From contig NZ_JBDSWZ010000079.1 in the NCBI RefSeq assembly GCF_039926425.1, positions 82 to 64,081 of the forward strand: a stretch of 64,000 nt of DNA, given 5' to 3'. Both the position numbers and the translations under genes were made by a program. The DNA comes from Dokdonella sp. Its GTDB lineage: Bacteria > Pseudomonadota > Gammaproteobacteria > Xanthomonadales > Rhodanobacteraceae. This document shows, piece by piece, positions 1 to 64,000 of the stretch. Under the pieces are notes generated by a model. That model did not search any database. It was not told where the DNA came from and worked only from the letters and a program-made list of their open reading frames with translations. Positions within the stretch are counted from its first letter, which is position 1. Each line of letters begins with the position of its first letter.

Positions 1-278
1 TCGGCGAGCCGCTCACCGCACAGCGTCCACAGCTCCTCGAACAGAAATGGCGCGGTCACGATCGTCGGTCCGGCGTCGAACGTGAAACCGTCCTGTCGAT
101 ACACGTACGCGCGACCACCGGGCGCATCAAGCTTCTCGAGCACGGTCACCTTGTAACCGCGCGCGCCGAGCCTCACTGCAGCCGCAAGCCCGCCGAATCC
201 GGCGCCGATCACCAGCGCGACCGGAGGACTGCGCCTGGGCCCGGGAGACAGTCCGGACGGACTGGGAAGTGTCAACAT
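1..278 (-). CDS. crtI: Phytoene desaturase, N-terminal part (runs off the left edge)
   Basis: Hand translation [84 protein letters not shown] contains the Rossmann GxGxxG motif and the Crt[10 protein letters not shown] motif. Not in the ORF track. Confidence 0.93.
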
Positions 279-312
279 TGTGTGACAATATAGAAGTCCG
301 AATGGAGTGACA
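270..312. promoter_or_regulatory. Tandem PpsR operators: perfect TGT-N12-ACA (270-287) and one-mismatch site (295-312), 7 bp apart
   Basis: TGTCAACATTGTGTGACA and AGTCCGAATGGAGTGACA lie between the divergent crtI and idi genes. Confidence 0.85.
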
Positions 313-313
313 A
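285..313 (-). promoter_or_regulatory. sigma70-type promoter of crtI
   Basis: Minus strand TTGTCA (313-308), 17-nt spacer, TATTGT (290-285); overlapped by both PpsR boxes. Confidence 0.65.
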
Positions 314-482
314 CTGAAAAAGCCACGCCGCATTTCCGCGCTTGTCGACGCTCGCGCCACGCCGGGGAGAGAGCCCTCGAATGGGCTTGGCCACGATGAA
401 AGCCGACACAGTCGGCGAACCTGCGCGTGTGGTGCTGTCGCGAAAATATCCGCTGATTCGTTCGTCCGGCGTGGAGGTTGAA

Positions 483-1049
483 ATGGACAGCGTTCCGAAC
501 ATCCGCAACGCCGTGGTGTCGTTCGACAACGAACCGTTGATCCTCGTCGACGAGGATGATCGCGAAATCGGCTACCTCCCGAAGTCCGAAGCACATCTGG
601 GCGCCGGACGCCTTCACCGCGCATTTTCGTTGTTCGTGTTCGACGAGCGCGGTCGCCTGCTGATGCAGCGTCGCGCGGCCACCAAGCGACTGTGGCCCGA
701 CTACTGGTCCAATACCTGCTGCAGCCATCCGCGTCGCGGCGAAGACATCAACAGCGCGGTTCACCGTCGTCTTCACGAAGAGCTGCGACTCAGCTGTCCC
801 CTCGAGTTCCTGTTCAAGTTCCAGTACCAGGCGCAGTTTGATGCGGCGGGTGCGGAGAACGAGTTGTGCTGGGTCTACTCGGGCTGCTCGAACACCGTGC
901 CGGATTTCAACCAGAACGAAATCTCCGATGTGCGTTACATCGAGCCCGCTGAGCTCGACCTGGAAATGAAGCGCCACCCGCGTGATTTCACACCGTGGTT
1001 CAAGCTTGAGTGGGCGCGGATCCGGCGCGGTATCGCCCGCACCGCCTGA
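483..1049 (+). CDS. idi: Isopentenyl-diphosphate delta-isomerase, type 1 (Nudix fold)
   Basis: [19 protein letters not shown] and ENELC motifs; GGAGG RBS at 473-477 before ATG 483. Confidence 0.93.
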
Positions 1050-1070
1050 CGCTCGCGTGGCGATGTCCGC

Positions 1071-1829
1071 TCAGGCGACAGTGTTTGCCGAGGTATCGAC
1101 GACGTCTGTGGCTGGCGCCAACGCCAGCCGTGCGGCCACGATCCGCAAGACCGGCATGCTGCACGCCAATGTGAGATGACCGCCGGGCACTTCGACGTTT
1201 TCCGTGCACGGGCCTTCCAGCTCGAGCGCGTTCCGCCACGGCACGACTGCATCGCTTTTCGAATGGATGGCTGTCGTTGGCACGACCGGCACCGCGTGCG
1301 AAGGAACGAAACCGGGGTCGCCAAGCGCACTGCGAAGCGTCTCGAACGATCGAATCCATCGGTAGGCGCCGGCGAGTTCTGCCGCGCATGGCTGGATCGG
1401 AGTTCCCAGCGTGATTACCCTTCGAACCAGCCCGGGTCGACGGCGCGCCATTTCGCGCGCGTAGAGTCCACCGGCACTCCAGCCGATCAGAGTGAGCGTT
1501 TTCGCGCCGTCCGCAATGTGTTGCGCATGAGCGAGCAGGCGTTCGAGCACGCGCAGGCTGAGGCCGAGATTGCGGCCCTCGTTCCATCCGTGAACCGCGT
1601 AACCGAGTCGATCGATCGCGCGCGCCATTGGCGCCAGCGCAAGGTCACCCGTTGCGAACGCCGGCAGGAGCATGACCGGATGACCATCGCCGTGCGCCAG
1701 TGATTCGGTCGAGGCCGCGGATTCGAAATCGGACCGTTCGCGCGACGTGTGCGTCTCCCCGAGCAGGAGGCGCATCGCGCCGAACCCTGTCGCTCTTGCA
1801 CGATCTGCCACGGGATGTGTGTTCCGCAT
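1071..1829 (-). CDS. Alpha/beta hydrolase (esterase/lipase-like) in the bchO position
   Basis: GDGHPVMLLP, nucleophile elbow GWSAGG, TLGTP, SKSDAVV (Asp) and GGH (His); starts 2 nt after the bchD stop. Confidence 0.8.
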   Translation of the reverse strand: MRNTHPVADRARATGFGAMRLLLGETHTSRERSDFESAASTESLAHGDGHPVMLLPAFATGDLALAPMARAIDRLGYAVHGWNEGRNLGLSLRVLERLLAHAQHIADGAKTLTLIGWSAGGLYAREMARRRPGLVRRVITLGTPIQPCAAELAGAYRWIRSFETLRSALGDPGFVPSHAVPVVPTTAIHSKSDAVVPWRNALELEGPCTENVEVPGGHLTLACSMPVLRIVAARLALAPATDVVDTSANTVA

Positions 1830-1831
1830 GC

Positions 1832-3640
1832 CTAGCGCCTTGCTGGCGCGCGTGCGCCCTTGACGACGCTCGACAGCGACGCCGCGTCCGCGTAGGGCAG
1901 TGGCAGGTACGTCGCATCCATTGCTGCGGCGAGCAGTGCTGCAGCGACTTGCGGGCGCGGCGAGGTATCTAGGAACAGCGTGGTGATCGACGCCGCACGC
2001 AGACGCGACGCGGCGGCACGCGCATCGGACTCGGCCCGCTCACGGTTTCCGGAACCATCTCGCGCAATGTTCGCCCGACCATCGGTGAGAAGGACCAGCG
2101 TTGCCGAATGGCCTGCGCGCTTGACCTGTTCCGCGAGCGCGATGCCGGCATCGATCGCGGCGGCGAGCGGAGTACCGCCTCCGCCGGGAAGTCCGGCGAG
2201 GCTGCGTTTGGCGCGAATCAGCGAACGGGTCGGCGGCAACAGCAGTTCGGCGTCAGTGCCACGGAAGCCGATCACGGCCACCTGGTCGCGTCGCACGTAG
2301 CAGTCGGCGAGCAGCAACTCGACTGCGCCCTTCGCTTCGGCGAGCCGGTTGATTGCAGAAGACCCGGAGGCGTCGACGACAAAGATGGTGGTGGTCTGCG
2401 TGCGCTGTCGATAGCGCGTGACGTGGAAATCCTGGCGACGGATCTCGACGCGCCGGGCCAGCGATGGTGCTCGCGCAGCGCGTCGCAAAGGCTGCCACGG
2501 CGCTGCCGCGCGCAGCGTTTCGACGAGATTGAGACGGATGCCGGCAGACGGGTCGCCCGGTCGTGTTCCTGCCGGACGGCCGCGCCGCATCGATTGCCGC
2601 AGTGCGCCGGCCCGACCGTCGGTCCGCGCGCGCGACGCGCCGCTGTCCTGCACACGCAACCGTTGCAGCAACCCGCGTGGAATCGCGGCGACAGTGGCGG
2701 CAAGAAGCAGCTCATCGAGTGGCATGTCAGGTCGATCGGACTCATCGCCGTCGTCGTGCGGATCGCTCTCTCCCGCGGTTGATGGAGGCGGTTCGTTGCG
2801 TCCGGACTCATCCGGCGCAGGCGGCGGGTCGGATCTGGTTTCCGAGGGAGCAGCCTGCTCCGGCAGAACGGCCGCCCGCGGCGCGAGCACAAGCCGCACC
2901 GCGCACGCAGCGTCCTGGTCCGTTGGTTGCGCCCGTCCGTGCAACGCGGCGAGCGCACAGGCCGCGCGTATCGCCATGATCGATGCACGGACCGACGCAA
3001 CGCCGAGCTTCATCGCCACCGAACAGACTGCTTCGCAAAGATCGTCGCCGCGAATCCGAGCAAGTCGCGTTCGCGCGAGCGCAATGGCATCCGCATCGAA
3101 TACGGTCGCGTCGACGTGCTTCGCGCGCAGTCCCGACAGATCGATGAGGAAAGGCAGTCGGTCGAGCAGACTCGCCCGCACAGGTTCCTCGTCATCGCCC
3201 GCTTCGTCCAATGCAATGACCCCGATCCGTGCAGGCGTCCGGGACGCGAGTCCGTTGCGCTCGAGCACGACAGTGTCGGTATCGAGCACCGCCGCGATGT
3301 GCGCAAGGGTGGACGCATTGAAGCGTTCGGCCATCGGCAGCACGAGGAAGCCGCCATCGGCGTCCGCCAGGATGCCGCGCTGTGCGATCGCACGACCTGC
3401 GCCAAGGGTCGCCGCGAGGTCGAGCCCGCCGAGGAGCCGCTCGTCGCCGACATTCACCGGCACCCTTCGCAGAGGCTCGACCGGCGGCAGGTAGTCGCGC
3501 AACAGCCCGAGCCAACGATCACGCGCATGCCCGTGCGGGGCGCGGATGCATGCGCCACGCAAGCCGGTCGGATTGATCGCAATCAGCGCCGCGGCAAGCG
3601 CTGCGTCCGCCCAGCGCGCCTCGTCGTCCGCGTCGCTCAC
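1832..3640 (-). CDS. bchD: Magnesium chelatase subunit D
   Basis: Degenerate AAA N-terminus (RLLGGLDL), Pro/acidic linker, C-terminal vWA domain (VVDASGS, GGGTPL, TDGRAN); overlaps the bchI stop. Confidence 0.95.
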   Translation of the reverse strand: MSDADDEARWADAALAAALIAINPTGLRGACIRAPHGHARDRWLGLLRDYLPPVEPLRRVPVNVGDERLLGGLDLAATLGAGRAIAQRGILADADGGFLVLPMAERFNASTLAHIAAVLDTDTVVLERNGLASRTPARIGVIALDEAGDDEEPVRASLLDRLPFLIDLSGLRAKHVDATVFDADAIALARTRLARIRGDDLCEAVCSVAMKLGVASVRASIMAIRAACALAALHGRAQPTDQDAACAVRLVLAPRAAVLPEQAAPSETRSDPPPAPDESGRNEPPPSTAGESDPHDDGDESDRPDMPLDELLLAATVAAIPRGLLQRLRVQDSGASRARTDGRAGALRQSMRRGRPAGTRPGDPSAGIRLNLVETLRAAAPWQPLRRAARAPSLARRVEIRRQDFHVTRYRQRTQTTTIFVVDASGSSAINRLAEAKGAVELLLADCYVRRDQVAVIGFRGTDAELLLPPTRSLIRAKRSLAGLPGGGGTPLAAAIDAGIALAEQVKRAGHSATLVLLTDGRANIARDGSGNRERAESDARAAASRLRAASITTLFLDTSPRPQVAAALLAAAMDATYLPLPYADAASLSSVVKGARAPARR

Positions 3641-4674
3641 GCGGCCGTTCCGGGCCCGAACAATTGCGCCACCGCGCGTTCGACCCGAGCGGTGGAGCCG
3701 GTGTCGTCCAGTGGATCGCGGCGCAGGCGATGCCGCAACGACATCGATGCGGAGCGGCGCAGATGGTCGTCACCGACGACCGCATCTCCGGCCAGCGCGG
3801 CGAGCGCGCGGGACGCACGGACCAGCGTCAGTTCGCCGCGAAGACCGTCGGTACCGAGGCTCATGCACAACTGCGCGGCACGCTCGAGCGCACTGTCGGG
3901 AACGCCGATGGCCGGGAGACGCGCACGCGCCTTGACGATGTGTCGCCGGACGCGGTCGTCGTCTTTCTTCCAGTGCTCGATGAAGACGGTGCGATCGCGT
4001 TCGAAATCGTCGCGGCGTCGGACCACCGCCACACGCGCGCCGAGGTCGGTCGGCGTCCTGACTTCGACCGAGAGGCCGAACCGGTCGAGAAGTTGCGGCC
4101 GCAATTCCCCTTCTTCCGGATTGCCGCTGCCGATCAGCACGAACCGCGCCGGATGTCGAACCGACAGGCCTTCGCGCTCGACCAGGTTTTCACCCGACGC
4201 GGCGACGTCGATCAGCAAGTCGACGAGGTGATCTTCGAGAAGGTTGACCTCGTCGACGTACAGAAACCCGCGATTTGCACGCGCCAGCAGTCCCGGTTCG
4301 AATGCCTTCACGCCATCGGCGAGTGCGCGTTCGATGTCCAGCGCGCCAACCACGCGGTCCTCGGTGGCACCGAGTGGAAGGTCGACAACCGGGACGGGAA
4401 TGCGATGCGCCTTGAGCGCGGTGTGTTCACTGCGCGCACGACAGTCGGCGCACCACTGCTGTTCTGTCGCCGGGTCGCAGGCGTAGACGCAGCCGACGTT
4501 GGCACTCATCGGCGGCAACAGCGCCGCAAGCGCGCGCACCGCGGTGGATTTGCCGGTGCCGCGATCGCCGAACACCATCACGCCGCCAATGCTTGCGTCG
4601 ACCGCGGCGATCAGCAGCGCCTGCTTCATCTCCTCCTGGCCGACGATCGCGGAAAAAGGAAAAGGCTGTCCCAT
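3637..4674 (-). CDS. bchI: Magnesium chelatase ATPase subunit I
   Basis: PFSAIVGQ, Walker [37 protein letters not shown]; start placed at MGQPFPF (4674). Confidence 0.96.
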
Positions 4675-4763
4675 GGTCGAGAATTGTCCGCCGCCGAGGA
4701 AGGACCGCTGCGGGTCCGAACGCGCTACGATCGCCCACCGTACCGGACGGAATTCGCACTTGA

Positions 4764-4781
4764 CGTCAAGTTTAGCAGACA
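4764..4781. promoter_or_regulatory. Near-consensus PpsR operator between bchI and the heme oxygenase gene
   Basis: CGTCAAGTTTAGCAGACA (minus strand TGTCTGCTAAACTTGACG); one mismatch to TGT-N12-ACA. Confidence 0.55.
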
Positions 4782-4894
4782 CCTTCGGGCGACTTTTCGT
4801 GATTGTCGACCGGAGGACCCCGCATGCATGCGGGTCACTCCGCGTTCGCCGACCGAACCGGCATCAATGAACGTCGTTCGCATGAGCCCTTGAG

Positions 4895-5548
4895 ATGGAT
4901 ACGGGCCGTCCCGAACCACCGGGTCCGTTGTCGTTGTCCGCGCAGCTTCGTGCCAGGACGCGCGACCTGCACACCCAGGCCGAACGCAGCGGGATCATGC
5001 GCGCGCTTCTCCGCGGCGATGTGCAACGGGCTGCGTACGTGCTGCTTCTACGCAACCTCCACGCGATCTATGCTGCGCTGGAAGCCGCCCTTGAAGCGCA
5101 CGCCGCGCATCCGCTGATTGCGCCGCTGTACGACCCGTTGCTGTGGCGTCGTCGTCCGCTCGAACAAGACCTCGATGCGTTGCATGGCGCCGAATGGCGC
5201 GATCTCGCCATTACCCCGACCACCCGCGACTACGTCATTGTGGTCACCGCCGCGAATCCCGCGACGCTGGTGGCGCACGCCTATGTCCGCTATCTCGGCG
5301 ATCTCAGCGGCGGTCAGATCCTTGCACGCATCGTGCAGGCATCGCTGCAGCTCGAGGGGACGGCTGGCTCCGAGTTCTACCGTTTCGCCACGCCCGATGC
5401 GGGCGCTCTCGCGCAACGCTTCCGGCGCCAGCTGGACGGCATTCCCGTCAACGCTGCCCTCGCAGCGATTATCGTCGGCGAGGCACGTCGATCCTTCTCG
5501 ATGCACGTGCGACTGTTCGAGGAGCTGGCGGTCGCTCCGCCGTCCTGA
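4895..5548 (+). CDS. hmuO: Biliverdin-producing heme oxygenase (HmuO/HO-1 type)
   Basis: Proximal His region TRDLHTQAE and signature HAYVRYLGDLSGGQIL; adjacent to the phytochrome gene. Confidence 0.9.
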   Translation: MDTGRPEPPGPLSLSAQLRARTRDLHTQAERSGIMRALLRGDVQRAAYVLLLRNLHAIYAALEAALEAHAAHPLIAPLYDPLLWRRRPLEQDLDALHGAEWRDLAITPTTRDYVIVVTAANPATLVAHAYVRYLGDLSGGQILARIVQASLQLEGTAGSEFYRFATPDAGALAQRFRRQLDGIPVNAALAAIIVGEARRSFSMHVRLFEELAVAPPS

Positions 5549-5561
5549 TCGCCCGGCGAAC

Positions 5562-7751
5562 TCAACCGTCGCGATCTTTTTCGTAAGCGCGCAATTGCGA
5601 GTAGATCGCGGTCGCACGTTGCGTGGCTGTTCGAAGATCTTCGATCAACGCTGCAACTCCGCTGTTGCCGTTGCCGTCCGCAATGTCGATCGCCGCAAGA
5701 CGCGCGTTGGTGAGGATCGCACCGACCAGTGCGTCTGGCGGCTGCGCGCTCGCCAAATCGGCGGCGTTGCGACCATCGGCCCGACTCGCCTGATAGAGCG
5801 CCTCCTCCAGTTGTCGACGCGCCGCCTCGGCGCGCTTGTTTTCCGACAGATCGGTAAAGATCAGGATGAATCCAAGCACTGCACCGAGCGGACCGGGGAC
5901 CACATCGGCGCGAACGCCGACCGGGACATGGGGCGTGGACACGCCGCCAAACCGAAGCTCGCCTCGCCACGGTCGACGCTGCTCGCGAATCGTGCGGAGC
6001 ATCGCACGCGCATCCGCCGACTCGGTGAAGGCACCCGCAAGTTCGTCGAGCGTGCGGAGTGCCGATGTGCCGATCAGCGTATGGAACATGTCGTTGCTGA
6101 AGAGAATGTTGCCGCCTGCGTCGGCAATGACGACCGGCTCGCGCGCGTTGGCCACGGTGACGCGCACGAGGTTCAACTGGTGCTGCGCGATGAGCAGGCG
6201 CACCGCCTGGATCTGCACGATGATGTCGATCAGCGTGACGCCGATCGCGCGCGCAAGGGCAATCTCGGCATTCGACCACGGCGATGCGGTGCCGCGGACG
6301 ATCTGCGACCACGCCTCGAATGACCGTCGCGGCGACAGGTTCATCGGATCGTTGTCGATCACCGCTTTGGACGGATCTCCCGCCCACGTCACCTCGCTGT
6401 ACTGTTCGGCGCGGAACCACATCAGGTAATCCGGCCGCGAAATCGAGAGCTCCAGGGCGATCAACCCGCTCGCGGTCGGACTGATCGACGCGAACGCAGG
6501 GTTTTCGCGCGACACCGATGAACAGCAGAACATCGAATCGGTCTTCTGCGCGGCGACCCACGCAAGAAGTTTCCGCAGCTCGGGGGTCGATGGCACGTCG
6601 CCAACGGTCTGGATCTCGTCTTCGAAAAACAATGCCGCACCCGTTGCATCGAGCGGTTGCAGCAGCGTTCGCGGGCTGCGAAACAGCGCGCGCCGCCAGT
6701 CGCCATCCGTGGATGTGGCGTCGATCAGCCGCTGTTCGAGCGCACGCACAAGAATGACCCCTTGCGCGTGCGCGTAATTCTCGACTGCAGTGATGCGCGT
6801 CGAGATGACTTCGGCGAGCAGCCCGCACGCCGCACGCAGGCTGTATCCGATCCGCCGCGGCGAATAGTGGTGGCAGGCGATCAGGCCCCACAGGCGACCT
6901 TCGCGAACCAGCGACACCACCAGGGTGGCGGTGACGCCCATGTTCTTGAGGTACTGCAGGTGGAGCGGTGACATGCTCCGCAGGTAACACAGCGACATGT
7001 CCAGTTCGCTGCTGTCGGGCAGCACCGGAACCGGCTCGTAGTGGACGTCGACGAGGACGCGGACGCGATTGCGAACGTAGAGCGCGCGCGCGCGATGCGG
7101 GATGTCGGTCGACGGATAATGATGTCCCAGCAGGGATTCGAGCGATTTCCTGCGTGCTTCCGCAATGATCTCGCCGTGACCGTCCGGATCAAACTTGTAG
7201 ACCATCACCCGGTCGTAGCCCAGCAGCGCGCGCAGCGATTGCACCACGGAGTCAGAAAGCGCGGTCACGCTCGTCGCACTGCTGAACCGCTCGACCGCAG
7301 TGCCAAGCTGCAGGCGCAGTTCCTCGCCCGTGATGTCAATGCTCTCGATCGCAGACACGTCCGAATCGACGGGCTCCAGCTCGACGATGAGTCGCTCTCC
7401 GGCAATCCGATGAAGGATGCCTTCGAACTCCAGTGCACGGGAATTTCCGGTTGCATCGACAAAGCAGCGCAGAGGTTGCGGTTCGTCGAGAAGGTCACCG
7501 TCAAGCAGTCGCTCGATTCGACGTTGCAGGTTGCCGCCGAGTTCTGCGATCGAGCGACCCACCAGCGCCTCAACGGGAATCCCCAGGAGACCTGCGACGT
7601 TTGCGCTCGCCATTTCCACGCGCAAGCCGGTTTCATGAAGGACCAGCAGCACGCCATGTGGCTGCACGGAACCCGCAAGATGGATCAGCTCGCGCTCGCA
7701 GTTGGTGAGGTCGGCCTGACCAAACGCCGGACTGAGCAGCAGGCCCGTCAT
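5562..7751 (-). CDS. bphP1: Bacteriophytochrome, BphP1 type (PAS-GAF-PHY-PAS-helical output, no histidine kinase)
   Basis: N-terminal SPAFGQADLTNCERELIHLAGSVQPHG with the biliverdin-binding Cys, YPSTDIP, PRRSF tongue; C-terminal PAS plus HOS-like helices resembling Rhodopseudomonas BphP1. Confidence 0.92.
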   Translation of the reverse strand: MTGLLLSPAFGQADLTNCERELIHLAGSVQPHGVLLVLHETGLRVEMASANVAGLLGIPVEALVGRSIAELGGNLQRRIERLLDGDLLDEPQPLRCFVDATGNSRALEFEGILHRIAGERLIVELEPVDSDVSAIESIDITGEELRLQLGTAVERFSSATSVTALSDSVVQSLRALLGYDRVMVYKFDPDGHGEIIAEARRKSLESLLGHHYPSTDIPHRARALYVRNRVRVLVDVHYEPVPVLPDSSELDMSLCYLRSMSPLHLQYLKNMGVTATLVVSLVREGRLWGLIACHHYSPRRIGYSLRAACGLLAEVISTRITAVENYAHAQGVILVRALEQRLIDATSTDGDWRRALFRSPRTLLQPLDATGAALFFEDEIQTVGDVPSTPELRKLLAWVAAQKTDSMFCCSSVSRENPAFASISPTASGLIALELSISRPDYLMWFRAEQYSEVTWAGDPSKAVIDNDPMNLSPRRSFEAWSQIVRGTASPWSNAEIALARAIGVTLIDIIVQIQAVRLLIAQHQLNLVRVTVANAREPVVIADAGGNILFSNDMFHTLIGTSALRTLDELAGAFTESADARAMLRTIREQRRPWRGELRFGGVSTPHVPVGVRADVVPGPLGAVLGFILIFTDLSENKRAEAARRQLEEALYQASRADGRNAADLASAQPPDALVGAILTNARLAAIDIADGNGNSGVAALIEDLRTATQRATAIYSQLRAYEKDRDG

Positions 7752-7832
7752 TTCCGGCCCGCAAGACGGCCGGGAACACGCTCGTGTTCGCAGGCGCGCA
7801 ACATCAACCGGTGACCGGAAGCGACCACGCGC

Positions 7833-9077
7833 TCAATGCACGTTGCGATCAGGACGTTCGCCATCGTCGAGGTGCTGCATCGTCGAATGATGCGAGACGC
7901 GGATGAGAAATCCGACGAGGCCATCCTGCCCGACAACCGTCGCCGAGAATTCCACATCGACCCGATCGGCGCTTGCGCGGCGCAGCCGGCCAGCCTGCAG
8001 GCCGAGCGACCCTTCGCGCCGAACACGCGCGAGTAGCATTCCGATGCTCGATTCTTTCGATCCCGCGGGGTCCACGAAAATCCAGTCCTCGAGATTGCCG
8101 CCGACGATGTGCCGACCGGGGGGACATTGCAGCAGATCAAGCAACGCCTGATTGACGATTTCGATGCGACCGGCACCACTGCAGACGACCACCGCATCCG
8201 GAGCGCGACGAATGAGGTCTGCAAATATCCGGTCCGCGTCTGCTCCAACCGAAATGGCATCGCGCGCCGTGTCGGCCCGTGGCGCAATCGACGCGGAAAG
8301 GAACATCACCACCAGAACCGGCACCGCCTCGTTGTCGAACGGCGTCACCGAAAACCCGATCTCCGCCCGATCATCGCCAAGCCGCAGAACGCCTTCCGCG
8401 ACACGCGCGGTGCGGCGCGCCGCCTCGAGACCAGCGGTCAACTCCCGCTGCGCATCCGCGCTGAACAGATCGGCGGTTGACCGACCTGCAATCTGCCGGG
8501 TTGATTGTCCGAGCATGCGTGCAGCAGCTGCGTTCGCGTCAAGGACACCCAGGCTCGACGCATCGAAGATCAGCGCGGGCTCGCTCGACACCTGGAACAG
8601 CAAGCGGTAGCGCGTTTCCGCCTGGCGATGCCGCCAATGGTCACGCTCCATGTCTTTCTGGCTTTGCAGCAGACGCTCCTGCATCGCGGCGACCGCGCGC
8701 ATGTCGCGACCGACGGCCAGCGTCGGACCCTGATCGCCCAGCCGGACCGCGGCATACGCAATCGGGATGTCCAGACCTTCGGACGCGTGCTCGACGTGGC
8801 GCAGTCGCGACACGCCGGTGCTGGCGAGATCGTCGAGAACCGCCTCGACCTTCTCGCGCGTGTTCCCGGTGACGGTGTCGCTCCAGCGCTGGCCGACCCA
8901 CTCGCAAGCCGATTCGGAAACGGCCTGCGTTTCGCCGAGTGCCACACTCCGGATCACTCCGCCCTCATCGAGCACAAGTGCAATGTCGTAGGCGACCGAC
9001 ACAAGCATGTCCGCAAGCTCCGGTGCAAGGTCGGACAACGCACTGAGATCCGCGAACGGACGAGGCTTTTTGCTCAT
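7833..9077 (-). CDS. ppsR2: PpsR2-like multi-PAS protein lacking the C-terminal HTH
   Basis: N-PAS, Q-linker (GRDMRAVAAMQERLLQSQKDMERDHWRHRQAETRYRLLFQ), PAS1 and PAS2, then a stop with no Fis-type HTH; AGGAG RBS before ATG 9077. Confidence 0.85.
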   Translation of the reverse strand: MSKKPRPFADLSALSDLAPELADMLVSVAYDIALVLDEGGVIRSVALGETQAVSESACEWVGQRWSDTVTGNTREKVEAVLDDLASTGVSRLRHVEHASEGLDIPIAYAAVRLGDQGPTLAVGRDMRAVAAMQERLLQSQKDMERDHWRHRQAETRYRLLFQVSSEPALIFDASSLGVLDANAAAARMLGQSTRQIAGRSTADLFSADAQRELTAGLEAARRTARVAEGVLRLGDDRAEIGFSVTPFDNEAVPVLVVMFLSASIAPRADTARDAISVGADADRIFADLIRRAPDAVVVCSGAGRIEIVNQALLDLLQCPPGRHIVGGNLEDWIFVDPAGSKESSIGMLLARVRREGSLGLQAGRLRRASADRVDVEFSATVVGQDGLVGFLIRVSHHSTMQHLDDGERPDRNVH

Positions 9078-9161
9078 GTGCCGCTCCTGCACGTGCGAAA
9101 CGACGTGGAGCGGGTTGCTCGTTGTCGCCGAACTCGAAATCGCCGGATCGACTCCATCGAT

Positions 9162-9536
9162 TCAGCCACTGCCCATGATAGTTTTTTTTCTGTCCGGCTG
9201 CGAAGAATCCTGCGGAGAGCCTTCCTGCGCCGACGGCAGCGTGGACCTGGGCGACGCCGGACGCCAACGCCGGGAAAGATCGAGCAGGTGGCCGATCAGG
9301 GACGCGACCAGCGCCACCGCAATCCACGTCCACGACTGCCCGGTCAGAGCGGCACGCAACGCAAACAGCAGACAAGTGCCGGATGCGAGATTGATGAGCA
9401 GGTCAGTGAACGAGATCCCGCTCGACGTGCGCCGGAAGTAGAGGCCAAGTGCGAGCGCTTCCACCAGCATGACGGCAAGCACCAGATCGACGATTCGGCC
9501 GGAGCCGAAAAACGCGACCATGCTGTCTGCAGTCAT
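9162..9536 (-). CDS. Small membrane protein of unknown function (about 3 TM), PGC-associated
   Basis: Three hydrophobic segments; starts 3 nt after the tspO stop. Confidence 0.7.
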   Translation of the reverse strand: MTADSMVAFFGSGRIVDLVLAVMLVEALALGLYFRRTSSGISFTDLLINLASGTCLLFALRAALTGQSWTWIAVALVASLIGHLLDLSRRWRPASPRSTLPSAQEGSPQDSSQPDRKKTIMGSG

Positions 9537-9539
9537 GGG

Positions 9540-10037
9540 TCAACCGCCTGTGAAAGGTCCGTTGAGACGGATGATGGCGAGATTGAGGATCGACGCGAAA
9601 CTGACCCAGACGAGGTATGGCGTCAGCAACAGGCTCGAGGTGCGCGAGTAATTCCACATCAGCACCATCAGAGTGACGATCGACGACCACAGCAGAGACA
9701 CCTCGTACAACGCGAAATCCGGCCGGTGCATGCGGAAGAACAGCACGCTCCACACCACGTTGAGAACGACGTTGGCAGCGAACACGATCAGCATGCGGCG
9801 GCGGCTCGTCGCATCGGGAGCACGACGCCAGGCCAACAGTCCCGAGAGCGCGGCGAGTGCGAAGATCGTCGTCCAGACTGGACCGAACAGCCAGTCGGGC
9901 GGCTGCCACGACGGTTTTTGAAGTGCGTAGTACCACGCACTGAGATCAGTCGCGAGCGCGCCGAATCCGCTGGCGGCGGCAGCCGCCAGCAATGCGATCA
10001 CCACCGGCTTCCACCGCTGCCGTCCAGTCCGCGTCAT
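9540..10037 (-). CDS. tspO: TspO/MBR tryptophan-rich sensory protein
   Basis: WYYALQKPSWQPPDWLFGPVW and PYLVWVSFASILN motifs; overlaps the bchP stop. Confidence 0.95.
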   Translation of the reverse strand: MTRTGRQRWKPVVIALLAAAAASGFGALATDLSAWYYALQKPSWQPPDWLFGPVWTTIFALAALSGLLAWRRAPDATSRRRMLIVFAANVVLNVVWSVLFFRMHRPDFALYEVSLLWSSIVTLMVLMWNYSRTSSLLLTPYLVWVSFASILNLAIIRLNGPFTGG

Positions 10038-11242
10038 GCCGGAGCAAGGCCGAGAAGGTGAGCCAGATCCTTGAAGAAGATGCGCACATGCGCCATCGGC
10101 TTGCGGCGCACCAGTTCCTTGTTCATGTAGGCCTCGAAAGTGAGTTTCTGGACGTCTGGATCCTTGCAGATGCTGACGAAGCGCTCGCGCCGTCCTTCGC
10201 TGCTGTACCAGAAGCGCTGCATGATGCCGAGGACCCAGAACACCAGTCCGTGCAACTTCATGAATTTCTTGCGCGCGAGCTTCAGCGATCGCACGTCACC
10301 GGTCACCAGCAACGCCTCGACCGCCTGCGCCGCAAACTGTCCGCCGACCATCGCATAATAGATCCCCTCGCCGGATGCAGGCGCGACGACGCCCGCCGCG
10401 TCGCCCGCGAGCACCACGTCGCGTCCATTGTCCCAGCGGGGCAGCGGTTTCATCGGAATCGGTGCACCCTCGCGCCGAATCGTTTCGCCATCGAGCTGAC
10501 TTGCGCCGCGCAGCGCGCTGACCGCGGTTCGCAGCGAGAATCCCTTGCGCGCACTGCCGGTGCCGATGCTGGTGGTTGCGCCATGAGGAAAAACCCACGA
10601 GTAGAAATCGGGCGACAACTCGCCGCGATAGATGACATCGCAGCGCTGCGCATCGAATGCGGCATGAGGGACCGTCGGCGAACGGACGATCTCGTGATAG
10701 GCGAACACGTAACGCATGCGCTCGGCCCCCTTGATGGTCTGCTTTGCGACCTCGGATGTGGCGCCATCCGCGCCGATCACTGCACGGGCGCGCACGCTGT
10801 GCACGGCGCCGGCATCCGGGTCAGCGCCCGGACGGTAGTGGATTCGCGCGACACCATCGCCGTCGCGACTGAAGAGCTTGAAGGTTCCGCTGCGCAGATC
10901 TGCGCCACTCGCGACCGCGCGTTCGCGCAACCATGGGTCGAAGGCTTCGCGATCGACCATGCCGACGAATCCATTTTCGATCGGAATGTCCACATTTTCA
11001 GATTTTGGTGAAATCATCCTCGCGGAGGTGATCTTCGCCACCAGAAGATCATCGGGAATCCCGAAGTCGCGGATCAGACGCGGCGGAATCGCGCCACCAC
11101 ACGGCTTGGTGCGACCGGAGCGGTCAAGCAGCAACACCGATCGACCGCCTTGAGCCAGTTCATGCGCCGCCGTCGCGCCTGCCGGGCCGCCACCCACGAC
11201 GACGACGTCGAAGATCTCCGTACCATCCGATGCACGATTCAT
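10034..11242 (-). CDS. bchP: Geranylgeranyl-bacteriochlorophyllide reductase
   Basis: VVGGGPAG, KPCGGAIP, GEGIYYA; start at MNRASDG, with ATGA overlap to the upstream gene's stop. Confidence 0.95.
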   Translation of the reverse strand: MNRASDGTEIFDVVVVGGGPAGATAAHELAQGGRSVLLLDRSGRTKPCGGAIPPRLIRDFGIPDDLLVAKITSARMISPKSENVDIPIENGFVGMVDREAFDPWLRERAVASGADLRSGTFKLFSRDGDGVARIHYRPGADPDAGAVHSVRARAVIGADGATSEVAKQTIKGAERMRYVFAYHEIVRSPTVPHAAFDAQRCDVIYRGELSPDFYSWVFPHGATTSIGTGSARKGFSLRTAVSALRGASQLDGETIRREGAPIPMKPLPRWDNGRDVVLAGDAAGVVAPASGEGIYYAMVGGQFAAQAVEALLVTGDVRSLKLARKKFMKLHGLVFWVLGIMQRFWYSSEGRRERFVSICKDPDVQKLTFEAYMNKELVRRKPMAHVRIFFKDLAHLLGLAPA

Positions 11243-12603
11243 GTTGCTGTCTCCCGTGATGCCGATGCGGCCGTGATGGCGGGCCGCGACTGTGCTGTCC
11301 TGTCCGTTTCCGACGCGCCGATGCCGGCGGCAAGTCGCGCCGCCGCGAGGAAGAGCAACGCCTCTGCAGCGAACACCAGACCGTTGGCGCTTCCCGGCGA
11401 GGCGACGAACAATCGCGCGAGGTCGCTGCCCGCAGCTCCGAGGAATCCGCCGAGTCCGAATGCGACGGCCTGCGCCGCGCCCCACAGTCCCATGCGCACT
11501 CCTTCGCGCGACCCGCGCCCACTACCGGCGAAACTCATCATCGAACCGATGGCCGCCACGGCAAACGCTCCGTTCGCGACGCCGAGCACGAAGACGTTCG
11601 GCGTGAGCGGCCATGACTGGCCGATCGATCCACCAATCGACAGCAGAACCAGCGCAAGCGCCGACGCGACGCAACCCAGCACTGTCCAGGTGCGCAACGA
11701 ACCGATCCACGACCCCCGCAGCGCAGCGCACGCGAGGTTGACCAGCAACATTCCGACCAGCACGCCGCCGTGCTGCACACCGGACAGCTGCGTGGATTGA
11801 CCCGGGGTCATCGAGAAGACAGACCCTGCGAACGGTTCGAGAATCAGTTCCTGGCCGCTGTAGGCCAGCATCGACACGAACACGAACACGGTGAACCGAC
11901 GTGCCTGCGGTTCGCCCCACACCTGCGCGAGCGCTTCCAGAAAGGGCGGCTTCGCCGTTGCACCGTCGGAGCCCGCGGACATGGGCGTTTCACCGCCTGC
12001 ACCGCGGCCTTCGAGACCGGCGACAGCGACAAGCGTCAGTGCCAACGCAATCGCAGAGACCGCCGCGGTGAGCTCGACGAGCCGGACCGCCGAATAAGGA
12101 TCCAGCAACTTTCCGACGATGATCGTCGTGATCACGAACCCGGCGATCATCATCAGCCACACGGCGGTGGCTGCCGCGGCGCGGCGCGGCGCGTCCACCC
12201 GCTTCGCCAGCAGGACCAGCAATGAGGTCCCCGCCGCACCGACGCCGGCGCCAATCAGCACGAATCCGCCGAACGCAGCGACGATTCCTCCGACCCGCGA
12301 TGTTTCCATCCATGCGATCGCGAGCGCTGCGAGCACTGCACCCGCGCCGAGCGTCGCGATGCCGCCGATGATCCACGGCGTGCGCCGCCCACCAATGTCG
12401 GAGCCGAAACCGAATCGCGGCCGCAGGATCTGCACCGCGTAGTGCAAGCCGACCAGTGCGCCTGGGAGGATCGCCGGCAGCGCCAGCTCGACAACCATGA
12501 CACGGTTCATCGTCGAGGTCGCGAGGACCACGATGGAACCCAGTGCCGCCTGGACGAGCCCGAGGCGCGCGATCGCTGACCAGCCGAACAAGGCCGCCTT
12601 CAT
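11239..12603 (-). CDS. pucC: PucC/BCD-family MFS protein (bch2)
   Basis: RLGLVQAALG, STMNRVMVVEL, ILEPFAG and GLWGAAQA motifs; lies between bchG and bchP with overlapping stop/start codons. Confidence 0.88.
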   Translation of the reverse strand: MKAALFGWSAIARLGLVQAALGSIVVLATSTMNRVMVVELALPAILPGALVGLHYAVQILRPRFGFGSDIGGRRTPWIIGGIATLGAGAVLAALAIAWMETSRVGGIVAAFGGFVLIGAGVGAAGTSLLVLLAKRVDAPRRAAAATAVWLMMIAGFVITTIIVGKLLDPYSAVRLVELTAAVSAIALALTLVAVAGLEGRGAGGETPMSAGSDGATAKPPFLEALAQVWGEPQARRFTVFVFVSMLAYSGQELILEPFAGSVFSMTPGQSTQLSGVQHGGVLVGMLLVNLACAALRGSWIGSLRTWTVLGCVASALALVLLSIGGSIGQSWPLTPNVFVLGVANGAFAVAAIGSMMSFAGSGRGSREGVRMGLWGAAQAVAFGLGGFLGAAGSDLARLFVASPGSANGLVFAAEALLFLAAARLAAGIGASETDRTAQSRPAITAASASRETAT

Positions 12604-13487
12604 GCGCCCGCTCCGGTCAGGCTGCGCAGTGCGAACGCGCTCACCATCATGCCGCTGACGAACAGCGGAACGCCAAACCCGCTGTACCACAGTGCGCGAT
12701 CGACCGCGCTGCGCGTGAAGCGCTCCATCATCAGCACCTGCGCAATCAGCAGTCCGCCGACGACCAGTGCCTGCACAGGGCGATCCCATGCAGCGAGAAG
12801 GACGATCACCATCACCTGCGAAAGCGTCATGATCAGCGCCGCCGCGTAGGCCGCGCCATCGATACCGAGCTGCACCGGCAGCGATGCGATGCCCATCGCG
12901 CGATCGCCCGCGATGGCCTTGAAATCATTGAGCGTCATGATCCCATGCGCGCCGATGCTGTAGAGACCGGCCAACGCGAACGAGCGAACATCGGGCATCG
13001 CGCCGCCCACCATCACTGCGGCGCCGGTCAGCCAGGCGAGGCCTTCATAACTGAAGGAGCATGCCGTATTGCCAAACCAGCCGTTGCGCTTGAGGCGAAA
13101 CGGCGGTGCGCTGTACGCCCACGCGAGCACGAGGCCAAGCGCAGCGGCGGCAAATCCCCAAGGACCGAGCTGCGTTGCGACGAGCAACGACAGCAGAGTC
13201 CAACCAATGCCGATGTACAGCCCCCATCGTCCCGGAATTCGTCCGGAAGGAATCGGCCGCTGCGGTTCGTTGATTGCATCGACCTCGCGGTCGAACCAGT
13301 CGTTGACTGCCTGGCTCGTTGCGCACACCAGCGGTCCGGCCAGGACGATCCCCAGAACGATCACGCCCCAGCGTCCGTGCCCCGGCATCCCCGAGGCCAC
13401 CGCTCCGCACGCAAACGCCCACATCGGCGGAAACCAGGTGATCGGCTTCAGGAGTTCAGCGACGGCCGAAAGGGCGACCCGTGGCAT
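12600..13487 (-). CDS. bchG: Bacteriochlorophyll a synthase
   Basis: LLKPITWFPPMWAF, NDWFDREVDAINEPQRPIPSGR and LNDFK UbiA-family motifs. Confidence 0.96.
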   Translation of the reverse strand: MPRVALSAVAELLKPITWFPPMWAFACGAVASGMPGHGRWGVIVLGIVLAGPLVCATSQAVNDWFDREVDAINEPQRPIPSGRIPGRWGLYIGIGWTLLSLLVATQLGPWGFAAAALGLVLAWAYSAPPFRLKRNGWFGNTACSFSYEGLAWLTGAAVMVGGAMPDVRSFALAGLYSIGAHGIMTLNDFKAIAGDRAMGIASLPVQLGIDGAAYAAALIMTLSQVMVIVLLAAWDRPVQALVVGGLLIAQVLMMERFTRSAVDRALWYSGFGVPLFVSGMMVSAFALRSLTGAGA

Positions 13488-13539
13488 GCATTTTCCAGAC
13501 GAATCGGACGCCCCGAGCGTTGCACATGACGCGTCAATG

Positions 13540-13557
13540 TGTCCAGCATTCGTGACA
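13540..13557. promoter_or_regulatory. PpsR operator upstream of bchG
   Basis: Perfect TGTCCAGCATTCGTGACA (TGT-N12-ACA), 52 bp upstream of the bchG start. Confidence 0.85.
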
Positions 13558-13639
13558 CTTTTCAGCGCCGCGTTTGCCGGTGCGAAGATGCGGCCATGGG
13601 CAACGGTGCGACCCGCGCTTCAAGCGGCGCGACCATCAC

Positions 13640-13801
13640 CTATCGATCGCCTGGCGAATCCTCGCAACCGCCTTGTTTCCCGGGCGTTTCCTGGCTTGAC
13701 GGGTTTCGTGGTGCGCGTGTCGTGACGTAGGCCTCGACGCCGAATCCGATAAGAACAAGGAGCAGGACCCAATCGAGGATCGGAACTCCTGCAAAGGTCA
13801 T
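13640..13801 (-). CDS. Putative 53-aa single-TM small protein downstream of ppsR
   Basis: MTFAGVPILDWVLLLVLIGFGVEAYVTTRAP...; ATG is 2 nt after the ppsR stop. Confidence 0.45.
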   Translation of the reverse strand: MTFAGVPILDWVLLLVLIGFGVEAYVTTRAPRNPSSQETPGKQGGCEDSPGDR

Positions 13802-13803
13802 GC

Positions 13804-15285
13804 TCACGTTTCGGCGTCGTCGGACTCGCCTGTCGCATCGCCAAGACCGTAGCGTCTCAGCTTTACGTAGAGGCTCTGCCGGCTGAGACCAAGCACCTCC
13901 GCTGCTGATGCGCGATTGTCGCGCGTCAATTGCAACGCCGCCTCGATGCACAGCTTTTCGACCAGATCGGTGGCGTCGCGGACCAGTTCCTTCAGCGGAA
14001 CGCGACCGACCAGCTCGGTCAGCTGCGCGACTGAGCGCGGCTGGTCTGCGACGTGGCCCGTTGCGTCGGACGCAATGCGCCGACCAACATCGCGGATGTT
14101 GAATCCCATGCACGGCGGATCGGCCGCTGGCATTGCGACACCGGAGACCTCGACCTCGGCAACGGCGCCGTGCTCGCCGGTCAGCGTCGTGGCGAAGAGT
14201 CGAATCGTGCCGTGTTGGCGCAAGTTGGCCATCAGCACGCTGAAATCGACGCGCGAGCGACCGATCCAGCGATCCAGTGATTCACCGCGCGCCAGCGCGT
14301 CCGATGGCATCTGCGACAGATCGAGGAACGCGCGGTTCGTGGCGACGACGCGCCCGTCGATGTCGGTCACCGCAAACGCATCCGCGGAAAACTCCAGCGC
14401 GCGAAGCACGGTTTTCGGCAACTGCGCAGGCCCCATTTCAATCCGCGGCAGCGCAATGCGCAAAAGATAGAGCGCGTCGTTGCCCTGGCGCAGATAGAAC
14501 GACGACACCAGGTATTCGCGCCTGTCGATGCCGAGTCGGATCGAAATGTCGTCGGTGCGGCCTGTGGCCCGCGCGCCCGCCACGAGAGTCTGCATGACTT
14601 GTGCGTTTTCGACACCGAGGCACTCGAAGACCGTCTTGCCGATCACGCGTTTGGCGGAATCGCCCAGCAGCTCCGCGACGGCTGGATTGGCCTCCACGAC
14701 CTTGTCGGTGGCCGCATCGACGATGAGGATCGCCTCGGCCGAAATCTGGAACAGCATGCGGTAGCGCGTTTCGACGTTCCGCAAACGCCAGTAATCGCGT
14801 TCCATCGACTGCTGCGCGTCCATCAGACGCTGCTGCAGCCCGGTCATTTCGCGCATATCGCGGCCGAACGCGACGATCTGCCCATCGCGACCTGCGCGCA
14901 CTGCGGAATACAGCACCGGCACGTCGCCGCCGCGCGACGAATTGTGATTGACGTAGCGCCACTTGTGATCGCCGGGATCAGCGGCGTCGCGCAGCAGAGC
15001 CTCGACTTTGGACCGGCTGTCCGGGGTCACGGTTTCGATCCAGGGCTGACCGATCCACTTTCGGTAGCCCTCCCTCGCCATGTCTTCGCTGCCAAAACTC
15101 ACATCGACGACAGTGCCGTCGGCATCGAGGATCAGCGAGAGGTCGGCGGCGGCGGTGACGAGTGCCGCAACGCCCGTCGCGTCGAGCCCGCCCAGCCAGC
15201 TGCCGGGACTCGGGACCTGCTTCACGCGCGGAGCTCGTATCGAAGCATTGACCTTCGCGACCTCAATCATCGGTTTCCGAGCCAT
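13804..15285 (-). CDS. ppsR: PpsR/CrtJ transcriptional repressor (full length)
   Basis: N-PAS, Q-linker, PAS1, PAS2 and Fis-type HTH (VEKLCIEAALQLTRDNRASAAEVLGLSRQSLYVKLRRYGL) with the redox Cys; start approximate. Confidence 0.93.
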   Translation of the reverse strand: MARKPMIEVAKVNASIRAPRVKQVPSPGSWLGGLDATGVAALVTAAADLSLILDADGTVVDVSFGSEDMAREGYRKWIGQPWIETVTPDSRSKVEALLRDAADPGDHKWRYVNHNSSRGGDVPVLYSAVRAGRDGQIVAFGRDMREMTGLQQRLMDAQQSMERDYWRLRNVETRYRMLFQISAEAILIVDAATDKVVEANPAVAELLGDSAKRVIGKTVFECLGVENAQVMQTLVAGARATGRTDDISIRLGIDRREYLVSSFYLRQGNDALYLLRIALPRIEMGPAQLPKTVLRALEFSADAFAVTDIDGRVVATNRAFLDLSQMPSDALARGESLDRWIGRSRVDFSVLMANLRQHGTIRLFATTLTGEHGAVAEVEVSGVAMPAADPPCMGFNIRDVGRRIASDATGHVADQPRSVAQLTELVGRVPLKELVRDATDLVEKLCIEAALQLTRDNRASAAEVLGLSRQSLYVKLRRYGLGDATGESDDAET

Positions 15286-15302
15286 GACCCCATATCCAGA
15301 TC

Positions 15303-16253
15303 CTACGGTTGTCGTTCGGCACCATTTCCCTGGCCGTCGCGACGTGCGGCAAGCGATTCGGCCCTGGCGAGTGTATCGCGAGGATCGCCTGTACACCCAT
15401 CGGCACCGATGCCTGCACCCCGTTCCGGATGGGCGCCAAACGCCGGGCCGCTGACCGTGACGCCGACCGCTCCGTTGAGGGAGGTGCGCCGCATCTCCGC
15501 GATGTCCGCCGACAACTGCGGCAAACGTCCGGAGCAACTCGACGCGACATCGATCACGTCGAACCACTGTGTTTGCAGGATCTGCGCAAGCTGTGGGCGC
15601 GACGACGGAAGGGTGCGCCAGACGTGCCATCCGGCACGATAGAAGAACTCCGCGGTCATGCAGCGGTAGAACTCCGTCACCATGAAGACGCCCAGCATGT
15701 TCTGTTCGCACGGCGCAGAAAGGACCAGGGCCCTGCGACCGCACGCGGTCGCCTGCATCGCGAGCGGCGTATTCGCACTCAGCGAATGCAGCACATGCTT
15801 CAGGTTGAGCATGCCGAGCGCGACTTCCTCGAAGTGGCAGACGTCGGCCTGCCAGCGCTCCAGGATCAGGTTCGCCGTCGGCATGAGCAGTTCGAGGTAG
15901 AGCGCCTGTGGCGTCGTCGCGTCGGACAGCCGCGCCGAAACCCAGTCCCACACTGAGGACGCACGCTGAGTCGAGACCAGTGCGCTGAACTCCAGCACGT
16001 CCGGACGTCCAGGAGACCACGATGACTCGACCATCGGCGTCGACGATCGATAGGCGACCATCAGCCGGGGTATGACTTCCATCTCGACCGCGCGACCGAG
16101 ATCTCCAGTCCCCAATGTCGAGCCGGACGCGCCGCGCGAGCGGCCATCCTCGCGATGCGGTTCGGTTTTTCCAGAACCCGTCTTCAGCGAACGGCGGGTC
16201 GAGTTGCGCCATGCGCCAGGGCGCGTCACACGGTCAGGCGTCAAGCCGTTCAT
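15303..16253 (-). CDS. aerR: AerR/PpaA-family antirepressor (cobalamin-binding fold, atypical)
   Basis: EMEVIPRL, LYLELLMPTA, WQADVCHFEEV, AGW and FDVIDVASSC motifs; canonical position between ppsR and bchF; GGAGG RBS. Confidence 0.88.
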   Translation of the reverse strand: MNGLTPDRVTRPGAWRNSTRRSLKTGSGKTEPHREDGRSRGASGSTLGTGDLGRAVEMEVIPRLMVAYRSSTPMVESSWSPGRPDVLEFSALVSTQRASSVWDWVSARLSDATTPQALYLELLMPTANLILERWQADVCHFEEVALGMLNLKHVLHSLSANTPLAMQATACGRRALVLSAPCEQNMLGVFMVTEFYRCMTAEFFYRAGWHVWRTLPSSRPQLAQILQTQWFDVIDVASSCSGRLPQLSADIAEMRRTSLNGAVGVTVSGPAFGAHPERGAGIGADGCTGDPRDTLARAESLAARRDGQGNGAERQP

Positions 16254-16485
16254 TTGGTTTCCTCCCCCAAATACACGGTGCGGATGTTCTTCGACGCTGC
16301 ACTGGGTCGGTTTCCTGGAACAACAAGGACGCCGGCCAATCGCTGTTGGAGACCTTTTTTAAGGCCTTTTTGAAACGTCGAACCCTTGGCCCTTCGAGCA
16401 AAGTCAATCTGGCGGGCTGCGACGGATCGTCCCACCGGCCGCGCGACTCGTCAAACCCTTTTCCGCACATCCGACACTTTTTCGG

Positions 16486-16542
16486 TGTAAGGAAACTTAG
16501 ACGTCGCATTTAGTTGACAGTCAGAAACCGCGGGTCTAGATT
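16486..16542 (+). promoter_or_regulatory. bchF promoter overlapped by two near-consensus PpsR boxes
   Basis: TTGACA (16514-16519), 17 nt, TAGATT (16537-16542); TGTAAGGAAACTTAGACG (16486-16503) and CGTCGCATTTAGTTGACA (16502-16519). Confidence 0.75.
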
Positions 16543-16577
16543 CCGAACGGTCAACGACGAGCGGCGGATGCGAAGAA

Positions 16578-18385
<1,808 letters not shown>

Positions 18386-18386
18386 C

Positions 18387-19956
18387 GTGCAACTGACGCT
18401 CTGGACCTACGAAGGCCCGCCGCATGTCGGAGCAATGCGAATCGCCACCGCGATGCGCGAGGTGCATTACGTCCTGCACGCACCGCAGGGTGATACCTAC
18501 GCCGATTTGCTCTTCACGATGATCGAGCGCCGCGACCAGCGGCCGCCGGTGACCTATACGACGTTCCAGGCGCGCGATCTGGGCGGCGATACGGCGGAGC
18601 TGTTCAAGGACGCAGCGCGCGACGCGTATGAACGATTCAAGCCGAAGGCGATGCTGGTTGGCGCGTCGTGTACCGCCGAGCTGATCCAAGACGATCCGGG
18701 TGGACTCGCGCGCGCACTGGAGTTGCCGATTCCAGTCGTCGCCCTCGAGTTGCCGTCGTATCAGCGCAAAGAAAACTGGGGTGCTTCCGAGACGTTTTAC
18801 CAGCTCGTGCGAGCGTGCGCCGGACCCACGGCACCACCGCCGGGCACTGCGCGACAGGCGCGTCCCGACGGGCAGCGCCCGCGCTGCAACGTGCTCGGAC
18901 CCACCGCGCTTGGTTTCCGCCATCGCGACGACGTGCAGGAAATCACCGCGCTGCTCGGGCGGATCGGCGTCGACGTGAATGTTTCCGCGCCGATGAACGC
19001 GACGCCTGCCGACCTCGTCCGTCTGGGCGACGCCGATTTCAATGTCGTGCTGTATCCGGAAATCGCCGCCCAGGCCGCCGGCTGGCTGCAACGCATGTTC
19101 GGCCAACCGATGACCAAGACGGTTCCGATCGGCGTCGGCGCGACGCGTGAGTTCATCGACGAGGTCATCGCGCTCGCCGGTCTGGATCCGGCGCTGCTTC
19201 CATCCGAACTCACTGCACGTGCGGTCTGGTACTCGCGCTCCGTCGATTCGACCTACCTCACCAACAAGCGCGTGTTCGTGTTTGGCGACGCTACCCATGC
19301 GGTCGCCGCAGCACGCGTCGCCAGCGAAGAGCTTGGCTTCCAGGTCGTCGGCATCGGCACCTACAGCCGCGAATTCGCACGCGAGGTTCGCGAAGCCGCG
19401 CAGCGTTACGGCGTGGAAGCCCTGATCACCGATGACTACCTCGAAGTCGAGGCGCGCGTTGCCCAATTGCAACCGGAACTGGTGCTCGGCACACAAATGG
19501 AACGCCATATCGCCAAGCGCCTCGGCATTCCCTGCGCAGTGATCTCGGCGCCGGTGCATGTACAGGACTACCCCGCACGCTACTCGCCGCAGATGGGGTT
19601 CGAAGGCGCCAACGTGCTGTTCGACACCTGGGTGCATCCACTGATGATGGGGCTGGAAGAACATCTGATCACGATGTTCCGCGACGACTTCGAATTTCAC
19701 GCCGACGCGGCGCCGTCGCACCTCGGCGGCGCTGCCAGCGAGAAGCGGCCCGATGTCGCGACGGTCGACACGCCGGTCCTCGCAAGCCCGGTTGTTGCAG
19801 GCGCTGCCGCGGTGCTGGCGGCTCCGTCGTGGGCCGTGGAAGCGGAAAACGAACTTCGGAAAATTCCTTTTTTCGTGCGCGGAAAGGCGCGCCGCAACAC
19901 CGAGCGTTTCGCGCTCGAACGCGGCGTCAAGACAATCACCGTGGAGGCTTTGTACG

Positions 19957-19982
<26 letters not shown>
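18387..19982 (+). CDS. bchB: Dark-operative protochlorophyllide reductase subunit B
   Basis: [26 protein letters not shown]-terminal PCP_red domain ([15 protein letters not shown]). Confidence 0.96.
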
Positions 19983-24622
<4,640 letters not shown>

Positions 24623-24623
<1 letters not shown>

Positions 24624-25324
24624 TGAGCCACGACAGCTACGTCGCGCGTCGCGGCCAGCTCGAAACCTATTTCGACCGCACCGCAGCGGACGCGTGGGCG
24701 CGGCTGACATCGACTGCCAAAGTCAGCCGGATCCGTGAAACCGTTCGCGCGGGTCGCGACCGCATGCGTGCGACGTTGCTCAGCCGGCTCCCCGATGACC
24801 TCACCGGCGCACGCGTACTCGATGCCGGCTGCGGTACGGGCGCATTGGCGGTCGAAGCGGCACGTCGTGGTGCCGAGGTGGTCGCGATCGATTTGTCGCC
24901 GACGCTGGTCAAGCTCGCCGCCGAGCGCCTGCCCACCGACCTCGGCCGCGGGCGGATCGAGCTGCATGTCGGCGACATGCTCGATTCCAGGCTCGGTGAA
25001 TTCGATCACGTCGTCGGTATGGATTCGCTGATCCACTACCGTGCCGGCGACATGGTCGATGCAGTGCAGTCGCTGATTGCGCGGACGCGCACCAGCCTGC
25101 AGTTCACGTTCGCACCGCGCACGCCGTTGCTCACCGTGATGCACAACGTCGGCAAGCTGTTTCCACGCGGCGACCGCGCGCCGGCCATCGAACCGGTATC
25201 GGAATCGACGCTGCGTCGACTGATTGGCACACGTCCTGCGCTGACGATGTGGACAATCGGTCAGACCACGCGCATCAAGAGCGGCTTCTATACCTCGCAG
25301 GCACTGGAGCTGGTGCGCCGATGA
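24623..25324 (+). CDS. bchM: Mg-protoporphyrin IX methyltransferase
   Basis: YFDRTAADAWARLTS, VLDAGCGTG, MDSLIHY; start at MSHDSY. Confidence 0.95.
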
Positions 25325-26781
25325 AGTTCAACGCGGCATTCGCCCAGCGCTGGACCAAGCTCGGTCCGCAGTTCCTGCCGTTCGCCGATGCGGCGACGCC
25401 GGAGCTGCCACTGAAGCGCTTGCTGCGCCTGTCGCTGTTTCAGGTGTCGGTCGGGATGGCCATCGCACTGCTGGTCGGTACGCTCAACCGAGTGATGATC
25501 GTCGAGCTGCAGGTGTCGGCCAGCCTTGTCGGCCTGATGATTGCGCTGCCACTGGTGTTCGCGCCATTCCGGGCGATCATCGGCTTTCGCTCGGACACGC
25601 ATCGCTCGGTGCTGGGCTGGCGGCGGGTGCCATACATCTGGTTCGGCTCGCTGCTGCAATTCGGCGGCCTCGCCATCATGCCGTTCGCGCTGATCGTGCT
25701 GTCCGGAGACACGAACGGCCCTGTCGTTTACGGCGAAATCGCGGCGGCATTCGCGTTCCTCCTGATCGGCGCAGGGCTGCACACCACGCAGACTGTCGGC
25801 CTCGCACTCGCGACGGATCTCGCACCGGACGCGTCGCGACCGAAAGTGGTCGCGCTGATGTGCACGATGCTGCTGCTCGGCGTCGCCTTCAGCTCGGTGA
25901 TCTTCGGTTTGTTGCTGCATGACTTCAGCCAGCTGCGCCTGATCAAGGTCGTGCAAGGGACTGCGGTGGTGACGATGATGCTCAACATCGCCGCGCTGTG
26001 GAAACAGGAAGTGCGCGACCCCGCGCTCACGTCGCCGGATCGCGAACTTCCTTCATTCAGGGAATCGTGGCGCGAACTGCGCACCGACGATCTCGCGGTG
26101 CGACGACTCATCGCGCTGGGCATCGGCACGTTCGCATTCGGCATGCAGGACATCTTGCTGGAGCCGTATGGCGGTGAGGTGCTGAAGCTGTCGGTGGCGG
26201 CGACCACATTGCTCACCGCGATCCTCGCCGCAACCGGGCTCACGGGTTTCGTGATGGCCGCGCGTGCGATCGGCCGCGGCTTCGATGCCTACCGCATTGC
26301 CTGCCTCGGAACCCTCTCCGGCCTTGTCGGCATGACCGGCGTGGTGTTTTCAGCCCCGCTCCATTCCGTGCTGCTGTTCGCCATCGGCGTCGGCGGCATC
26401 GGTTTCGGCAGCGGCATGTTCGCGCACAGCACGCTGACCGTTGCGATGAAACTCGCGCCGAAAGGTCAGGTCGGCCTCGCAATCGGCATCTGGGGCGCAG
26501 TGCAGGCGACCTCGTCAGGCGTGGCCATCGCAATCAGTGGAGTCCTGCGGGACTCGATCAACAGCATCGCGCGCACCGGGGAGCTCGGCGTCGCGCTGAG
26601 CGGTCCGGCTACCGGATATGGCGCGGTCTACAATCTCGAGATCATTCTTCTTTTCGCGACTCTCATCGCGATCGGTCCGCTGGTGCGCCTCTCGCGCCAC
26701 GATGCACCGCTTTCGTTGTCCGCCGGCACGGTTCTGCCGGATTTCCAACTCAGTACGCAAAGCCGGGAGCTGGTCCCATGA
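25321..26781 (+). CDS. lhaA: LH1 assembly protein LhaA (PucC-like MFS)
   Basis: FLPFADAATPELPLKRLLRLSLFQ, GTLNRVMIVEL and SVLGWRRVPY motifs; lies between bchM and puhA. Confidence 0.93.
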   Translation: MKFNAAFAQRWTKLGPQFLPFADAATPELPLKRLLRLSLFQVSVGMAIALLVGTLNRVMIVELQVSASLVGLMIALPLVFAPFRAIIGFRSDTHRSVLGWRRVPYIWFGSLLQFGGLAIMPFALIVLSGDTNGPVVYGEIAAAFAFLLIGAGLHTTQTVGLALATDLAPDASRPKVVALMCTMLLLGVAFSSVIFGLLLHDFSQLRLIKVVQGTAVVTMMLNIAALWKQEVRDPALTSPDRELPSFRESWRELRTDDLAVRRLIALGIGTFAFGMQDILLEPYGGEVLKLSVAATTLLTAILAATGLTGFVMAARAIGRGFDAYRIACLGTLSGLVGMTGVVFSAPLHSVLLFAIGVGGIGFGSGMFAHSTLTVAMKLAPKGQVGLAIGIWGAVQATSSGVAIAISGVLRDSINSIARTGELGVALSGPATGYGAVYNLEIILLFATLIAIGPLVRLSRHDAPLSLSAGTVLPDFQLSTQSRELVP

Positions 26782-27551
26782 ATCAAGGCGCCATTACGTC
26801 ATCGATCGACATCGCACAGGTCACCCTGTACCTCTTCTGGTTCTTTTTTGCCGGGCTTCTCTATTACCTGCGGCGCGAGGACAAGCGCGAGGGCTATCCG
26901 CTGGAGGAGGCGAACCCCGGTTCGCGCAAATCCATCGACGGATTCCCGGGGCGACCGACGCAGAAGATTTTCACCCTTCCTCACGGCGGTACGCGGATTC
27001 GGCCGGAGATCGGACCCGATGACGCGAACAAGTCGCTCGATACCGCACCGACAGCATGGTGGACATCGGCGCCGATCGATCCGACCGGCAATCCGATGCT
27101 CGCAGGGGTAGGGCCCGGCGCGTGGGCAGACCGCCCGGACCATGCGGAACTCACCGTCGAAGGACTTCCGAAGATCGTCCCTCTGCGAGCGGATGCGGCC
27201 TATTCGCTTGATCGACGCGATCCGGACCCGCGCGGCAACCCGGTACTTGGAGCCGATGGCGCTGTCGGCGGCACGATCGTCGACATCTGGGTCGACCGTT
27301 CCGAACGGCTGTTCCGCTATCTGGAAGTCGAGGTGGCCGGCGGGCGACACGTGCTGCTGCCGGTGAATTTCACCAAGATCACCAACCGTGGCACGGTCAA
27401 CGTGCGTTCGATCCTCGGCAGTCATTTCACCGACGTGCCGGGCCTGCGCAATCCGGAGCAGGTGACGATGCTGGAGGAGGAGAAAATCATGGCGTACTAC
27501 GGCGCGGGAACACTGTACGCAAAGCCGTCGCGCCTGGGACCTCTGCTATGA
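26778..27551 (+). CDS. puhA: Photosynthetic reaction centre H subunit
   Basis: GAITSSIDIAQVTLYLFWFFFAGLLYYLRREDKREGYPL, GNPMLAGVGP and EEEKIMAYYGAG motifs. Confidence 0.96.
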   Translation: MNQGAITSSIDIAQVTLYLFWFFFAGLLYYLRREDKREGYPLEEANPGSRKSIDGFPGRPTQKIFTLPHGGTRIRPEIGPDDANKSLDTAPTAWWTSAPIDPTGNPMLAGVGPGAWADRPDHAELTVEGLPKIVPLRADAAYSLDRRDPDPRGNPVLGADGAVGGTIVDIWVDRSERLFRYLEVEVAGGRHVLLPVNFTKITNRGTVNVRSILGSHFTDVPGLRNPEQVTMLEEEKIMAYYGAGTLYAKPSRLGPLL

Positions 27552-28216
27552 CGCACGAATCCGCGACCACAGTGAAGGAATTGCCGGAGGCACTGCCGCC
27601 GGGTGAGCACATCCTCTGGCAAGGTCGCCCCGAGTGGCGATCCCTGTATCGGCGCGCATACCACGGTCGAACGCTGGCGATCTATTTCGCTGTGCTGCTG
27701 GCATTGCGCGGCGCCACGGTTCTCTGGTTCGGCGGCACCGTCGGTGCGGCGGCGATCGCGATCCTCTGGTTGTTGCCAGCGGCCTTGTTCTCGCTTGGCG
27801 TTCTCGCCGTGCTCGCATGGCTGAGTGCGCGCGCGACCTGGTACACGATCACTGATCGTCGTGTGTGCATGCGGATTGGCGTTGTCCTCGAGATCACCTT
27901 CAACTTCCCGTTCCAGGTCATCGATGCGGCGGGCTTGCACCAGTATCCCGATGGCAGCGGAGACATCCCGCTGATGTTCATGGACGGTGAGCAGATCGCC
28001 TATGCGCACCTGTGGCCGCATGCGCGGCCATGGCGCCTTCGCAGGACCGAACCAATGATGCGTTGCGTTCCCGATGCCGCAAAGGTCGCCGAACTTCTCG
28101 CGGGTGCGATTCGCACGGCGATCAGTCCAGAAGCGCGCTCTTTCCGCGTGGCCTTCGATCACGCCAATCTGGATATCGACGCGCCCTCCGCCAACGCAAC
28201 CGCCAGCGCGGCTTGA
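27548..28216 (+). CDS. puhB: Photosynthetic complex assembly protein PuhB
   Basis: LPEALPPGEHILWQGRP, YTITDRRV and HLWPHARPW motifs. Confidence 0.93.
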   Translation: MTHESATTVKELPEALPPGEHILWQGRPEWRSLYRRAYHGRTLAIYFAVLLALRGATVLWFGGTVGAAAIAILWLLPAALFSLGVLAVLAWLSARATWYTITDRRVCMRIGVVLEITFNFPFQVIDAAGLHQYPDGSGDIPLMFMDGEQIAYAHLWPHARPWRLRRTEPMMRCVPDAAKVAELLAGAIRTAISPEARSFRVAFDHANLDIDAPSANATASAA

Positions 28217-28230
28217 CCTGCGGAGTTTTC

Positions 28231-28776
28231 ATGAGCGAACACGGCCACAACGCACAATTCCCGAAGCTGCCGCTGTACACGGCAGCCGCGCTGATCGTTA
28301 CGACGCTGATACTGGTGACCATCACCCGGCTCACCGGTTTCGGCGATCTTCGGACACCGCAGACAGCCATCGTCAGCGAACGCGACCTGCGTTTTCAGGA
28401 CATGCAGGATGGAGGCATCACCGTCATCGATGCGTCCACCCAGCAGGTGGTCGAACAGGTAGCGCCGGGAACCAATGGATTTCTTCGGGGCACGCTGCGC
28501 GGACTCGCACGCGAGCGGAAGCGCGAGGGAATCGGCCCGGACATCGCGTTCCGGCTCACCGGCCGCAGCGACGGCCGATTGTTGCTCGAAGATCCTGCAA
28601 CCAGACGCCTGATCGATCTCGGCTCTTTTGGCCCGACCAATGCGGCAGTCTTTGCTCGCTTGTTGCTCGAACAGCCGAAGGGCACCGCTCCCGTGACGGC
28701 CACTGCGCCCGCGATGCCCGGGACGCCGCTCGCGTCGCTTGGAGCGGATGCGGCCGGCGTTGCTGGCCAACCTTGA
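28231..28776 (+). CDS. puhC: Photosynthetic complex assembly protein PuhC
   Basis: [21 protein letters not shown] and [14 protein letters not shown] motifs. Confidence 0.92.
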
Positions 28777-28801
28777 ACCATCATCCCGAGGAGAGTCCGC
28801 C

Positions 28802-29866
28802 ATGACCGCCACCGTCGCCGGACGCACGCCCAACGAATCCACCCAGCGCGCGCAACAGGACACCCTGCTGTCGCCGCGTTTCTACACGACCGATTTCGCG
28901 GCGATGGATCGCATCGACGTCAGTGCGGTCCGCGGCCAGTGGGATTCGCTGATCGCCGAATTCGAAGCCGACGTCAACGCGGTGCATTTCCAGCGCCCGG
29001 CCAATCTCGACAAGGATTATTCGCACCTTCCCGAAGGCCTCTACCAGGAATTCGTCGACTTCATGATCAGCTCGGTGACCGCCGAGTTTTCCGGCTGCGT
29101 GCTGTACACGGACATCAAGAAGAAGACCACCAATCCTGATATCCAGGCGCTGTTCGGGTACATGGCCCGTGATGAAGCGCGCCATGCGGGTTTCATCAAC
29201 CAGTGGTTGAAGGACTTCGGCATCGCCGTCGATCTCGGCTTCCTGACGCGCGCTAAGAAATACAAGTACTTCAGCCCGAAATTCATCTTCTACGCAACAT
29301 ACCTGTCGGAGAAGATCGGCTACGCACGCTACATCACGATCTTCCGTCAGATCGAAAAGCATCCGGAGTTGCGCTTCCACCCGATCTTCCAGTGGTTCGA
29401 TCGGTGGTGCAACGATGAATTCCGCCACGGTGAAGCATTTGCGCTGCTGATGCGCGCAAACCCGAAGCTGCTCGGCGGCGTGAACAAGTTGTGGATCCGC
29501 TTCTTCCTTCTCGCAGTGTTCGCGACGATGTACGTGCGCGACCACGAGCGCGTCGAGTTGTACAAGGCGTTCGACATGGACCCGACCGATTACGATTTCA
29601 CCGTCTTCCGCATCACCAGCGAGATTTCGCGACAGGTGTTTCCGCTCACGGTCAACATCGATGATCCGCGCTTTCGCGCATGCCTCGACAGGCTGCTCAA
29701 GATCAACCAGCAATATGCCGCAGCCAAGGCGGCCGGTGGCTTCCTCAACAAGCTCAAGGGCGTCACGCTCGCCGCGCGCGCCGCGCTCACGTTCGGACGC
29801 CTGTATCTCCTGCCCACGCATTCCCACGCGTTGCCGACGGACGTGCGCCTGGCGCCGGCCTGGTGA
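28802..29866 (+). CDS. acsF: Aerobic Mg-protoporphyrin IX monomethyl ester cyclase
   Basis: [11 protein letters not shown]; diiron ligands [20 protein letters not shown] and DEFRHGE. Confidence 0.96.
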
Positions 29867-30753
29867 GCGCGCCCGTGTCGCTATCGAACCATGTGGCGCC
29901 GATCGCGTTCACGCTGTTCCTGTGGTGGTTCAGCACGGGGGCGATCCTGTACCTCGACGGATTGCGCCCACGGACGTTCCGCTGGAGTCTCGGAGCCGCA
30001 AGTGTGGTGGCACTCGGAGCGCTGTACGCGTTACGGGTAACGTCCGAGGACACGAGTGCCAGCGCGATGTATTGCGCCTTCACCTGCACGATCCTGATCT
30101 GGGGCTGGGTGGAAATGGCGTTCCTGATGGGATTCGTCACCGGCCCACGCACGAGCCCATGCCCCGCCGGTGCACGCGGTTGGCGACGTGCCGGATTCGC
30201 CTTTGAAACCATCGCATACCATGAAATCGCGCTGCTGATTGCCGGCGTGATTATTGCCATCATCACGTGGGAAGCGCCGAATCTTCTCGGCCTGCACAGC
30301 TTTGCGGTGTTATGGATTTCGCGGCAGAGCACAAAACTCAACTTGTTCCTCGGAGTACGCAATCTCAGCGAGGAATTCCTGCCCACCCATCTGCGTTATC
30401 TCGAATCGTATTTCACACGCAGCCCGATGAACCTGCTGTTCCCGCTTTCGGTAAGTGCCGGAACCTGCGGCGCCGCGTTGCTGTGGAATGCGGCGCTCGC
30501 GGACGGCATCGCTGCGTCGACGTCGATCTCGTTGAGCTTTCTTGCAACGCTGCTCACTCTGGCCTTGCTGGAGCACTGGTTCTTGGTGGCACCGATCAAC
30601 GTGTCGGCGTTGTGGAACTGGAGTCTCGGCAATCGGGTTTCCCAGGACGTGACCACCGATCCCACGTACAAGCCGGATTCCAGCATGCGGGTGACGACGG
30701 CGCTGTCGGACGAAAGCAGTGCGCAAACCGAGCTGTGCCATTCGAGGCTGTAA
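29863..30753 (+). CDS. puhE: Photosynthetic complex assembly protein PuhE (DUF3623)
   Basis: [18 protein letters not shown] and LALLEHWFL motifs; GTG overlaps the acsF stop. Confidence 0.9.
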
Positions 30754-31285
30754 ATCGGGCAGCACGACGACGCGACTGCGCGAGCTTTCCTGCGAGGAAT
30801 GAGGTTTGGCCACCTCGGCTGAGATCGTCCTGACCGGAATTTGAATACGTTGCGTGCAGTTCATCGAACAGCGCACATTCTGTCTGACCATGTCGTCATT
30901 GCATTCGAGCAAGGAACGTATCGCGCAGTCGAGTCGTGCTCGTGTGCTTCAACGCTGTTTCTGGATGTTTGAAGGCGACAACAGCTTGCTGCTCGAGAGT
31001 CGTGCATCCGTTGTCCCCCACGTGTCCACCGCAATCGCTTGCCTCATCGACTATGGTCCGGAACGGATCCGGCCAAGCGCGACGTGCTCTCGTTCGTACC
31101 CACGCGTGAACTTCCCATTTGTCGACGCTTCGTGCGCTCTGTCGACCGTATCGCGCCGGCGTTGCGGACGCACGCGCTTGAATCTGGCGTCCCTTTTCCC
31201 GCTTGTCAAAGACGCGACGTTCCTGCGCCCTCGCAGTCCGATCCCGTTCCCGGTATTCCATGCAAGGTCGTCGAGGTCAAATCGT

Positions 31286-32845
31286 ATGAAAACCCGATCA
31301 CATGTCCTGACCCATACGCTGGCAAGCCTCTTGGGGCTAGCGAGTACATGCTCGGCATTGGCCGCCCCGACGGCGTCCGCATCGGCGCTCATCGAGAAAG
31401 GACGGTATCTCGCGCAAGCCGGAGATTGCGTGGCCTGCCACACGAAGAAGGGGGGTGCGCCATTGGCCGGGGGTCGCGCGCTCGACACACCGTTCGGGCC
31501 GCTCATCAGTCCCAATATCACGCCCGACAAGGATACCGGCATCGGCAATTGGTCGGACGACGATTTCTACCGCCTCATGCACGAGGGCATCGGCAAGCAA
31601 GGGGAATATATTTATCCGGTGATGCCATTTCCCTGGTACACGATCGTCACGCGCGACGATGCGCTCGCCATCAAGGCGTATCTTTTTTCCATACCTCCGG
31701 TCCATTCCCCGCGTCCGGAGAACACGCTGTCGTTTCCTTTCAGTATCCGCAGTTCCCTGCTCGCCTGGCGCCAGGCGTTCTTCAAGCCGACTGATTTCCA
31801 GGGAGATCCGCAGCAGAGCGAGCAGGTCAATCGCGGTTCGTATCTGGTCAACGGCCTCGCGCATTGCGGCGAATGCCACAACGCGCGGCCGATCGCTGGC
31901 ACGTCGCGCTGGCGCGAGCCTCTGGCAGGTGGAACGATCCAGAACTGGTATGCGCCAAATATTTCCTCGGACATGCGCAGCGGCATTGGTGCGTGGTCGA
32001 ACGGCGATCTGGTTTCCTTCCTGAAGACGGGCACGGCACCTGGAAAAGGCGTCGCGGTTGGGCCAATGGCAGAGACGGTCCACAGCCTTTCGCATCTGAC
32101 AGACGGGGATCTCGCGGCGATCGCGGCGTATCTGAAAACCACACCACCGGTCGCTGAAACGGCTCAGCAGTCCGACCCCGCGCAACCGTTCGAGCGCGGT
32201 TCACGGACCTATCTGGATCATTGTGCGTCGTGCCACGGGGTGGACGGCGAAGGACTCGCGGGGGTCGTCCCAGCGCTCAAGGACAATGGCGCTGTTCTCG
32301 CCGCCGGCCCGCAGAACGTGATCAGCGTGGTGCTCGGCGGACTGCAGGCGAATGGAACCCTCGCCCCGATGCCGGCGATCGGCTCCGCCATGAGCGACGG
32401 CGACGTTGCAGACGTCACCAACTACGTGCGCCAGGCCTGGTCGCAGAAAGCTCCGGCAACAGCGACCAACGCGATGGCGTTCGATTTGCGAGCCCAGGTC
32501 GACGGTCTACTCAATGCCGCACCCCGCACAGGCTGCCCACCCGTCGCAAACGCAGAACTCGTGAAGGCACTCGGCACCGCCACCTACAGGACACAATTGT
32601 CGGCGGTCACGGATGCCGGTATGTACCAACAAACCGGTCAGCTCGTCGCGCAGTTGAGGAAATCGAACAGAGCGGTACCTGATGCAGACCTCATCAACGG
32701 ATTGACAGCGGCCTACTGCCCGATCGTCCGCGCAGACCCCGAGCTCGACCAGAATGCGAAAGCGCTCAAAATCGGCCGGTTTGCGAACTATGTCTATATG
32801 GCAGTTGCCGGGGGTCCGGAAGCGAAGATGCATGCGAAAAAGTGA
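31286..32845 (+). CDS. Periplasmic triheme cytochrome c (gluconate/alcohol dehydrogenase cytochrome-subunit family) with C-terminal extension
   Basis: Signal peptide; CVACH, CGECH and CASCH heme motifs; GRYLAQAGDC, SPNITPD and APNIS family motifs. Confidence 0.88.
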   Translation: MKTRSHVLTHTLASLLGLASTCSALAAPTASASALIEKGRYLAQAGDCVACHTKKGGAPLAGGRALDTPFGPLISPNITPDKDTGIGNWSDDDFYRLMHEGIGKQGEYIYPVMPFPWYTIVTRDDALAIKAYLFSIPPVHSPRPENTLSFPFSIRSSLLAWRQAFFKPTDFQGDPQQSEQVNRGSYLVNGLAHCGECHNARPIAGTSRWREPLAGGTIQNWYAPNISSDMRSGIGAWSNGDLVSFLKTGTAPGKGVAVGPMAETVHSLSHLTDGDLAAIAAYLKTTPPVAETAQQSDPAQPFERGSRTYLDHCASCHGVDGEGLAGVVPALKDNGAVLAAGPQNVISVVLGGLQANGTLAPMPAIGSAMSDGDVADVTNYVRQAWSQKAPATATNAMAFDLRAQVDGLLNAAPRTGCPPVANAELVKALGTATYRTQLSAVTDAGMYQQTGQLVAQLRKSNRAVPDADLINGLTAAYCPIVRADPELDQNAKALKIGRFANYVYMAVAGGPEAKMHAKK

Positions 32846-32951
32846 TCCGCCTCCACAGCCCTGTAGGTTGCAGCAATGGTGCTTTCCGTCTTCGGGCTGA
32901 AGGGCGATCCTGGCGGAATCGGCGAAACGCCGGATGACCGTCGAAACCCGA

Positions 32952-34427
32952 TCAAAGCCCGCCGGCAGCCTGTGCCACGGCGCGAAAAAGCGCTCTTCCC
33001 TTGTTCATCGTCTCTTCCCACTCGGTCGTCGGATCCGAATCGTAGACGACACCGCCGCCAGCCTGAACGTATAGACGGCCGTCCTGGATCACCGCGGTGC
33101 GGATCGCGATCGCGGTGTCGGCGTCGCCCCACCAGCCGATGTAGCCGATCGCTCCGGCATAGATGTTGCGCTTGTGCGGCTCCAGCTGCTGGATGATCTC
33201 GATCGCGCGGATCTTCGGCGCGCCACTCACCGTTCCAGCGGGGAATGTCGCCTTCAGCACGTCCATGTAGGAGAGCCCGTCGCGCAGCTCACCTTCGACC
33301 TGGCTGACGATGTGCATCACGTGTGAATACCGTTCGATGATGAAACTTTCGGTGAGCTTCACGCTGCCAGTCTTGCTCACGCGGCCGACGTCGTTGCGAC
33401 CGAGGTCGATCAGCATCAGGTGCTCGGCGCGCTCCTTCGCATCGCCGAGCAGTTCCTGCTCGAGCGCGAGATCCTCTTCCGGCGTTTTTCCGCGCGGACG
33501 CGTTCCCGCGATCGGCCGCACCACGACTTTGCCTTCTTTCAGGCGGACGAGAATCTCGGGCGACGAGCCGACGATCTGGGTCTTGCCGAGGTCGACAAAG
33601 TACATGTACGGAGACGGATTGAGCGCGCGCAGTGCCCGGTACACGTCGACCGGTCGCGCGCGGAATGCGACGGACAGACGCTGCGATGGAACGACCTGGA
33701 AAATGTCCCCGGCGCGAATGTATTCCTTCGCCTTCTCGACCAGCGCCTCGTATTCCGCGCGCGTGAAACTCGATTCGAAATCGGTCTCCTCCAGCGCCTT
33801 CGGATCGGGCACGTCCGGATAGCCGGAGCCGGAATGACGCAACCGGAACGCCAGTTCATCGAGCCGACGACGGGCCCGCGCAAGCGCCTGCGGCTGCGCC
33901 GGATCGGCGTGCACGATCAGGTACAGCCGTCCCTTGAGGTTGTCGAAGACGGCGACCTCTTCGCTCAGCATCAGCAGCGCATCTGGCGTGCCGAGTTCGT
34001 CGCGCTGGTCGTCGCGCGCCAGGCGCGGCTCGATCCAGCCCACGGTCTCGAAACCGAAGTGGCCGACCAGCCCGCCGCTGAAGGCCGGCAGCCCGGGCAG
34101 CTGCGGAACCTTGAACGCCGTGCGCAGGCGCTCGATTTCCGCAAGCGGATCGGCGAGCGTGCGCGTTTCGACCACCTCGCCGAGATCCTCGACGGTCAGC
34201 GTGTTTCCGCGCAGCACGTAGACGCGCCGGCACGGCAGGCCAATGATCGAATGCCGGCCCCACATCGCGCCGCCCTCGACCGATTCGAACAGGTACGCAT
34301 ACGGCGCGTCGGCGAGCTTGAGATACACCGACAACGGCGTGTCGAGGTCGGACAGCACCTCGCGCACCACCGGAATGCGGTTGTAGCCCTGCGCGGCGAG
34401 CGCGTTGAAGTCGTCCTGGGAAATCAT
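32952..34427 (-). CDS. trpE: Anthranilate synthase component I
   Basis: DLDTPLSVY, LFESVEGG, NPSPYMY, RPIAGT, AEHLMLIDLGRND and TFPAGTVSGAPK motifs. Confidence 0.97.
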   Translation of the reverse strand: MISQDDFNALAAQGYNRIPVVREVLSDLDTPLSVYLKLADAPYAYLFESVEGGAMWGRHSIIGLPCRRVYVLRGNTLTVEDLGEVVETRTLADPLAEIERLRTAFKVPQLPGLPAFSGGLVGHFGFETVGWIEPRLARDDQRDELGTPDALLMLSEEVAVFDNLKGRLYLIVHADPAQPQALARARRRLDELAFRLRHSGSGYPDVPDPKALEETDFESSFTRAEYEALVEKAKEYIRAGDIFQVVPSQRLSVAFRARPVDVYRALRALNPSPYMYFVDLGKTQIVGSSPEILVRLKEGKVVVRPIAGTRPRGKTPEEDLALEQELLGDAKERAEHLMLIDLGRNDVGRVSKTGSVKLTESFIIERYSHVMHIVSQVEGELRDGLSYMDVLKATFPAGTVSGAPKIRAIEIIQQLEPHKRNIYAGAIGYIGWWGDADTAIAIRTAVIQDGRLYVQAGGGVVYDSDPTTEWEETMNKGRALFRAVAQAAGGL

Positions 34428-34533
34428 CAATGAGCGGTGTGCGGGACAAGGCCGGCGACGATAGCAAGCTTGCGTGGCCTGCGTCTGCCGCGAACCATCG
34501 TCCGCATGCCGGGCAAACCGGCATCGGCATCGG

Positions 34534-35250
34534 TCAGGGTCTTGGCAAGCCCTCGCCACCGTCGATCCGCGACGTCGACGCATGCGTCCTGACCTCATCA
34601 GGCACCGCGAGTGCGGTGATCTTGCCAACCGTGACTGTGCCGGTGAGCTGCCCGATGAAAGCCGCAAATTGCGCATCGCGCCTCTTGTCGAAAACCTCTC
34701 CGGGCACCGACGCGCCACCGCCGGACATCTCGTAGACCTGCAAGTTGCCTTTCCAATGGCCGTGGCCGGTCGAGGTGTAGAGATCGGCCTCATAGCGCGC
34801 GATGGCGCGGTCCAGGGTCACCTTGTTGCCATACTTCGCATCGAGGGTCTGCCATAGCGCATCGGCTTCGGCACGTTGCGGGTCTGTCAGCTCGTCGCTG
34901 GCAGCCTTCAGCGCGTTGTCCACCAGATCACCGTGCGTTTCTGCCGCGATCCGGAACCACGCGACGCCCTGGACCTTGTCGACCGGTACGCCGATGCCGT
35001 TGAACAGCATCACGGCTGCGTTGTATTGCGCGAGCTTGTTGCCCCAGAAGCCGGAGAGCTGGAACATTTCCAGCGCAGCGCGGTAATCCTTGTTCTTGAG
35101 GTACCACTGCGCCTTGTGGTCGAAGTACGTACCCGGGAAAAAGCTGCTGGGTTCCTCCCAGAGCGCGGGGATCGAAGCCGCCGACAAGAGGCCCGTGCAT
35201 CCATACAAGAGAACGCCGAGCGTGAAGTGGAGCGGTCGGAAATTCGCCAT
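34534..35250 (-). CDS. Secreted Sel1-like repeat protein
   Basis: Signal peptide; AQYNAAVMLFNGIGVPVDKVQGVAWFRIAA Sel1 repeat. Confidence 0.8.
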   Translation of the reverse strand: MANFRPLHFTLGVLLYGCTGLLSAASIPALWEEPSSFFPGTYFDHKAQWYLKNKDYRAALEMFQLSGFWGNKLAQYNAAVMLFNGIGVPVDKVQGVAWFRIAAETHGDLVDNALKAASDELTDPQRAEADALWQTLDAKYGNKVTLDRAIARYEADLYTSTGHGHWKGNLQVYEMSGGGASVPGEVFDKRRDAQFAAFIGQLTGTVTVGKITALAVPDEVRTHASTSRIDGGEGLPRP

Positions 35251-35524
35251 GACGGTACTTCCTGCAGGTTCGGACGGAACATACGCGCTGCCCGATTCGC
35301 ATTGAAAACCCGCCGTCAAGGAAGGTCAAGTCCGACCGACTCGCTCGACCGCCAACCGCCATCAGGCTTTTTCCCTCGGCCAGCATCCTGCACGGTGCCG
35401 GGATGGAGGTGTCGTTGGAGGACATCTCGAGGGTCCGGTGGCCGGATGCCGCGGAGGGCCGAGCGCGGCAATTGACGTCATGGCGTGGGATGGCTGTACC
35501 GAATTCCGGATCGCCACGACGCAT

Positions 35525-36556
35525 TCAATTGCCCTCGAAGCCGTCGACGAACACGACGTCGCTCACACGAACGTCTGCCTCGCGCACGATGTCGTAGTCG
35601 CTGCCCCCGACCGGGGTACCGCGTCCCCAGTACAGTTCGACCGTGTCGTTCGATCCGTCGATGAGGGGGTGGGGCTCGACATCGTCCGCGTCCACGCTGT
35701 CCGTCACGGCGAGCGCCGGTTCCCACGTGACGCCATCGACGGATCGACGCACGGCGACATCGAACTGATTGGCGCTCGCGCGGATCCAGAACAGTGCGAA
35801 TGCGCCATCGGGCATCACGATGGGAAGCGAGTCGTGGTTGTTCCCGGTGGTGGCGAAACCTCGTGCAGCGGCGCTCCAGTCGTACACGTCGGTCGTCGTC
35901 TTCACGACCATGGCGAGCTCGCTGCTGCCGACCTGGTAGCTCGCCAGGTACACGCCGTCCACTTCGCGAAAGGCGATGCGGGGCAACTGGCTTGAGCTCG
36001 CGATCGATGTCCTTCGCGTATCCCAGGTCGCGCCATCATCGTTCGACTCGGCGACGAAGCTGCCACTGCCCAGCCGCTGATAGCTCATGGTCATCCGACC
36101 GTCGACGTGCCGGATGACATGCGGGTTGATCTCCCCTCCGCTCGTCCAGCCAAGGTCCAGCTGCGCCTGCTCGGTGAATGTGATGCCGTCGGCGCTCGTC
36201 GCGCGGCGAATACGAAAGCTCGATGCGGCGCTCGCACCCTTCAGGTAGAACAGCACGTAGCTGGAAGGACCGGTCTGGACCAATGCCGGATGCCGTTCAT
36301 TCGCGGCCGTCGCGATGATGGCGATCGGATCGCTCCAGCTACCGCCGTTGTCGAGCGAGTGCGTCATCCACAGATCGCCATCGGTCGTCGTCGGATCGAG
36401 CCGCTCGAACACGACCACACGGGCACCATCGTCGCTGGACCGGATCACCGATGGCTGGTAATCGAGCGCCGGACCTCCGGTCACATCTCCGAACGCATCG
36501 GCGTAGCCACAGCCGAGGATCATCAAGGCGATCAATGAATGCCGACAGCCCTTCAT
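35525..36556 (-). CDS. Secreted BNR/Asp-box (sialidase-like propeller) protein with DGFE tail
   Basis: Signal peptide; Asp-boxes SLDNGGSW, SNDDGATW and SVDGVTW; ends DVVFVDGFEGN; ATGA overlap with the kinase stop. Confidence 0.8.
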   Translation of the reverse strand: MKGCRHSLIALMILGCGYADAFGDVTGGPALDYQPSVIRSSDDGARVVVFERLDPTTTDGDLWMTHSLDNGGSWSDPIAIIATAANERHPALVQTGPSSYVLFYLKGASAASSFRIRRATSADGITFTEQAQLDLGWTSGGEINPHVIRHVDGRMTMSYQRLGSGSFVAESNDDGATWDTRRTSIASSSQLPRIAFREVDGVYLASYQVGSSELAMVVKTTTDVYDWSAAARGFATTGNNHDSLPIVMPDGAFALFWIRASANQFDVAVRRSVDGVTWEPALAVTDSVDADDVEPHPLIDGSNDTVELYWGRGTPVGGSDYDIVREADVRVSDVVFVDGFEGN

Positions 36557-38577
36557 TGCGCTTCTCCGTCGGCCAGCCGTCGACGCGGCATGCCGGCCAT
36601 GGACAGCGAAAACGCCACGCCCTCGCCGTTCGCGAGATTCACCGCGGACGCATTGCCCCGATGCAGTTCCGCCACGAGGCGAACGACGTACAAGCCAAGG
36701 CCAAGGTGCGGCGTCTCGCCACTGCGCGCGCTGCGTTCTCGGAGCGACACCAGCGAATCGAACAGGCGGTCCTGCATCGCCGCGGGGAGCAGCGGACCTG
36801 CATTGGCGACCTCGACGATGCTGACCGCCTCGCGCGTACGGAGCGACAGGGCGATCCAGCCGCCCTCCGGCGTGAACGAACATGCATTGTCGAACAGCTT
36901 GTCGAGCGCCTGCGCAACCAGATCCGGTGCGCCGTGGAACGAGACCGGCGCTGCCGGCAGATCGAGTCTCAGTTCGCGCGACCCCGCGAGCGCACGGTAG
37001 CCTTCGGCGCATCCGGCGATCAGGGCGCAGAGGTCGACGTCTTCCGCTTCTGCCGAAGCAATCGCACGCTCCATCCGGTTCGCCTCGCTCATCGCACGGA
37101 CGATGCCACCGAGGCGTTCCGCGCCGTCGCGGGCACGCGAGAGATACGGTCGAGCGGACGCCGGCAGCGGCTGATGGTCGAGGTTGTCGAGTGAGGACTT
37201 CACGATGGCCAGCGGCGTGTTGAGCTCGTGCGAGAGTTTGGACGCCAGCGTGCGCAGGTATTCCGTATAGGATCCGACCTCGTCGACGAGCTTGGCGAAA
37301 CTTCGCGCGAGGTCACCGAGTTCGTCGGGCGAATCGATCAGCGGCAACGGGACGTCCAGACGTCCGGACGTCCGCACAGCACTCTCGGCTGCGTTGCGCA
37401 GGCGGCGGATGCGGAACGAGAGCGAGGCGCCGAACAGCAGCAGAATCGCACCGGAGACCAGCAGCGCGGCCAGTGTCGCCGTGGCAAGACCCATCAGAGC
37501 CCGATTGGCGAGCAGCGGCAGGGCGCGACTGGCTTGTTCGAGCACCAGCGCACCGCGCGACTCGTCGCCCTCGCGCAGCGGCACCGCCACTGCGAGAAGC
37601 ACCACGCCGTCCTGGTTGCCGGCACGCCAGCTGGTCGCGACGATGCCGGACAGCGCCTGCCAGACCTCGGGCGCATCAATGAGTGGCGCGGCAACGCCGA
37701 GTGCGGCGGACCCTGCGAAACCGGGAGCGACCACGCCACGGTAAACCAGATTCGCCAACCAACCCGATTCGCTCGACGGTGCGGGGTCGGCAGCGACGAG
37801 GCGACCTGCATCCGCGAGCAGCCAGCCGTCCGCCGTCACGATTCGCGCGCGCGCATGTTCGGGCACCAGCGGCTTCAGCGTGCGCGCGGCGCCCTCGTCG
37901 TAACCGATCACGCTGCGCAGCTCCGGCTCGTCGGCGCCGCCCTGCGCGGCATCGAACGCGGCGATGCCGATCTTCTCCGGCAAGTTGCCGCGCAGGCGAA
38001 GTTCGATCCGGTAGCCCGAGCCATCCTCCTGCAGCACGCCACCGACATGTTCGGGCAACGGGTCACCGCTGCCGATCGCCGGCGCATCGAACGAACCGGG
38101 TGCGGCACTCGACAGCAGGTAACGTCGCGTCTGCGAACCGCGAGACAGCACGAGTGTCACGTGATCGCTGGTCGCGGAACGCGAATCGGCTGGATCGACG
38201 CGCGTGCGCGTCGCGTCGCGCACCTCCGCCAGCAGGTACAGGTCGTCCGCTCGGCGGGCCAGGGTCACGCGCAGCTTCTGTGAGTCCTGCGCGGGACCGA
38301 GCGCCTGTGCAAATGGCCGCAGCGCCGACCAATCATCAGCATAGCCGTCGACCGTCACGGGTTCCTCGAGTCGGTTTGCGTAGATCACCGCGCCGGCGGG
38401 CGCCATCTGCACGTGCGACGCCACCAGCGCCATGGCGAGCATGTCGGCCGATGCGACCAGCGCCTGCTCCTGACCTTGTCGCAGCAGCGCTTCGGTCTGC
38501 CGGACGAACTGCCAGCCGGCCCACGGCAACGCAAGCGTCGACAGCGCCACCAGCAGGAGTTTGAAGCGGAGGGACAT
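36553..38577 (-). CDS. Sensor histidine kinase, PdsS-like (proteobacterial dedicated sortase system type)
   Basis: MSLRFKLLLVALSTLALPWAG N-terminus, HAMP, H-box LSHELNTPL, DNA and NAG boxes, GLGLY. Confidence 0.88.
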   Translation of the reverse strand: MSLRFKLLLVALSTLALPWAGWQFVRQTEALLRQGQEQALVASADMLAMALVASHVQMAPAGAVIYANRLEEPVTVDGYADDWSALRPFAQALGPAQDSQKLRVTLARRADDLYLLAEVRDATRTRVDPADSRSATSDHVTLVLSRGSQTRRYLLSSAAPGSFDAPAIGSGDPLPEHVGGVLQEDGSGYRIELRLRGNLPEKIGIAAFDAAQGGADEPELRSVIGYDEGAARTLKPLVPEHARARIVTADGWLLADAGRLVAADPAPSSESGWLANLVYRGVVAPGFAGSAALGVAAPLIDAPEVWQALSGIVATSWRAGNQDGVVLLAVAVPLREGDESRGALVLEQASRALPLLANRALMGLATATLAALLVSGAILLLFGASLSFRIRRLRNAAESAVRTSGRLDVPLPLIDSPDELGDLARSFAKLVDEVGSYTEYLRTLASKLSHELNTPLAIVKSSLDNLDHQPLPASARPYLSRARDGAERLGGIVRAMSEANRMERAIASAEAEDVDLCALIAGCAEGYRALAGSRELRLDLPAAPVSFHGAPDLVAQALDKLFDNACSFTPEGGWIALSLRTREAVSIVEVANAGPLLPAAMQDRLFDSLVSLRERSARSGETPHLGLGLYVVRLVAELHRGNASAVNLANGEGVAFSLSMAGMPRRRLADGEAQ

Positions 38578-38596
38578 GCGCTTGAGCCGGGGAGTG

Positions 38597-38680
38597 GGGA
38601 ATCGGGAATCGGGAATCGGAGCCATGTGCAGCCGGTACGCGCCGCTCTACCCATTCCCTGTTCCGTGGTTTCTATTCCCG
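38597..38680. repeat. GGGAATC x3 heptamer tract with degenerate inverted arm (Xanthomonadales-type intergenic repeat)
   Basis: GGGAATC tandem copies at 38597-38617; CATTCCC and CTATTCCCG copies downstream, overlapping the regulator stop. Confidence 0.6.
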
Positions 38681-39367
38681 GCCTTTCCAGCGATACCCCG
38701 CCCCATGCACCGTATCGATCGCGTCGAACGCGGGATCGATCGCGATGAATTTCTTGCGGATGCGCTTGATGTGCGAGGTGATCGTGGCGTCGTCGACAAC
38801 GACCTGCGCATCGCGCATCAACTGGTCGCGGTTCTTCACGTGGCCGGGAAAACGTACCAGCGTATGCACCATCCAGAATTCGGTGACAGTGAGCGGCACG
38901 TCGACTCCGTTCCAGCTGACGCGCATGCGCTCGGTCTCGATCGCGAGCGGCCCTTGCGTGATCACGCTGTCCGCCGCAACCGGTTTGCGCAACGCCTCCA
39001 TGCGTCGGAACAACGCGTTGATACGCGCCGCGAGCTGGTGCAGCGAGATGTCCTTGGCGAGGTAGTCGTCGGCACCGAGACGCAGGCCCGAGATCACGTC
39101 GAAATCCGAATCGCGCGCAGTGAGGAACAGGATCGGCAACGTCGGCGCCTTCGCGCGCAAACCCCGGCAGAGTTCGAAGCCGCCTTCGGGTTCATCGCCG
39201 AGACCGACATCGATGATCACCAGCTCTGGCAACCGCTGCGCGAACGCGATTTCCGCTTCGCCGCGCGATGCGTAGCCACGCACGTCGTAGCCCAGCCGGG
39301 TCAACGCCTTGGAATAGTTGGCGCGGATCAGCGGTTCGTCTTCGACGATGGCGATGCTGCGGGGCAT
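38672..39367 (-). CDS. OmpR-family response regulator, PdsR-like
   Basis: IAIVEDEPLIRANY, IIDVGLGDEPEGGFELCR, DDATITSHIKRIRKKF and GAGYRW motifs. Confidence 0.9.
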   Translation of the reverse strand: MPRSIAIVEDEPLIRANYSKALTRLGYDVRGYASRGEAEIAFAQRLPELVIIDVGLGDEPEGGFELCRGLRAKAPTLPILFLTARDSDFDVISGLRLGADDYLAKDISLHQLAARINALFRRMEALRKPVAADSVITQGPLAIETERMRVSWNGVDVPLTVTEFWMVHTLVRFPGHVKNRDQLMRDAQVVVDDATITSHIKRIRKKFIAIDPAFDAIDTVHGAGYRWKGRE

Positions 39368-39543
39368 GGCGGACTCCTGAACGTGGATCCGAGCTTACGC
39401 AGGCGTCGCCGACCCGCGCAATGGCGGGAGGGGAGCTGCCATCGAATCGCCACAAACGGTCGCCGGATCGCCTCAACCCGAGCGCGGCACGGGCCGCTGC
39501 CGGCGTTGCAATGGCGTCGCACCCACTGCCGAGTCCCCATCCC

Positions 39544-39657
39544 ATGAAGACCGAACGCCCCGATCCCAACGCGGAGCTCTACACCCGCGAACCTCTACGC
39601 GTGGTTTTTGCGCTGCTCGCGCTCGCCCTCGGGCTTGCCACCGCGCTGAACTTCTGA
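39544..39657 (+). CDS. Putative 37-aa single-TM small protein
   Basis: MKTERPDPNAELYTREPLRVVFALLALALGLATALNF; divergent from the response regulator. Confidence 0.45.
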   Translation: MKTERPDPNAELYTREPLRVVFALLALALGLATALNF

Positions 39658-39670
39658 AACGCAGACGACG

Positions 39671-39865
39671 ATGAAGTTTCATCTGCCCAACAACCGGCGC
39701 GCAGCTCCGCCTCGAGCGTGTTGCGATCCCGCGTTCGACGACATCGGCGATTCGTTCTGGCTCGGCGCGGAGGCCCTGGTCGCCCCAGCGTGTCTCGCGG
39801 CACTGCGCGACGCCGATCGCCTGGTCGCCGACGAGTGTGCCGATCCAATGTGGCTCGGGATCTGA
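39671..39865 (+). CDS. Putative 64-aa acidic, Cys-containing small protein
   Basis: MKFHLPNN...CCDPAFDDIGDSFWLG...ECADPMWLGI; 13 nt after the previous ORF. Confidence 0.5.
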   Translation: MKFHLPNNRRAAPPRACCDPAFDDIGDSFWLGAEALVAPACLAALRDADRLVADECADPMWLGI

Positions 39866-40110
39866 CCCACGCATCACGCCTTCAACCACAACCCTGTTGT
39901 CTTCCTGCGCCGGCCGAATGCCCCCCCTCCTCCCCGAGGGCCGGCGCGGGACCTTTTATGGCCATGGATGGCCGGTATGCCGGGTCTTAAGGCGTTCCCG
40001 ACGCTGGCAGACATTCCCCACATCCATGTGGGTCAAAATGCAGGAGCAATTTCCGGCGATGACCATGGATGCTGGGCGTACGGAAAACGAAGGGGAATTT
40101 CCACAGACAA

Positions 40111-40185
40111 CGTCATTCCCGCGAAGGCGGGAATCCATTTTCTAGCGCCACGGCAAAATGGATTCCCGCCTTCGCGGGAATGACG
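40111..40185. repeat. REP doublet (REPIN), perfect 31-bp inverted repeat
   Basis: CGTCATTCCCGCGAAGGCGGGAATCCATTTT, 13-nt loop, AAAATGGATTCCCGCCTTCGCGGGAATGACG; just downstream of rpe. Confidence 0.9.
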
Positions 40186-40206
40186 TCCATAGACACTGTT
40201 TATCGA

Positions 40207-40881
40207 TCAGCCGCCTTCGATCGCCGCATGCATGCGCGCGATCACTGCCTTGTAGTCCTTCTCGCTGAAGATCGCCGAACCGGCAACGAACGTGTCGGCG
40301 CCGGCCCGCGCGATCTCCGCGATGTTGTCGGGCTTCACGCCGCCGTCGATTTCGAGGCGGATCGCGCGACCACTTGCGTCGATGCGCTCGCGGGCGGCGC
40401 GCAGCTTGTCGAGTGCGGACGGGATGAAGCTCTGGCCGCCGAAACCCGGATTGACCGACATGATCAGCACCAGGTCGATTTTGTCGAGCACGTAGTCCAG
40501 ATAATTGAGCGAGGTCGCCGGATTGAACACGAGGCCGGCCTGGCAACCGGACGCCTTGATCAGCTGGATCGTGCGGTCGATATGCTCGCTCGCCTCGGGA
40601 TGGAAGCTGATCGTGGTCGCGCCGGCCTTGGCGAAGTCGGGCACGATGCGATCGACCGGCTTGACCATCAGGTGCACGTCGATCGGCGCGGTGACACCGT
40701 GCTTGCGCAGCGCTTCGCACACCAGCGGGCCGATCGTCAGGTTCGGCACGTAGTGATTGTCCATCACGTCGAAATGCACCCACTTCGCGCCGGCCGCGAG
40801 CACCGCGTCGACCTCCTGGCCAAGGCGCGCGAAGTTGGCGGAAAGAATCGATGGGGCGATGACGGGGTTTTGCTTGGCCAC
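40207..40881 (-). CDS. rpe: Ribulose-phosphate 3-epimerase
   Basis: [34 protein letters not shown] and DGGVK motifs; GTG start. Confidence 0.97.
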
Positions 40882-41021
40882 GTTCGTCTCCTGGCTGCGG
40901 CGCTCATGCGGCTCGGCGCCGCGACATCGGACAAGCCTAAGGCATTGAGGCTGAAGCCGCTCCGACAAAAGCGTCTATTCTTGAGACGGCGAATGGGCTT
41001 TCGCAAGCCGGTTCGCTCGAA

Positions 41022-41813
41022 TCATTTCTGGCCGCGTTCGGATTTGATGTGCTCATAAGCAGCATTGATCTCGCGTGCGCGCGACTCCGCGCGGCGCTTG
41101 ATCTCGTCGGGCACATCGCTTCCGAGCTTGTCCGGATGGTGCTGGCTCATCAGCTTTCGATAGGCGCGCTTGACGTCACTGTCGTTCGCGCCGCGTTCGA
41201 TGCCGAGCACGGCGTACGGATCGACGTCGGACGGACGCGCCGACGGCGGCGGCCGCTGGCCATAGCCACGGGATCCGGACGCCGCGGACGCGTACCCCTT
41301 CATTGCCGACAGGGCTGCGAGCTCGTGTTCGCCGACGCCGAGCGACGCGCACAGCCGCCGGACCAAGGTCAGTTTGGCCTGTGCCAACGCGCCTTCTGCG
41401 TAGACGAGATCAAGCAGCAGGTCGAGCACGATGAAGGCGAGGTCGCGACGACCGCTGCACCAGGCGCGCAAGCCGACGATTGCCGAGTCCGCCTCGAAGT
41501 TGTCCTGCTTGCCGACGGTGAAGCGCGTGATCGCGACGCGCCGTTGCTCCGTATCGAGGCGCAACCGCGACATCAACGCCTCGGCCGCGGCGATCTCCGG
41601 CTGCGACACGCGCCCGTCCGACTTCGCCAGCGCGCCGGCGAACGCGAACAGTGGCTCGATGAAACCCTGTCCCATCGACGGCGACTTGCGCCGCGACACC
41701 GCGTTGTCGTACATGTGGCCGAACATCGCGCCGATCAGCAAGCCGATCGGGTTGTGAAACAGGAACAGGCCGACGATTGCGCCGACCAGCTTGCCAACGA
41801 TGCTCATCGGCAA
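41022..41813 (-). CDS. djlA: DjlA-like co-chaperone (TM, TerB-like and J domains)
   Basis: N-terminal [12 protein letters not shown]-terminal J domain with HHPDKL. Confidence 0.85.
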
Positions 41814-42064
41814 TCTCCATGGCGCGCGCGCATGCGATCGCTGAGGTGTCGCGGTTGCGCTGCGGGAACGGGAGACATCGACGTGATCAAGGATGGGGTC
41901 GCGCGCAATCGGACAGGGCGGCGGATTCTAGCAAGCGCCTGATGAAGCGGCATTCACGATTCCCCGCGCGGGCTCTGTCACTTCGCTCCAGGTACCCGCG
42001 ACGCGACGGCGCTGCAAGCCGCGCCTTACAATCACCCGCCCGCGAACCGTCATCGGAATCCATC

Positions 42065-42961
42065 GTGCCAACCGTTCTCTCCGAATCGAATCTTCCCGGC
42101 CTCGACCTCATTCACCGCGGCAAGGTGCGCGATGTGTACGCGTTGGGCTTGGACGAACTGCTGATGGTCGCGACCGACCGGCTTTCCGCGTTCGATGTCG
42201 TGCTTCCCGATCCGATTCCGGGCAAGGGTGAGATGCTCTGTCAGATCTCCAACTTCTGGTTCGCGCAGACCGCGCACCTGATCCCGAACCACCTGACCGG
42301 AAAGCGCGTCGCCGACGCGCTGCCGCCTGGCGTCGACCCCGCGTTGTACGAAAGGCGCAGCGTCGTGACGAAACGCCTCAAGCCCGTGCCGGTCGAGGCG
42401 ATCGCGCGTGGTTATCTGATCGGCTCGGGATGGAAGGACTACCAGGCGACCGGCTCGCTGTGCGGAATTCAACTGCCCGCCGGTCTGCGTCAGGCCGAGC
42501 GGCTGCCCGAACCGATTTTCACGCCGTCCACGAAAGCCGCCGTTGGCGCACACGACGAGAACATCGGATTCGACCAGGTCGTCGCGACGATCGGCGCGGA
42601 TCTGGCCGAGCAGGTGCGCTCCGCGACGCTCGCCATCTACGGCTTTGCCGCGCGTTATGCGGCGGACCGCGGAATCCTCATCGCCGACACCAAGTTCGAG
42701 TTCGGAACGGATTCCGCCGGCACGCTGTACGTGATGGACGAGATGCTGACGCCCGACTCCTCGCGCTTCTGGCCGGCGAGCGACTACCGTGTCGGCATCA
42801 GCCCACCCAGCTACGACAAGCAGTTCGTGCGCGATTACCTTGAGACGCTCCGCTGGAACAAGACCGCCCCGGGACCGATGCTGCCGCGCGCGGTGATCGA
42901 GGGCACGGCAGCGAAGTACGCCGAAGCGTTGCAGAAGCTTGCCGGCATCGTCGTCGACTGA
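42065..42961 (+). CDS. purC: SAICAR synthase
   Basis: [42 protein letters not shown] and DKQFVRD motifs; GTG start. Confidence 0.97.
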
Positions 42962-43017
42962 GCGATGATTGGCGCTGTTGCGGCGCGAAGCAACGCGCGC
43001 CAACCACGGGAGCGATC

Positions 43018-43482
43018 ATGCGAAGCGTCAACGAATGGTTCGGCCACTACAGCGCCGATCACCAGAACGACACCAATCGGCTGATCCACTGGATCTGCGT
43101 TCCGGCGATCCTGTGGGCCGCAGTCGCCGGGTTCTGGCTCATTCCGGTGCCGGCGACGATCGGCCGACCCGGCTTCTGGTGCGGCATGGCGATGGTCGGC
43201 GCGTTCGCGTTCTACTGGCGGATGTCGCGGCCAATCGGCGCAGCGATGGCGATCGTGTTCATCCTGCTCGGTGTGCTCACTGAAATGCTGTATCGCACGC
43301 TCGGCCGTGTCGATCTTGCGTGGCTCGCGATCGGCGTGTTCGTCGTCGCGTGGATCGGCCAGTTCATCGGCCATGCAATCGAAGGCAAGCGTCCGTCGTT
43401 CTTCACCGACCTCGCCTACCTGTTGATCGGGCCGGCGTGGCTGACCGGAAAGCTGATGCGACGGTTCGGCATCGCCTGGTGA
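43018..43482 (+). CDS. DUF962/Mpo1-like membrane protein
   Basis: YSADHQNDTNRLIHWICVP and QFIGHAIEGKRPSF motifs. Confidence 0.88.
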   Translation: MRSVNEWFGHYSADHQNDTNRLIHWICVPAILWAAVAGFWLIPVPATIGRPGFWCGMAMVGAFAFYWRMSRPIGAAMAIVFILLGVLTEMLYRTLGRVDLAWLAIGVFVVAWIGQFIGHAIEGKRPSFFTDLAYLLIGPAWLTGKLMRRFGIAW

Positions 43483-43516
43483 TTCGCCGCGCACGAACGA
43501 TCGACCCTCAACACGA

Positions 43517-44419
43517 TCAGTTCGCAGCGCGTACATCCATCGTCATCGCGTGGAAGTCCATCGTCACGATGCTGTGCGCGAACAGCGCGTTGCCGACCTT
43601 TCCTTCGAAAAAACGGTCGGGCTGGTGCACGGGGACCGCACCCTCGCCTACTTCGTATACCGTTGAATTCTTCGCGATCTCTTGACGTGCGAAGCTGATC
43701 GGAGACGTCTGCGCCGCACGCAGGTTCACGCCGCCATCGGTGTAGCGGAACAGCTCGGACGCGCCCTGCCGCTTCAACCCGAGGTCGTCGATCGCAGCGT
43801 CGTAGACGAGCAGGCTACCGGTGAATGAGGTGTCGATCTGCGCACGCAGGTTCTTGCCGTTGAGCCGGAATGGCGAGGCAACCAGCACCGGAGGACCGTG
43901 CTCGCCGAATGTGATCAGCTTGAGCACCCCTTGCGCATCGTCGCGCTCTGCGAGCGGCGTGGTGACGATGTCGGAAATCCGCAGTCGGTGCGCCGGATAG
44001 TCGATCTGCACGATGCGATCCTTGAAGAACGGATAGGTGATGGCGCCTTCACCCGGCGGCGGATACTGGCCGAGCTGCGCGCGGTCGAACGAAAAGAACG
44101 GCACCTTCGCGTCCACCCTGCCGATCGAGACGCGATGCTCGCCGGCGCGATAGAGGCCGGGAATTGCGATGCCTTCCTTCAGCAACGGATCAAGCGCCCA
44201 GCCGGCATCGCGCGCGCTTTCCGCGATGAACACGTTGTTGACGTTGCCGGTGTCGAGCAGCAGCCGGCGCGGCTCGGCACCGTCGATCACGACATCGAGG
44301 CAGATCAGACCGTCGCAGTCGAAGAACGGCACGTCGGTCGAAAACGTCCGCGCCAAGTCTTTCGCACCGACGGACGTCGCGATGAGCATCACGGTGAAGA
44401 ACGGGAAAAATCTGCGCAT
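43517..44419 (-). CDS. Secreted protein with two retropepsin-like aspartyl protease domains
   Basis: Signal peptide; LLLDTG and AQIDTS motifs, each followed by G-x-hydrophobic-G-like closing segments. Confidence 0.65.
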   Translation of the reverse strand: MRRFFPFFTVMLIATSVGAKDLARTFSTDVPFFDCDGLICLDVVIDGAEPRRLLLDTGNVNNVFIAESARDAGWALDPLLKEGIAIPGLYRAGEHRVSIGRVDAKVPFFSFDRAQLGQYPPPGEGAITYPFFKDRIVQIDYPAHRLRISDIVTTPLAERDDAQGVLKLITFGEHGPPVLVASPFRLNGKNLRAQIDTSFTGSLLVYDAAIDDLGLKRQGASELFRYTDGGVNLRAAQTSPISFARQEIAKNSTVYEVGEGAVPVHQPDRFFEGKVGNALFAHSIVTMDFHAMTMDVRAAN

Positions 44420-44535
44420 CAACACACTCCGACCTTGATGGACCGGAGGCATTGGACCGGCGAGGCGGCGAATGCGCCCGGGCCGGACGTCACACGCCGC
44501 GCTGTCGCAAGCGACAGCGCGGCGCCCGATCGGTT

Positions 44536-46680
44536 TTACGGCTGCGGACCCTGGACGATCGACGGATTGTTCACGATCACCGCATTGCCGTTGGAAATCA
44601 CGAAGCTGGCCATTTCGCCCTGCATTTCCACCGTGGCGGCAGGGAAGCCGGTCGGGTCGAGGATTGAACCGTGGTCGCCTTCAAGGAAGCGCACCGCGCC
44701 ATGCAAGCCTCCATTGGTCAGCAGCACGGTGTTGCTGACCGGTGCCAGTCCGAGCGCCGCGATCAGCGGTTCGGTTCCGGACAGCGGCGCACCGGCGACG
44801 CGGTTCGGAATGACCTGGTCGGGCAGAACATCGCCACCGCCGATCACTTCCTGAAGCAGGATGCTCTTGGGAAACGGATCGTCGGAGGTTTCCCGCGGAG
44901 TCAGGTAGGTGTGGTTGACCGTCATGTTGATCGGGTCACCCGAGTCGATCACCGTCTGTGTCGCGACAAAGTAGGCGTCGTATGCGGGCGTGCCCTGCTG
45001 AATGCCCGCTGCAGCCAGCCCCGCATGAATGCGCGGACCAAACGCCGGCGATGCATCGAGCAGGCGCGCGATGCCGCCACCCGGCACATTGAGCACGCCG
45101 CTCTGCACGTTTGGATCGAACGCCAGGAACGTCGTGCCGACAATGCTGCCAAGGGACTGGCCGACGAAACGGACATGTGTCGCATCGACGTTCGGCAACG
45201 ATCCCGCCGCGTGCGAGAGTTCGAGCAGGTCGGCGACGCCCTGACGCAGGTTGTCGCGCGAGGTGAGCAAACTGGTGAGGTTGATGAAATAGCTGCCTGA
45301 CGTGTCGATCACGCCATCCGGGCCCGACGCGCCGGTCGAGTTGTCGGTGAAGTCGAGATCGAAGGTGCGCTCGTGAGCGCCGAGCGCGGCAAATGGCGTG
45401 TTGCCGATGTAGAACGGATTGGTCGGACTGGTGAGTCCGTGAAGCGGCAGATCGATGGCCACCACCGCGAAGCCCTGCGCGGCGAGCGTTCCGGCAATCG
45501 CAAACATGTCGGTGCGGTTGCGCGTGATGCCGTGCTGGAAAATCACCAGCGGCCAGCCTGCTGCCGGCTTGACCTTGCCGGATGCGGCGTTCGGCAAGGT
45601 CATCAGCATCGGCACGGTCTGCGTGGATGTTGCGACCGGAAATGGATTGCACGCCGTCAAGTTGGTAGAGGTTGGATCGAGACCGAACGGGGCGCACTGC
45701 GGCACGTAGGCGCCTGGAGCGGCATGCCACGAACTCGTCAAGGCCGCCGTCGGATTCGCGGCGGACGGCGCCGTCAGGTAGTACGGCAGGTCAATCGTTC
45801 CGATGGTGATGTCGGCGATCGGCGGCAGCCCAAGGCCGAGACTGCCGAGGGTCAGACCGGTCGGCGCGGTGTGCACGGTCGCGGCAGGCGAAGCCTCGAT
45901 CACGCCGGTGATGGCCCGCAGCGTCGGCGTAATGCTTTGCGTCGTCGCGACCCAGCTCATCACAATCGATCCAGCGTCCACCCCGGCACCCGACGCGGCC
46001 GCCACCTGTGAACTGATCAGCTGGCGCAGCGGCTCCAGCGCGCAGGCCTGTGAAGCCGGGAGAGCAGAGACGTTGGACTGTCCATTCGAGCACAGCGGGG
46101 TGGTGCGCTCGGCGAGGCGATACGGCAATGAGCCACGGACGCTGTCGCCCGCAGCGGTCTTGATGCCGTTGGTGATCACGGCCATGTACGACGTGCGCTC
46201 CTTCAGCGGCGCGGTCGGGACAATGGCGACAGTGCGTGCGGTCGCATCGGACGGCGCCAGCGCGACGACGAATTCCGAGGGTGATGCGAGTTCACGGACC
46301 ACACCGGTGACGCCGCCACCTGGACCGGACAAGGTGACTTCGAAGACGTGCACTCCGCCGGCGAGCGAGGTCGCATCGAGCGGCTGCGAAAAGCCGAGCG
46401 ACCACGGCGCCGAGGTGCTGAAACCGTCGAGCGCGTTGAGCGCGGTCTTGGTTCCAGCGTCGGCGGCGTTCGGATCGACCGGGATGTTGAGGGTCAGATC
46501 CGTCGTGCCGAGCAGCAGCAGGTCGTTCGGGAACGGGATCACTCCATTGGCGGGGTCGAAATTCACCGTCGTGTGGAACGGAACCGGGGCGGTGTAGTCG
46601 TACGCCTGCGCGACGGACGCAGACAGTGCGCCCACCAGGGACACGGCGACTGCCGCGGTCGTGATCAATCGGACCTGCAT
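44536..46680 (-). CDS. Extracellular lipase, Pla-1/cef family
   Basis: IPFPNDLL, ALDGFST, VIFQHGIT, AIDLPLHG, SRDNLRQ, GQSLG elbow and GDHGS. Confidence 0.85.
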   Translation of the reverse strand: MQVRLITTAAVAVSLVGALSASVAQAYDYTAPVPFHTTVNFDPANGVIPFPNDLLLLGTTDLTLNIPVDPNAADAGTKTALNALDGFSTSAPWSLGFSQPLDATSLAGGVHVFEVTLSGPGGGVTGVVRELASPSEFVVALAPSDATARTVAIVPTAPLKERTSYMAVITNGIKTAAGDSVRGSLPYRLAERTTPLCSNGQSNVSALPASQACALEPLRQLISSQVAAASGAGVDAGSIVMSWVATTQSITPTLRAITGVIEASPAATVHTAPTGLTLGSLGLGLPPIADITIGTIDLPYYLTAPSAANPTAALTSSWHAAPGAYVPQCAPFGLDPTSTNLTACNPFPVATSTQTVPMLMTLPNAASGKVKPAAGWPLVIFQHGITRNRTDMFAIAGTLAAQGFAVVAIDLPLHGLTSPTNPFYIGNTPFAALGAHERTFDLDFTDNSTGASGPDGVIDTSGSYFINLTSLLTSRDNLRQGVADLLELSHAAGSLPNVDATHVRFVGQSLGSIVGTTFLAFDPNVQSGVLNVPGGGIARLLDASPAFGPRIHAGLAAAGIQQGTPAYDAYFVATQTVIDSGDPINMTVNHTYLTPRETSDDPFPKSILLQEVIGGGDVLPDQVIPNRVAGAPLSGTEPLIAALGLAPVSNTVLLTNGGLHGAVRFLEGDHGSILDPTGFPAATVEMQGEMASFVISNGNAVIVNNPSIVQGPQP

Positions 46681-46823
46681 GGATGGTTCCCCTCTGGCTG
46701 GCGCCATGAAATCGAGACGATGGATAGCGGCGCATCTTAGCGTTCAAACGATCGTTGGCAACGCTGCAGTGCGGCGAAAATCGCCGTTCAGGGCCGTCTT
46801 GTGCCGCTTGCGTCGCAAGACGC

Positions 46824-47597
46824 TCAGTGTCGGGGCAAATCGATGTCGATCAGGTCGAGCGGCTTGCCGTCTGCACCACGCACTGCACGTTGAAGCTCCG
46901 ACAGGCGCTGCAGCGAAGGACACAGCGCCTTCACCTGCGGGCGCAGTGGTGCAAGAGTGGCCGCCAGGCGCTGGCCGAGATCGCCGGCGATCACGCCGGT
47001 GAGGAGGCCTCCTGGGTGCGCGCCCGCCAGAACGGCTCCGAGATCGCCTTCCCGCGCGGCCGCCGCCGCGCGTTCGGCGTACGCCGACGTCAGCAGCGGT
47101 GCCAGATCAGCGGTGATCGCGTCGGTATAACGGTCGAACGCGTCGCCTTGCCAGTCGTGCGTGCTGGTGCTGTCGGCAATGCGCCGTTTCAACTCGGCGC
47201 TGCGCCGAGCCAGCACGCGATCGAATTGCGCCCGCGTCTCCTCATCGTCGAACTCGGCGGCGAGGGTGGTGCGGATCGCCTTGACCACCCGGTCGACGCC
47301 CTGGTCGGCAATCGCCTTCGCCTTCGGAACCAGCGCGCGCACTTCGTCCTCGAACAACGCGATGCGATCACCGTCTTCGGTATTGAGTCGGAGCGGAATG
47401 CCGTCAACGGACACACGTCCTGCCTGCATCGTCACATTGCGCGGAGAAGGCGATGCTCGATCGAACTGCAGCGAGGACGGTGCGACCGTCAGGTCGTAAC
47501 TGCTGCTGGCGTGACAGAGATTCGTGAAATCCTCGTGTGCATTCGCAGTTTGCGCGACGGCCAGCAGTCCGCCGATGAGCCAGGCGTTCAGTCGCAT
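46824..47597 (-). CDS. YggN/DUF2884-family exported protein
   Basis: Signal peptide; CHASSSYDL N-terminus; C-terminal ALCP motif. Confidence 0.7.
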   Translation of the reverse strand: MRLNAWLIGGLLAVAQTANAHEDFTNLCHASSSYDLTVAPSSLQFDRASPSPRNVTMQAGRVSVDGIPLRLNTEDGDRIALFEDEVRALVPKAKAIADQGVDRVVKAIRTTLAAEFDDEETRAQFDRVLARRSAELKRRIADSTSTHDWQGDAFDRYTDAITADLAPLLTSAYAERAAAAAREGDLGAVLAGAHPGGLLTGVIAGDLGQRLAATLAPLRPQVKALCPSLQRLSELQRAVRGADGKPLDLIDIDLPRH

Positions 47598-47681
47598 CGA
47601 AGACGGTCCTCGTTGGTTTGTCGTCGAATGAAGACTAGACCCCACGCGCTGAACCCGCGCACGGCCTCGGGGCATTCGCAG

Positions 47682-48548
47682 TTACCACGACACGGGCGTC
47701 CACGCGTCGACGACCGGATGGAATCCGCGTGGCGCCCATCCGAAATCGGCAATCGCGGACGCATGCTCGGCAATCAGGTCGACCTGCAGGCGCTCGACCG
47801 CCGCGCTCGACGCCTGTGCACCGGCGGCCTTCGCGATGCCGCGCAACGCTCGCACCGCGACCAGCGGAATCGGCACCGGCAGCGTTGCCACCCGAAGCGA
47901 TGCGCGAATGCGTGCGAGCATCGTCGAGAACGCAACGCGCTCCGCGCCGCCAAGCGGATAGATTTTCGAAATCGTTTCGGCGTGCACGGAGATCGCAATG
48001 CACGCAGCGGCAAGATCGTCGGCGTGCACCGGCTGCCGCAATCCGCGCGCACCTCGAATGAGTGGAAATACGCGCCATCGGCGGGCAAACCGCGCAATCG
48101 GCGAAAGGCTGCGATCCACACCGGCGCCGTACACCAGCGTCGGTCGAAAAACGGTCCACGCACATCCACGCACGGCGGCTGCAGCAGCCAATACCGCTTC
48201 CGCCTGTTGCAATCGCTCCGCCGTGGCGCGCTCAGCCTCGTCGCTCGAGCCCTGCTTGGATTCGGCGCTCATCGAGCTGCACGCAATCACGCGCACAGGT
48301 GCCGGCCATGGGGTTTCTTCGAACCAGAGCGCGAACGCGTCGAGTGGGCCGAGGCTGTACAGCACGTCGCACGCCGGCAACCGCGGCAGACCCGCATGCA
48401 GATCGCCGACAAGCCAGCGCAGCCGCGCGTGGCTACTGACGCGCGCTTTTCGGCTGATTGCGATGACGTCATCACCACGTTCGAGCAGGCGCGCGACGAG
48501 GAAGCGGCCGACTGCGCCGCTCGCGCCGATGACCACCGCCACCGCCAT
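47682..48548 (-). CDS. NAD-dependent epimerase/dehydratase
   Basis: VIGASGAVG, RPTLVYG and QPVHADDLA motifs. Confidence 0.85.
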   Translation of the reverse strand: MAVAVVIGASGAVGRFLVARLLERGDDVIAISRKARVSSHARLRWLVGDLHAGLPRLPACDVLYSLGPLDAFALWFEETPWPAPVRVIACSSMSAESKQGSSDEAERATAERLQQAEAVLAAAAAVRGCAWTVFRPTLVYGAGVDRSLSPIARFARRWRVFPLIRGARGLRQPVHADDLAAACIAISVHAETISKIYPLGGAERVAFSTMLARIRASLRVATLPVPIPLVAVRALRGIAKAAGAQASSAAVERLQVDLIAEHASAIADFGWAPRGFHPVVDAWTPVSW

Positions 48549-48553
48549 CGCAA

Positions 48554-49183
48554 TCAGGTCAGCATCGGGTTGCCGTGATTGGGCCGCCCCTTGGGAACGA
48601 ACTCGTCGTCGTAGCCATCGTCGGTCGGCTCGGTCGGCTCGATGTCTGCGTGCCGATCGACCGCGGGTTGCGCGGCGATGGTACGAACATGGCCGATCAG
48701 ATCTTCCATGTCGCCAAGGCCGACACCGAGCGCACCGGCACCGTTGTGCATCGGGTTTTTCTCAAGTGCCGAGCGCGATTCGAACAGCTTGCGGCGCGCA
48801 CCCTCGACATGGCGCATCAACTCCGAGAGCGTCGCCTTGTCGGCGCCGAAAATGAGTTCGACCGGCTGCAGGCAATACTGCACCGCTTCGTCGAAGTGCT
48901 TCACGCGCGCACGGTAGTCGTCGAGCTGCAGGCCGGCACGGTCCAGGTGGGCACGCACCGATTGGAGCGGATCCTCCAGCTGGGCGCCGAATTCCGCGAA
49001 CGGCGGAGGCTCGACCGCGCCAGGCACGATGTGTTGCGCGCGCAACAGGTCGAGATCGTTGTCGACCTTGATCTTCGCGCAAAGAAGCTCGCTGTACATC
49101 GACCGTTCGGTCGTCCGCTCCTTTAACAGCCACGCCGCCAGCGGGATCGCCACGATCGCAATTACCCATCCGATCCACACCAT
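48554..49183 (-). CDS. Membrane-anchored helical protein resembling a His-less DHp domain
   Basis: N-terminal TM; FGAQLEDPLQSVRAHL resembles an H-box; no ATPase domain. Confidence 0.6.
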   Translation of the reverse strand: MVWIGWVIAIVAIPLAAWLLKERTTERSMYSELLCAKIKVDNDLDLLRAQHIVPGAVEPPPFAEFGAQLEDPLQSVRAHLDRAGLQLDDYRARVKHFDEAVQYCLQPVELIFGADKATLSELMRHVEGARRKLFESRSALEKNPMHNGAGALGVGLGDMEDLIGHVRTIAAQPAVDRHADIEPTEPTDDGYDDEFVPKGRPNHGNPMLT

Positions 49184-49357
49184 TGCACGACTCCCGCAAC
49201 CGGTTTCGGCGCCACCTTGCCGTATTTCCCGTCAAGAGGGAATGCCACGGACCCAGCGAAGGGGGGCCGATTGCAACCGCCACGCCTCCCGTTTCCGCCT
49301 GCCCGAGGCACACAGCCCGTGCGATGATGGGCATTCGGCCTGCGGAGGATCGTCTCG

Positions 49358-49714
49358 ATGATCGCGCGTATCTGGCGTGGCATCACACTCGCGGAAAAAG
49401 CGGATGCGTACATCGCCCATCTCCACGAAACGGGCCTGCGCGGCTATGCCAGCACTCCCGGCAACCGCGGAGTCAGCGTCTTGCGAAGGCTGCAGGGGGA
49501 GCACAGCGAAATCGTTCTGATCTCGCTGTGGGATTCGATGGAGGCCGTGCGCGCGTTCGCCGGCGAGCAGCCGGACCGCTCGGTCTACTATCCGGAGGAC
49601 GAGAATTACCTCCTCGAGATGGAGCCGCTCGTGCGGCACTACGAGGTAGCGGAGCAGATCCTGCCGCCATCGGACTCGGCAGCGACACCCGATCCAAACG
49701 CCGGCCACCGCTGA
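49358..49714 (+). CDS. Antibiotic biosynthesis monooxygenase (ABM)-fold protein
   Basis: MIARIWRG, TPGNRG, SLWDSMEAVRAFAG and VYYPED motifs. Confidence 0.85.
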   Translation: MIARIWRGITLAEKADAYIAHLHETGLRGYASTPGNRGVSVLRRLQGEHSEIVLISLWDSMEAVRAFAGEQPDRSVYYPEDENYLLEMEPLVRHYEVAEQILPPSDSAATPDPNAGHR

Positions 49715-49829
49715 TCGACCTCGCCTTGCTGCGCCGGTGACCGCAACGACACGGTCCGATGCCACACCGCGTGTGCGGGCGCTAGACTTCGGACTTTCGA
49801 CGTCCTGTCGATCTTCCGGGGAGAAGCCG

Positions 49830-52349
49830 ATGTCTGTTCGAAGCGCACTTTGCGCCGCACTGCCGTTCCTGTTCCTGCTGCTCGGCAGTGGGCGGTTCGC
49901 TGTGGCGGCGGACGCGGATCCTGATCGCGGAATGCGGGCGCTGCTCGCCGCCCGTCCCGCGTCGCCGATGCCGCTCGCCCCACTGAGCGCGACGCCGTGC
50001 GTCGCCGGCATGGCCGGACCCTACCCTTGCTCTAACGTCGACCTGCGCGCGTTCGTGCCGGTATCGGCATTCGCCGCGTCGAGCACCAACAGCCTGTGGG
50101 GCTGGACCGATCCCGAATCGGGCATCGAATACGCGCTGGTCGGCGCCGACAACGGCACCGTGTTCTACGACCTCTCCAACCCGGACGTGCCGCGCTATCT
50201 CGGCAAGCTGCCAACGCATACCGGAAGCTCCATCTGGCGCGACGTGCGCGTCTACCAGGGTCATGCGTTCATCGTCGCCGACAACGACGGCGCGCACGGC
50301 ATGCAGGTGTTCGACCTCGATGCGCTGCGTGGCGTGACCACGCCACAGACGTTCACCGAGACCGCACACTACGGCGCATTCGGGCGCGGCCACACGATCT
50401 CGATCAACGAATCGACCGGATTCGCATCGATTGCCGGCAGCGACATCACCTGCCCCGGCGATTCGCATACCGGCGGCTTGCAGATCCTGGATATCCACAT
50501 TCCGGACGAACCGGTCTTCGCCGGTTGCGTCAACGATGCAGGCTACACGCACGAGTCGCAGTGTTTCGTCTACACCGGACCCGACACGGCACACGCCGGC
50601 CGCGACATCTGCATCAACGCAAACGGCCCGAGGCAGAAGGTCGCAATCGTCGACGTGACCGACAAGAGCGCGCCGCACACGCTCGCCTCCGTCACCTACG
50701 ATGGCGCTTCGTATCCGCACCAGGGTTGGCTGACCGACGACCAGCGTTATCTCCTGGTCGACGACGAGCTCGACGAGCAAAACAGCGGACACAATGCGTG
50801 GACCTACGTGTGGGATGTGTCCGACCTCGACGCACCGGTGCTGGTGGGTCATCACGAGAGTCCGCTCGGCGTGATCGACCACAACCTCTACGTGCACGGC
50901 CAGTACCTGTACCAGTCCAACTACGAAGCGGGCGTGCGCATTCTCCGCATGGACAACCTCTCGCAAGCGCAGATGACCGAGGTGGCGTTCTTCGACACGT
51001 TCCCGGCGGGAAATAGCGCCGCGTTCAACGGCAGCTGGAACAATTACCGGTTCCCGGGCAGCGGCCTGGTGATCGCGACCGGCATCGACGAAGGTTTCTT
51101 CGTTCTCGAACCCCGCCTGTGTGACACGCCGGCAACACCGGGCGGGGTCGTGGCGACCGCGAATGGCGACCACCGCATCGATCTCGTGTGGAATGCATCC
51201 GCCGCGAGCGGGGCGAGTTATCGCGTCGAACGCGCCCAAGGTGGCTGTGCGGAAAGCTTCCAGTCGATCGCCGAAAATCTGACGACGCCTGCGTATTCCG
51301 ACACCGATCCGTCGGGTCAGGTCACTTACGGCTATCGCGTGATCGAGCGCGATGCGACCGGACTGTGCGCGTCGACCGCGTCGTCGTGCGTCGAGGCACA
51401 GACCAGCGGCAGCTGCACCGCGCCGCCGCTGTTCGCCGGAATCGCCACGGCGGACAACGGCGGCACCGCGACGTGCAGCGTCGCACTGACGTGGGCGCAG
51501 GCTGAGCCGGCATGCGGCAACGATGCGCACTACGCGATCCACCGCGGAGCCACGTCCGACTTCGCGCCTGCTCCGGACAACCGGATTGCGCAAGACATCG
51601 TCGATCTTGCCTATGTCGACACGTCAGTGGGCAGTGGCATCGCGCAGTACTATGCGGTGCGCGCACTCGACTCCTCGAACGGCGCGCAGGACGACAACCT
51701 CATCCGCCTGCGCGTGACGCCGACAGGCCCCGCAGCGGACGGAGCGTTCGCAAGCGGTTCCGAGCCCGGCGATCCGCCGCTCGAGACCGACGTGGCGGGC
51801 CGCTTGCCGGACCAGGTCGAACACGCCGGCTGGCATCCATCGACTGCGCGCTTCCATACCGGCACGCAGAGTTTCTGGTCCACCGCCGCAAACAATCTGT
51901 GCGTCACGCTGGTCACGCCGGCGCTCGAACTCAGCGCAGGCGAGTCGTCGCAGCTGTCGTTCTGGACGGTGTGGGACATCCAGTCGGGTTGGGACGGTGG
52001 CGTGATCGACGTGTCGACCGACGATGGCGGCAGCTGGGCGCGTCTGACCCCGACCGGCGGTTACCCGGGAACGATCGGCAGCAGCAATGGCTCGCTCTGC
52101 GGAATCGCTGCGGGTGCCGGCGTCTTCACCGGCACCGGCCAGTTCACGTGGAGTCCCTACCAGGTCGATCTTTCGTCCTACGCCGGCCAGACCGTGAAAC
52201 TGCGCTGGCTGTACCGCTCTGATGCCAACACCAACGGCGCCGGCTGGTTCGTCGACGATGTCGCGCTGACGCATGCGCGGGTGCCAGGCATGTGCGTGGC
52301 AAGCGGCGACGCAATCTTCGTCGACGGATTCGATATCACCAGTCGTTGA
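49830..52349 (+). CDS. Secreted choice-of-anchor B family protein (LVIVD repeats, FN3 domains, jelly-roll) with DGFD tail
   Basis: GPYPCSNVDL, WGWTDP, YPHQGWLTDD, HNLYV, QSNYEAG; ends DAIFVDGFDITSR. Confidence 0.85.
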   Translation: MSVRSALCAALPFLFLLLGSGRFAVAADADPDRGMRALLAARPASPMPLAPLSATPCVAGMAGPYPCSNVDLRAFVPVSAFAASSTNSLWGWTDPESGIEYALVGADNGTVFYDLSNPDVPRYLGKLPTHTGSSIWRDVRVYQGHAFIVADNDGAHGMQVFDLDALRGVTTPQTFTETAHYGAFGRGHTISINESTGFASIAGSDITCPGDSHTGGLQILDIHIPDEPVFAGCVNDAGYTHESQCFVYTGPDTAHAGRDICINANGPRQKVAIVDVTDKSAPHTLASVTYDGASYPHQGWLTDDQRYLLVDDELDEQNSGHNAWTYVWDVSDLDAPVLVGHHESPLGVIDHNLYVHGQYLYQSNYEAGVRILRMDNLSQAQMTEVAFFDTFPAGNSAAFNGSWNNYRFPGSGLVIATGIDEGFFVLEPRLCDTPATPGGVVATANGDHRIDLVWNASAASGASYRVERAQGGCAESFQSIAENLTTPAYSDTDPSGQVTYGYRVIERDATGLCASTASSCVEAQTSGSCTAPPLFAGIATADNGGTATCSVALTWAQAEPACGNDAHYAIHRGATSDFAPAPDNRIAQDIVDLAYVDTSVGSGIAQYYAVRALDSSNGAQDDNLIRLRVTPTGPAADGAFASGSEPGDPPLETDVAGRLPDQVEHAGWHPSTARFHTGTQSFWSTAANNLCVTLVTPALELSAGESSQLSFWTVWDIQSGWDGGVIDVSTDDGGSWARLTPTGGYPGTIGSSNGSLCGIAAGAGVFTGTGQFTWSPYQVDLSSYAGQTVKLRWLYRSDANTNGAGWFVDDVALTHARVPGMCVASGDAIFVDGFDITSR

Positions 52350-52383
52350 TCGGCACATCGCTCAACAGAACAAGCGAATTTGT

Positions 52384-52436
52384 CCCTTCCCCTGCGAAAG
52401 CGGGGAAGGTGCCCGGAGGGCGGAAGGGGGCGCTTT
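52384..52436. repeat. REP element (CCCTTCCCC...GGGGAAGG family)
   Basis: CCCTTCCCCTGCGAAAGCGGGGAAGG hairpin followed by TGCCCGGAGGGCGGAAGGGGGCGC. Confidence 0.8.
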
Positions 52437-52628
52437 TGTGGGAGCGTACGAACGAATAATTATCCAGCTCCGCGTCGTCGGATTGGCCAGAGCCACGTAA
52501 GCTGCGACGATTTTCCAGCATCTTGATATTGTGGTGGTCGCTTCGCGGGTTGGCCAAATCTGAGCCACGCCAAATCAGGACGGATCACGACCTTGGGAGG
52601 CTCGGTTCGCCCACTCCAGCCCCCCAGC

Positions 52629-53390
52629 TCAATCCGCAAACCCTGGCGGCGGAGGCGGCGGAGGATGGTCAAGCAAATCGGCGATCTGAGTCTGCAGGAT
52701 GGCATCGCACCACGCCTTCTGACCACCACAGGCGAAAGCGTAAAGCCCTTCGAAAACGTCCATGCGCGGTCGCAGTCGTGTTCGAATGATCGCCTGACCG
52801 GGGCTACTGACGCCTTCCGTCCTGAGCTGCATGCTTTCTTCGACGAAAATCCAACGGCGAGTACTTTCCTCGCGAACAAACAAAGATCCGTTTTGTGTCC
52901 GACGCTCGCGGATATCCGAAGCGCTGCGCAGATAGGTGAGTTCTTTCTCGACGGTCTGAAATTCCAGGGCTTCATCATCTCTGACTACTTGAAACGCGTT
53001 TTTTGGCTCGATCAATCCATCTGCGAGGGAAAAATCGACCGGCACCTTGGCCATTGAAACGAAGGGGTGTCCGTTGCAACGGCGCGGATTGAATCGCCAC
53101 TCTGCGACGCTGGCAAGCGCCGCGCCATCAAGTTCCTCATCGCCGCTACTGACATCGATCCGTAGATCCGTGGGCACACCGTCAGCGCCCACTTTGACCG
53201 CCACAATTGCTTTACCTTCGGCATGTCTTTGCGCTGCGGAGCTCGGATATCTGGGCGGCCGCAACTTCAAATAACTCGGTTCCGTACATGCTGGCTCGTT
53301 CGCTATCACCGCAGTGGCCGCGTTGCCAGTGGCGCAAATTGCCAGGACAAATATCGGCGGCCACCAGTTTGCCCGAATCGACTCGCGCAT
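52629..53390 (-). CDS. TonB C-terminal domain protein with an extra domain
   Basis: PPRYPSSA...EGKAIVAVKVGADG...SSG...LDGAALASVAEWRFNP; starts 4 nt after the lpdA stop. Confidence 0.8.
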   Translation of the reverse strand: MRESIRANWWPPIFVLAICATGNAATAVIANEPACTEPSYLKLRPPRYPSSAAQRHAEGKAIVAVKVGADGVPTDLRIDVSSGDEELDGAALASVAEWRFNPRRCNGHPFVSMAKVPVDFSLADGLIEPKNAFQVVRDDEALEFQTVEKELTYLRSASDIRERRTQNGSLFVREESTRRWIFVEESMQLRTEGVSSPGQAIIRTRLRPRMDVFEGLYAFACGGQKAWCDAILQTQIADLLDHPPPPPPPGFAD

Positions 53391-53394
53391 AGCG

Positions 53395-55245
53395 CTACTT
53401 CTTCTTCGGAATGTAAAGATCCGTGATCGTCCCTTCGTAAATCTCCGCCGCCATCCCGACCGATTCGCTCAATGTCGGATGCGGATGGATCGTGAGTCCG
53501 ATGTCCGCCGCCTCGCAGCCCATTTCGATCGCCAGCGCGACTTCTGAAATGAGATCGCCGGCGTTCGGAGCGACGATGCCGCCACCGATCACGCGGTGTG
53601 TCTCCTCGTCGAACAGCAGTTTGGTGAAGCCTTCGGTACGTCCGATGCCGACCGCGCGACCTGATGCGGCGTGTGGGAACTTGCCAACGCCGTACTTGAT
53701 TCCCTGCTTCTTCGCTTCGGTTTCGGTGACGCCGACCCACGCGATTTCCGGATCGGTGTAGGCCACACTCGGCACCACGCGCGCGACAAATTCGCTCTTC
53801 TGCCCAGCGCACACTTCCGCCGCGACCTTTCCTTCGTGCGTCGCCTTGTGCGCAAGCATTGGCTGACCGACGAGGTCGCCGATCGCGAAGATGTGCGGCA
53901 CGTTGGTGCGCATCTGCGTGTCGACCGGAATGAACCCGCGATCGGTCACCGCGACGCCCGCTTTGTCCGCGCCGATGTTGCCTCCGTTCGCGGAACGCCC
54001 GATGGCGACCAGTACGCGATCATAAAGTTGCGGCTCGGGTGCCTTGTCCCCTTCAAAGATTGCCCTCAGGCCTTTTTTCTCGGCGTCGATCTTCGTGACC
54101 TTCACCTTGAGATGGATGCCGGCGTAGCGTTTGGCGAGGCGCTGCTGCAACGGGCGCACGAGATCCGGATCCGCGCCGGGCATCAGCTGGTCCATCAGTT
54201 CGACGACAGTGACTTCGCTGCCGAGCCCTTCGTACACGCAGGCCATTTCAAGACCGATGATGCCGCCGCCGACGACCAGCAGTCGTTTCGGAATGTCGGT
54301 GAGCATCAGTGCGTCGGTCGAATCCATCATGCGCGGGTCGTCCCACGGGAATCCGGGCAGTTTCACAGCCTGCGAGCCGGCCGCGATGATCGCATGTTCG
54401 AATCGCACGAGCGTCGTGCCGCCCTCGACGGTCACTTCGATCTCGTTCGGCGAGAGAAACGTTCCCGTGCCTTGCACGATCGTGACCTTGCGCTGCTTCG
54501 CCATGCCGGCGAGTCCGCCGACCATCTGCGCGACGACCTTGTCCTTGTTCGCGCGCAGCTTGTCGAGATCGATTTTCGGCGTGCCGAAGGTGATGCCGAT
54601 CTCCGACGCGTGCGCCGCCTCGTCGATCACGCGCGCCGCGTGCAACAAGGCCTTCGACGGGATGCATCCGACGTTGAGACACACCCCACCCAGCGCGGCG
54701 TAGCGTTCGATCAACACCGTCGTCTGGCCAAGATCGGCCGCACGGAATGCGGCGGTGTAACCGCCCGGACCCGAACCGAGCACGACGACCTGGCATTCGA
54801 TGTCCGCCTTGCGGCCGGACGACACGGCAGCGTTCGACGTTCGCGCCGCGGATTTTTCGTCGACTCCCTCGCCAGCGGCGGACGCCGCGGAAACGGGTGC
54901 ATGAGGCGCGCTCTTTTCTTCGGGCGGACTCGTCAATGCAGAAGCGCCCCCTTCCGCGTTCGGTACCTTCCCCCGCTCCGTAGTGGAAGGAACGTCGCTG
55001 GTGGCATGCGTCTCGATCACCACCACAACGGCGCCTTCGGCCACTTCGTCGTTGAGCTTGACGCGGATTTCCTTCACCACGCCGGCAACGCTCGCCGGCA
55101 CCTCCATCGTTGCCTTGTCCGATTCGAGTGTGACGAGCCCTTGGTCCTTGGCGACGGTGTCACCAACCTTCACCAGAATTTCGATGACCGGGACGCCGGT
55201 GAAATTGCCGATATCGGGGACTTTGACTTCGATCGTGTTGCTCAT
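53395..55245 (-). CDS. lpdA: Dihydrolipoamide dehydrogenase with N-terminal lipoyl domain
   Basis: LESDKATME lipoyl motif, GSGPGGY, GGVCLNVGCIPSKAL and HPHPTLSE. Confidence 0.97.
   Translation of the reverse strand: MSNTIEVKVPDIGNFTGVPVIEILVKVGDTVAKDQGLVTLESDKATMEVPASVAGVVKEIRVKLNDEVAEGAVVVVIETHATSDVPSTTERGKVPNAEGGASALTSPPEEKSAPHAPVSAASAAGEGVDEKSAARTSNAAVSSGRKADIECQVVVLGSGPGGYTAAFRAADLGQTTVLIERYAALGGVCLNVGCIPSKALLHAARVIDEAAHASEIGITFGTPKIDLDKLRANKDKVVAQMVGGLAGMAKQRKVTIVQGTGTFLSPNEIEVTVEGGTTLVRFEHAIIAAGSQAVKLPGFPWDDPRMMDSTDALMLTDIPKRLLVVGGGIIGLEMACVYEGLGSEVTVVELMDQLMPGADPDLVRPLQQRLAKRYAGIHLKVKVTKIDAEKKGLRAIFEGDKAPEPQLYDRVLVAIGRSANGGNIGADKAGVAVTDRGFIPVDTQMRTNVPHIFAIGDLVGQPMLAHKATHEGKVAAEVCAGQKSEFVARVVPSVAYTDPEIAWVGVTETEAKKQGIKYGVGKFPHAASGRAVGIGRTEGFTKLLFDEETHRVIGGGIVAPNAGDLISEVALAIEMGCEAADIGLTIHPHPTLSESVGMAAEIYEGTITDLYIPKKK
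54941..54991 (-). repeat. REP-derived sequence inside the lpdA linker
   Basis: Minus strand TCCTTCCACTACGGAGCGGGGGAAGGTACCGAACGCGGAAGGGGGCGCTTC aligns with the intergenic REP at 52384-52436. Confidence 0.7.
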
Positions 55246-55273
55246 GTTGTATTCCTTGAAAGTCCGGTCGGTA

Positions 55274-56377
55274 CTAGCGGCGTTGGTCCGCATCCGTTCG
55301 TGGGGCCACCGTGCGCTGATTTTCCGCGATGTCGCGATCGACGTCGTGCGCAGCATCGTTTTCGCCGAGCGCGGCGCGCTCGTGCGCAGACAACGGGTCG
55401 TCCGCGCCTTGCCCCGCCTGTTGCGCGGCATCGCGGCCCTGGGCGCCGGAAAGTCCGAACCAGCTGCGCACGTGCAGGTCACGCTGCGGATATGGAATTT
55501 CGATACCGTGCCGGCGAAGCGCGCTTTCGAGCGCCCAGTTGTAAGCAGCCGTCACCGAGCCCGGGCGTCGGGTGGCCTCGGCGGTCAGCCACACGACGAG
55601 TGCAAACTCCAGCGCCGAGTCACCGAACCTGGTCAGCCAGACCTGCGGGCGACGATCGCCTTCCTGAGTCAACGTGAAAGGCACTTCGACCGCCGCCTCG
55701 AGCGCCGCCTTCTTGACGCGTTCCTTGTCGCTTCCATAGGCAACTCCAAACGGAATTTTCAGCCGGCGCGAGACATCGCGCAGCGTCCAGTTCACCACCC
55801 GCCCGTTCACGAACTCGGAATTCGGCACGAGGATGTCGATGTTGTCGTTGGTGGTGATGCGCGTCGCGCGGATGTGGATGTCGTGCACCGTGCCGTGCAC
55901 GCCGGATGCGAGTTCGACGAAATCGCCGACCTGCAGCGTCCGCTCGAACAACAGGATCAAGCCGGACACGAAATTGTTGAAAATCGCTTGCAGGCCGAAT
56001 CCAAGACCGACGCCGAGCGCGCCGGCGAACACCGCAAATCGAGCCACCGGAATGCCGGCAACGCTCAGCGCGAAGATGCCGCCGATCGCCAGCAGCAGGT
56101 AATGCATCATGCGCGACAGCGTGTACAACGTCGCACGATTGGCACTCGCGTGGCTGCGCCCATAGCGATCGAGTGCTCGCTGCCCGACGCGGGAAACCAG
56201 CACGGTCAGCAGCACGATGAGCGCAGCGCCGACGAGAGCGCCGACCGTGATCTCGAGACCGGCCACGTGGATCAGCTTGAAATCGAGTATCGCGTTGCCG
56301 CTGTCGAGAACGTCGTTCCACCCGCGCACGGCATCGTCGCGGGCTTTCTCGATCTTGCTGGTGCCGTCGGCGGCCAT
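55274..56377 (-). CDS. MscS-family mechanosensitive channel
   Basis: GVGLGFGLQAIFNNFVSG, VGDFVE, GVAYGSD and IEIPYPQRDLH motifs. Confidence 0.92.
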   Translation of the reverse strand: MAADGTSKIEKARDDAVRGWNDVLDSGNAILDFKLIHVAGLEITVGALVGAALIVLLTVLVSRVGQRALDRYGRSHASANRATLYTLSRMMHYLLLAIGGIFALSVAGIPVARFAVFAGALGVGLGFGLQAIFNNFVSGLILLFERTLQVGDFVELASGVHGTVHDIHIRATRITTNDNIDILVPNSEFVNGRVVNWTLRDVSRRLKIPFGVAYGSDKERVKKAALEAAVEVPFTLTQEGDRRPQVWLTRFGDSALEFALVVWLTAEATRRPGSVTAAYNWALESALRRHGIEIPYPQRDLHVRSWFGLSGAQGRDAAQQAGQGADDPLSAHERAALGENDAAHDVDRDIAENQRTVAPRTDADQRR

Positions 56378-56389
56378 CGTGTACGTCGG

Positions 56390-57775
56390 TTAGAGCAGCA
56401 CGCGCCGCATGTCCGCCAGTACCTGCGCCAGATACGCCGTGAACCGTGCTGCGGAGGCACCGTCGATCACGCGATGGTCATAGCTCAGCGACAGCGGCAG
56501 GATCAAGCGTGGCGTGAACGCGTCGCCATTCCAGACCGGCTTCATCGCGGATTTGGATACGCCGAGGATCGCGACTTCGGGTGCGTTGACGATCGGCGTG
56601 AATGCGGTGCCGCCGATACCGCCGAGGCTGGAAATCGAGAAGCATCCGCCCGACATGTCGGCGGGCCCGAGCTTGCCGTCGCGCGCCTTCTTCGCGAGAT
56701 CACCGCTTTCCTGCGCGATCTCGATCACGCCCTTTTTGTCCGCATCGCGCAGCACCGGAACCACGAGGCCGTTCGGCGTGTCCGCGGCGAAGCCGACGTG
56801 GAAATACTTCTTCAGGATCAGGTTGTCGCCGGTCGTGTCGAGCGACGCATTGAAGTCCGGATATTTCTTCAAAGCCGCGACGACGGCCTTGATCAGGAAC
56901 GCGAGCATCGTCAGCTTGATGCCCGCCTTTTCGTTTTCCTTGTTCAACGCGACACGCAATTGCTCCAACTCGGTCACGTCGGCATCGTCATGCTGCGTGA
57001 CGTGCGGAATCATCACCCAGTTGCGCGCGAGATTGGCGCCGGCGATCTTTTTGATCTTCGACAGGGGCTTGCTTTCCACCGCACCGAACTTGGCAAAATC
57101 GATGGTCGGCCACGGCAGCAGATTGAGCCCGCCACCGACCGCGCCGCCACTCGGCGCGCGCGACGCACCACCGCCGGTGAGTGCCGCCTTCACGAAATTG
57201 CGCACGTCCTGTTTCGAGATGCGGCTCTTGCGCTCGGTGCCGACGACTTTTGCGAGATCCGCGCCAAGTTCACGTGCGAACAAGCGGACTGCCGGACTCG
57301 CATACGGCACCTGGTCGGGCATGACCGTACTGGCATCGAACGGCACCGGCGGCGAACGTGGACCGGCCGCCTCCGGGTCGACACCCGACCGGTCGTCGAC
57401 GGACGGCGCGGATGTCGGAGCCGCGGGCGGCGGTTCCGACCTGGACGGCGACGTGGCGGCAGCCGGTTGCGCAGCGGGCGCGGGGGGTGGCGACGAGGTG
57501 GGCGGCGCTGCGGGCGCCGACTTCGACGGGGAGGCATCGGCGGCTTCGATCAATGCCACGACGAAGCCTTCGCCGATTTCGTCGCCGACCTTCACCTTCA
57601 CTTCCTTCACCACGCCATCGAACGGCGCCGGCACTTCCATCGTCGCCTTGTCCGATTCCAGCGTGACCAGACCCTGGTCGCGCGTCACCGTGTCGCCGAC
57701 CTTGACCAGGACTTCGATGACGGGAACGTTCGGGTAGTTGCCGATGTCCGGCACCTTCGCTTCCTGTACGGCCAT
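56390..57775 (-). CDS. aceF: Pyruvate dehydrogenase E2 (single lipoyl domain)
   Basis: LESDKATME, YASPAVR, IPHVT and LSYDHRVIDGA motifs. Confidence 0.96.
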   Translation of the reverse strand: MAVQEAKVPDIGNYPNVPVIEVLVKVGDTVTRDQGLVTLESDKATMEVPAPFDGVVKEVKVKVGDEIGEGFVVALIEAADASPSKSAPAAPPTSSPPPAPAAQPAAATSPSRSEPPPAAPTSAPSVDDRSGVDPEAAGPRSPPVPFDASTVMPDQVPYASPAVRLFARELGADLAKVVGTERKSRISKQDVRNFVKAALTGGGASRAPSGGAVGGGLNLLPWPTIDFAKFGAVESKPLSKIKKIAGANLARNWVMIPHVTQHDDADVTELEQLRVALNKENEKAGIKLTMLAFLIKAVVAALKKYPDFNASLDTTGDNLILKKYFHVGFAADTPNGLVVPVLRDADKKGVIEIAQESGDLAKKARDGKLGPADMSGGCFSISSLGGIGGTAFTPIVNAPEVAILGVSKSAMKPVWNGDAFTPRLILPLSLSYDHRVIDGASAARFTAYLAQVLADMRRVLL

Positions 57776-57985
57776 GCTTGCTCCGGGATCGTGATGCGGG
57801 TTGGCGAGTTTCGCCGATTTGCAGGGGCCGCGTCATGCTGCGAACCGCGATTCGGGCCCGTGCGACGCGGATGGCTCCGTCCATCGCGCGCCATCCGGCG
57901 CTCGCACGGGCTGCGGTGACCTCGCTATGCTCGCCGCTGAGCAAACGCGTGGCGATTCGCTGCGTCCGCCTGCACGGAGAATTCG

Positions 57986-58618
57986 ATGTACATCCTGTAC
58001 TACTCGCCTGGAACTGCCAGCATGGCGGTGCATCAGGCACTGCTCGAAATCGGCGCGCCGCACGCGCTCCGCAAACTCGATCTCGACTCGAACGAACACA
58101 AAAGCGCCGACTACCTGCAACTGAATCCGAACGGCACGGTGCCAACGCTGGTCGTCGACGGAAAACCGGTCTACGAATGCGCCGCGCTGCTGCTGCTGCT
58201 CGCAGAACGCCACCCGGAAGCAGCGCTTGCGCCAGCCCCGGGATCTTCAGGGCGGCCGGCCTACCTGCAGTGGATGCTGCATCTGGCGAACACGCTGCAA
58301 CCGGCTTTCCGACAGTGGTTTTACGCACGGGACTTCGCGCCCGCCGAGCACGAACACGACTCCAAGGAATTCGCCCGCCGCCGCATTGAAGCCGTGTGGG
58401 CGAGGCTCGACGCGCATCTCGCGGTGAATGGACCGTGGATGCTGGGTGGCGACTTCAGCATGGTCGACTTGTACGCCACGATGCTGATGCGCTGGTCACG
58501 CAACATGCCGCGCAGCGCGATCGAATGGCCCGCACTCGCCGCGCTCGCGCAGCGCGTCAAGGCCCGGCCCAGCTGGACGACGCTGTATCGGATCGAAGGG
58601 TTGACCGAGTGGACCTGA
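57986..58618 (+). CDS. Glutathione S-transferase
   Basis: LYYSPGTAS, NPNGTVPTL, ECAALL and FSMVDLY motifs. Confidence 0.92.
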   Translation: MYILYYSPGTASMAVHQALLEIGAPHALRKLDLDSNEHKSADYLQLNPNGTVPTLVVDGKPVYECAALLLLLAERHPEAALAPAPGSSGRPAYLQWMLHLANTLQPAFRQWFYARDFAPAEHEHDSKEFARRRIEAVWARLDAHLAVNGPWMLGGDFSMVDLYATMLMRWSRNMPRSAIEWPALAALAQRVKARPSWTTLYRIEGLTEWT

Positions 58619-58707
58619 CGACGTCGCAGTGAGGGCGGGCGGCGCAGCGCGCAGCCCGCCGCGGTGCCGCGCATCGGCTTGAAACGTATCGCGCGGGGTG
58701 CCGCCTG

Positions 58708-59613
58708 CTACTCCGCTTCCGCCGTACACACGCGATTGCGTCCGCCCTGTTTGGCACGGTAAAGCTGCGCGTCTGCGGCAGCGAGCAGATCACCGAGGAT
58801 TTTCATCCCGTCACGCCACACCGCCACCCCGATACTCGCGGTGACGTGCTCCAACTCGACCTCGTCTCCCAGCTCGAGCGCCGCGATGCCTTCGCACAGA
58901 TGTTGCGCGTAGGCCGTGGCTTGCACGAGATCGTGCTCGGGCAACACGGCGGCGAATTCCTCGCCGCCGATGCGCGCGACGACGAATTCCTCGCGCGTGT
59001 TGATCTTGAGCACCGCCGCCACGCGTTTGAGCACCACGTCGCCGGCAGGATGGCCGTAGCGGTCGTTGATCGACTTGAAATGGTCGAGGTCGAGGATCAG
59101 CAGCGCAAGAGAACGTTCGTGCCGCGCCGTCCGCGCGAGTTCCCGTTCGAGCAATTCGAGGAAATGGCGGCGGTTCGACAACCCGGTGAGAGGGTCGATC
59201 GTCGCCAGCTGGTAGATCTCCTCGTGGTAGCGCGCCTCGACCGACGACCGCTCCATGAACTTCAACACGCAATTGCCGATCGTCACATGGTCGCCGTCCT
59301 TCAATTCGGCTTCGATGATCGGCTGGTCGTTGAGCAGGGTCTTGTTGGTCGAATCGAGATCCTGGACGCGATACCCTGAAGGTCCGCGCCAGATCTTCGA
59401 ATGCTGGCGCGAGATGCTGCGCTCCATCACCTGGAAGTCGCAGTCCGGTGCGCGGCCAATGATCAGCGGAGCTTCGCCGATGTCGATCCGCTGTCCCAGC
59501 CGCTGTCCCTGCAGCACGACGAGGCATGCCGACGTCGACGCGTCGCGCGCGTCCTGACCTCGCGAAACGCGCAGGGTGCGCCGCTGCGTGGTATCGCGGT
59601 CGGCTGGATTCAT
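58708..59613 (-). CDS. FHA-domain diguanylate cyclase
   Basis: FHA motifs IGRAPDC, SISRQH and STNKT; GGDEF domain DPLTGLSNRR, DLDHFKSINDRYGHPAGD and RIGGEEF. Confidence 0.92.
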   Translation of the reverse strand: MNPADRDTTQRRTLRVSRGQDARDASTSACLVVLQGQRLGQRIDIGEAPLIIGRAPDCDFQVMERSISRQHSKIWRGPSGYRVQDLDSTNKTLLNDQPIIEAELKDGDHVTIGNCVLKFMERSSVEARYHEEIYQLATIDPLTGLSNRRHFLELLERELARTARHERSLALLILDLDHFKSINDRYGHPAGDVVLKRVAAVLKINTREEFVVARIGGEEFAAVLPEHDLVQATAYAQHLCEGIAALELGDEVELEHVTASIGVAVWRDGMKILGDLLAAADAQLYRAKQGGRNRVCTAEAE

Positions 59614-59801
59614 TCGTTCCGGATGGATGAGCTCGGGCGGGACGATTCTACCAATCCCGGAGGATGACGCGCGCGACAATCGCCGCGTTGTTCAGTCATG
59701 CACGCGAAGCGCTCGCCGACCTTCTGTATATTGCGCCTGCGCGGGTGACCGGCGGGCGCGCAGTCCGCCGATCGTCATTGGCGGAACAGGAGTCCGTGGA
59801 C

Positions 59802-62228
59802 ATGCATCGACCCGATTCGCCCGCAGACGACGCGACCGAAGCGCAGATCCCTCTCAGTGTTGCCGACGCCGGCACCGAACTTCCGGCCGGCGCCGTGCTC
59901 GGCGTCTACGTGATCCGCCGCGTGCTCGGCGAGGGCGGCATGGGACGTGTCTACCTCGCCGAACAAACCCGCCCCGTGCGCCGCGATGTCGCGCTGAAAC
60001 TGATCCGCGAGCAGGTGGCGAGCCCCCTGGCACGCGCCTATTTCGATGTCGAGCGCCAGGCGCTCGCGCAGATGCAGCATCCCGCGATCGCCCAGGTGTT
60101 CGATGCGGGAACCACGGAGCAGGGCCATCCGTACCTTGCGATGGAAGTGGTCGAAGGCCGCCCGATCACCCAGTTCTGCCGCGAGGAAAAGCTCACGCGC
60201 GACGAGCGACTCGCGCTGTTCACGCGCGTCTGCAACGGCGTTCAGCACGCACACCAGAAAGGCGTGATCCATCGCGACCTGAAACCGGCCAACGTGCTGG
60301 TACGCCGTGTCGATCGGCAACCGCTTCCGAAAATCATCGACTTCGGCATCGCGATCGGCGGCAGCGTTTCCGCCGACGGCGCCACCGTCTCGGCCACCGG
60401 TGCCGACCGCGCCGGTACCGAGATCTACATGAGCCCCGAACAGGCCGGGCGACGGCATCGGGACATCGACACGCGCAGCGATGTCTACGCGCTCGGCGTG
60501 ATGCTGTGCGAGGTGCTGACCGATTCCGACGCGCGCGCGCTGACCGCACACGCCCATCGCTCGGCGCGAGCGCCACACGAAACCTTGCTCACCGCCCTCG
60601 CGAGCGATGCGGACATTGGCGAAACGAGTCCGAATGCACTTGCGCTGATCGCCGCGGCGCACCGCTTGCCGGCGGAACTGAGGGCCATCCTGCGCAAGGC
60701 GCTGGCGGCGGATCGTGCTGCGAGGTACGACTCCGCCGCCGCGCTCGCCGATGACCTGCAACGCCTGCGCGAACGACGTCCGGTCAAGGCGATGCCGCAA
60801 ACGCGCGCGTATCTCGTTCGCACGTTCGGCGCACGCCATCGCCTTGGCCTTGCTGCTGCAGGCATGGTCGGCGCGGCGCTGGTCGTTGGCGCTGCACTGG
60901 CACTGCACGGGCTGTCTCGGGCGCGCCAGTCTGCGGACATCGCGCGCAGCGAGGCGGCGAAGTCCGAACGTGTCGCCGGGTTCGTGCGCAGCATGCTGGC
61001 GGGCATCGATCCGGATCGGGCGCGTGGCATGGACAATCGGTTGATGCGGACGATCCTCGATTCCGCTGCAGAACGAGCCGGGCGCGAGCTCGCTCGGCAA
61101 CCGGATGTCCGGGCCGACATTGATCGGACGATTGCCGACAGCTATGCATCACTGGGCGAATTCGCTCTTGCCGATGCCCACTATGCGGCAGCGCTGTCGA
61201 GCGCGAGCGCCGCGCTGCTTTCGGGAGGGCTCGTCGGAGAAATCACGAGCGCACGAGCCCTCGCCCTCAACGGAGCAGGCCATACGAAGGAAGCGCTCGC
61301 GATGGCGGAGGAATCGCTGGGGCAGGTTTCAGTATTGCCGACCGACCATCGCGTACGACTCGCAGTCGAGAATCATCTTGCAGCGCTCGAACGTGACTCC
61401 GGCAAGATCGAACCCGCACGCGCGCGTTTCGAGCATGTGCTGGCAGCACAGCGAGACGCATTCGGCGATGACGATCCGGATACGCTCGACAGCGTTCAGG
61501 GGCTGGGGATCACCGAGTTCATCGCCGGCCGCTTCGACGTCGCACGGACCCTCCTGCAGGCGCTGGTCGACAAGTACCGCCAGCTGTATGGCGCCGAAGA
61601 CATCAAGACCATCGGCGTTCTGGTGACGCTCGGCGTGTTGTCGAATGAGCAGGAGCGCTATGCCGATGCCGAAGCACTTCTCAAGCCGCTGCTGCCGCTG
61701 GTCGAGAAAGTCTATGGTCCGGACCATCCGCGCACACTCGTGGTGGTGATGAATCTCGGCAGCGCGCTGCGCTACGCCAACCACTACGACGAAGCGCGCC
61801 CGCTGTATCTGCGTGCGCTGGAACTTGCGCGCAAGCTGTATGGCCCCGATGCGCCGCGCACGTTGATGGCCGAAGGCAACCTCGCCGCGATGCTCGGCGA
61901 TGCCGGTGATCTGGTGGAGGCCGAGCAGCACGCGCGTTTCGTCGTCGACCACGCCGACCAGGCGTTCGGCGACAATCCCTATCGCGCGGCGATGTTTCGC
62001 GGTCTCGCCAAGATCCTCATCCTGCAACACCGTTACGCCGACGCCGAGAAGCAGCTCGACCGCGCGTGGGCCGTCTTCACCGCCGCGCCAGGCTACGGCG
62101 CCGAGCATCCGCGCAGTCAGGAAGTCGTCGACAGTTACATTGACCTCTACAAGGCTTGGGGGAAGCCCGATCGTGAGGCGGAATGGCGCTCACGGAAATT
62201 GCCTGTGCCCGGTCTGGCTGTGAAGTAG
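59802..62228 (+). CDS. Hanks-type Ser/Thr kinase with TM and TPR repeats
   Basis: GEGGMG, VALK, HRDLKPAN, DFG and YMSPEQ motifs; TM segment; TPR-like repeats; AGGAG RBS. Confidence 0.92.
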   Translation: MHRPDSPADDATEAQIPLSVADAGTELPAGAVLGVYVIRRVLGEGGMGRVYLAEQTRPVRRDVALKLIREQVASPLARAYFDVERQALAQMQHPAIAQVFDAGTTEQGHPYLAMEVVEGRPITQFCREEKLTRDERLALFTRVCNGVQHAHQKGVIHRDLKPANVLVRRVDRQPLPKIIDFGIAIGGSVSADGATVSATGADRAGTEIYMSPEQAGRRHRDIDTRSDVYALGVMLCEVLTDSDARALTAHAHRSARAPHETLLTALASDADIGETSPNALALIAAAHRLPAELRAILRKALAADRAARYDSAAALADDLQRLRERRPVKAMPQTRAYLVRTFGARHRLGLAAAGMVGAALVVGAALALHGLSRARQSADIARSEAAKSERVAGFVRSMLAGIDPDRARGMDNRLMRTILDSAAERAGRELARQPDVRADIDRTIADSYASLGEFALADAHYAAALSSASAALLSGGLVGEITSARALALNGAGHTKEALAMAEESLGQVSVLPTDHRVRLAVENHLAALERDSGKIEPARARFEHVLAAQRDAFGDDDPDTLDSVQGLGITEFIAGRFDVARTLLQALVDKYRQLYGAEDIKTIGVLVTLGVLSNEQERYADAEALLKPLLPLVEKVYGPDHPRTLVVVMNLGSALRYANHYDEARPLYLRALELARKLYGPDAPRTLMAEGNLAAMLGDAGDLVEAEQHARFVVDHADQAFGDNPYRAAMFRGLAKILILQHRYADAEKQLDRAWAVFTAAPGYGAEHPRSQEVVDSYIDLYKAWGKPDREAEWRSRKLPVPGLAVK

Positions 62229-62335
62229 CGCGCGACCGAGGTCAGCGTTGTCGCGGGTTGATCGGCGGCGTGCGCGGCCCTTCGATCGGCCAGATGCGGA
62301 TATCAGGGTGCATCCGGCGAGCCAGGACCTTCAAA

Positions 62336-62908
62336 TCAGAACGTTCGCACGCGCCGAGGCTTCAGCAGCACCGCCATTCCGATTCCCGCCAGCAACCAAC
62401 CGCCGACCTGGTCGGCGAGATCGCCGATCGCGAACGACGACGAAAAACCGTACCACGTCCATTGCGACACGGAGATCGACAGCCACGCGGCGATGCCGAT
62501 GGAGGCCATCGACGACACCCGACGTGCGAAACCGCCCGGCAGCTGGACCAGCAGCAGCGCGCCGAACAATGCGGCCAGCACGTTCGAGACAAACTCGGTC
62601 ACGAGCTGACGCGGAGACATCGCCTCGCCACCGTTCGGCTTGAAGATCAACACGCCTGATGGACCCGCAGCAATCTGCTGCCGGTAGGCCTTTTGCTGCT
62701 CCGCTGTCGCTTTTCCGCTCATGTCCGTCCAGGGGAAAACATACATTCCCTCCGCCGGCAGATCGCTGCCCAGTGTCTTGAGCATGGCCTCTTCGTTCGG
62801 CAACGGCTTGAGTGCCTCGCGTTCGAACGGCAACACGAGGTGCGAAGCGGCACCCCAGACGAACATCAACAGTCCGCCGAAGATCGCGGCGAAAACAATA
62901 CGCACCAT
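62336..62908 (-). CDS. Hypothetical membrane protein (about 4 TM)
   Basis: Hydrophobic segments flanking a PAEGMYVFP loop. Confidence 0.7.
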   Translation of the reverse strand: MVRIVFAAIFGGLLMFVWGAASHLVLPFEREALKPLPNEEAMLKTLGSDLPAEGMYVFPWTDMSGKATAEQQKAYRQQIAAGPSGVLIFKPNGGEAMSPRQLVTEFVSNVLAALFGALLLVQLPGGFARRVSSMASIGIAAWLSISVSQWTWYGFSSSFAIGDLADQVGGWLLAGIGMAVLLKPRRVRTF

Positions 62909-62998
62909 GGCGTGGACTCCGATATCGGACTCGCGGGCCCGACGACGCGCGCATCATACCCGCCAGCGACTCGTCGCCACGCTCCTGCGGGACACCCG

Positions 62999-64000
62999 CT
63001 ATTTTGCGGGCGCGGCGGACGCCGGAGTCGGAAGCGGCGCATTGGCTGTCGGATTGTCCTGGTTCTCCTTCAGCCACAGCATCGAGGCATGCACGCGCTG
63101 GTATCCGCTCGGATGATCATAAAAGAGGATTTCCTCGAGCGGGCCGGGTTGCAACTTGCGATACGCCGACAGACGCATCGCAGCCATCGCGAAACCGTTC
63201 GGTTCGCGTGCGGCGTTCAGTCCGAACGCGTCGGCTTCCGCTTCCATCTGCCGGATGATTGAATTGACAAGTGGCGTTGCGGCAAAGAAAAACACCGAGA
63301 GGATGGCGATTGCGAGTGGTAACGCAGCAACGTCGCCGCGATCGCGCAATCCCAGCCGGCCACCCCAACGCGCGAGCAGGCGGTCGAACACGCAATGGAC
63401 GAACCAGAACCCGAACACGATCACCAAGGTGATGTACACGCTGTTGCGCAACCCGTGATTGAGGACGTAGTGACCCATCTCATGCCCCATCACCGCCTTG
63501 ATTTCCGGCTGCGAGGTCTTGTCGAGCAGGTTGTCGTTCAACGCGACGCGTGTGGTCCCTGCGAAGCCGGCCACGTTGGCGCTGACCCGCGTGGTCTGTC
63601 GCGAAGCATCGAACTCGACCACGTTGTCGGTCGGGATCCGGTTTGCGCGTGCCATCGACAGCACCGCCTGGCGCGCGACGCCTTCGCGCAGCGGCGTGTA
63701 CTTGTTGAACAGCGGCTCGACGAACACCGGCGCGAACATCATCACGAACAGGATCAGCACGAACGCGCCGCCGCCGGCCCACACCCACCAGCGCGCACCG
63801 GCGCGGCGAACAGACGCATAGAGCAGCGCGATGACCAGCGGCACCAGGATCAGCGACACCATCAATGCCTTCAGCTGGTCGCCGAACCAGCCGCCAAAAC
63901 CCTGCGTCGCAAGTCCGTACTGGTGTTCGCGCAAGAAGCCTTCGTAGATGGACAGCGGCAAACCCAGCACGAAACCCGCCAGCAGCCACAGCAGCGCGTA
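62999..64000 (-). CDS. M48 (Ste24/HtpX-like) metallopeptidase, 5' end outside the window
   Basis: HEMGH zinc motif, NAxxxG-like ANVAG, EAEADAFG and YDHP; frame is open to the window edge. Confidence 0.92.
   Translation of the reverse strand, partial: YALLWLLAGFVLGLPLSIYEGFLREHQYGLATQGFGGWFGDQLKALMVSLILVPLVIALLYASVRRAGARWWVWAGGGAFVLILFVMMFAPVFVEPLFNKYTPLREGVARQAVLSMARANRIPTDNVVEFDASRQTTRVSANVAGFAGTTRVALNDNLLDKTSQPEIKAVMGHEMGHYVLNHGLRNSVYITLVIVFGFWFVHCVFDRLLARWGGRLGLRDRGDVAALPLAIAILSVFFFAATPLVNSIIRQMEAEADAFGLNAAREPNGFAMAAMRLSAYRKLQPGPLEEILFYDHPSGYQRVHASMLWLKENQDNPTANAPLPTPASAAPAK

Follow-up and report, generated by a model that had tools for sequence, protein, structure and literature searches.

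A photosynthesis gene cluster in the chromosome of a Dokdonella-like bacterium of the family Rhodanobacteraceae

Members of Dokdonella are known only as ordinary heterotrophs, and a relative described here carries an intact gene cluster for bacteriochlorophyll-based light harvesting. The window (the whole 64,000-nucleotide stretch analysed) comes from the chromosome of a soil or rhizosphere bacterium that resembles Dokdonella and belongs to the Rhodanobacteraceae (Lysobacterales/Xanthomonadales). Its left 31–33 kb cover all but the left third of a ~48-kb type-II photosynthesis gene cluster (PGC) of the purple-bacterial kind. We consider it likely that this is a chromosomal PGC maintained by selection in an aerobic anoxygenic photoheterotroph and spread laterally between orders. 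Such a cell would make BChl a and RC-LH1 under oxic conditions and would use light as supplementary energy.

Own gene calling, together with NCBIfam and Pfam searches, places 27 uninterrupted ORFs of a purple-bacterial PGC in positions 1–30753, most of them with end-to-end equivalog profile matches (BchH 2–1247 of 1245, 2209 bits; BchD 6–596 of 585). The earlier note had counted about 30 intact bch, crt and puh genes; their intactness is borne out, and the count was slightly high, as only about 20 are structural bch, crt or puh genes, the others being regulators or conserved ORFs. The left part, on the minus strand unless stated, begins with a partial gene for a CrtI-family phytoene desaturase, of which 69 N-terminal aa are in the window and the remainder lies past the left edge (3..212; TIGR02734 crtI_fam, 5.8e-30). 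Sister PGCs have full-length CrtI-family genes whose N-terminus matches this fragment at 92–96% identity, and the homolog at locus L247 scores 632 bits on crtI_fam. Then come idi, encoding a type-1 isopentenyl-diphosphate isomerase (381..1049, plus strand, alternative start 342; NF002995, 1.5e-50, above the curated cut-off), an alpha/beta hydrolase gene in the BchO position (1071..1829; Pfam Abhydrolase_1; same-position homologs in L242–L245 at 46–50% identity) and the Mg-chelatase genes bchD (1832..3640; NF009943, 746.7 bits, cut-off 571) and bchI (3637..4782; TIGR02030, 516.6 bits, cut-off 467). After a block of regulatory genes ending in tspO follow bchP for geranylgeranyl reductase (10034..11242; TIGR02023, 500.8 bits), a PucC-family MFS protein gene (11239..12603; Pfam PUCC, 1.1e-88), bchG for bacteriochlorophyll synthase (12600..13487; TIGR01476, 321 bits; NF005742, 400 bits), ppsR and orf231.

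The right part lies on the plus strand. Equivalog models identify bchF, bchN, bchB and bchH (16578..23715; BchF 189.8 bits, BchN 631.8, BchH 2209); BchB scores 825 bits on NF002790, whose cut-off is 912, and 622 on TIGR01278, whose cut-off is 490. These genes are followed by bchL, bchM and the PucC-family gene lhaA (23751..26781; BchL 445.7 bits, BchM 249.4 bits, PUCC 1.2e-140) and then by puhA for the reaction-centre H subunit, puhB, puhC, acsF for the oxygen-dependent cyclase, and puhE (26778..30753), all with profile matches above curated cut-offs (PuhA 341.6 bits, PuhB 222, PuhC 165, AcsF 481.7, PuhE 280). By sequence, the window encodes Mg-chelatase (bchI, bchD, bchH), bchM, acsF, the dark protochlorophyllide reductase (bchL, bchN, bchB), bchF, bchG and bchP, as well as the reaction-centre H subunit with the assembly factors puhB, puhC, puhE and lhaA, and part of the carotenoid pathway (crtI, idi). 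Across bchM–puhE, dN/dS against locus L405 is 0.08–0.16 with dS of 0.7–1.8, so the PGC genes have been maintained by long-term purifying selection.

The cluster had previously been given the span 1–30753, and its left part stands; the right boundary is better set at 32845, because a tri-haem cytochrome c gene travels with puhE in relatives. This gene (31286..32845, plus strand) encodes a c-type cytochrome that starts with a signal peptide, has CxxCH motifs at residues 48, 194 and 313 and ends in a C-terminal extension of ~120 aa; it matches the beta subunit of FAD-glucose dehydrogenase (PDB 8hdd_B, 1.2e-83). The gene follows puhE in L325 and L405, its homologs in L397, L385 and L402 adjoin tspO at the edge of the PGC, and its dN/dS is 0.15. 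It is probably the last gene of the cluster.

The regulatory set comprises a full PpsR repressor, TspO, and a module of haem oxygenase, kinase-less bacteriophytochrome and a PpsR paralog that lacks the helix-turn-helix (HTH). The haem oxygenase (4895..5548, plus strand; Pfam PF01126, 1.6e-53) would supply biliverdin to the phytochrome (5562..7751, minus strand), which has a PAS2-GAF-PHY-PAS architecture in Pfam, matches the NCBIfam BphP model over residues 9–588, has no histidine-kinase domain and includes the conserved Cys in its N-terminal motif DLTNCERELIH. The PpsR paralog (7833..9092, minus strand) covers positions 1–359 of the 442 of TIGR02040 (249.5 bits, below the cut-off of 275.4) and stops short of the DNA-binding HTH; a Pfam search found no HTH_8 in it. 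It is 34% identical to PpsR residues 22–378 and has homologs in L247 and L250. Next to it are orf124 (9162..9536, minus strand), a 124-aa ORF conserved in the same place beside tspO (61% identical in L247, 39% in L397) that matched no family in NCBIfam or Pfam, and tspO itself (9540..10037, minus strand; NF047825, 1.4e-30). The full-length ppsR/crtJ repressor gene (13804..15225, minus strand; TIGR02040, 484 bits) encodes a Fis-type HTH (HTH_8 at residues 422–459). It is accompanied by orf231 (15303..15998, minus strand), a conserved ORF in the ppaA/aerR position, which shares 30–31% identity with same-position ORFs in L113 and L397 and, its 316-aa version included, had no match in Pfam or NCBIfam.

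The window has 16 palindromes of the form TGT-N12-ACA where 6.6 ± 2.4 would be expected, and positions 1–31000 account for 12 of them; these palindromes are putative PpsR binding sites, at which PpsR may repress expression, as judged from consensus matches only. For instance, candidate PpsR/CrtJ-type sites are found in the divergent crtI/idi promoter region (TGTCAACATTGTGTGACA, 270..287) and between bchG and ppsR (TGTCCAGCATTCGTGACA, 13540..13557). A single further match, in the spacer of 530 bp that precedes the cytochrome gene (30966..30983), gives only a hint.

The host had been called Dokdonella-like, and the call is upheld because the 31 kb beside the PGC have the gene order of Dokdonella genomes, at 70–88% protein identity. 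The first backbone gene is trpE (32952..34430, minus strand; TIGR00564, 552 bits). The best matches of TrpE (80%) come from Tahibacter and Rhodanobacter, where the block of trpE, histidine kinase (HK), response regulator (RR), rpe and djlA is collinear with the window; TrpE is 97% identical to the TrpE of L334, which also carries the cytochrome gene, and identity falls to 57–65% outside Xanthomonadales. The remaining backbone (34534..64000; NCBIfam) is of Dokdonella type and is collinear with Dokdonella loci L162, L163, L165, L173, L183 and L229 at 50–89% protein identity per gene, gene for gene in 40–64 kb. It encodes Sel1 and BNR proteins, a sortase-system HK and RR, Rpe, DjlA, PurC, a VolA lipase, a choice-of-anchor B protein, LpdA with a lipoyl domain, MscS, AceF, a GST, an FHA-GGDEF protein and a Ser/Thr kinase with TPR repeats. 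The closest public matches of LpdA are Dokdonella MAGs (85%), followed by D. soli (82%) and by D. ginsengisoli and D. fugitiva (80%). Of the host clues listed earlier, trpE, rpe, djlA, purC and lpdA with its N-terminal lipoyl domain are borne out, and the backbone has aceF as well. GGGAATC repeats show only weak enrichment (8.3 ± 2.7 matches would be expected and 15 are present, a count that 1 of 100 shuffles reached), and the supposed group of DGFE-tailed secreted proteins comes down to a single protein, g31, with a DGFE-like tail.

In a neighbour-joining tree of eight concatenated proteins, the window, the Lysobacterales MAG LS6, Panacagrimonas and Hydrocarboniphaga form a clade with 100% bootstrap; the tree is a simple one and leaves the order inside the clade unresolved (37% support for the window with LS6). 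The next-closest PGCs, from Burkholderiales, share 60–65% identity (best match 65%). The cluster is old in the lineage and under purifying selection, and it falls in a PGC clade common to Rhodanobacteraceae and Nevskiales. Because distances within this clade do not track host relatedness, the comparison points to lateral spread between Lysobacterales/Xanthomonadales and Nevskiales and not to recent acquisition. Vertical inheritance from a common ancestor of Xanthomonadales and Nevskiales, with loss in most descendants, would fit a clade made up of Lysobacterales and Nevskiales genomes only, with Burkholderiales and Steroidobacteraceae as nearest outgroup, which broadly mirrors host taxonomy; it would also fit the fully ameliorated composition of the PGC and the architecture common to three Lysobacterales genomes. 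We nevertheless regard it as unlikely. The PGC proteins of the window are no closer to LS6 (76.9%) than to Nevskiales (78.0–78.2%), whereas the backbone behaves otherwise, with LpdA and AceF at 78–81% to LS6 and TrpE dropping as described outside Xanthomonadales. The genomic position also varies: trpE forms the right flank in the window and L334, whereas L405 has a GGDEF gene there and LS6 has a PAS-GGDEF gene and no cytochrome gene. In a pattern-limited scan, the closest cultured backbone relatives (D. soli, D. fugitiva and D. ginsengisoli) gave no PuhA match.

Within the 64-kb window neither pufLM nor bchCXYZ was found, and the PGC runs past the left edge. The source contig is 74,744 bp long and thus has at most 10.7 kb outside the window, so that a different contig may carry the puf operon. 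A relic cluster that kept pigment synthesis and lost pufLM or bchXYZ, in an organism that is not phototrophic, would agree with these facts but is quite improbable given the 27 of 27 intact PGC ORFs and the selection described above. Moreover, puhA, puhB, puhC, puhE and lhaA have, to our knowledge, no role without a reaction centre. In sister MAG LS6, the cluster continues leftward with crtC, crtE, a crtF-like gene, bchC, bchX and bchY, and pufM is on the same 65-kb contig; metagenome contig L322, whose PufM groups with that of Dokdonella sp. in one 90%-identity cluster, has bchCXYZ-pufBALMC convergent with puhE. By analogy with sister genomes, bchCXYZ, pufBALM(C) and crtCEF would lie just past the left edge. 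X1 contigs of depth 11–13 from the same sample align at ≥80%, one with bchC-crtF-crtE-crtC (6570 nt) and others with pufC, pufM and pufL (2209, 953 and 4679 nt); their assignment to the window's genome is circumstantial because the sample holds other phototrophs. The genome presumably has pufLM and bchCXYZ, as suggested by synteny in sister MAGs and these same-depth contigs only.

The aerobic habit would follow from acsF, the aerobic host genus and the lack of bchE in the window, where acsF is the only cyclase gene of the cluster. A facultative anaerobic purple-type phototroph, possibly autotrophic, would be compatible with the window if bchE or Calvin-cycle genes lay elsewhere in the genome, and facultative anaerobic purple bacteria also have PpsR, TspO and phytochrome regulation. 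This option is very doubtful, as the sole cyclase is oxygen-dependent, described Dokdonella species are aerobes, and the metagenome sources are oxic soil, root and rhizosphere.

The contiguity of PGC and backbone, claimed earlier, is confirmed. A single 9061-bp Logan contig from a rhizosphere metagenome runs from bchL past puhE and the spacer, through the cytochrome gene and on into trpE at a depth of 12.4, against 12–15 on the backbone and 12–13 on PGC positions 1–12000. In JGI contigs from related organisms, puhE (74%) is joined to the cytochrome gene (85%) in L325, and the cytochrome gene (88%) to ~980 nt of trpE (97% aa, 88.6% nt) in L334, a different organism. GC content shows no compositional break (0.642 vs 0.647), tetranucleotide frequencies correlate across the junction just as well as within either side, and neither a tRNA, an integrase nor flanking repeats turned up. 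A chimera in which the PGC of a Nevskiales or Burkholderiales phototroph was misjoined to a Dokdonella backbone within conserved trpE could draw on the Logan contigs that end inside trpE (~32978 to 33410), on a word depth of 31–37 there (several related genomes have that stretch in common) and on Nevskiales MAGs among the closest PGC proteins, but it is highly improbable and, as far as the tools used allow, excluded by the spanning contig, the equal depth, the repeated joins, the same PGC architecture in two other Lysobacterales MAGs and the PufM of Dokdonella MAGs in NCBI.

That the lineage is rarely tied to phototrophy holds for the literature: our search found no paper linking Dokdonella, Rhodanobacteraceae or Xanthomonadales to a PGC and no culture report of phototrophy in the family. 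Databases do contain precedents: Dokdonella sp. MAGs in NCBI have an annotated PufM, and Xanthomonadales and Nevskiales MAGs have entries in a published pufM reference database. Similar clusters are already in public metagenome genomes, and no paper describing them was found.

Among the closest PGCs are those of Dokdonella sp. MAGs for which NCBI lists a PufM (MEO7432729.1, MEO7876836.1, WP_348059450.1) and of two uncultured Lysobacterales MAGs, LS6_sbin.39 (contig JBBSOU010000002.1) and Co_metawrap_1867 (contig JBBQTY010000005.1). The latter two share with the window the order crtI-idi-bchD-bchI-haem oxygenase-bphP-ppsR-like-orf-tspO, the stretch from bchF to puhE, the same module of phytochrome, haem oxygenase and HTH-less PpsR, and similar host proteins (LpdA 76–78%, AceF 81–84% identity); in LS6 the LpdA contig (LpdA 78% identical to the window's) has the same coverage as the PGC contig (28x). 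However, their cluster proteins are only ~70–77% identical and both lack the BchO-like gene between idi and bchD, and LS6 differs in its right flank and in having no cytochrome c gene after puhE. The PGCs of Nevskiales (Panacagrimonas, Hydrocarboniphaga and Nevskia MAGs) belong to the same clade (78% over eight proteins) and share the bchFNBHLM-lhaA-puhABC-acsF-puhE and crtI-idi-hydrolase blocks, but they have another host order and pufCML-bchZ convergent right after puhE, and in Panacagrimonas crtI does not adjoin idi. A PuhA of Nevskia ramosa is also present in NCBI. Burkholderiales PGCs (Rubrivivax, Pseudorhodoferax, Burkholderiales bacterium 8X) have the same superoperon layout, and some (L091, L097) have haem oxygenase, BphP and a PpsR paralog, although they form a separate clade on another host backbone. 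The OM60/NOR5 group (Congregibacter, Luminiphilus, Chromatocurvus) likewise consists of aerobic Gammaproteobacteria with a chromosomal PGC, but these belong to another order (Cellvibrionales), are marine and are absent from the closest PuhA relatives.

In Rhodopseudomonas palustris and Bradyrhizobium ORS278, BphP1 and PpsR2 reportedly exert far-red control of photosystem synthesis (Giraud et al. 2002 and later structural work). As in those bacteria, the PGC of the window has a kinase-less PAS2-GAF-PHY phytochrome with a C-terminal PAS domain beside a second ppsR-like gene and a haem oxygenase, and its phytochrome module may likewise lift PpsR repression in far-red light. Unlike theirs, the adjacent PpsR paralog of the window has no DNA-binding HTH; if active, it must thus act via protein–protein contact and not as a repressor.

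The left part of the window carries a photosynthesis gene cluster (PGC), in which our own gene calls gave 27 uninterrupted ORFs within positions 1–30753. Because shadow ORFs are abundant at the window's G+C content of 64%, genes were called with a scorer that uses codon usage and GC3; they were named with NCBIfam and Pfam profiles, and for nearly all PGC ORFs the match to a curated equivalog model was full-length and exceeded the cut-off. The cluster begins with a crtI-family desaturase gene that is truncated by the left window edge (N-terminal 69 codons, start 212), followed by idi, an alpha/beta hydrolase gene in the BchO position, bchD and bchI. Next come genes for a haem oxygenase, a bacteriophytochrome and a PpsR paralog, then a 124-aa conserved ORF, tspO, bchP, a PucC-family gene and bchG, and finally ppsR and a 231-aa conserved ORF in the ppaA/aerR position. 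The plus strand, opposite to the ppsR side, carries bchF-N-B-H-L-M-lhaA-puhA-B-C-acsF-puhE (16578–30753), the PGC superoperon, with all 12 genes contiguous and matched at equivalog level. Profile matches cover the Mg-chelatase genes bchI, bchD and bchH as well as bchG and bchP. By sequence, the bacteriochlorophyll (BChl) pathway genes present here (bchIDH, bchM, acsF, bchLNB, bchF, bchG and bchP) cover the route from protoporphyrin IX to the 3-vinyl-bacteriochlorophyllide hydratase, as well as esterification and reduction, and the H subunit with its assembly factors, a complete PpsR and TspO are likewise encoded. Within the 64-kb window, pufL, pufM, LH1 genes and bchCXYZ were not found.

To the right of the PGC lie common housekeeping and envelope genes, among them aceF and the genes on which the earlier note based its call of a Dokdonella-like host: trpE, rpe, djlA, purC and lpdA, the last with an N-terminal lipoyl domain. 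That call is borne out by the closest housekeeping proteins and by gene order. TrpE is most similar to Tahibacter and Rhodanobacter (80% identity), with other Xanthomonadales at 72–78% and other orders at 65% or less, and LpdA is closest to Dokdonella metagenome-assembled genomes (MAGs; 85%), followed by D. soli (82%) and by D. ginsengisoli and D. fugitiva (both 80%). When all window proteins were compared with fetched loci using tblastn, positions 40–64 kb were collinear with Dokdonella genomes (16 genes in order with locus L183; mean identity of 80.5% to locus L162), and the block trpE-histidine kinase-response regulator-rpe-djlA was collinear with a Tahibacter MAG. Dokdonella belongs to the Rhodanobacteraceae, order Lysobacterales. 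No rRNA or tRNA gene was found in the window, whose sequence is present in metagenomes that one study obtained from rhizosphere, roots and soil. The call of a Dokdonella-like host is correct, and a call at the level of genus awaits the whole genome. One clue of the earlier note did not hold: GGGAATC is enriched, but so weakly that it was discarded as a host marker.

Several features of this backbone were observed in passing. GGGAATC occurs three times in tandem at 38597–38617, inside the 5′ end of a histidine kinase gene, and also in an inverted repeat (40110–40186; ACGTCATTCCCGCGAAGGCGGGAATCCATTTT) with perfectly matching 32-nt arms and a loop of 13 nt; this repeat lies upstream of rpe (40207–40881, minus strand) and resembles either a terminator or a REP-like extragenic palindrome. 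The histidine kinase and its response regulator (36553–39367, minus strand) are of the proteobacterial dedicated sortase system type (regulator 364 bits, above cut-off; kinase 487 bits, below its cut-off of 612); they neighbor a BNR-repeat protein with the C-terminus ...VDGFEGN and a Sel1-repeat protein, and neither a sortase nor an LPXTG target is visible within the window. A 218-nt direct repeat of 73% identity (55013–55230 and 57546–57763) corresponds to the lipoyl domains of lpdA (N-terminus) and aceF, which suggests that a domain was duplicated or transferred within this pyruvate dehydrogenase locus. Between a choice-of-anchor-B gene and lpdA, 1 kb (52350–53394) is without a called gene and contains no more than two weak ORFs on the minus strand (172 and 253 aa); the 52–54 kb bin has a lower G+C content (0.605).

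The relationships of the PGC were assessed with a neighbor-joining tree of concatenated BchL, BchM, LhaA, PuhA, PuhB, PuhC, AcsF and PuhE (2119 columns, 31 taxa, distances computed in numpy). The window falls in a clade with 100% bootstrap together with LS6_sbin.39 (LS6, a Lysobacterales MAG), Panacagrimonas and Hydrocarboniphaga, with 76.9–78.2% identity to each, and the next PGC relatives, mostly Burkholderiales, are at 60–65%. The window's PGC is therefore no closer to that of LS6, a member of its own family, than to those of Nevskiales. Set against the identity of LpdA and AceF to LS6 (78–81%), and with a right flank of the PGC that varies among relatives, these distances favor lateral movement of the PGC among Rhodanobacteraceae and Nevskiales at some time depth; vertical inheritance accompanied by losses is the less probable alternative. 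If the cluster was moved laterally, its acquisition was not recent, given that there is no break in composition, no tRNA, integrase or flanking repeat, and a low dN/dS. No G+C or tetranucleotide break was seen, in a test that has little power since it also fails to separate Burkholderiales PGCs (r = 0.81); a search of the window for tRNA, integrase, Rfam matches and flanking direct repeats as signs of a mobile element found none. Comparison with the related contig L405 gave dN/dS values of 0.08–0.16 at dS 0.7–1.8 for bchM, lhaA, puhA, puhB, acsF, puhE and a cytochrome gene that follows puhE, which argues that these genes have been kept functional.

The junction between PGC and backbone was covered in X1, a rhizosphere metagenome run, in which word depth is 12–13 over the PGC and 12–15 over the backbone. 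A 9061-bp contig of the Logan assembly of this run reaches from bchL through puhE, the spacer and the cytochrome gene 27 nt into trpE; the assembly is interrupted inside trpE at a stretch common to several related genomes. Parts of the same arrangement recur elsewhere: puhE (74% aa) is joined to the cytochrome gene (85%) in the JGI contig L325, the cytochrome gene (88%) is joined to ~980 nt of trpE (97% aa, 88.6% nt) in the JGI contig L334, and L405 (PuhA 85%) reads bchM...puhE-psiE-cytochrome and then a GGDEF gene. That the join is an assembly chimera is therefore very unlikely, as the independent Logan contig crosses from puhE through spacer and cytochrome gene into trpE at similar depth and, as stronger evidence, the joins are reproduced in the other organisms represented by L325, L334 and L405. 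The earlier note's reading of an intact PGC joined to a non-phototroph backbone stands, with 27 uninterrupted ORFs linked to a Dokdonella-like flank. The PGC is genuine, chromosomally linked and maintained by selection in a Dokdonella-like bacterium.

The rest of the cluster can be followed in relatives. The order crtI-idi-bchD-bchI-haem oxygenase-bphP-ppsR-like-orf-tspO is common to the window, LS6 and a second Lysobacterales MAG (Co_metawrap_1867). In LS6, crtC, crtE, a crtF-like methyltransferase gene, bchC, bchX and bchY lie left of crtI; in the Lysobacterales MAG loci L247 and L250, bchXYZ and bchC lie left of crtI. The LS6 pufM (P0018) is on the same 65-kb contig as its PGC, and the LS6 contig with LpdA (78% identical to the window's) has the same coverage as that PGC contig (28x). 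When X1 contigs were aligned to the relatives' loci at ≥80% likeness, a 6570-nt contig (depth 11.1) was collinear with bchC-crtF-crtE-crtC, and contigs of 2209, 953 and 4679 nt (depth 11.7–13.4) aligned to pufC, pufM and pufL; these depths match that of the window's genome. The Logan contig that crosses the left window edge extends just 246 nt beyond it, too short to link pufLM directly. Since the source contig has a length of 74,744 bp, part of the PGC is probably on another contig. The case for a full PGC of ~48 kb in this organism is circumstantial but consistent. A different layout was seen in L322 (an 18.8-kb ENA contig) and L324 (Logan), whose PufM falls in the 90%-identity cluster of NCBI Dokdonella sp. 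PufM: bchCXYZ-pufBALMC is followed by yaeQ and a lipocalin gene and is convergent with puhE-acsF-puhCBA. Thus, PGC architecture may vary among these relatives, L322 being a metagenome contig without an assigned host.

The cytochrome gene (31286–32845) is separated from puhE by 530 bp, is followed by trpE on the minus strand, and encodes a signal peptide and three CxxCH motifs. By its behavior it appears to be the last gene of the PGC. The predicted tri-haem c-type cytochrome most closely resembles cytochrome subunits that belong to membrane-bound flavoprotein dehydrogenases (PDB 8hdd_B, 1e-83); it carries an extra C-terminal domain of ~120 aa, and no gene for a dehydrogenase catalytic subunit lies near this orphan. 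The C-terminally extended form was observed at PGC edges in at least six independent contigs, either 3′ of puhE (window, L325 and L405) or 3′ of tspO (related contigs L397, at 10022–11617, L385 and L402). Exclusivity to PGCs was considered and rejected, as contigs L326 and L327 carry a copy beside a formate/nitrite transporter gene.

The earlier note placed this cluster in a lineage rarely tied to phototrophy, and this reading holds. No paper was found that links Dokdonella, Rhodanobacteraceae, Xanthomonadales or Lysobacterales to a PGC, and these groups are absent from a 2025 review on aerobic anoxygenic phototrophs and from a 2026 evolutionary survey. In NCBI, however, MAG proteins are annotated as "photosynthetic reaction center subunit M [Dokdonella sp.]" (MEO7432729.1, MEO7876836.1 and WP_348059450.1), and PuhA is present in Nevskia ramosa and in Nevskia and Panacagrimonas MAGs. 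The PuhA closest to the window's in NCBI is 71% identical, and matches of 84–85% were found in raw Logan assemblies only. The Nevskia ramosa PuhA (P0168) is on a 4.84-Mb contig, and no discussion of it was found in the literature; as a cultured bacterium, this species would offer a tractable relative of the window's PGC clade. In the pufM reference set published by Villena-Alemany et al. (2024; PMC10976687, supplement), Wenzhouxiangellaceae and Nevskia are represented, as is one Rhodanobacter MAG. The PGC is thus not a new kind of system, the same thing being already present, unremarked, in public MAGs and NCBI annotations.

Regulation of the cluster would center on PpsR, which is full length with its HTH. 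Its putative operator, the palindrome TGT-N12-ACA, occurs 16 times against 6.6 expected; 12 copies are in the PGC half, and the sites include those in the crtI/idi and bchG/ppsR spacers and a single match 5′ of the cytochrome gene. As in established purple-bacterial biology, PpsR would repress bch, crt and puf promoters at these sites under high oxygen. The bacteriophytochrome, inside the PGC, has the conserved N-terminal biliverdin Cys and a PAS output in place of a kinase, and so would be of the biliverdin-binding BphP1 type. The adjacent PpsR paralog (7833–9092, minus strand) aligns to PpsR residues 22–378 only; its last residue is 419, and Pfam gave no HTH_8 match. If active, such a protein would act by binding protein and not DNA, and may be an anti-repressor through protein contact. 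The same HTH-less paralog beside a kinase-less bacteriophytochrome and haem oxygenase was observed in L247 and L250 and in two Burkholderiales loci (L091 and L097).

The likeliest mode of life is aerobic anoxygenic photoheterotrophy, given that acsF (481.7 bits) is the sole cyclase gene in the cluster, that no bchE was found within the window and that the host genus is aerobic; no RNA runs containing the window sequence were found. It is a tentative possibility that Dokdonella-like Rhodanobacteraceae of soil and rhizosphere include a clade, so far undescribed, with genuine phototrophy, that its PGC lineage has been exchanged with Nevskiales, that an extended dehydrogenase-type tri-haem cytochrome c was recruited to the PGC edge as an electron-transfer partner, and that the kinase-less bacteriophytochrome and the HTH-less PpsR paralog form a light switch on canonical PpsR through protein–protein contacts only. 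Soils, rhizospheres and wastewater harbor abundant Rhodanobacteraceae, Dokdonella among them, and the family is regarded as plainly chemoheterotrophic. A maintained PGC in this family would extend BChl-based photoheterotrophy to a common terrestrial gammaproteobacterial group; it would also offer a concrete target for isolation and, for studies of PGC transfer from one order to another, one more chromosomal example that is well linked.

A known parallel to the light-sensing genes is found in Rhodopseudomonas palustris BphP1 and Bradyrhizobium BphP, which lift PpsR2 repression in far-red light. Like these proteins, the phytochrome in the window is a kinase-less PAS2-GAF-PHY-PAS protein encoded beside a haem oxygenase. 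Unlike the BphP1–PpsR2 pair, in which the partner binds DNA, the pair in the window has its phytochrome encoded next to a PpsR paralog without an HTH.

What the first reader, a model, noticed from the sequence alone, without database searches (positions are those of the whole stretch)
4895..9077. Rewired near-IR switch: BphP1 plus an HTH-less PpsR2 plus heme oxygenase
Seen: the PpsR paralog upstream of bphP keeps N-PAS, a Q-linker closely similar to that of full-length PpsR (13804-15285), PAS1 and PAS2, but stops cleanly with no HTH. The 81-nt gap before bphP shows no frameshifted HTH. Known: in Rhodopseudomonas/Bradyrhizobium, light-activated BphP1 sequesters the DNA-binding repressor PpsR2 through Q-PAS1 and turns photosynthesis genes on. 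Inference: this PpsR2 cannot bind DNA, so it may act as an adaptor or dominant-negative partner of PpsR via the Q-linker. If it is an antirepressor, BphP1 sequestration would invert the logic to light-off/dark-on, which matches how aerobic anoxygenic phototrophs make BChl.
Basis: partly seen in the sequence, partly recalled or inferred. Interest (0 to 1): 0.92.

Follow-up and report, generated by a model that had tools for sequence, protein, structure and literature searches.

The report
Phytochrome-linked PpsR2 without DNA-binding domain
Next to a near-infrared light sensor in this photosynthesis gene cluster sits a copy of the repressor PpsR that has lost its DNA-binding end; this is a conserved protein family rather than a broken gene, so the sensor probably controls photosynthesis genes through protein-protein titration and not through a DNA-bound repressor.

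Summary
Gene 7833-9077 (-) encodes a 414-aa PpsR-type protein with N-PAS, Q-linker, PAS1 and PAS2 but no Fis-type HTH. No HTH remnant exists in any frame. It lies 81 nt upstream of a BphP1-type bacteriophytochrome (5562-7751, best PDB match RpBphP1), with a divergent heme oxygenase (4895-5548). A full-length PpsR lies 4.7 kb away.

The truncation is neither unique nor decaying. HTH-less homologues (375-417 aa, 39-93% identity) are numerous, under purifying selection (dN/dS 0.18-0.25), and always upstream of a ~730-aa BphP in the same synteny. Hosts include cultured Methyloversatilis and Nevskia, Panacagrimonas and Lysobacterales MAGs.

A second lineage lost the HTH independently. In HTH-bearing bphP-linked PpsR2 proteins, the recognition helix is canonical in only 2 of 20, against 18 of 18 co-resident PpsR. 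Nearly all short proteins end in hydrophobic-His-COOH.

Best reading: a non-DNA-binding BphP partner that acts on full-length PpsR by hetero-oligomerisation. The inverted light logic is untested, and its "matches AAPs" argument is weak. I found no description of such proteins in the searched literature. This is a new variant of a known system, of moderately high interest.

The parts
4895..5548 (+). Heme oxygenase (bphO/hmuO type, 217 aa), convergent with bphP. It supplies biliverdin for the phytochrome.
   Evidence: PF01126 at E 1.6e-53. The same position and orientation recur in related loci. dN/dS against L083 is 0.39.
5562..7751 (-). BphP1-type ('type 3') bacteriophytochrome, 729 aa: photosensory core, PAS9 and a C-terminal two-helix (HOS-like) region, with no histidine kinase.
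   Evidence: PAS_2, GAF, PHY and PAS_9 hits with no HisKA or HATPase. Best PDB match is RpBphP1 4GW9, E 4.8e-173, including the N-terminal 'NCERE' Cys motif. dN/dS is 0.067.
6213..7751 (-). BphP photosensory core (PAS2-GAF-PHY, residues 1-513).
   Evidence: Mean pairwise identity across partner loci is 0.59-0.65.
5832..6179 (-). BphP PAS9 domain (residues ~525-640).
   Evidence: PF13426 over residues 538-637. Aligned to the PAS9 of 4GW9.
5565..5831 (-). BphP C-terminal ~89 residues, HOS-like helix-turn-helix output region (residues 641-729).
   Evidence: Its position and length match the HOS of RpBphP1 as described in PMC6899989. It is conserved equally in BphPs paired with HTH-less partners (0.49) and HTH-bearing partners (0.46). 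The single-sequence AF2 model was only suggestive, with helices at pLDDT 38.
7752..7832 (-). 81-nt intergenic gap between the ppsR2s stop codon and the bphP ATG. It holds no coding remnant of an HTH.
   Evidence: Sequence read. tblastn in all frames found nothing. No terminator-like site lies in the gap, which is consistent with co-transcription (inference).
7833..9077 (-). ppsR2s: a naturally HTH-less PpsR2-type protein of 414 aa (the ORF could extend to a GTG at 9092).
   Evidence: TIGR02040 positions 1-359 of 442, no HTH_8. 48 of the top 120 homologues are also HTH-less. dN/dS is 0.175-0.25. AF2 pLDDT is 82.9. Top Foldseek hit is 4HH2.
8703..9044 (-). PpsR2s N-terminal PAS domain (residues ~12-125). 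Together with the Q-linker it is the most conserved part of the family.
   Evidence: Invariant columns D31 to R124 in alignment A1. AF2 secondary structure.
8589..8702 (-). PpsR2s Q-linker helix (residues 126-163).
   Evidence: AF2 helix 126-163. Q133, Q140, E144 and R151 are invariant. By my mapping of the alignment, Q140 and E144 align with RsPpsR Q134 and E138, the tetramer and AppA contact residues named in PMC3949515.
8292..8588 (-). PpsR2s PAS1 (residues ~164-262).
   Evidence: PAS_4, PAS and PAS_8 hits over 156-264. AF2 model.
7896..8258 (-). PpsR2s PAS2 with its N-cap helix (residues ~274-394). It is intact.
   Evidence: PF24820 and PAS_7 hits over 289-382. AF2 N-cap helix 274-291 and strands up to residue 394.
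7836..7895 (-). PpsR2s disordered C-terminal tail (residues 395-414), ending ...ERPDRNVH-COOH. It carries the conserved Pro-x(2-4)-hydrophobic-His terminal motif.
   Evidence: 46 of 48 short homologues end in His, preceded by V, I, F, L or M. H414 is conserved in at least 90% of A1. Tail pLDDT is about 35. Related endings ...LLN or ...LIH occur in some HTH-bearing PpsR2 proteins and never in PpsR1.
13804..15285 (-). Full-length PpsR/CrtJ (493 aa) with a canonical Fis-type HTH. It is the presumed DNA-binding target of the module.
   Evidence: TIGR02040 1-442 at 483.9 bits and HTH_8 at E 2.8e-10. The recognition helix LGLSRQSLYVKLRRYG is conserved in 18 of 18 co-resident PpsR1 proteins.
15303..16253 (-). 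ORF in the aerR/ppaA position upstream of ppsR (316 aa). Its B12-binding similarity is only marginal.
   Evidence: PF02607 at E 0.055. Orthologous positions in L002, L085 and L086 carry B12-binding domains.
9540..13487 (-). Context genes between ppsR and ppsR2s: bchG (12600-13487), lhaA/pucC (11239-12789, maximal ORF), bchP (10034-11485, maximal ORF) and tspO (9540-10037).
   Evidence: Pfam UbiA, PUCC, FAD_binding_3/Lycopene_cycl and TspO_MBR. The order is the same in L001, L002, L085 and L086 and as described for Bradyrhizobium PGC2 (PMC10569730).
13540..13557 (.). PpsR-type palindrome TGTCCAGCATTCGTGACA between ppsR and bchG.
   Evidence: The TGT-N12-ACA scan found 16 sites in the window against 6.55 expected. 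Its function was not tested.
270..287 (.). PpsR-type palindrome TGTCAACATTGTGTGACA.
   Evidence: Its function was not tested.

Best explanation
Gene 7833-9077 encodes a member of a conserved subfamily of PpsR2-type proteins that naturally lack the HTH ('PpsR2s'). It is co-transcribed with a BphP1-type phytochrome and sits beside a heme oxygenase.

Shown here: (1) the protein has intact N-PAS, Q-linker, PAS1 and PAS2 and no DNA-binding domain; (2) it is under purifying selection; (3) it is always paired with a PCM-PAS9-HOS phytochrome; (4) wherever enough flank is available, it co-occurs with a full-length PpsR whose recognition helix is invariant.

Inferred: PpsR2s cannot bind DNA, so the light signal must reach the promoters through a protein-protein step. 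The Q-linker/PAS2 oligomerisation surfaces are retained, and an engineered RsPpsR lacking the HTH still dimerises and tetramerises. PpsR2s therefore most likely forms mixed oligomers with full-length PpsR that carry fewer HTHs and bind the tandem TGT-N12-ACA sites less well, making it a dominant-negative antirepressor. Far-red light converts BphP to the state that exposes its HOS helices. These bind the Q-linker/PAS1 of PpsR2s, the same surface used for oligomerisation (by analogy with AppA on PpsR). That would withdraw PpsR2s and let PpsR repress.

The non-DNA-binding, protein-titration part is well supported (about 0.75). Action through PpsR is moderately likely (about 0.5). The sign (far-red off, dark on) is the least certain step (about 0.3-0.35).
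For: Domain content and absence of an HTH in any frame or elsewhere in the window.

Family, not accident: 48 of the top 120 homologues are 375-417 aa without PF02954. They cluster together in an NJ tree. At least 11 representatives at 50% identity carry the hydrophobic-His ending.

Selection: dN/dS is 0.175 and 0.25.

Obligate pairing and synteny (aerR-ppsR-bchG-lhaA-bchP-tspO-ppsR2s-bphP, with HO convergent). Full-length PpsR is present in every locus with enough flank.

Independent second loss: L031/L036 nest with the HTH-bearing L052/L069 at bootstrap 100 and 79, and this lineage has 12 clusters.

HTH dispensability in the bphP-linked paralog generally: the canonical recognition helix is found in 2 of 20 long PpsR2 against 18 of 18 PpsR1. 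Pfam HTH_8 ranges from 43 bits to undetectable.

BphP type: RpBphP1 is the best PDB match. The HOS region is equally conserved whether or not the partner has an HTH.

Literature: RsPpsR lacking the HTH tetramerises with an unchanged Kd of 0.9 uM through PAS2:Q-linker contacts, and AppA binds that Q-linker patch (PMC3949515). Q-PAS1 alone binds BphP1. HOS is required for complex formation with PpsR2 (PMC6899989). A dark-active PpsR antirepressor exists in an AAP (LdaP). The Q-linker contact residues Q140 and E144 are invariant.
Against: No interaction was tested, and no multimer prediction was possible with these tools. The Q-linker is conserved across all PpsR proteins, so it gives no specific evidence for a PpsR2s:PpsR heteromer. 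PAS2 of PpsR2s is less conserved than PAS2 of PpsR1. By my reading, the residue aligned with RsPpsR R339 (a tetramer contact) is Gly in the window's subclade, which may weaken tetramer formation. The characterised homologous modules (R. palustris, Bradyrhizobium) are light-on, so a sign inversion would have had to be tolerated at the moment the HTH was lost, at least twice. The SAXS-based model of Papiz et al. places the HOS against the HTH of PpsR2. If that were the real interface, PpsR2s might not bind BphP at all. Expression of the PGC in cultured hosts (Methyloversatilis) is unproven.
Confidence: 0.4

Rival explanations
1. Sign-preserving co-repressor. PpsR2s bridges or stabilises full-length PpsR dimers on the tandem palindromes through PAS2:Q-linker contacts. 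Far-red-activated BphP removes it, so repression collapses and photosystem genes turn on in far-red light, as in R. palustris and Bradyrhizobium.
For: The light logic of the characterised homologous modules would be kept, which gives an easier evolutionary path for repeated HTH loss. PpsR needs higher oligomers (tetramer or octamer) for DNA binding, and PAS2:Q-linker contacts build them (PMC3949515). Co-regulators that extend or alter CrtJ/PpsR-DNA contacts are known, for example AerR (title and abstract of PMC5362033).
Against: An oligomer partner without an HTH would normally reduce avidity for DNA, not raise it. PAS2 of PpsR2s is the less conserved half of the interface. There is no direct evidence.
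Confidence: 0.2
2. Decoy or buffer. The activated BphP acts directly on full-length PpsR through its nearly identical Q-linker. The co-expressed PpsR2s competes for the HOS helices and so sets a threshold or sharpens the light response (molecular titration).
For: The Q-linker core (MERDYW..R..ETRYR.LF) is shared by PpsR1 and PpsR2s. Q-PAS1 is sufficient for BphP1 binding. ppsR2s and bphP appear to be co-transcribed, which would fix their stoichiometry (inference).
Against: A pure decoy would not be expected to keep three PAS domains and a conserved C-terminal motif for so long. In R. palustris, BphP1 is reported to target PpsR2 specifically.
Confidence: 0.15
3. PpsR-independent role. PpsR2s is a PAS sensor (redox, heme or another ligand) that modulates BphP, or the BphP-PpsR2s complex acts on a different target. 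The conserved terminal His could be a ligand or a docking element.
For: A conserved hydrophobic-His-COOH tail has no counterpart in PpsR1. RsPpsR is reported to bind heme (Yin 2012 as cited in PMC3949515). A heme oxygenase is adjacent. PAS1 and PAS2 evolve faster than in PpsR1.
Against: The module always sits inside a PGC next to a full-length PpsR. The most conserved parts are the N-domain and Q-linker, which are the oligomerisation and partner-binding elements, not the PAS pockets.
Confidence: 0.15
4. Pseudogene or assembly artefact: a recently truncated ppsR2 that is decaying, or a sequencing error that hides the HTH.
For: None beyond the missing domain. The TIGR02040 score falls below the family cut-off.
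Against: The same 414-aa length and stop appear in independent assemblies at 93% and 71% identity. dN/dS is 0.18-0.25. Dozens of intact homologues go down to 39% identity, all with the same end. There is no HTH remnant in any frame, and the gap holds only 81 nt. The fold model is confident.
Confidence: 0.02

Closest known systems
RpBphP1-RpPpsR2 of Rhodopseudomonas palustris (and BrBphP-PpsR2 of Bradyrhizobium)
   Same: The gene order is the same: bphP next to ppsR2, then bchP-lhaA-bchG-ppsR1. The phytochrome architecture is the same, PCM-PAS9-HOS without a kinase, and RpBphP1 is the best PDB match at E 4.8e-173. The partner has the PpsR N-Q-PAS1-PAS2 body. A heme oxygenase is adjacent.
   Different: The partner here has no HTH and cannot be a DNA-bound repressor, so the published mechanism (light-activated BphP1 pulls repressor PpsR2 off DNA) cannot apply as such. 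The hosts are Beta- and Gammaproteobacteria rather than Alphaproteobacteria. A conserved C-terminal hydrophobic-His motif is present.
Engineered RsPpsR lacking the HTH (PDB 4HH2) and QPAS1 (truncated RpPpsR2 used in optogenetics)
   Same: The domain content is the same as the laboratory construct, and 4HH2 is the top Foldseek hit (E 7.7e-27). The construct still forms dimers and tetramers. Q-PAS1 alone binds BphP1.
   Different: Those are man-made truncations. This is a natural, selected one, with its own C-terminal tail and only 25% identity to RsPpsR.
AppA-PpsR (Rhodobacter sphaeroides), AerR/PpaA-CrtJ, and LdaP-PpsR (Dinoroseobacter shibae) antirepressor systems
   Same: In all of these, a photoreceptor or cofactor protein controls PpsR by protein-protein contact rather than by DNA binding. 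AppA's helical bundle binds the PpsR Q-linker. LdaP is active in the dark.
   Different: None of those regulators is itself a PpsR paralog. Here the intermediary is a PpsR-derived protein, and the light sensor is a separate biliverdin phytochrome that responds to far-red rather than blue light.
Dominant-negative HLH proteins lacking the DNA-binding region (Id/Emc; plant HFR1, PAR1 and 'microProteins' in phytochrome signalling). This comparison is from general knowledge and was not tested here.
   Same: The concept is the same: a paralog keeps the oligomerisation domain, loses the DNA-binding part and titrates the DNA-binding family member.
   Different: The protein folds and kingdoms are unrelated. 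The analogy is functional only, and the titration is not demonstrated here.

Membership tests
PpsR/CrtJ transcriptional regulator (NCBIfam TIGR02040) | N-terminal PAS domain, glutamine-rich Q-linker helix, PAS1 and PAS2 | tested here: met
   TIGR02040 positions 1-359, E 6.9e-74. AF2 model with three PAS domains and helix 126-163. 4HH2 is the top fold match.
PpsR/CrtJ transcriptional regulator (NCBIfam TIGR02040) | C-terminal Fis-type HTH (PF02954) that binds TGT-N12-ACA | tested here: not met
   No HTH_8 hit. The model match stops at position 359 of 442. No HTH exists in any frame downstream or elsewhere in the window apart from ppsR.
PpsR/CrtJ transcriptional regulator (NCBIfam TIGR02040) | Whole-protein score above the curated cut-off (275.4 bits) | tested here: not met
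   249.5 bits. Sources name homologues inconsistently, as 'transcriptional regulator PpsR' or 'PAS domain-containing protein'.
BphP1-type ('type 3') bacteriophytochrome | PAS2-GAF-PHY photosensory core with an N-terminal biliverdin-binding Cys | tested here: met
   Pfam PAS_2, GAF and PHY. The 'LTNCERELIHLAGSVQPHG' motif aligns with 'LSNCEREEIHLAGSIQPHG' of 4GW9.
BphP1-type ('type 3') bacteriophytochrome | PAS9 output domain and no histidine kinase | tested here: met
   PF13426 over 538-637 with no HisKA or HATPase hit. The alignment to 4GW9 runs through PAS9.
BphP1-type ('type 3') bacteriophytochrome | C-terminal two-helix output sensor (HOS) | tested here: inconclusive
   89 residues follow PAS9, the same length as in RpBphP1 (729 against 730 aa), and they are conserved across partner loci. 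The single-sequence AF2 model shows helices but at pLDDT 38. The HOS is absent from the PDB entry, so no direct alignment was possible.
BphP1-type ('type 3') bacteriophytochrome | Bathy photocycle (Pfr ground state) with far-red activation | not testable with these tools
   Requires spectroscopy of the holoprotein.
BphP1-PpsR2 light switch | ppsR2 directly upstream of bphP inside the PGC, with a second ppsR nearby | tested here: met
   Window gene map. The arrangement is the same in 13 loci with short PpsR2 and 21 with long PpsR2. The order matches the Bradyrhizobium/R. palustris PGC.
BphP1-PpsR2 light switch | PpsR2 is a DNA-binding repressor released by light-activated BphP1 | tested here: not met
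   There is no DNA-binding domain.
BphP1-PpsR2 light switch | Light-dependent BphP1:PpsR2 complex formation | not testable with these tools
   Needs pull-down, SEC or SAXS in dark against ~760 nm light. No multimer prediction was available.
Heme oxygenase (BphO/HmuO) | Heme_oxygenase fold adjacent to a bphP gene | tested here: met
   PF01126 at E 1.6e-53, covering positions 2-204 of the 204-position model. It lies 13 nt from the bphP stop, convergent.

The most novel reading that the evidence does not exclude
The bphP-linked PpsR2 paralog may work without DNA binding across Beta- and Gammaproteobacteria in general. Its HTH is degenerate in 18 of 20 long forms and was deleted at least twice. 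If so, the accepted picture ('BphP1 sequesters a DNA-bound repressor') is a special case. The general circuit would be phytochrome to PpsR-derived anti- or co-regulator to master PpsR, a bacterial counterpart of the HLH-titration logic of plant phytochrome signalling. The conserved Pro-x(2-4)-hydrophobic-His/Asn-COOH tail would be a new docking or turnover element of this circuit. Its survival also suggests that the main short clade arose by an in-frame internal deletion of the HTH.
Probability: 0.35. Interest if true: 0.75.

Novelty: new variant of a known kind. Interest (0 to 1): 0.62.

Why it matters
1. It changes the wiring diagram of a well-known near-infrared switch. In many soil and freshwater phototrophs the phytochrome's partner cannot touch DNA, so light control of the photosynthesis genes must pass through a protein-titration step, probably on the master repressor PpsR.

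2. It bears on an open structural question. Papiz et al. modelled the HOS of BphP1 packing against the HTH of PpsR2, whereas optogenetic work found Q-PAS1 to be sufficient. Natural partners without an HTH, with an equally conserved HOS, favour an HTH-independent interface.

3. It offers natural, evolution-tested, HTH-free BphP1 partners, and a new C-terminal motif, as candidates for near-infrared optogenetic tools.

4. Databases currently label these proteins 'transcriptional regulator PpsR', which is probably wrong in function.

5. Cultured carriers (Methyloversatilis thermotolerans 3t, Methyloversatilis sp. XJ19-13) make the question directly testable.

Tried and rejected
- Frameshifted or read-through HTH: tblastn of the PpsR C-terminus against 6801-8400 in all frames found nothing.
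- Gene fission, with the HTH as a separate ORF: only ppsR itself matched in the 64-kb window.
- Unique or decaying truncation: rejected by the family survey, synteny and dN/dS.
- Single origin of all HTH-less forms: the first NJ tree suggested one clade. With bphP-linked long forms and bootstrapping, the deep nodes are unsupported (24%, 2%, 21%). Only the independence of the L031/L036 lineage is solid. The number of losses inside the main group stays open.
- Q-linker similarity as evidence for a specific PpsR2s:PpsR heteromer: rejected, because the similarity is family-wide.
- HOS confirmation by AF2 on the BphP C-terminus alone: the model was too poor to use (pLDDT 38).
- The small membrane ORF between tspO and ppsR2s as part of the module: rejected. 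It also occurs in PGC loci without bphP, and elsewhere in the cluster in Methyloversatilis.
- Promoter and terminator scans around the module gave nothing above background.
- The TGT-N12-ACA matches inside ppsR2s (8984-9001) and bphP (6733-6750) lack the TGTCA/TGACA form and lie in coding sequence. I treated them as chance.
- Literature searches found no description of a natural HTH-less PpsR2. The library lacks most subscription journals, so absence is not proof.
- RNA evidence: only metagenomic DNA runs hold the sequence, so expression could not be checked.

Full report
**Observation.**
- The heme oxygenase is 4895-5548 (+), PF01126 at E 1.6e-53.
- The bacteriophytochrome is 5562-7751 (-), 729 aa, with PAS_2-GAF-PHY-PAS_9 and no histidine-kinase domains.
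- The PpsR-like gene is 7833-9077 (-), 414 aa.
- The PpsR-like protein matches the NCBIfam PpsR-CrtJ model over positions 1-359 of 442 only. It scores 249.5 bits against a cut-off of 275.4 and has no HTH_8 hit.
- The second PpsR, at 13804-15285 (-), matches the whole model at 483.9 bits and has HTH_8.
- The gap between the ppsR-like stop codon and the bphP ATG is 81 nt.
- A tblastn of the last 110 residues of full-length PpsR found nothing in any frame of 6801-8400. In the whole window it found only ppsR itself. There is therefore no frameshifted HTH and no HTH split off into a separate gene.

**What the two proteins are.**
- The phytochrome's best solved relative is RpBphP1 of Rhodopseudomonas palustris (4GW9, E 4.8e-173). 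The alignment runs from the N-terminal Cys motif through PAS9.
- A further 89 residues follow PAS9, the length of the HOS region of RpBphP1 described by Papiz et al. (PMC6899989).
- A single-sequence AF2 model of this C-terminus was too poor to confirm the two-helix hairpin (pLDDT 38).
- The PpsR-like protein's best solved relative is R. sphaeroides PpsR (4HH2).
- An AF2 model built on a 38-sequence alignment has pLDDT 82.9. It shows an N-PAS domain, a long Q helix (126-163), PAS1, a PAS2 N-cap helix (274-291), a complete PAS2 up to residue 394 and a disordered tail at 398-414.
- Its top Foldseek hit is the entry titled 'PpsR without the HTH motif' (E 7.7e-27).
- The protein is in effect a natural version of that laboratory construct. 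I call it PpsR2s.

**Gene context.**
- On the minus strand the order is: an aerR/ppaA-position ORF (15303-16253, B12-binding_2 only at E 0.055), ppsR, bchG, lhaA/pucC, bchP, tspO, a small membrane ORF, ppsR2s and bphP. The heme oxygenase is convergent, followed by bchI and bchD.
- This is the bphP-ppsR2-...-bchP-lhaA-bchG-ppsR1 arrangement described for Bradyrhizobium and R. palustris (PMC10569730). PpsR2s is therefore the positional counterpart of PpsR2.
- The sequence comes from soil and rhizosphere metagenomes. The nearest named relatives of PpsR2s, at 50-54% identity, are Panacagrimonas MAG proteins.

**The truncation is a family trait.**
- A search of 5.8 billion proteins returned 839 hits at E <= 1e-10. 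Of the best 120, 48 are 375-417 aa without PF02954, at 39-93% identity to the query.
- They group together in an NJ tree.
- In a library clustered at 50% identity, at least 11 separate representatives have the same length and ending.
- Two independent assemblies carry 414-aa orthologues at 93% and 71% identity, with dN/dS of 0.175 and 0.25. For comparison, bphP gives 0.067, tspO 0.05-0.11 and the heme oxygenase 0.39.
- In every locus where the flank is available, the short gene lies directly upstream of, and co-oriented with, a ~720-730-aa phytochrome that has the same C-terminal region. A heme oxygenase is usually convergent, and a full-length PpsR lies 4-6 kb upstream.
- Named carriers include Methyloversatilis thermotolerans 3t, Methyloversatilis sp. 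XJ19-13, several Methyloversatilis MAGs, and Nevskia, Panacagrimonas, Lysobacterales and Rhodanobacteraceae MAGs.

**Recurrent loss and general decay of the HTH in the bphP-linked paralog.**
- A second group of HTH-less proteins (L031/L036 and 12 protein clusters of 362-386 aa) ends right after PAS2.
- This group nests with bootstrap 100 and 79 among the HTH-bearing proteins L052 and L069. All of its next relatives carry PF02954.
- It has the same synteny. The HTH was therefore lost at least twice.
- Deep nodes within the main group are poorly supported (24% or less), so the number of losses there is open.
- Among HTH-bearing PpsR2 proteins that sit next to bphP (mostly Burkholderiales: Ideonella, Methylibium, Variovorax, Rhizobacter, Rhodoferax), Pfam HTH_8 ranges from 43 bits to undetectable.
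- The recognition helix LG[LV]SRQSLYVKL is canonical in only 2 of 20 of these proteins. It is invariant in 18 of 18 co-resident PpsR1 proteins.
- One well-supported clade contains the whole series: canonical (L052), degenerate (L069) and lost (L031/L036).
- DNA binding thus appears to be dispensable for whatever the bphP-linked paralog does in these lineages. This is an inference from the conservation pattern.

**A conserved C-terminal motif.**
- 46 of 48 short proteins end in His preceded by V, I, F, L or M. A Pro usually lies 4-6 residues earlier; the window protein ends ...ERPDRNVH.
- Among the long homologues, 24 of 72 end in Asn, and 17 of those end ...LLN. Others end ...LIH or ...VSH. 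These include bphP-linked proteins of Ideonella and relatives.
- PpsR1 proteins have acidic tails and never show the motif.
- The tail is predicted to be disordered.
- The simplest reading is that this is a PpsR2-specific short linear motif that survived removal of the HTH. If so, the main short clade probably arose by an in-frame internal deletion, while the L031 type lost both the HTH and the tail.
- Its function is unknown. It could be a docking site on BphP, a degron or a ligand.

**How it probably works.**
- Three facts come from the literature.
  - An engineered RsPpsR lacking the HTH still forms dimers and tetramers with the same Kd (0.9 uM) as the full-length protein. The tetramer is built from PAS2:Q-linker contacts, and AppA's helical bundle binds the same Q-linker patch (PMC3949515).
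  - The HOS of RpBphP1 is required for the far-red-induced complex with PpsR2 (PMC6899989).
  - Q-linker plus PAS1 alone is a sufficient BphP1 partner (Redchuk 2017 as cited in PMC13058837).
- PpsR2s keeps all of these elements. The residues aligned with RsPpsR Q134 and E138 (Q140 and E144) are invariant in the family.
- The HOS region of the partner phytochromes is as conserved with HTH-less partners (0.49) as with HTH-bearing ones (0.46). This argues against the modelled HOS:HTH four-helix bundle being the essential interface.
- I therefore read PpsR2s as a non-DNA-binding BphP partner whose output is protein titration. The most likely target is full-length PpsR, through mixed oligomers with fewer HTHs (dominant-negative antirepression). 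The activated phytochrome would compete for the Q-linker.
- A sign-preserving co-repressor model, a decoy model and a PpsR-independent role remain open.
In aerobic photosynthetic Bradyrhizobium the homologous module mediates light-dependent photosystem expression, although D. shibae LdaP shows that dark-active PpsR antirepressors exist in AAPs.

**Caveats.**
- No interaction was tested, and no multimer prediction was available.
- The Q-linker similarity between the window's two PpsR proteins is family-wide.
- PAS2 of PpsR2s is less conserved than PAS2 of PpsR1. By my reading, the residue aligned with the RsPpsR R339 tetramer contact is Gly in the window's subclade.
- PGC expression in Methyloversatilis is unproven.
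- The trees are NJ trees with weak deep support.

**Novelty.**
- Eight full-text searches found the engineered truncations and the canonical BphP1-PpsR2 system, but no description of natural HTH-less PpsR2 proteins, of HTH degeneration in bphP-linked PpsR2, or of the terminal motif.
- The library omits most subscription journals, so this absence is not proof.
- I file the finding as a new variant of a known kind. It is the BphP1-PpsR2 module with a partner that fails the defining 'DNA-binding repressor' feature, is conserved, and evolved recurrently.
- Interest is about 0.62.

Noticed in passing
window 7836-7895 (-); homologues P0001-P0104, L018, L021, L029, L073: Nearly all HTH-less PpsR2 proteins end in Pro-x(2-4)-hydrophobic-His-COOH (46 of 48). 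A related ending, ...LLN, ...LIH or ...VSH, occurs at the end of some HTH-bearing PpsR2 proteins and never in PpsR1. The tail is predicted to be disordered. This suggests a conserved terminal short linear motif and an origin of the short form by internal deletion.
   Followed up: partly
L011-L013, L016-L025, L029, L030, L033, L069, L073 (bphP-adjacent ppsR2, ~453-485 aa): In most HTH-bearing, bphP-linked PpsR2 proteins of Burkholderiales the recognition helix is strongly diverged (for example LGISHDDLLERM, LGLSDEAFASM). It is canonical in only 2 of 20, while the co-resident PpsR1 helix is invariant in 18 of 18. The C-terminal domain is kept but probably no longer reads the PpsR box.
   Followed up: partly
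L031 15030-16448, L036 14661-16577, L085 10001-11101; proteins P0121-P0132: A second, independently derived HTH-less PpsR2 lineage of 362-386 aa ends right after PAS2 and has no His tail. It occurs in Burkholderiales MAGs and has the same ppsR2-bphP-HO synteny.
   Followed up: yes
window 9162-9536 (-): A small ORF with a predicted ~3 TM helices (124 aa here, 112 aa in L083 and L084; dN/dS ~0.25) lies between tspO and ppsR2s and has no significant Pfam match (only DUF6479 at E 0.0056, below its cut-off). Homologues occur in many PGC loci, including ones without bphP, so it is a general PGC gene. The window copy has a different C-terminus after an A8 run near 9180-9190, which could be a homopolymer frameshift or an assembly error.
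   Followed up: partly
window 15303-16253 (-): The ORF in the aerR/ppaA position upstream of ppsR matches the B12-binding_2 domain only at E 0.055, whereas orthologous positions in related loci have clear B12-binding domains. It may be a diverged, PpaA-like regulator.
   Followed up: no
window, whole: TGT-N12-ACA occurs 16 times against 6.55 expected from shuffles (0 of 100 shuffles reached 16). Only 270-287 and 13540-13557 have the TGTCA...TGACA-like form. Matches at 8984-9001 (inside ppsR2s) and 6733-6750 (inside bphP) are probably chance.
   Followed up: no
proteins P0257, P0328, P0368, P0370, P0380: Giant proteins of 1751-3100 aa contain 7-12 tandem stretches that each match the PpsR Q-linker/PAS1/PAS2 profile. 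This is an unusual repetitive PAS architecture that was not examined.
   Followed up: no
window 13804-16212 (-): The mechanical ORF containing ppsR extends 309 codons upstream of the real start at 15285 and overlaps the aerR-position ORF in another frame. This is a high-GC ORF-extension artefact, not a longer PpsR.
   Followed up: partly

What the first reader, a model, noticed from the sequence alone, without database searches (positions are those of the whole stretch)
15303..16253. AerR/PpaA lacking the cobalamin-ligating His, with an 8-residue internal duplication
Seen: the family motif E-Q-H-x-x-G reads EQNMLG (AAC at 15699-15701, one base from CAC). The following helix is degenerately duplicated (MVTEFYRC/MTAEFFYRA, about 15634-15683). 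The conserved LGxxW reads ILERW, and the protein has six Cys. Known: AerR/PpaA use that His to bind B12 and antagonise PpsR. Inference: three independent changes around the pocket suggest a B12-independent, alternative-ligand (heme or bilin) or thiol-redox antirepressor. This is a second rewired PpsR input beside the HTH-less PpsR2.
Basis: partly seen in the sequence, partly recalled or inferred. Interest (0 to 1): 0.68.

Follow-up and report, generated by a model that had tools for sequence, protein, structure and literature searches.

The report
AerR-type regulator without B12-ligating histidine
This gene encodes a relative of the vitamin-B12-binding light sensor AerR that controls photosynthesis genes, but it belongs to a conserved, previously undescribed bacterial subfamily that has lost the histidine holding the B12 cobalt and has doubled a piece of the neighbouring helix, so it probably senses something else or nothing.

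Summary
ORF 15303-16253 (-) encodes a 316-aa AerR/PpaA homologue. It lies 17 nt upstream of ppsR1 and is divergent from bchFNB, inside a photosynthesis gene cluster.

- **Histidine loss.** The cobalamin motif reads E-Q-N-M-L-G, with Asn185 where AerR has His145.
- **Duplication.** Helix α1 carries an exact 8-residue tandem duplication of the family motif MVxEFFRR.
- **Not an error or a pseudogene.** The codon is identical in three independent metagenome assemblies. dN/dS is about 0.15 overall and 0.04-0.11 on the duplicated helix.
- **A clade, not a one-off.** About 36 cluster representatives (41-99% identical) all lack the His (N/S/C/A/D) and all carry the insert. In the genome collection this form occurs only in Nevskiales/Lysobacterales MAGs.
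- **Order of events.** A sister lineage (P0034, P0180, P0185-188) has the insert and still has His, so the duplication came first.
- **Pocket remodelled, not decayed.** Other pocket residues were replaced by new conserved ones (D140H, T145A, T186M, G235D). The Trp/Phe cap, Gly188 and Gly269 are retained.

His-on cobalamin binding is excluded. Whether the protein binds no cofactor, a His-off corrinoid or something else is not settled by sequence. The heme/SCHIC and bilin ideas have no support. I class it as a new variant of a known kind, of moderate interest.

The parts
15303..16253 (-). CDS of the AerR/PpaA-like protein (316 aa plus stop)
   Evidence: ORF list and sequence. AerR 7TE2 is the best PDB sequence hit. 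Foldseek top hit is 7te2 with TM 0.72 on the target. dN/dS is 0.14-0.15 against orthologues.
16261..16265 (-). GGAGG ribosome-binding site, 7 nt before the ATG at 16253
   Evidence: Read directly from the sequence. The start is shared by all homologues (MNGLT...).
16194..16253 (-). Conserved N-terminal tail motif MNGLTxDRVTRxxAWRNS, with no conserved His
   Evidence: Alignments A1 and A2. The region is predicted disordered, with pLDDT below 50 for residues 1-46. Related M-x-G-L-T-Q...W starts occur in His-containing relatives.
15771..16004 (-). Four-helix-bundle cap domain (residues 84-161). It holds Trp134 and Phe141 (the AerR W94/F101 cap) and the clade-specific His140 and Ala145
   Evidence: AF2 helices 84-95, 98-107, 115-135 and 141-161, with 10-residue block mean pLDDT 81-95. 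Weak Pfam B12-binding_2 hit. Column statistics. dN/dS 0.06-0.10.
15330..15734 (-). Rossmann-type B12-binding-like domain (residues 174-308)
   Evidence: AF2 strand/helix pattern with pLDDT about 90-96. Foldseek hits to AerR, CarH, photocobilin and AppA SCHIC. dN/dS 0.07-0.15.
15690..15707 (-). Degenerate cobalamin motif E183-Q-N185-M-L-G188, where the family has E-x-H-x-x-G
   Evidence: Position 185 is N17 S8 C3 A2 D1 in the clade against H 145/145 in canonical relatives. Met186 is 30/31 in the clade against Thr/Ser in canonical relatives.
15699..15701 (-). AAC codon for Asn185, in place of the lower-axial His
   Evidence: Sequence. Unchanged in contigs of runs X1, X3 and X4.
15660..15683 (-). 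Repeat copy 1, MVTEFYRC (residues 191-198), including the clade-specific Cys198
   Evidence: PSSM test. Cys198 is 29/31 in the clade and the column is absent in canonical relatives.
15636..15659 (-). Repeat copy 2, MTAEFFYR (residues 199-206)
   Evidence: PSSM score 23.1, the best 8-mer in the protein. It forms an 8-column insert relative to AerR and 145 canonical relatives. AF2 predicts one continuous helix 187-206.
15549..15551 (-). Asp235 codon. Canonical relatives have Gly (136/145) just before the S-x-L-type motif
   Evidence: Column statistics. The His-containing intermediate P0034 already has Glu here.
13804..15285 (-). ppsR1 (493 aa, full-length PpsR/CrtJ with HTH_8), starting 17 nt after the aerR-like stop. 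It is the presumed partner and is probably co-transcribed
   Evidence: TIGR02040 gives 483.9 bits over profile 1-442/442. Pfam HTH_8 hit. The same 17-nt spacing is seen in orthologous contigs L083, L084 and L085.

Best explanation
The gene encodes a PpsR co-regulator that descends from the cobalamin photoreceptor AerR/PpaA. It keeps the AerR architecture: a disordered N-tail, a four-helix-bundle cap and a Rossmann B12-type domain. It also keeps the AerR position, immediately upstream of and apparently in one operon with ppsR1, divergent from bchFNB.

It belongs to a distinct subfamily found in soil and freshwater Nevskiales/Lysobacterales-like phototrophs. In this subfamily the cofactor pocket was rebuilt in steps:
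1. An 8-residue tandem duplication lengthened helix α1 by about two turns. Thr186→Met, Phe187→Leu, Thr145→Ala and Gly235→acidic came with it, while His was still present.
2. The cobalt-ligating His was then replaced by a small residue (N/S/C/A/D).
3. Asp140→His, Gly131→Ser/Ala and other changes followed.

**Shown:** homology, fold, synteny, absence of the ligand, clade-wide conservation, purifying selection and the order of events.

**Inferred:** the protein can no longer hold cobalamin His-on and therefore no longer works as the AerR-type B12 light/B12-availability sensor. It still binds and modulates PpsR1, as an antirepressor or co-regulator. Its pocket is either self-filled or occupied by a ligand that needs no protein His. 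Light input to this cluster would then come from the neighbouring bacteriophytochrome / HTH-less PpsR2 pair, and oxygen input from PpsR1 itself.
For: **Homology and fold**
- AerR 7TE2 is the only significant PDB sequence hit (E 4e-4 with the single sequence, 1.6e-14 with the clade profile).
- The AF2 model has domain block-mean pLDDT 79-96. Its best Foldseek match is 7te2, followed by CarH-type domains.

**Synteny**
- The order bchN-bchF | aerR-like - ppsR1 - bchG - pucC - bchP - tspO - ppsR2 - bphP holds in the window. The same order through tspO is seen in L001, L003, L005, L010 and L081. Of these, L001, L003, L005 and L010 also show ppsR2, bphP and, in L003 and L010, heme oxygenase.

**Loss of the ligand**
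- Asn185 is confirmed in three assemblies.
- 31 proteins with no His and with the insert stand against 145 with His and no insert. Five more His-less members appeared.
- In the genome collection only L001-L010, all Nevskiales/Lysobacterales MAGs, carry this form.

**Order of events**
- P0034, P0180 and P0185-P0188 carry EQHMLG plus the insert. They show mosaic character states in the same gene context.
- The His-less group is monophyletic in an NJ tree built without the defining columns.

**Selection**
- dN/dS is 0.14-0.15 overall and 0.04-0.11 on the duplicated helix.

**Consequence of losing His**
- In SAerR the H145A change largely disrupts cobalamin binding (PMC6199135).
- No conserved His exists in the N-tail to act like LAerR His10.

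**Precedents**
- R. rubrum HP1 is a PpaA/AerR-like protein without the B12 motif that still activates photosynthesis genes (PMC10734443).
- Class II LitR is inferred not to bind B12 and acts as the effector of a separate LOV photoreceptor (PMC9758184).
Against: - No binding, interaction or expression data exist. No RNA run holds the locus.
- Several cobalamin-contact positions of 7TE2 are still invariant or conservative in the clade: Trp134, Phe/Tyr141, Glu183, Gly188, Ser/Ala237 and Gly269. The residues that replaced pocket positions are themselves conserved. This fits a pocket that still holds a ligand.
- His140, next to the cap Phe, arose after the His loss and could ligate from the upper face. 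It is present in only 23 of 31 members.
- LAerR H145A still binds OH-Cbl through its upper His (PMC6199135), so loss of the lower His alone does not prove loss of B12.
- The BphP/PpsR2 pair is not tied to the His-less form. His-less L008 and L009 lack it within the sequence held, and His-containing L012 has it.
Confidence: 0.55

Rival explanations
1. It is still a corrinoid sensor that binds cobalamin or another cobamide without a lower protein ligand. Binding would be base-off/His-off, base-on, or through the upper-face His140 or a Cys. Its photochemistry or redox behaviour would differ from AerR.
For: - The W134 / F-Y141 cap, G188, S/A237 and G269 are retained (contact residues listed in PMC9144470).
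- The substituted pocket residues are conserved rather than drifting (M186 30/31, D235 28/31, A145 30/31).
- The bundle and Rossmann domains have dN/dS of 0.06-0.15.
- Asp140→His appears only after the His loss.
- The intermediate lineage keeps His together with most of the remodelled residues, so remodelling was compatible with a His-containing site.
- Some members have Cys at position 185.
Against: - SAerR H145A largely loses cobalamin (PMC6199135).
- Position 185 varies (N/S/C/A/D), so it is not a replacement ligand.
- His140 is absent in 8 of 31 members: Arg in 4, Asn in 2, Pro in 1 and a gap in 1.
- The N-tail has no conserved His.
- Pfam B12-binding does not reach significance on the window protein.
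Confidence: 0.3
2. It is a heme-binding (SCHIC-like) or bilin-binding sensor. The pocket would have switched tetrapyrrole, as in AppA.
For: - Foldseek also matches the AppA SCHIC domain (4heh, 4hh3_C; TM 0.71-0.74 on the target) and photocobilins.
- A heme oxygenase and a bacteriophytochrome lie 7-10 kb away.
Against: - There is no His at 185±2. [quoted passage not shown]
- No His is invariant anywhere in the clade.
- The W/F cap that SCHIC replaces by Leu/Arg is kept.
- The HMMER alignments to AerR show no lengthened β3-α3 segment.
- The clade profile does not hit AppA by sequence.
- There is no Cys-Pro heme-regulatory motif.
- In photocobilins the domain matched here is the B12-binding domain (PMC10979010). 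From my own knowledge, biliverdin is held by an additional C-terminal domain, which is absent from this 316-aa protein.
Confidence: 0.07
3. It is a thiol-redox antirepressor. Conserved cysteines (139, 198, 240) would form or break disulfides, within the protein or with PpsR, and replace B12 as the signal.
For: - Cys198 lies inside the insert, is 29/31 conserved and is already present in the intermediate lineage.
- Cys139 and Cys240 are 30/31 in the clade.
- PpsR/CrtJ itself senses oxygen through Cys oxidation (PMC6199135, introduction).
Against: - Cys139 and Cys240 are also common in His-containing relatives (113/145 and 51/145), so they are not a new feature.
- By the fold topology, Cys198 sits about 11 residues down helix α1, away from Cys240 at the top of β3. 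This is inferred, because I had no coordinates.
- Two members lack Cys198 (Arg, Ala).
Confidence: 0.2
4. It is an artefact or a decaying gene, caused by a sequencing or assembly error at the codon or by a pseudogene.
For: AAC is one base from CAC.
Against: - The codon is identical in three independent assemblies.
- About 36 cluster representatives share the loss.
- All are full-length ORFs, with dN/dS of 0.14-0.15.
Confidence: 0.01

Closest known systems
AerR (R. capsulatus, PDB 7TE2) / PpaA (R. sphaeroides): cobalamin-binding co-regulators of CrtJ/PpsR
   Same: - Best sequence and structure match.
- Same two-domain architecture with an N-terminal tail.
- Same gene position upstream of ppsR, divergent from bchF.
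- The Trp/Phe cap, the motif Glu and Gly, and the GG-motif Gly are conserved.
   Different: - The lower-axial His145 is replaced (Asn185).
- Helix α1 is 8 residues longer through a tandem duplication.
- There is no conserved N-terminal His like His10.
- Pocket positions 131, 140, 145, 186 and 235 are changed to new conserved residues.
- Sequence identity to 7TE2 is only about 19%.
HP1 (Rru_A0625) of Rhodospirillum rubrum, a PpaA/AerR-like protein without a recognisable B12 motif (PMC10734443)
   Same: - An AerR-lineage gene next to ppsR that has lost the canonical cobalamin motif.
- HP1 shows experimentally that such a protein can still control photosynthesis genes.
   Different: - HP1 is a reduced, 181-aa protein that has lost most conserved family residues and any recognisable domain.
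- The protein here keeps both domains at high predicted confidence and most contact residues, and has gained a helix duplication.
- The two are independent losses in different classes of bacteria.
SCHIC domain of AppA (R. sphaeroides, PDB 4HEH/4HH3), a heme-binding derivative of the B12-binding fold
   Same: - Same fold (TM 0.71-0.74 on the target).
- Also a PpsR partner that no longer uses cobalamin.
   Different: - SCHIC keeps a His shifted by two residues as the heme ligand.
- SCHIC replaces the W/F cap by L/R.
- SCHIC has a long β3-α3 loop filling the B12 site (PMC9144470).
- None of these is seen here.
Class II LitR/CarH regulators (PplR/PmlR2 of Pseudomonas), inferred not to bind B12 and acting as effectors of a separate LOV photoreceptor (PMC9758184)
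   Same: Analogy only. This is a B12-photoreceptor lineage that gave up the chromophore and takes its light signal from another photoreceptor encoded nearby.
   Different: - It is a different family (MerR-type DNA binders).
- It retains only the helical-bundle domain, whereas both domains are kept here.
- No link between this protein and the bacteriophytochrome has been shown.

Membership tests
AerR/PpaA lineage (homology and gene context) | Significant sequence similarity to characterised AerR | tested here: met
   7te2_A gives E 4e-4 with the single sequence and 1.6e-14 with the clade profile. It is the only significant AerR-type hit.
AerR/PpaA lineage (homology and gene context) | Four-helix-bundle cap plus Rossmann B12-type domain | tested here: met
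   AF2 model with domain block-mean pLDDT 79-96. Foldseek top hit 7te2 (TM 0.72 on the target), then the CarH and LitR B12 domains.
AerR/PpaA lineage (homology and gene context) | Gene directly upstream of and co-oriented with ppsR/crtJ inside the photosynthesis gene cluster | tested here: met
   The stop at 15303 is followed by the ppsR1 ATG at 15285. ppsR1 matches TIGR02040 at full length. The arrangement is conserved in relatives.
Cobalamin-binding AerR/PpaA photoreceptors (functional class) | E-x-H-x-x-G motif whose His is the lower axial ligand of cobalt (His145) | tested here: not met
   The window reads E-Q-N-M-L-G. Position 185 is never His in the 31 clade members (N17 S8 C3 A2 D1), against 145/145 His in canonical relatives.
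Cobalamin-binding AerR/PpaA photoreceptors (functional class) | N-terminal His that becomes the upper axial ligand after photolysis (His10 of LAerR) | tested here: inconclusive
   No His is conserved in the N-tail of the clade. His33 of the window is not conserved. His-containing relatives also lack a conserved N-terminal His, so this feature may be specific to Rhodobacter.
Cobalamin-binding AerR/PpaA photoreceptors (functional class) | Trp94/Phe101 cap over the upper face; Gly220 and Thr189 contacts to the nucleotide tail | tested here: met
   W134 is 30/30. Position 141 is F/Y in 30/30. G269 is 31/31. Position 237 is S21 A6 C3 D1.
Cobalamin-binding AerR/PpaA photoreceptors (functional class) | Binds hydroxo-, adenosyl- or methyl-cobalamin | not testable with these tools
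   This needs purified protein and spectroscopy.
Cobalamin-binding AerR/PpaA photoreceptors (functional class) | Physically binds CrtJ/PpsR and changes its DNA binding | not testable with these tools
   Only the operon arrangement supports it.
SCHIC (heme-binding) domain, AppA type | His heme ligand shifted two residues from the B12 His position | tested here: not met
   Residues 183 and 187 are Glu and Leu. No His is invariant in the clade.
SCHIC (heme-binding) domain, AppA type | Cap Trp/Phe replaced (L239/R246) and a long β3-α3 loop occupying the B12 site | tested here: not met
   The cap is retained. The alignments to AerR show no lengthened β3-α3 segment. The profile does not hit AppA.
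CarH/LitR B12 photoreceptor-transcription factors | N-terminal MerR-type DNA-binding domain fused to the B12 module; W-x9-E-H motif | tested here: not met
   There is no MerR domain. Positions 144-145 read Val-Ala rather than Glu-His.

The most novel reading that the evidence does not exclude
The rebuilt pocket is a new sensor site rather than a dead one. After the helix duplication the subfamily would have moved its axial ligand to the upper face (His140, next to the cap Phe/Tyr) or dispensed with protein ligation altogether. It would then hold a corrinoid or other tetrapyrrole in a coordination state not seen in B12 photoreceptors, with different light or redox chemistry. The lengthened helix α1 with Cys198 would provide a new output surface towards PpsR1 or the HTH-less PpsR2.
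Probability: 0.2. Interest if true: 0.78.

Novelty: new variant of a known kind. Interest (0 to 1): 0.52.

Why it matters
AerR/PpaA is the standard example of vitamin B12 used as a light-sensing chromophore to control photosystem synthesis. The His ligand is treated as a defining residue of the family.

This work finds a whole conserved subfamily in uncultured soil and freshwater gammaproteobacterial phototrophs that has given that residue up while keeping the rest of the module under strong selection. A living intermediate lineage shows the order of the changes.

That gives a natural series for asking what the B12 module does for PpsR control when the cofactor bond is removed:
- canonical form;
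- His plus duplication;
- duplication without His.

The answer could be a ligand-free mimic of the holo state, a His-off corrinoid site or a new signal.

It also warns annotators. These genes are labelled 'cobalamin B12-binding domain protein', 'MtbC1' or 'MerR light-induced regulator' in databases. Those labels imply a chemistry the protein probably cannot perform.

Tried and rejected
- **Sequencing error.** Rejected. The contigs of X1, X3 and X4 agree at 15699-15701.
- **Pseudogene.** Rejected by dN/dS and by full-length orthologues.
- **NCBIfam and Pfam naming.** NCBIfam gave no family. Pfam gave only a sub-threshold B12-binding_2 hit.
- **Organism identification.** The genome collection has no close match. 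The best AerR-like hit is 48% identical and the best BchN hit 86%, both to Lysobacterales/Nevskiales-type MAGs. The lineage is therefore known only from rhizosphere, soil and root metagenomes.
- **Link between the His-less form and BphP/PpsR2.** Not supported. L008 and L009 lack the pair in the 4-5 kb held beyond tspO, and His-containing L012 has it.
- **PpsR palindrome TGT-N12-ACA in the aerR-bchF spacer.** None found. Sites exist elsewhere, for example at 13540-13557.
- **Cobalamin riboswitch or any Rfam family in the window.** None found.
- **RNA evidence.** No run was listed.
- **Second AerR/AppA-like gene in the window.** None found by tblastn.
- **Key older papers.** Vermeulen & Bauer 2015 and Moskvin 2010 are not held in the library.
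- **NJ tree.** It places the intermediate P0034 next to the canonical P0035, not as the exclusive sister of the clade. I rely on the shared, clearly homologous insert for a single origin.
- **Distances in the model.** Distances between Cys residues or pocket volume could not be measured, because the structure tool returns no coordinates.
Full report
**What is in the sequence**

The ORF at 15303-16253 on the minus strand encodes 316 residues. A GGAGG box lies 7 nt before the ATG. Every homologue begins with the same MNGLT... sequence, so the start is secure.

Residue 185 is Asn, codon AAC at 15699-15701, within E183-Q-N-M-L-G188. Searching the PDB by sequence gives one meaningful hit, AerR of Rhodobacter capsulatus (7TE2, E 4e-4). 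In that alignment PCEQNMLG lies opposite PGEQHTLG, so Asn185 lies opposite His145. The window protein also has eight extra residues in the helix that follows.

Contigs from three independent metagenome runs cover the codon with no difference. The runs come from rhizosphere and root samples of one study. A sequencing error is excluded.

**The duplication is real**

Relatives with a normal motif have a single copy of an 8-residue element before A-G-W, with consensus MVAEFFRR. The window has MVTEFYRC followed by MTAEFFYR, residues 191-206 at 15636-15683.

I built a position-specific score matrix from the single-copy element of 97 canonical proteins. In all 32 insert-bearing proteins the two best-scoring 8-mers of the entire protein lie exactly eight residues apart. 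The two DNA copies in the window still share 14 of 24 bases. AlphaFold2 predicts one uninterrupted helix from 187 to 206 at pLDDT about 95. Helix α1 of the Rossmann domain is therefore about two turns longer than in AerR.

**Family and fold**

- Pfam gives only a sub-threshold B12-binding_2 hit, and NCBIfam gives nothing.
- A profile of the clade hits AerR at 1.6e-14 and no other regulator.
- The AF2 model has an overall mean pLDDT of 78 and 10-residue block means of 79-96 across the folded part. It shows a disordered tail (1-46), a helix at 49-69, a four-helix bundle (84-161) and a five-stranded Rossmann-type domain (174-308).
- Foldseek ranks 7te2 first (TM 0.72 on the target). B12 domains of CarH/LitR-type regulators and photocobilins follow, along with the AppA SCHIC domain.

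**Context**

- The stop codon is followed 17 nt later by ppsR1 (13804-15285, minus strand). This is a full-length PpsR/CrtJ with an HTH_8 domain.
- The same 17-nt spacing recurs in three orthologous contigs.
- Upstream and divergent are bchF, bchN and bchB.
- Further along the minus strand come bchG, a pucC-type gene, bchP and tspO. After these come a PpsR paralogue that stops before the HTH (7833-9092), a bacteriophytochrome with a PAS output (5562-7751) and, on the plus strand, a heme oxygenase.
- The aerobic cyclase AcsF is present at 28739-29866.

**It is a clade, not a lesion**

- The first homologue search returned 28 cluster representatives at 41-99% identity. All have the 8-residue insert and none has His at the motif position. 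Four more distant hits have GEQH and no insert.
- A scan of one genome per species found this form only in ten MAGs. They are labelled Panacagrimonas, Hydrocarboniphaga, Rudaea, Lysobacterales, Lysobacteraceae or unclassified Pseudomonadota.
- Of the other 70 related loci, nearly all labelled Burkholderiales or its genera, the 56 in which my motif search located the site read PGEQHTFG...EFFHRAGW or a close variant, apart from one evident mis-hit. In the remaining 14 the search did not locate the motif.
- A profile search of 1.84 billion representatives was followed by a joint alignment of all 180 sequences in hand. It gave 145 proteins with His and no insert, and 31 with no His (N17, S8, C3, A2, D1), all of them with the insert.
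- An NJ tree built without the defining columns keeps the His-less group monophyletic.
- The closest genome match to the window is only 48% identical for this protein and 86% for BchN. The organism is an unsampled relative of these gammaproteobacteria.

**Selection**

- Against orthologues 85, 80 and 77% identical, dN/dS is 0.14-0.15.
- By region, dN/dS is 0.04-0.11 for the duplicated helix, 0.06-0.10 for the bundle, 0.07-0.15 for the Rossmann domain and 0.14-0.31 for the N-tail.
- The gene is functional, and the duplicated helix is its most constrained part.

**Order of events**

- One representative, P0034, has the insert and still has His (EQHMLGVFMVSEFFRCIVSEIFRREGW).
- A search with P0034 found four more clusters of this kind at 66-87% identity (P0185-P0188). 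The intermediate is therefore a lineage, not a chimera.
- Its contig has the same gene order, including the HTH-less ppsR2 and bphP.
- Its character states are mosaic.
  - Derived, as in the His-less clade: Ser179, Met186, Leu187, Ala145, an acidic residue at 235, Cys198.
  - Ancestral: His185, Gly131, Asp140, Leu148, Trp149, Gly213, Asp245.
- The duplication and part of the pocket remodelling therefore preceded the loss of His.
- Separate His losses without the insert also exist: Gln in P0073 and P0103, and Asp plus a loop insertion in P0041.

**State of the pocket**

The 7TE2 paper names the following cobalamin contacts: His145, the Trp94/Phe101 cap, Arg88, Glu155, Thr189 and Gly220 (PMC9144470). 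The table below uses the column statistics, and where marked.

| Position (window) | 7TE2 equivalent or role | His-less clade | Canonical relatives |
|---|---|---|---|
| Trp134 | Trp94 cap | 30/30 | 145/145 |
| Phe/Tyr141 | Phe101 cap | 30/30 | F 138/145 |
| Glu183 | motif Glu | 31/31 | E 120/145 |
| Gly188 | motif Gly148 | 31/31 | 143/145 |
| Gly269 | Gly220 | 31/31 | 145/145 |
| 237 | Thr189 | mostly Ser or Ala | S 136/145 |
| 128 | Arg88 | R 20/31 (Asn in the window's own subgroup) | R 122/145 |
| 185 | His145 | variable: N, S, C, A, D | H 145/145 |
| Met186 | residue after the His | 30/31 | Thr/Ser |
| Asp235 | before the S-x-L-type motif | 28/31 | Gly 136/145 |
| Ala145 | bundle, upper face (CarH His142 position) | 30/30 | Thr 137/145 |
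| His140 | next to the cap Phe | 23/31 | Asp and others |
| 131 | Gly of LGxxW | Ser/Ala/Leu | Gly 139/145 |

Position 185 itself is the only variable one. This is the pattern of a remodelled site, not a decaying one. It does not say what now occupies the site.

**Mechanism: what I commit to**

*Shown:* this is an AerR-lineage protein in the AerR position, it lacks the cobalt ligand, and it is under strong constraint.

*From the literature:*
- H145A largely disrupts cobalamin binding in the short AerR isoform. The long isoform can still hold OH-Cbl through His10 (PMC6199135).
- The clade has no conserved N-terminal His.

*Inferred (confidence 0.55):* the protein is no longer a His-on B12 sensor. 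It still acts on PpsR1. Light and oxygen information reaches the cluster by other routes, namely the bacteriophytochrome branch and PpsR1's own redox chemistry.

*Precedents:*
- R. rubrum HP1 is an AerR-like protein without the B12 motif that still activates pigment synthesis (PMC10734443).
- Class II LitR is a B12-photoreceptor relative that its authors infer cannot bind B12, having kept only the helical-bundle domain. It serves a neighbouring LOV protein (PMC9758184).

*Main rival (0.3):* a His-off corrinoid site. It is favoured by the retained cap and glycine positions and by the late appearance of His140.

*Minor rivals:*
- Heme/SCHIC-like or bilin binding (0.07) lacks every SCHIC hallmark tested.
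- A thiol switch (0.2, not exclusive of the others) rests mainly on Cys198 in the insert. Cys139 and Cys240 are also common in His-containing relatives.

I tested whether the new form goes with the BphP/PpsR2 pair, and it does not.

**Comparison and novelty**

- By descent and context this is an AerR/PpaA gene.
- By the defining chemistry, His-ligated cobalamin, it fails the test. I do not file it as a cobalamin-binding AerR.
- It is not SCHIC and not CarH/LitR.
- Four full-text searches found no description of this subfamily or of its helix duplication. A 2025 review of photosynthesis gene clusters in aerobic phototrophs mentions ppaA/aerR only generically.
- Two relevant older papers could not be read, so a prior remark in an alignment figure cannot be excluded.

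I rate it a new variant of a known kind. Interest is 0.52. The subfamily is real, conserved and evolutionarily informative. Its function is unresolved, and cofactor-less AerR, LitR and AppA relatives already exist as concepts.

Noticed in passing
window 7833-9092 (-): A second PpsR paralogue of 419 aa stops before the DNA-binding domain. It matches TIGR02040 only over profile positions 1-359 of 442, scores 249.5 bits (below the cut-off of 275.4) and has no HTH_8. An equivalent HTH-less copy lies just before bphP in L081. tblastn finds matching copies next to bphP in L001, L003, L005, L010 and the His-containing L012.
   Followed up: partly
window 5562-7751 (-) and 4895-5548 (+): A bacteriophytochrome (PAS_2-GAF-PHY plus a C-terminal PAS_9, with no kinase domain) lies directly downstream of the HTH-less PpsR2. 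A heme oxygenase sits beside it. The arrangement recalls the BphP/PpsR2 pairs of Bradyrhizobium and Rhodopseudomonas, but here with a PpsR2 that cannot bind DNA by itself.
   Followed up: partly
window 13540-13557, 270-287 and 14 other sites: The PpsR-type palindrome TGT-N12-ACA occurs 16 times, against 6.6 expected (0 of 100 shuffles reach 16). One site lies between the ppsR1 stop and the bchG start. None lies in the aerR-bchF spacer at 16254-16577.
   Followed up: partly
proteins P0073, P0103, P0041 (not in the window): Other AerR-like lineages lost the His independently without the helix duplication. P0073 and P0103 have Gln. P0041 has Asp plus an 8-residue insertion in the motif loop.
   Followed up: no
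window 16194-16253 (-), residues 1-20: The N-terminal motif MNGLTxDRVTRxxAWRNS is conserved across the clade. It is echoed as M-x-G-L-T-Q...W in His-containing relatives, although the tail is predicted disordered. It may be the counterpart of the LAerR tail that carries His10, but no His is conserved.
   Followed up: partly
whole window: No Rfam family reaches its gathering score in the 64 kb, so no cobalamin riboswitch is present here. AcsF, the oxygen-dependent cyclase, is present at 28739-29866. No bchE was seen, but the cluster runs off the left end of the window.
   Followed up: partly
whole window; runs X1-X4: The organism has no close match among the 185,579 species-representative genomes. 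The best BchN match is 86%, to Lysobacterales/Nevskiales-type MAGs. Near-identical sequence occurs only in rhizosphere, soil and root metagenomes of one study.
   Followed up: partly
window 15303-16253 (-), residues 128, 237, 268: The window's own subgroup (P0001-P0005) is more degenerate than the rest of the clade at further cobalamin-contact positions. The Arg88 equivalent is Asn in the window and its closest relatives, though P0005 keeps Arg. The Thr189 equivalent is Ala instead of Ser. The first Gly of the GG motif is Ser.
   Followed up: no
window 30854-32845 (+) and 32952-34793 (-): A 663-aa ORF with a C-terminal cytochrome c domain is followed by an anthranilate-synthase-type gene. This probably marks the right-hand end of the photosynthesis gene cluster.
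   Followed up: no
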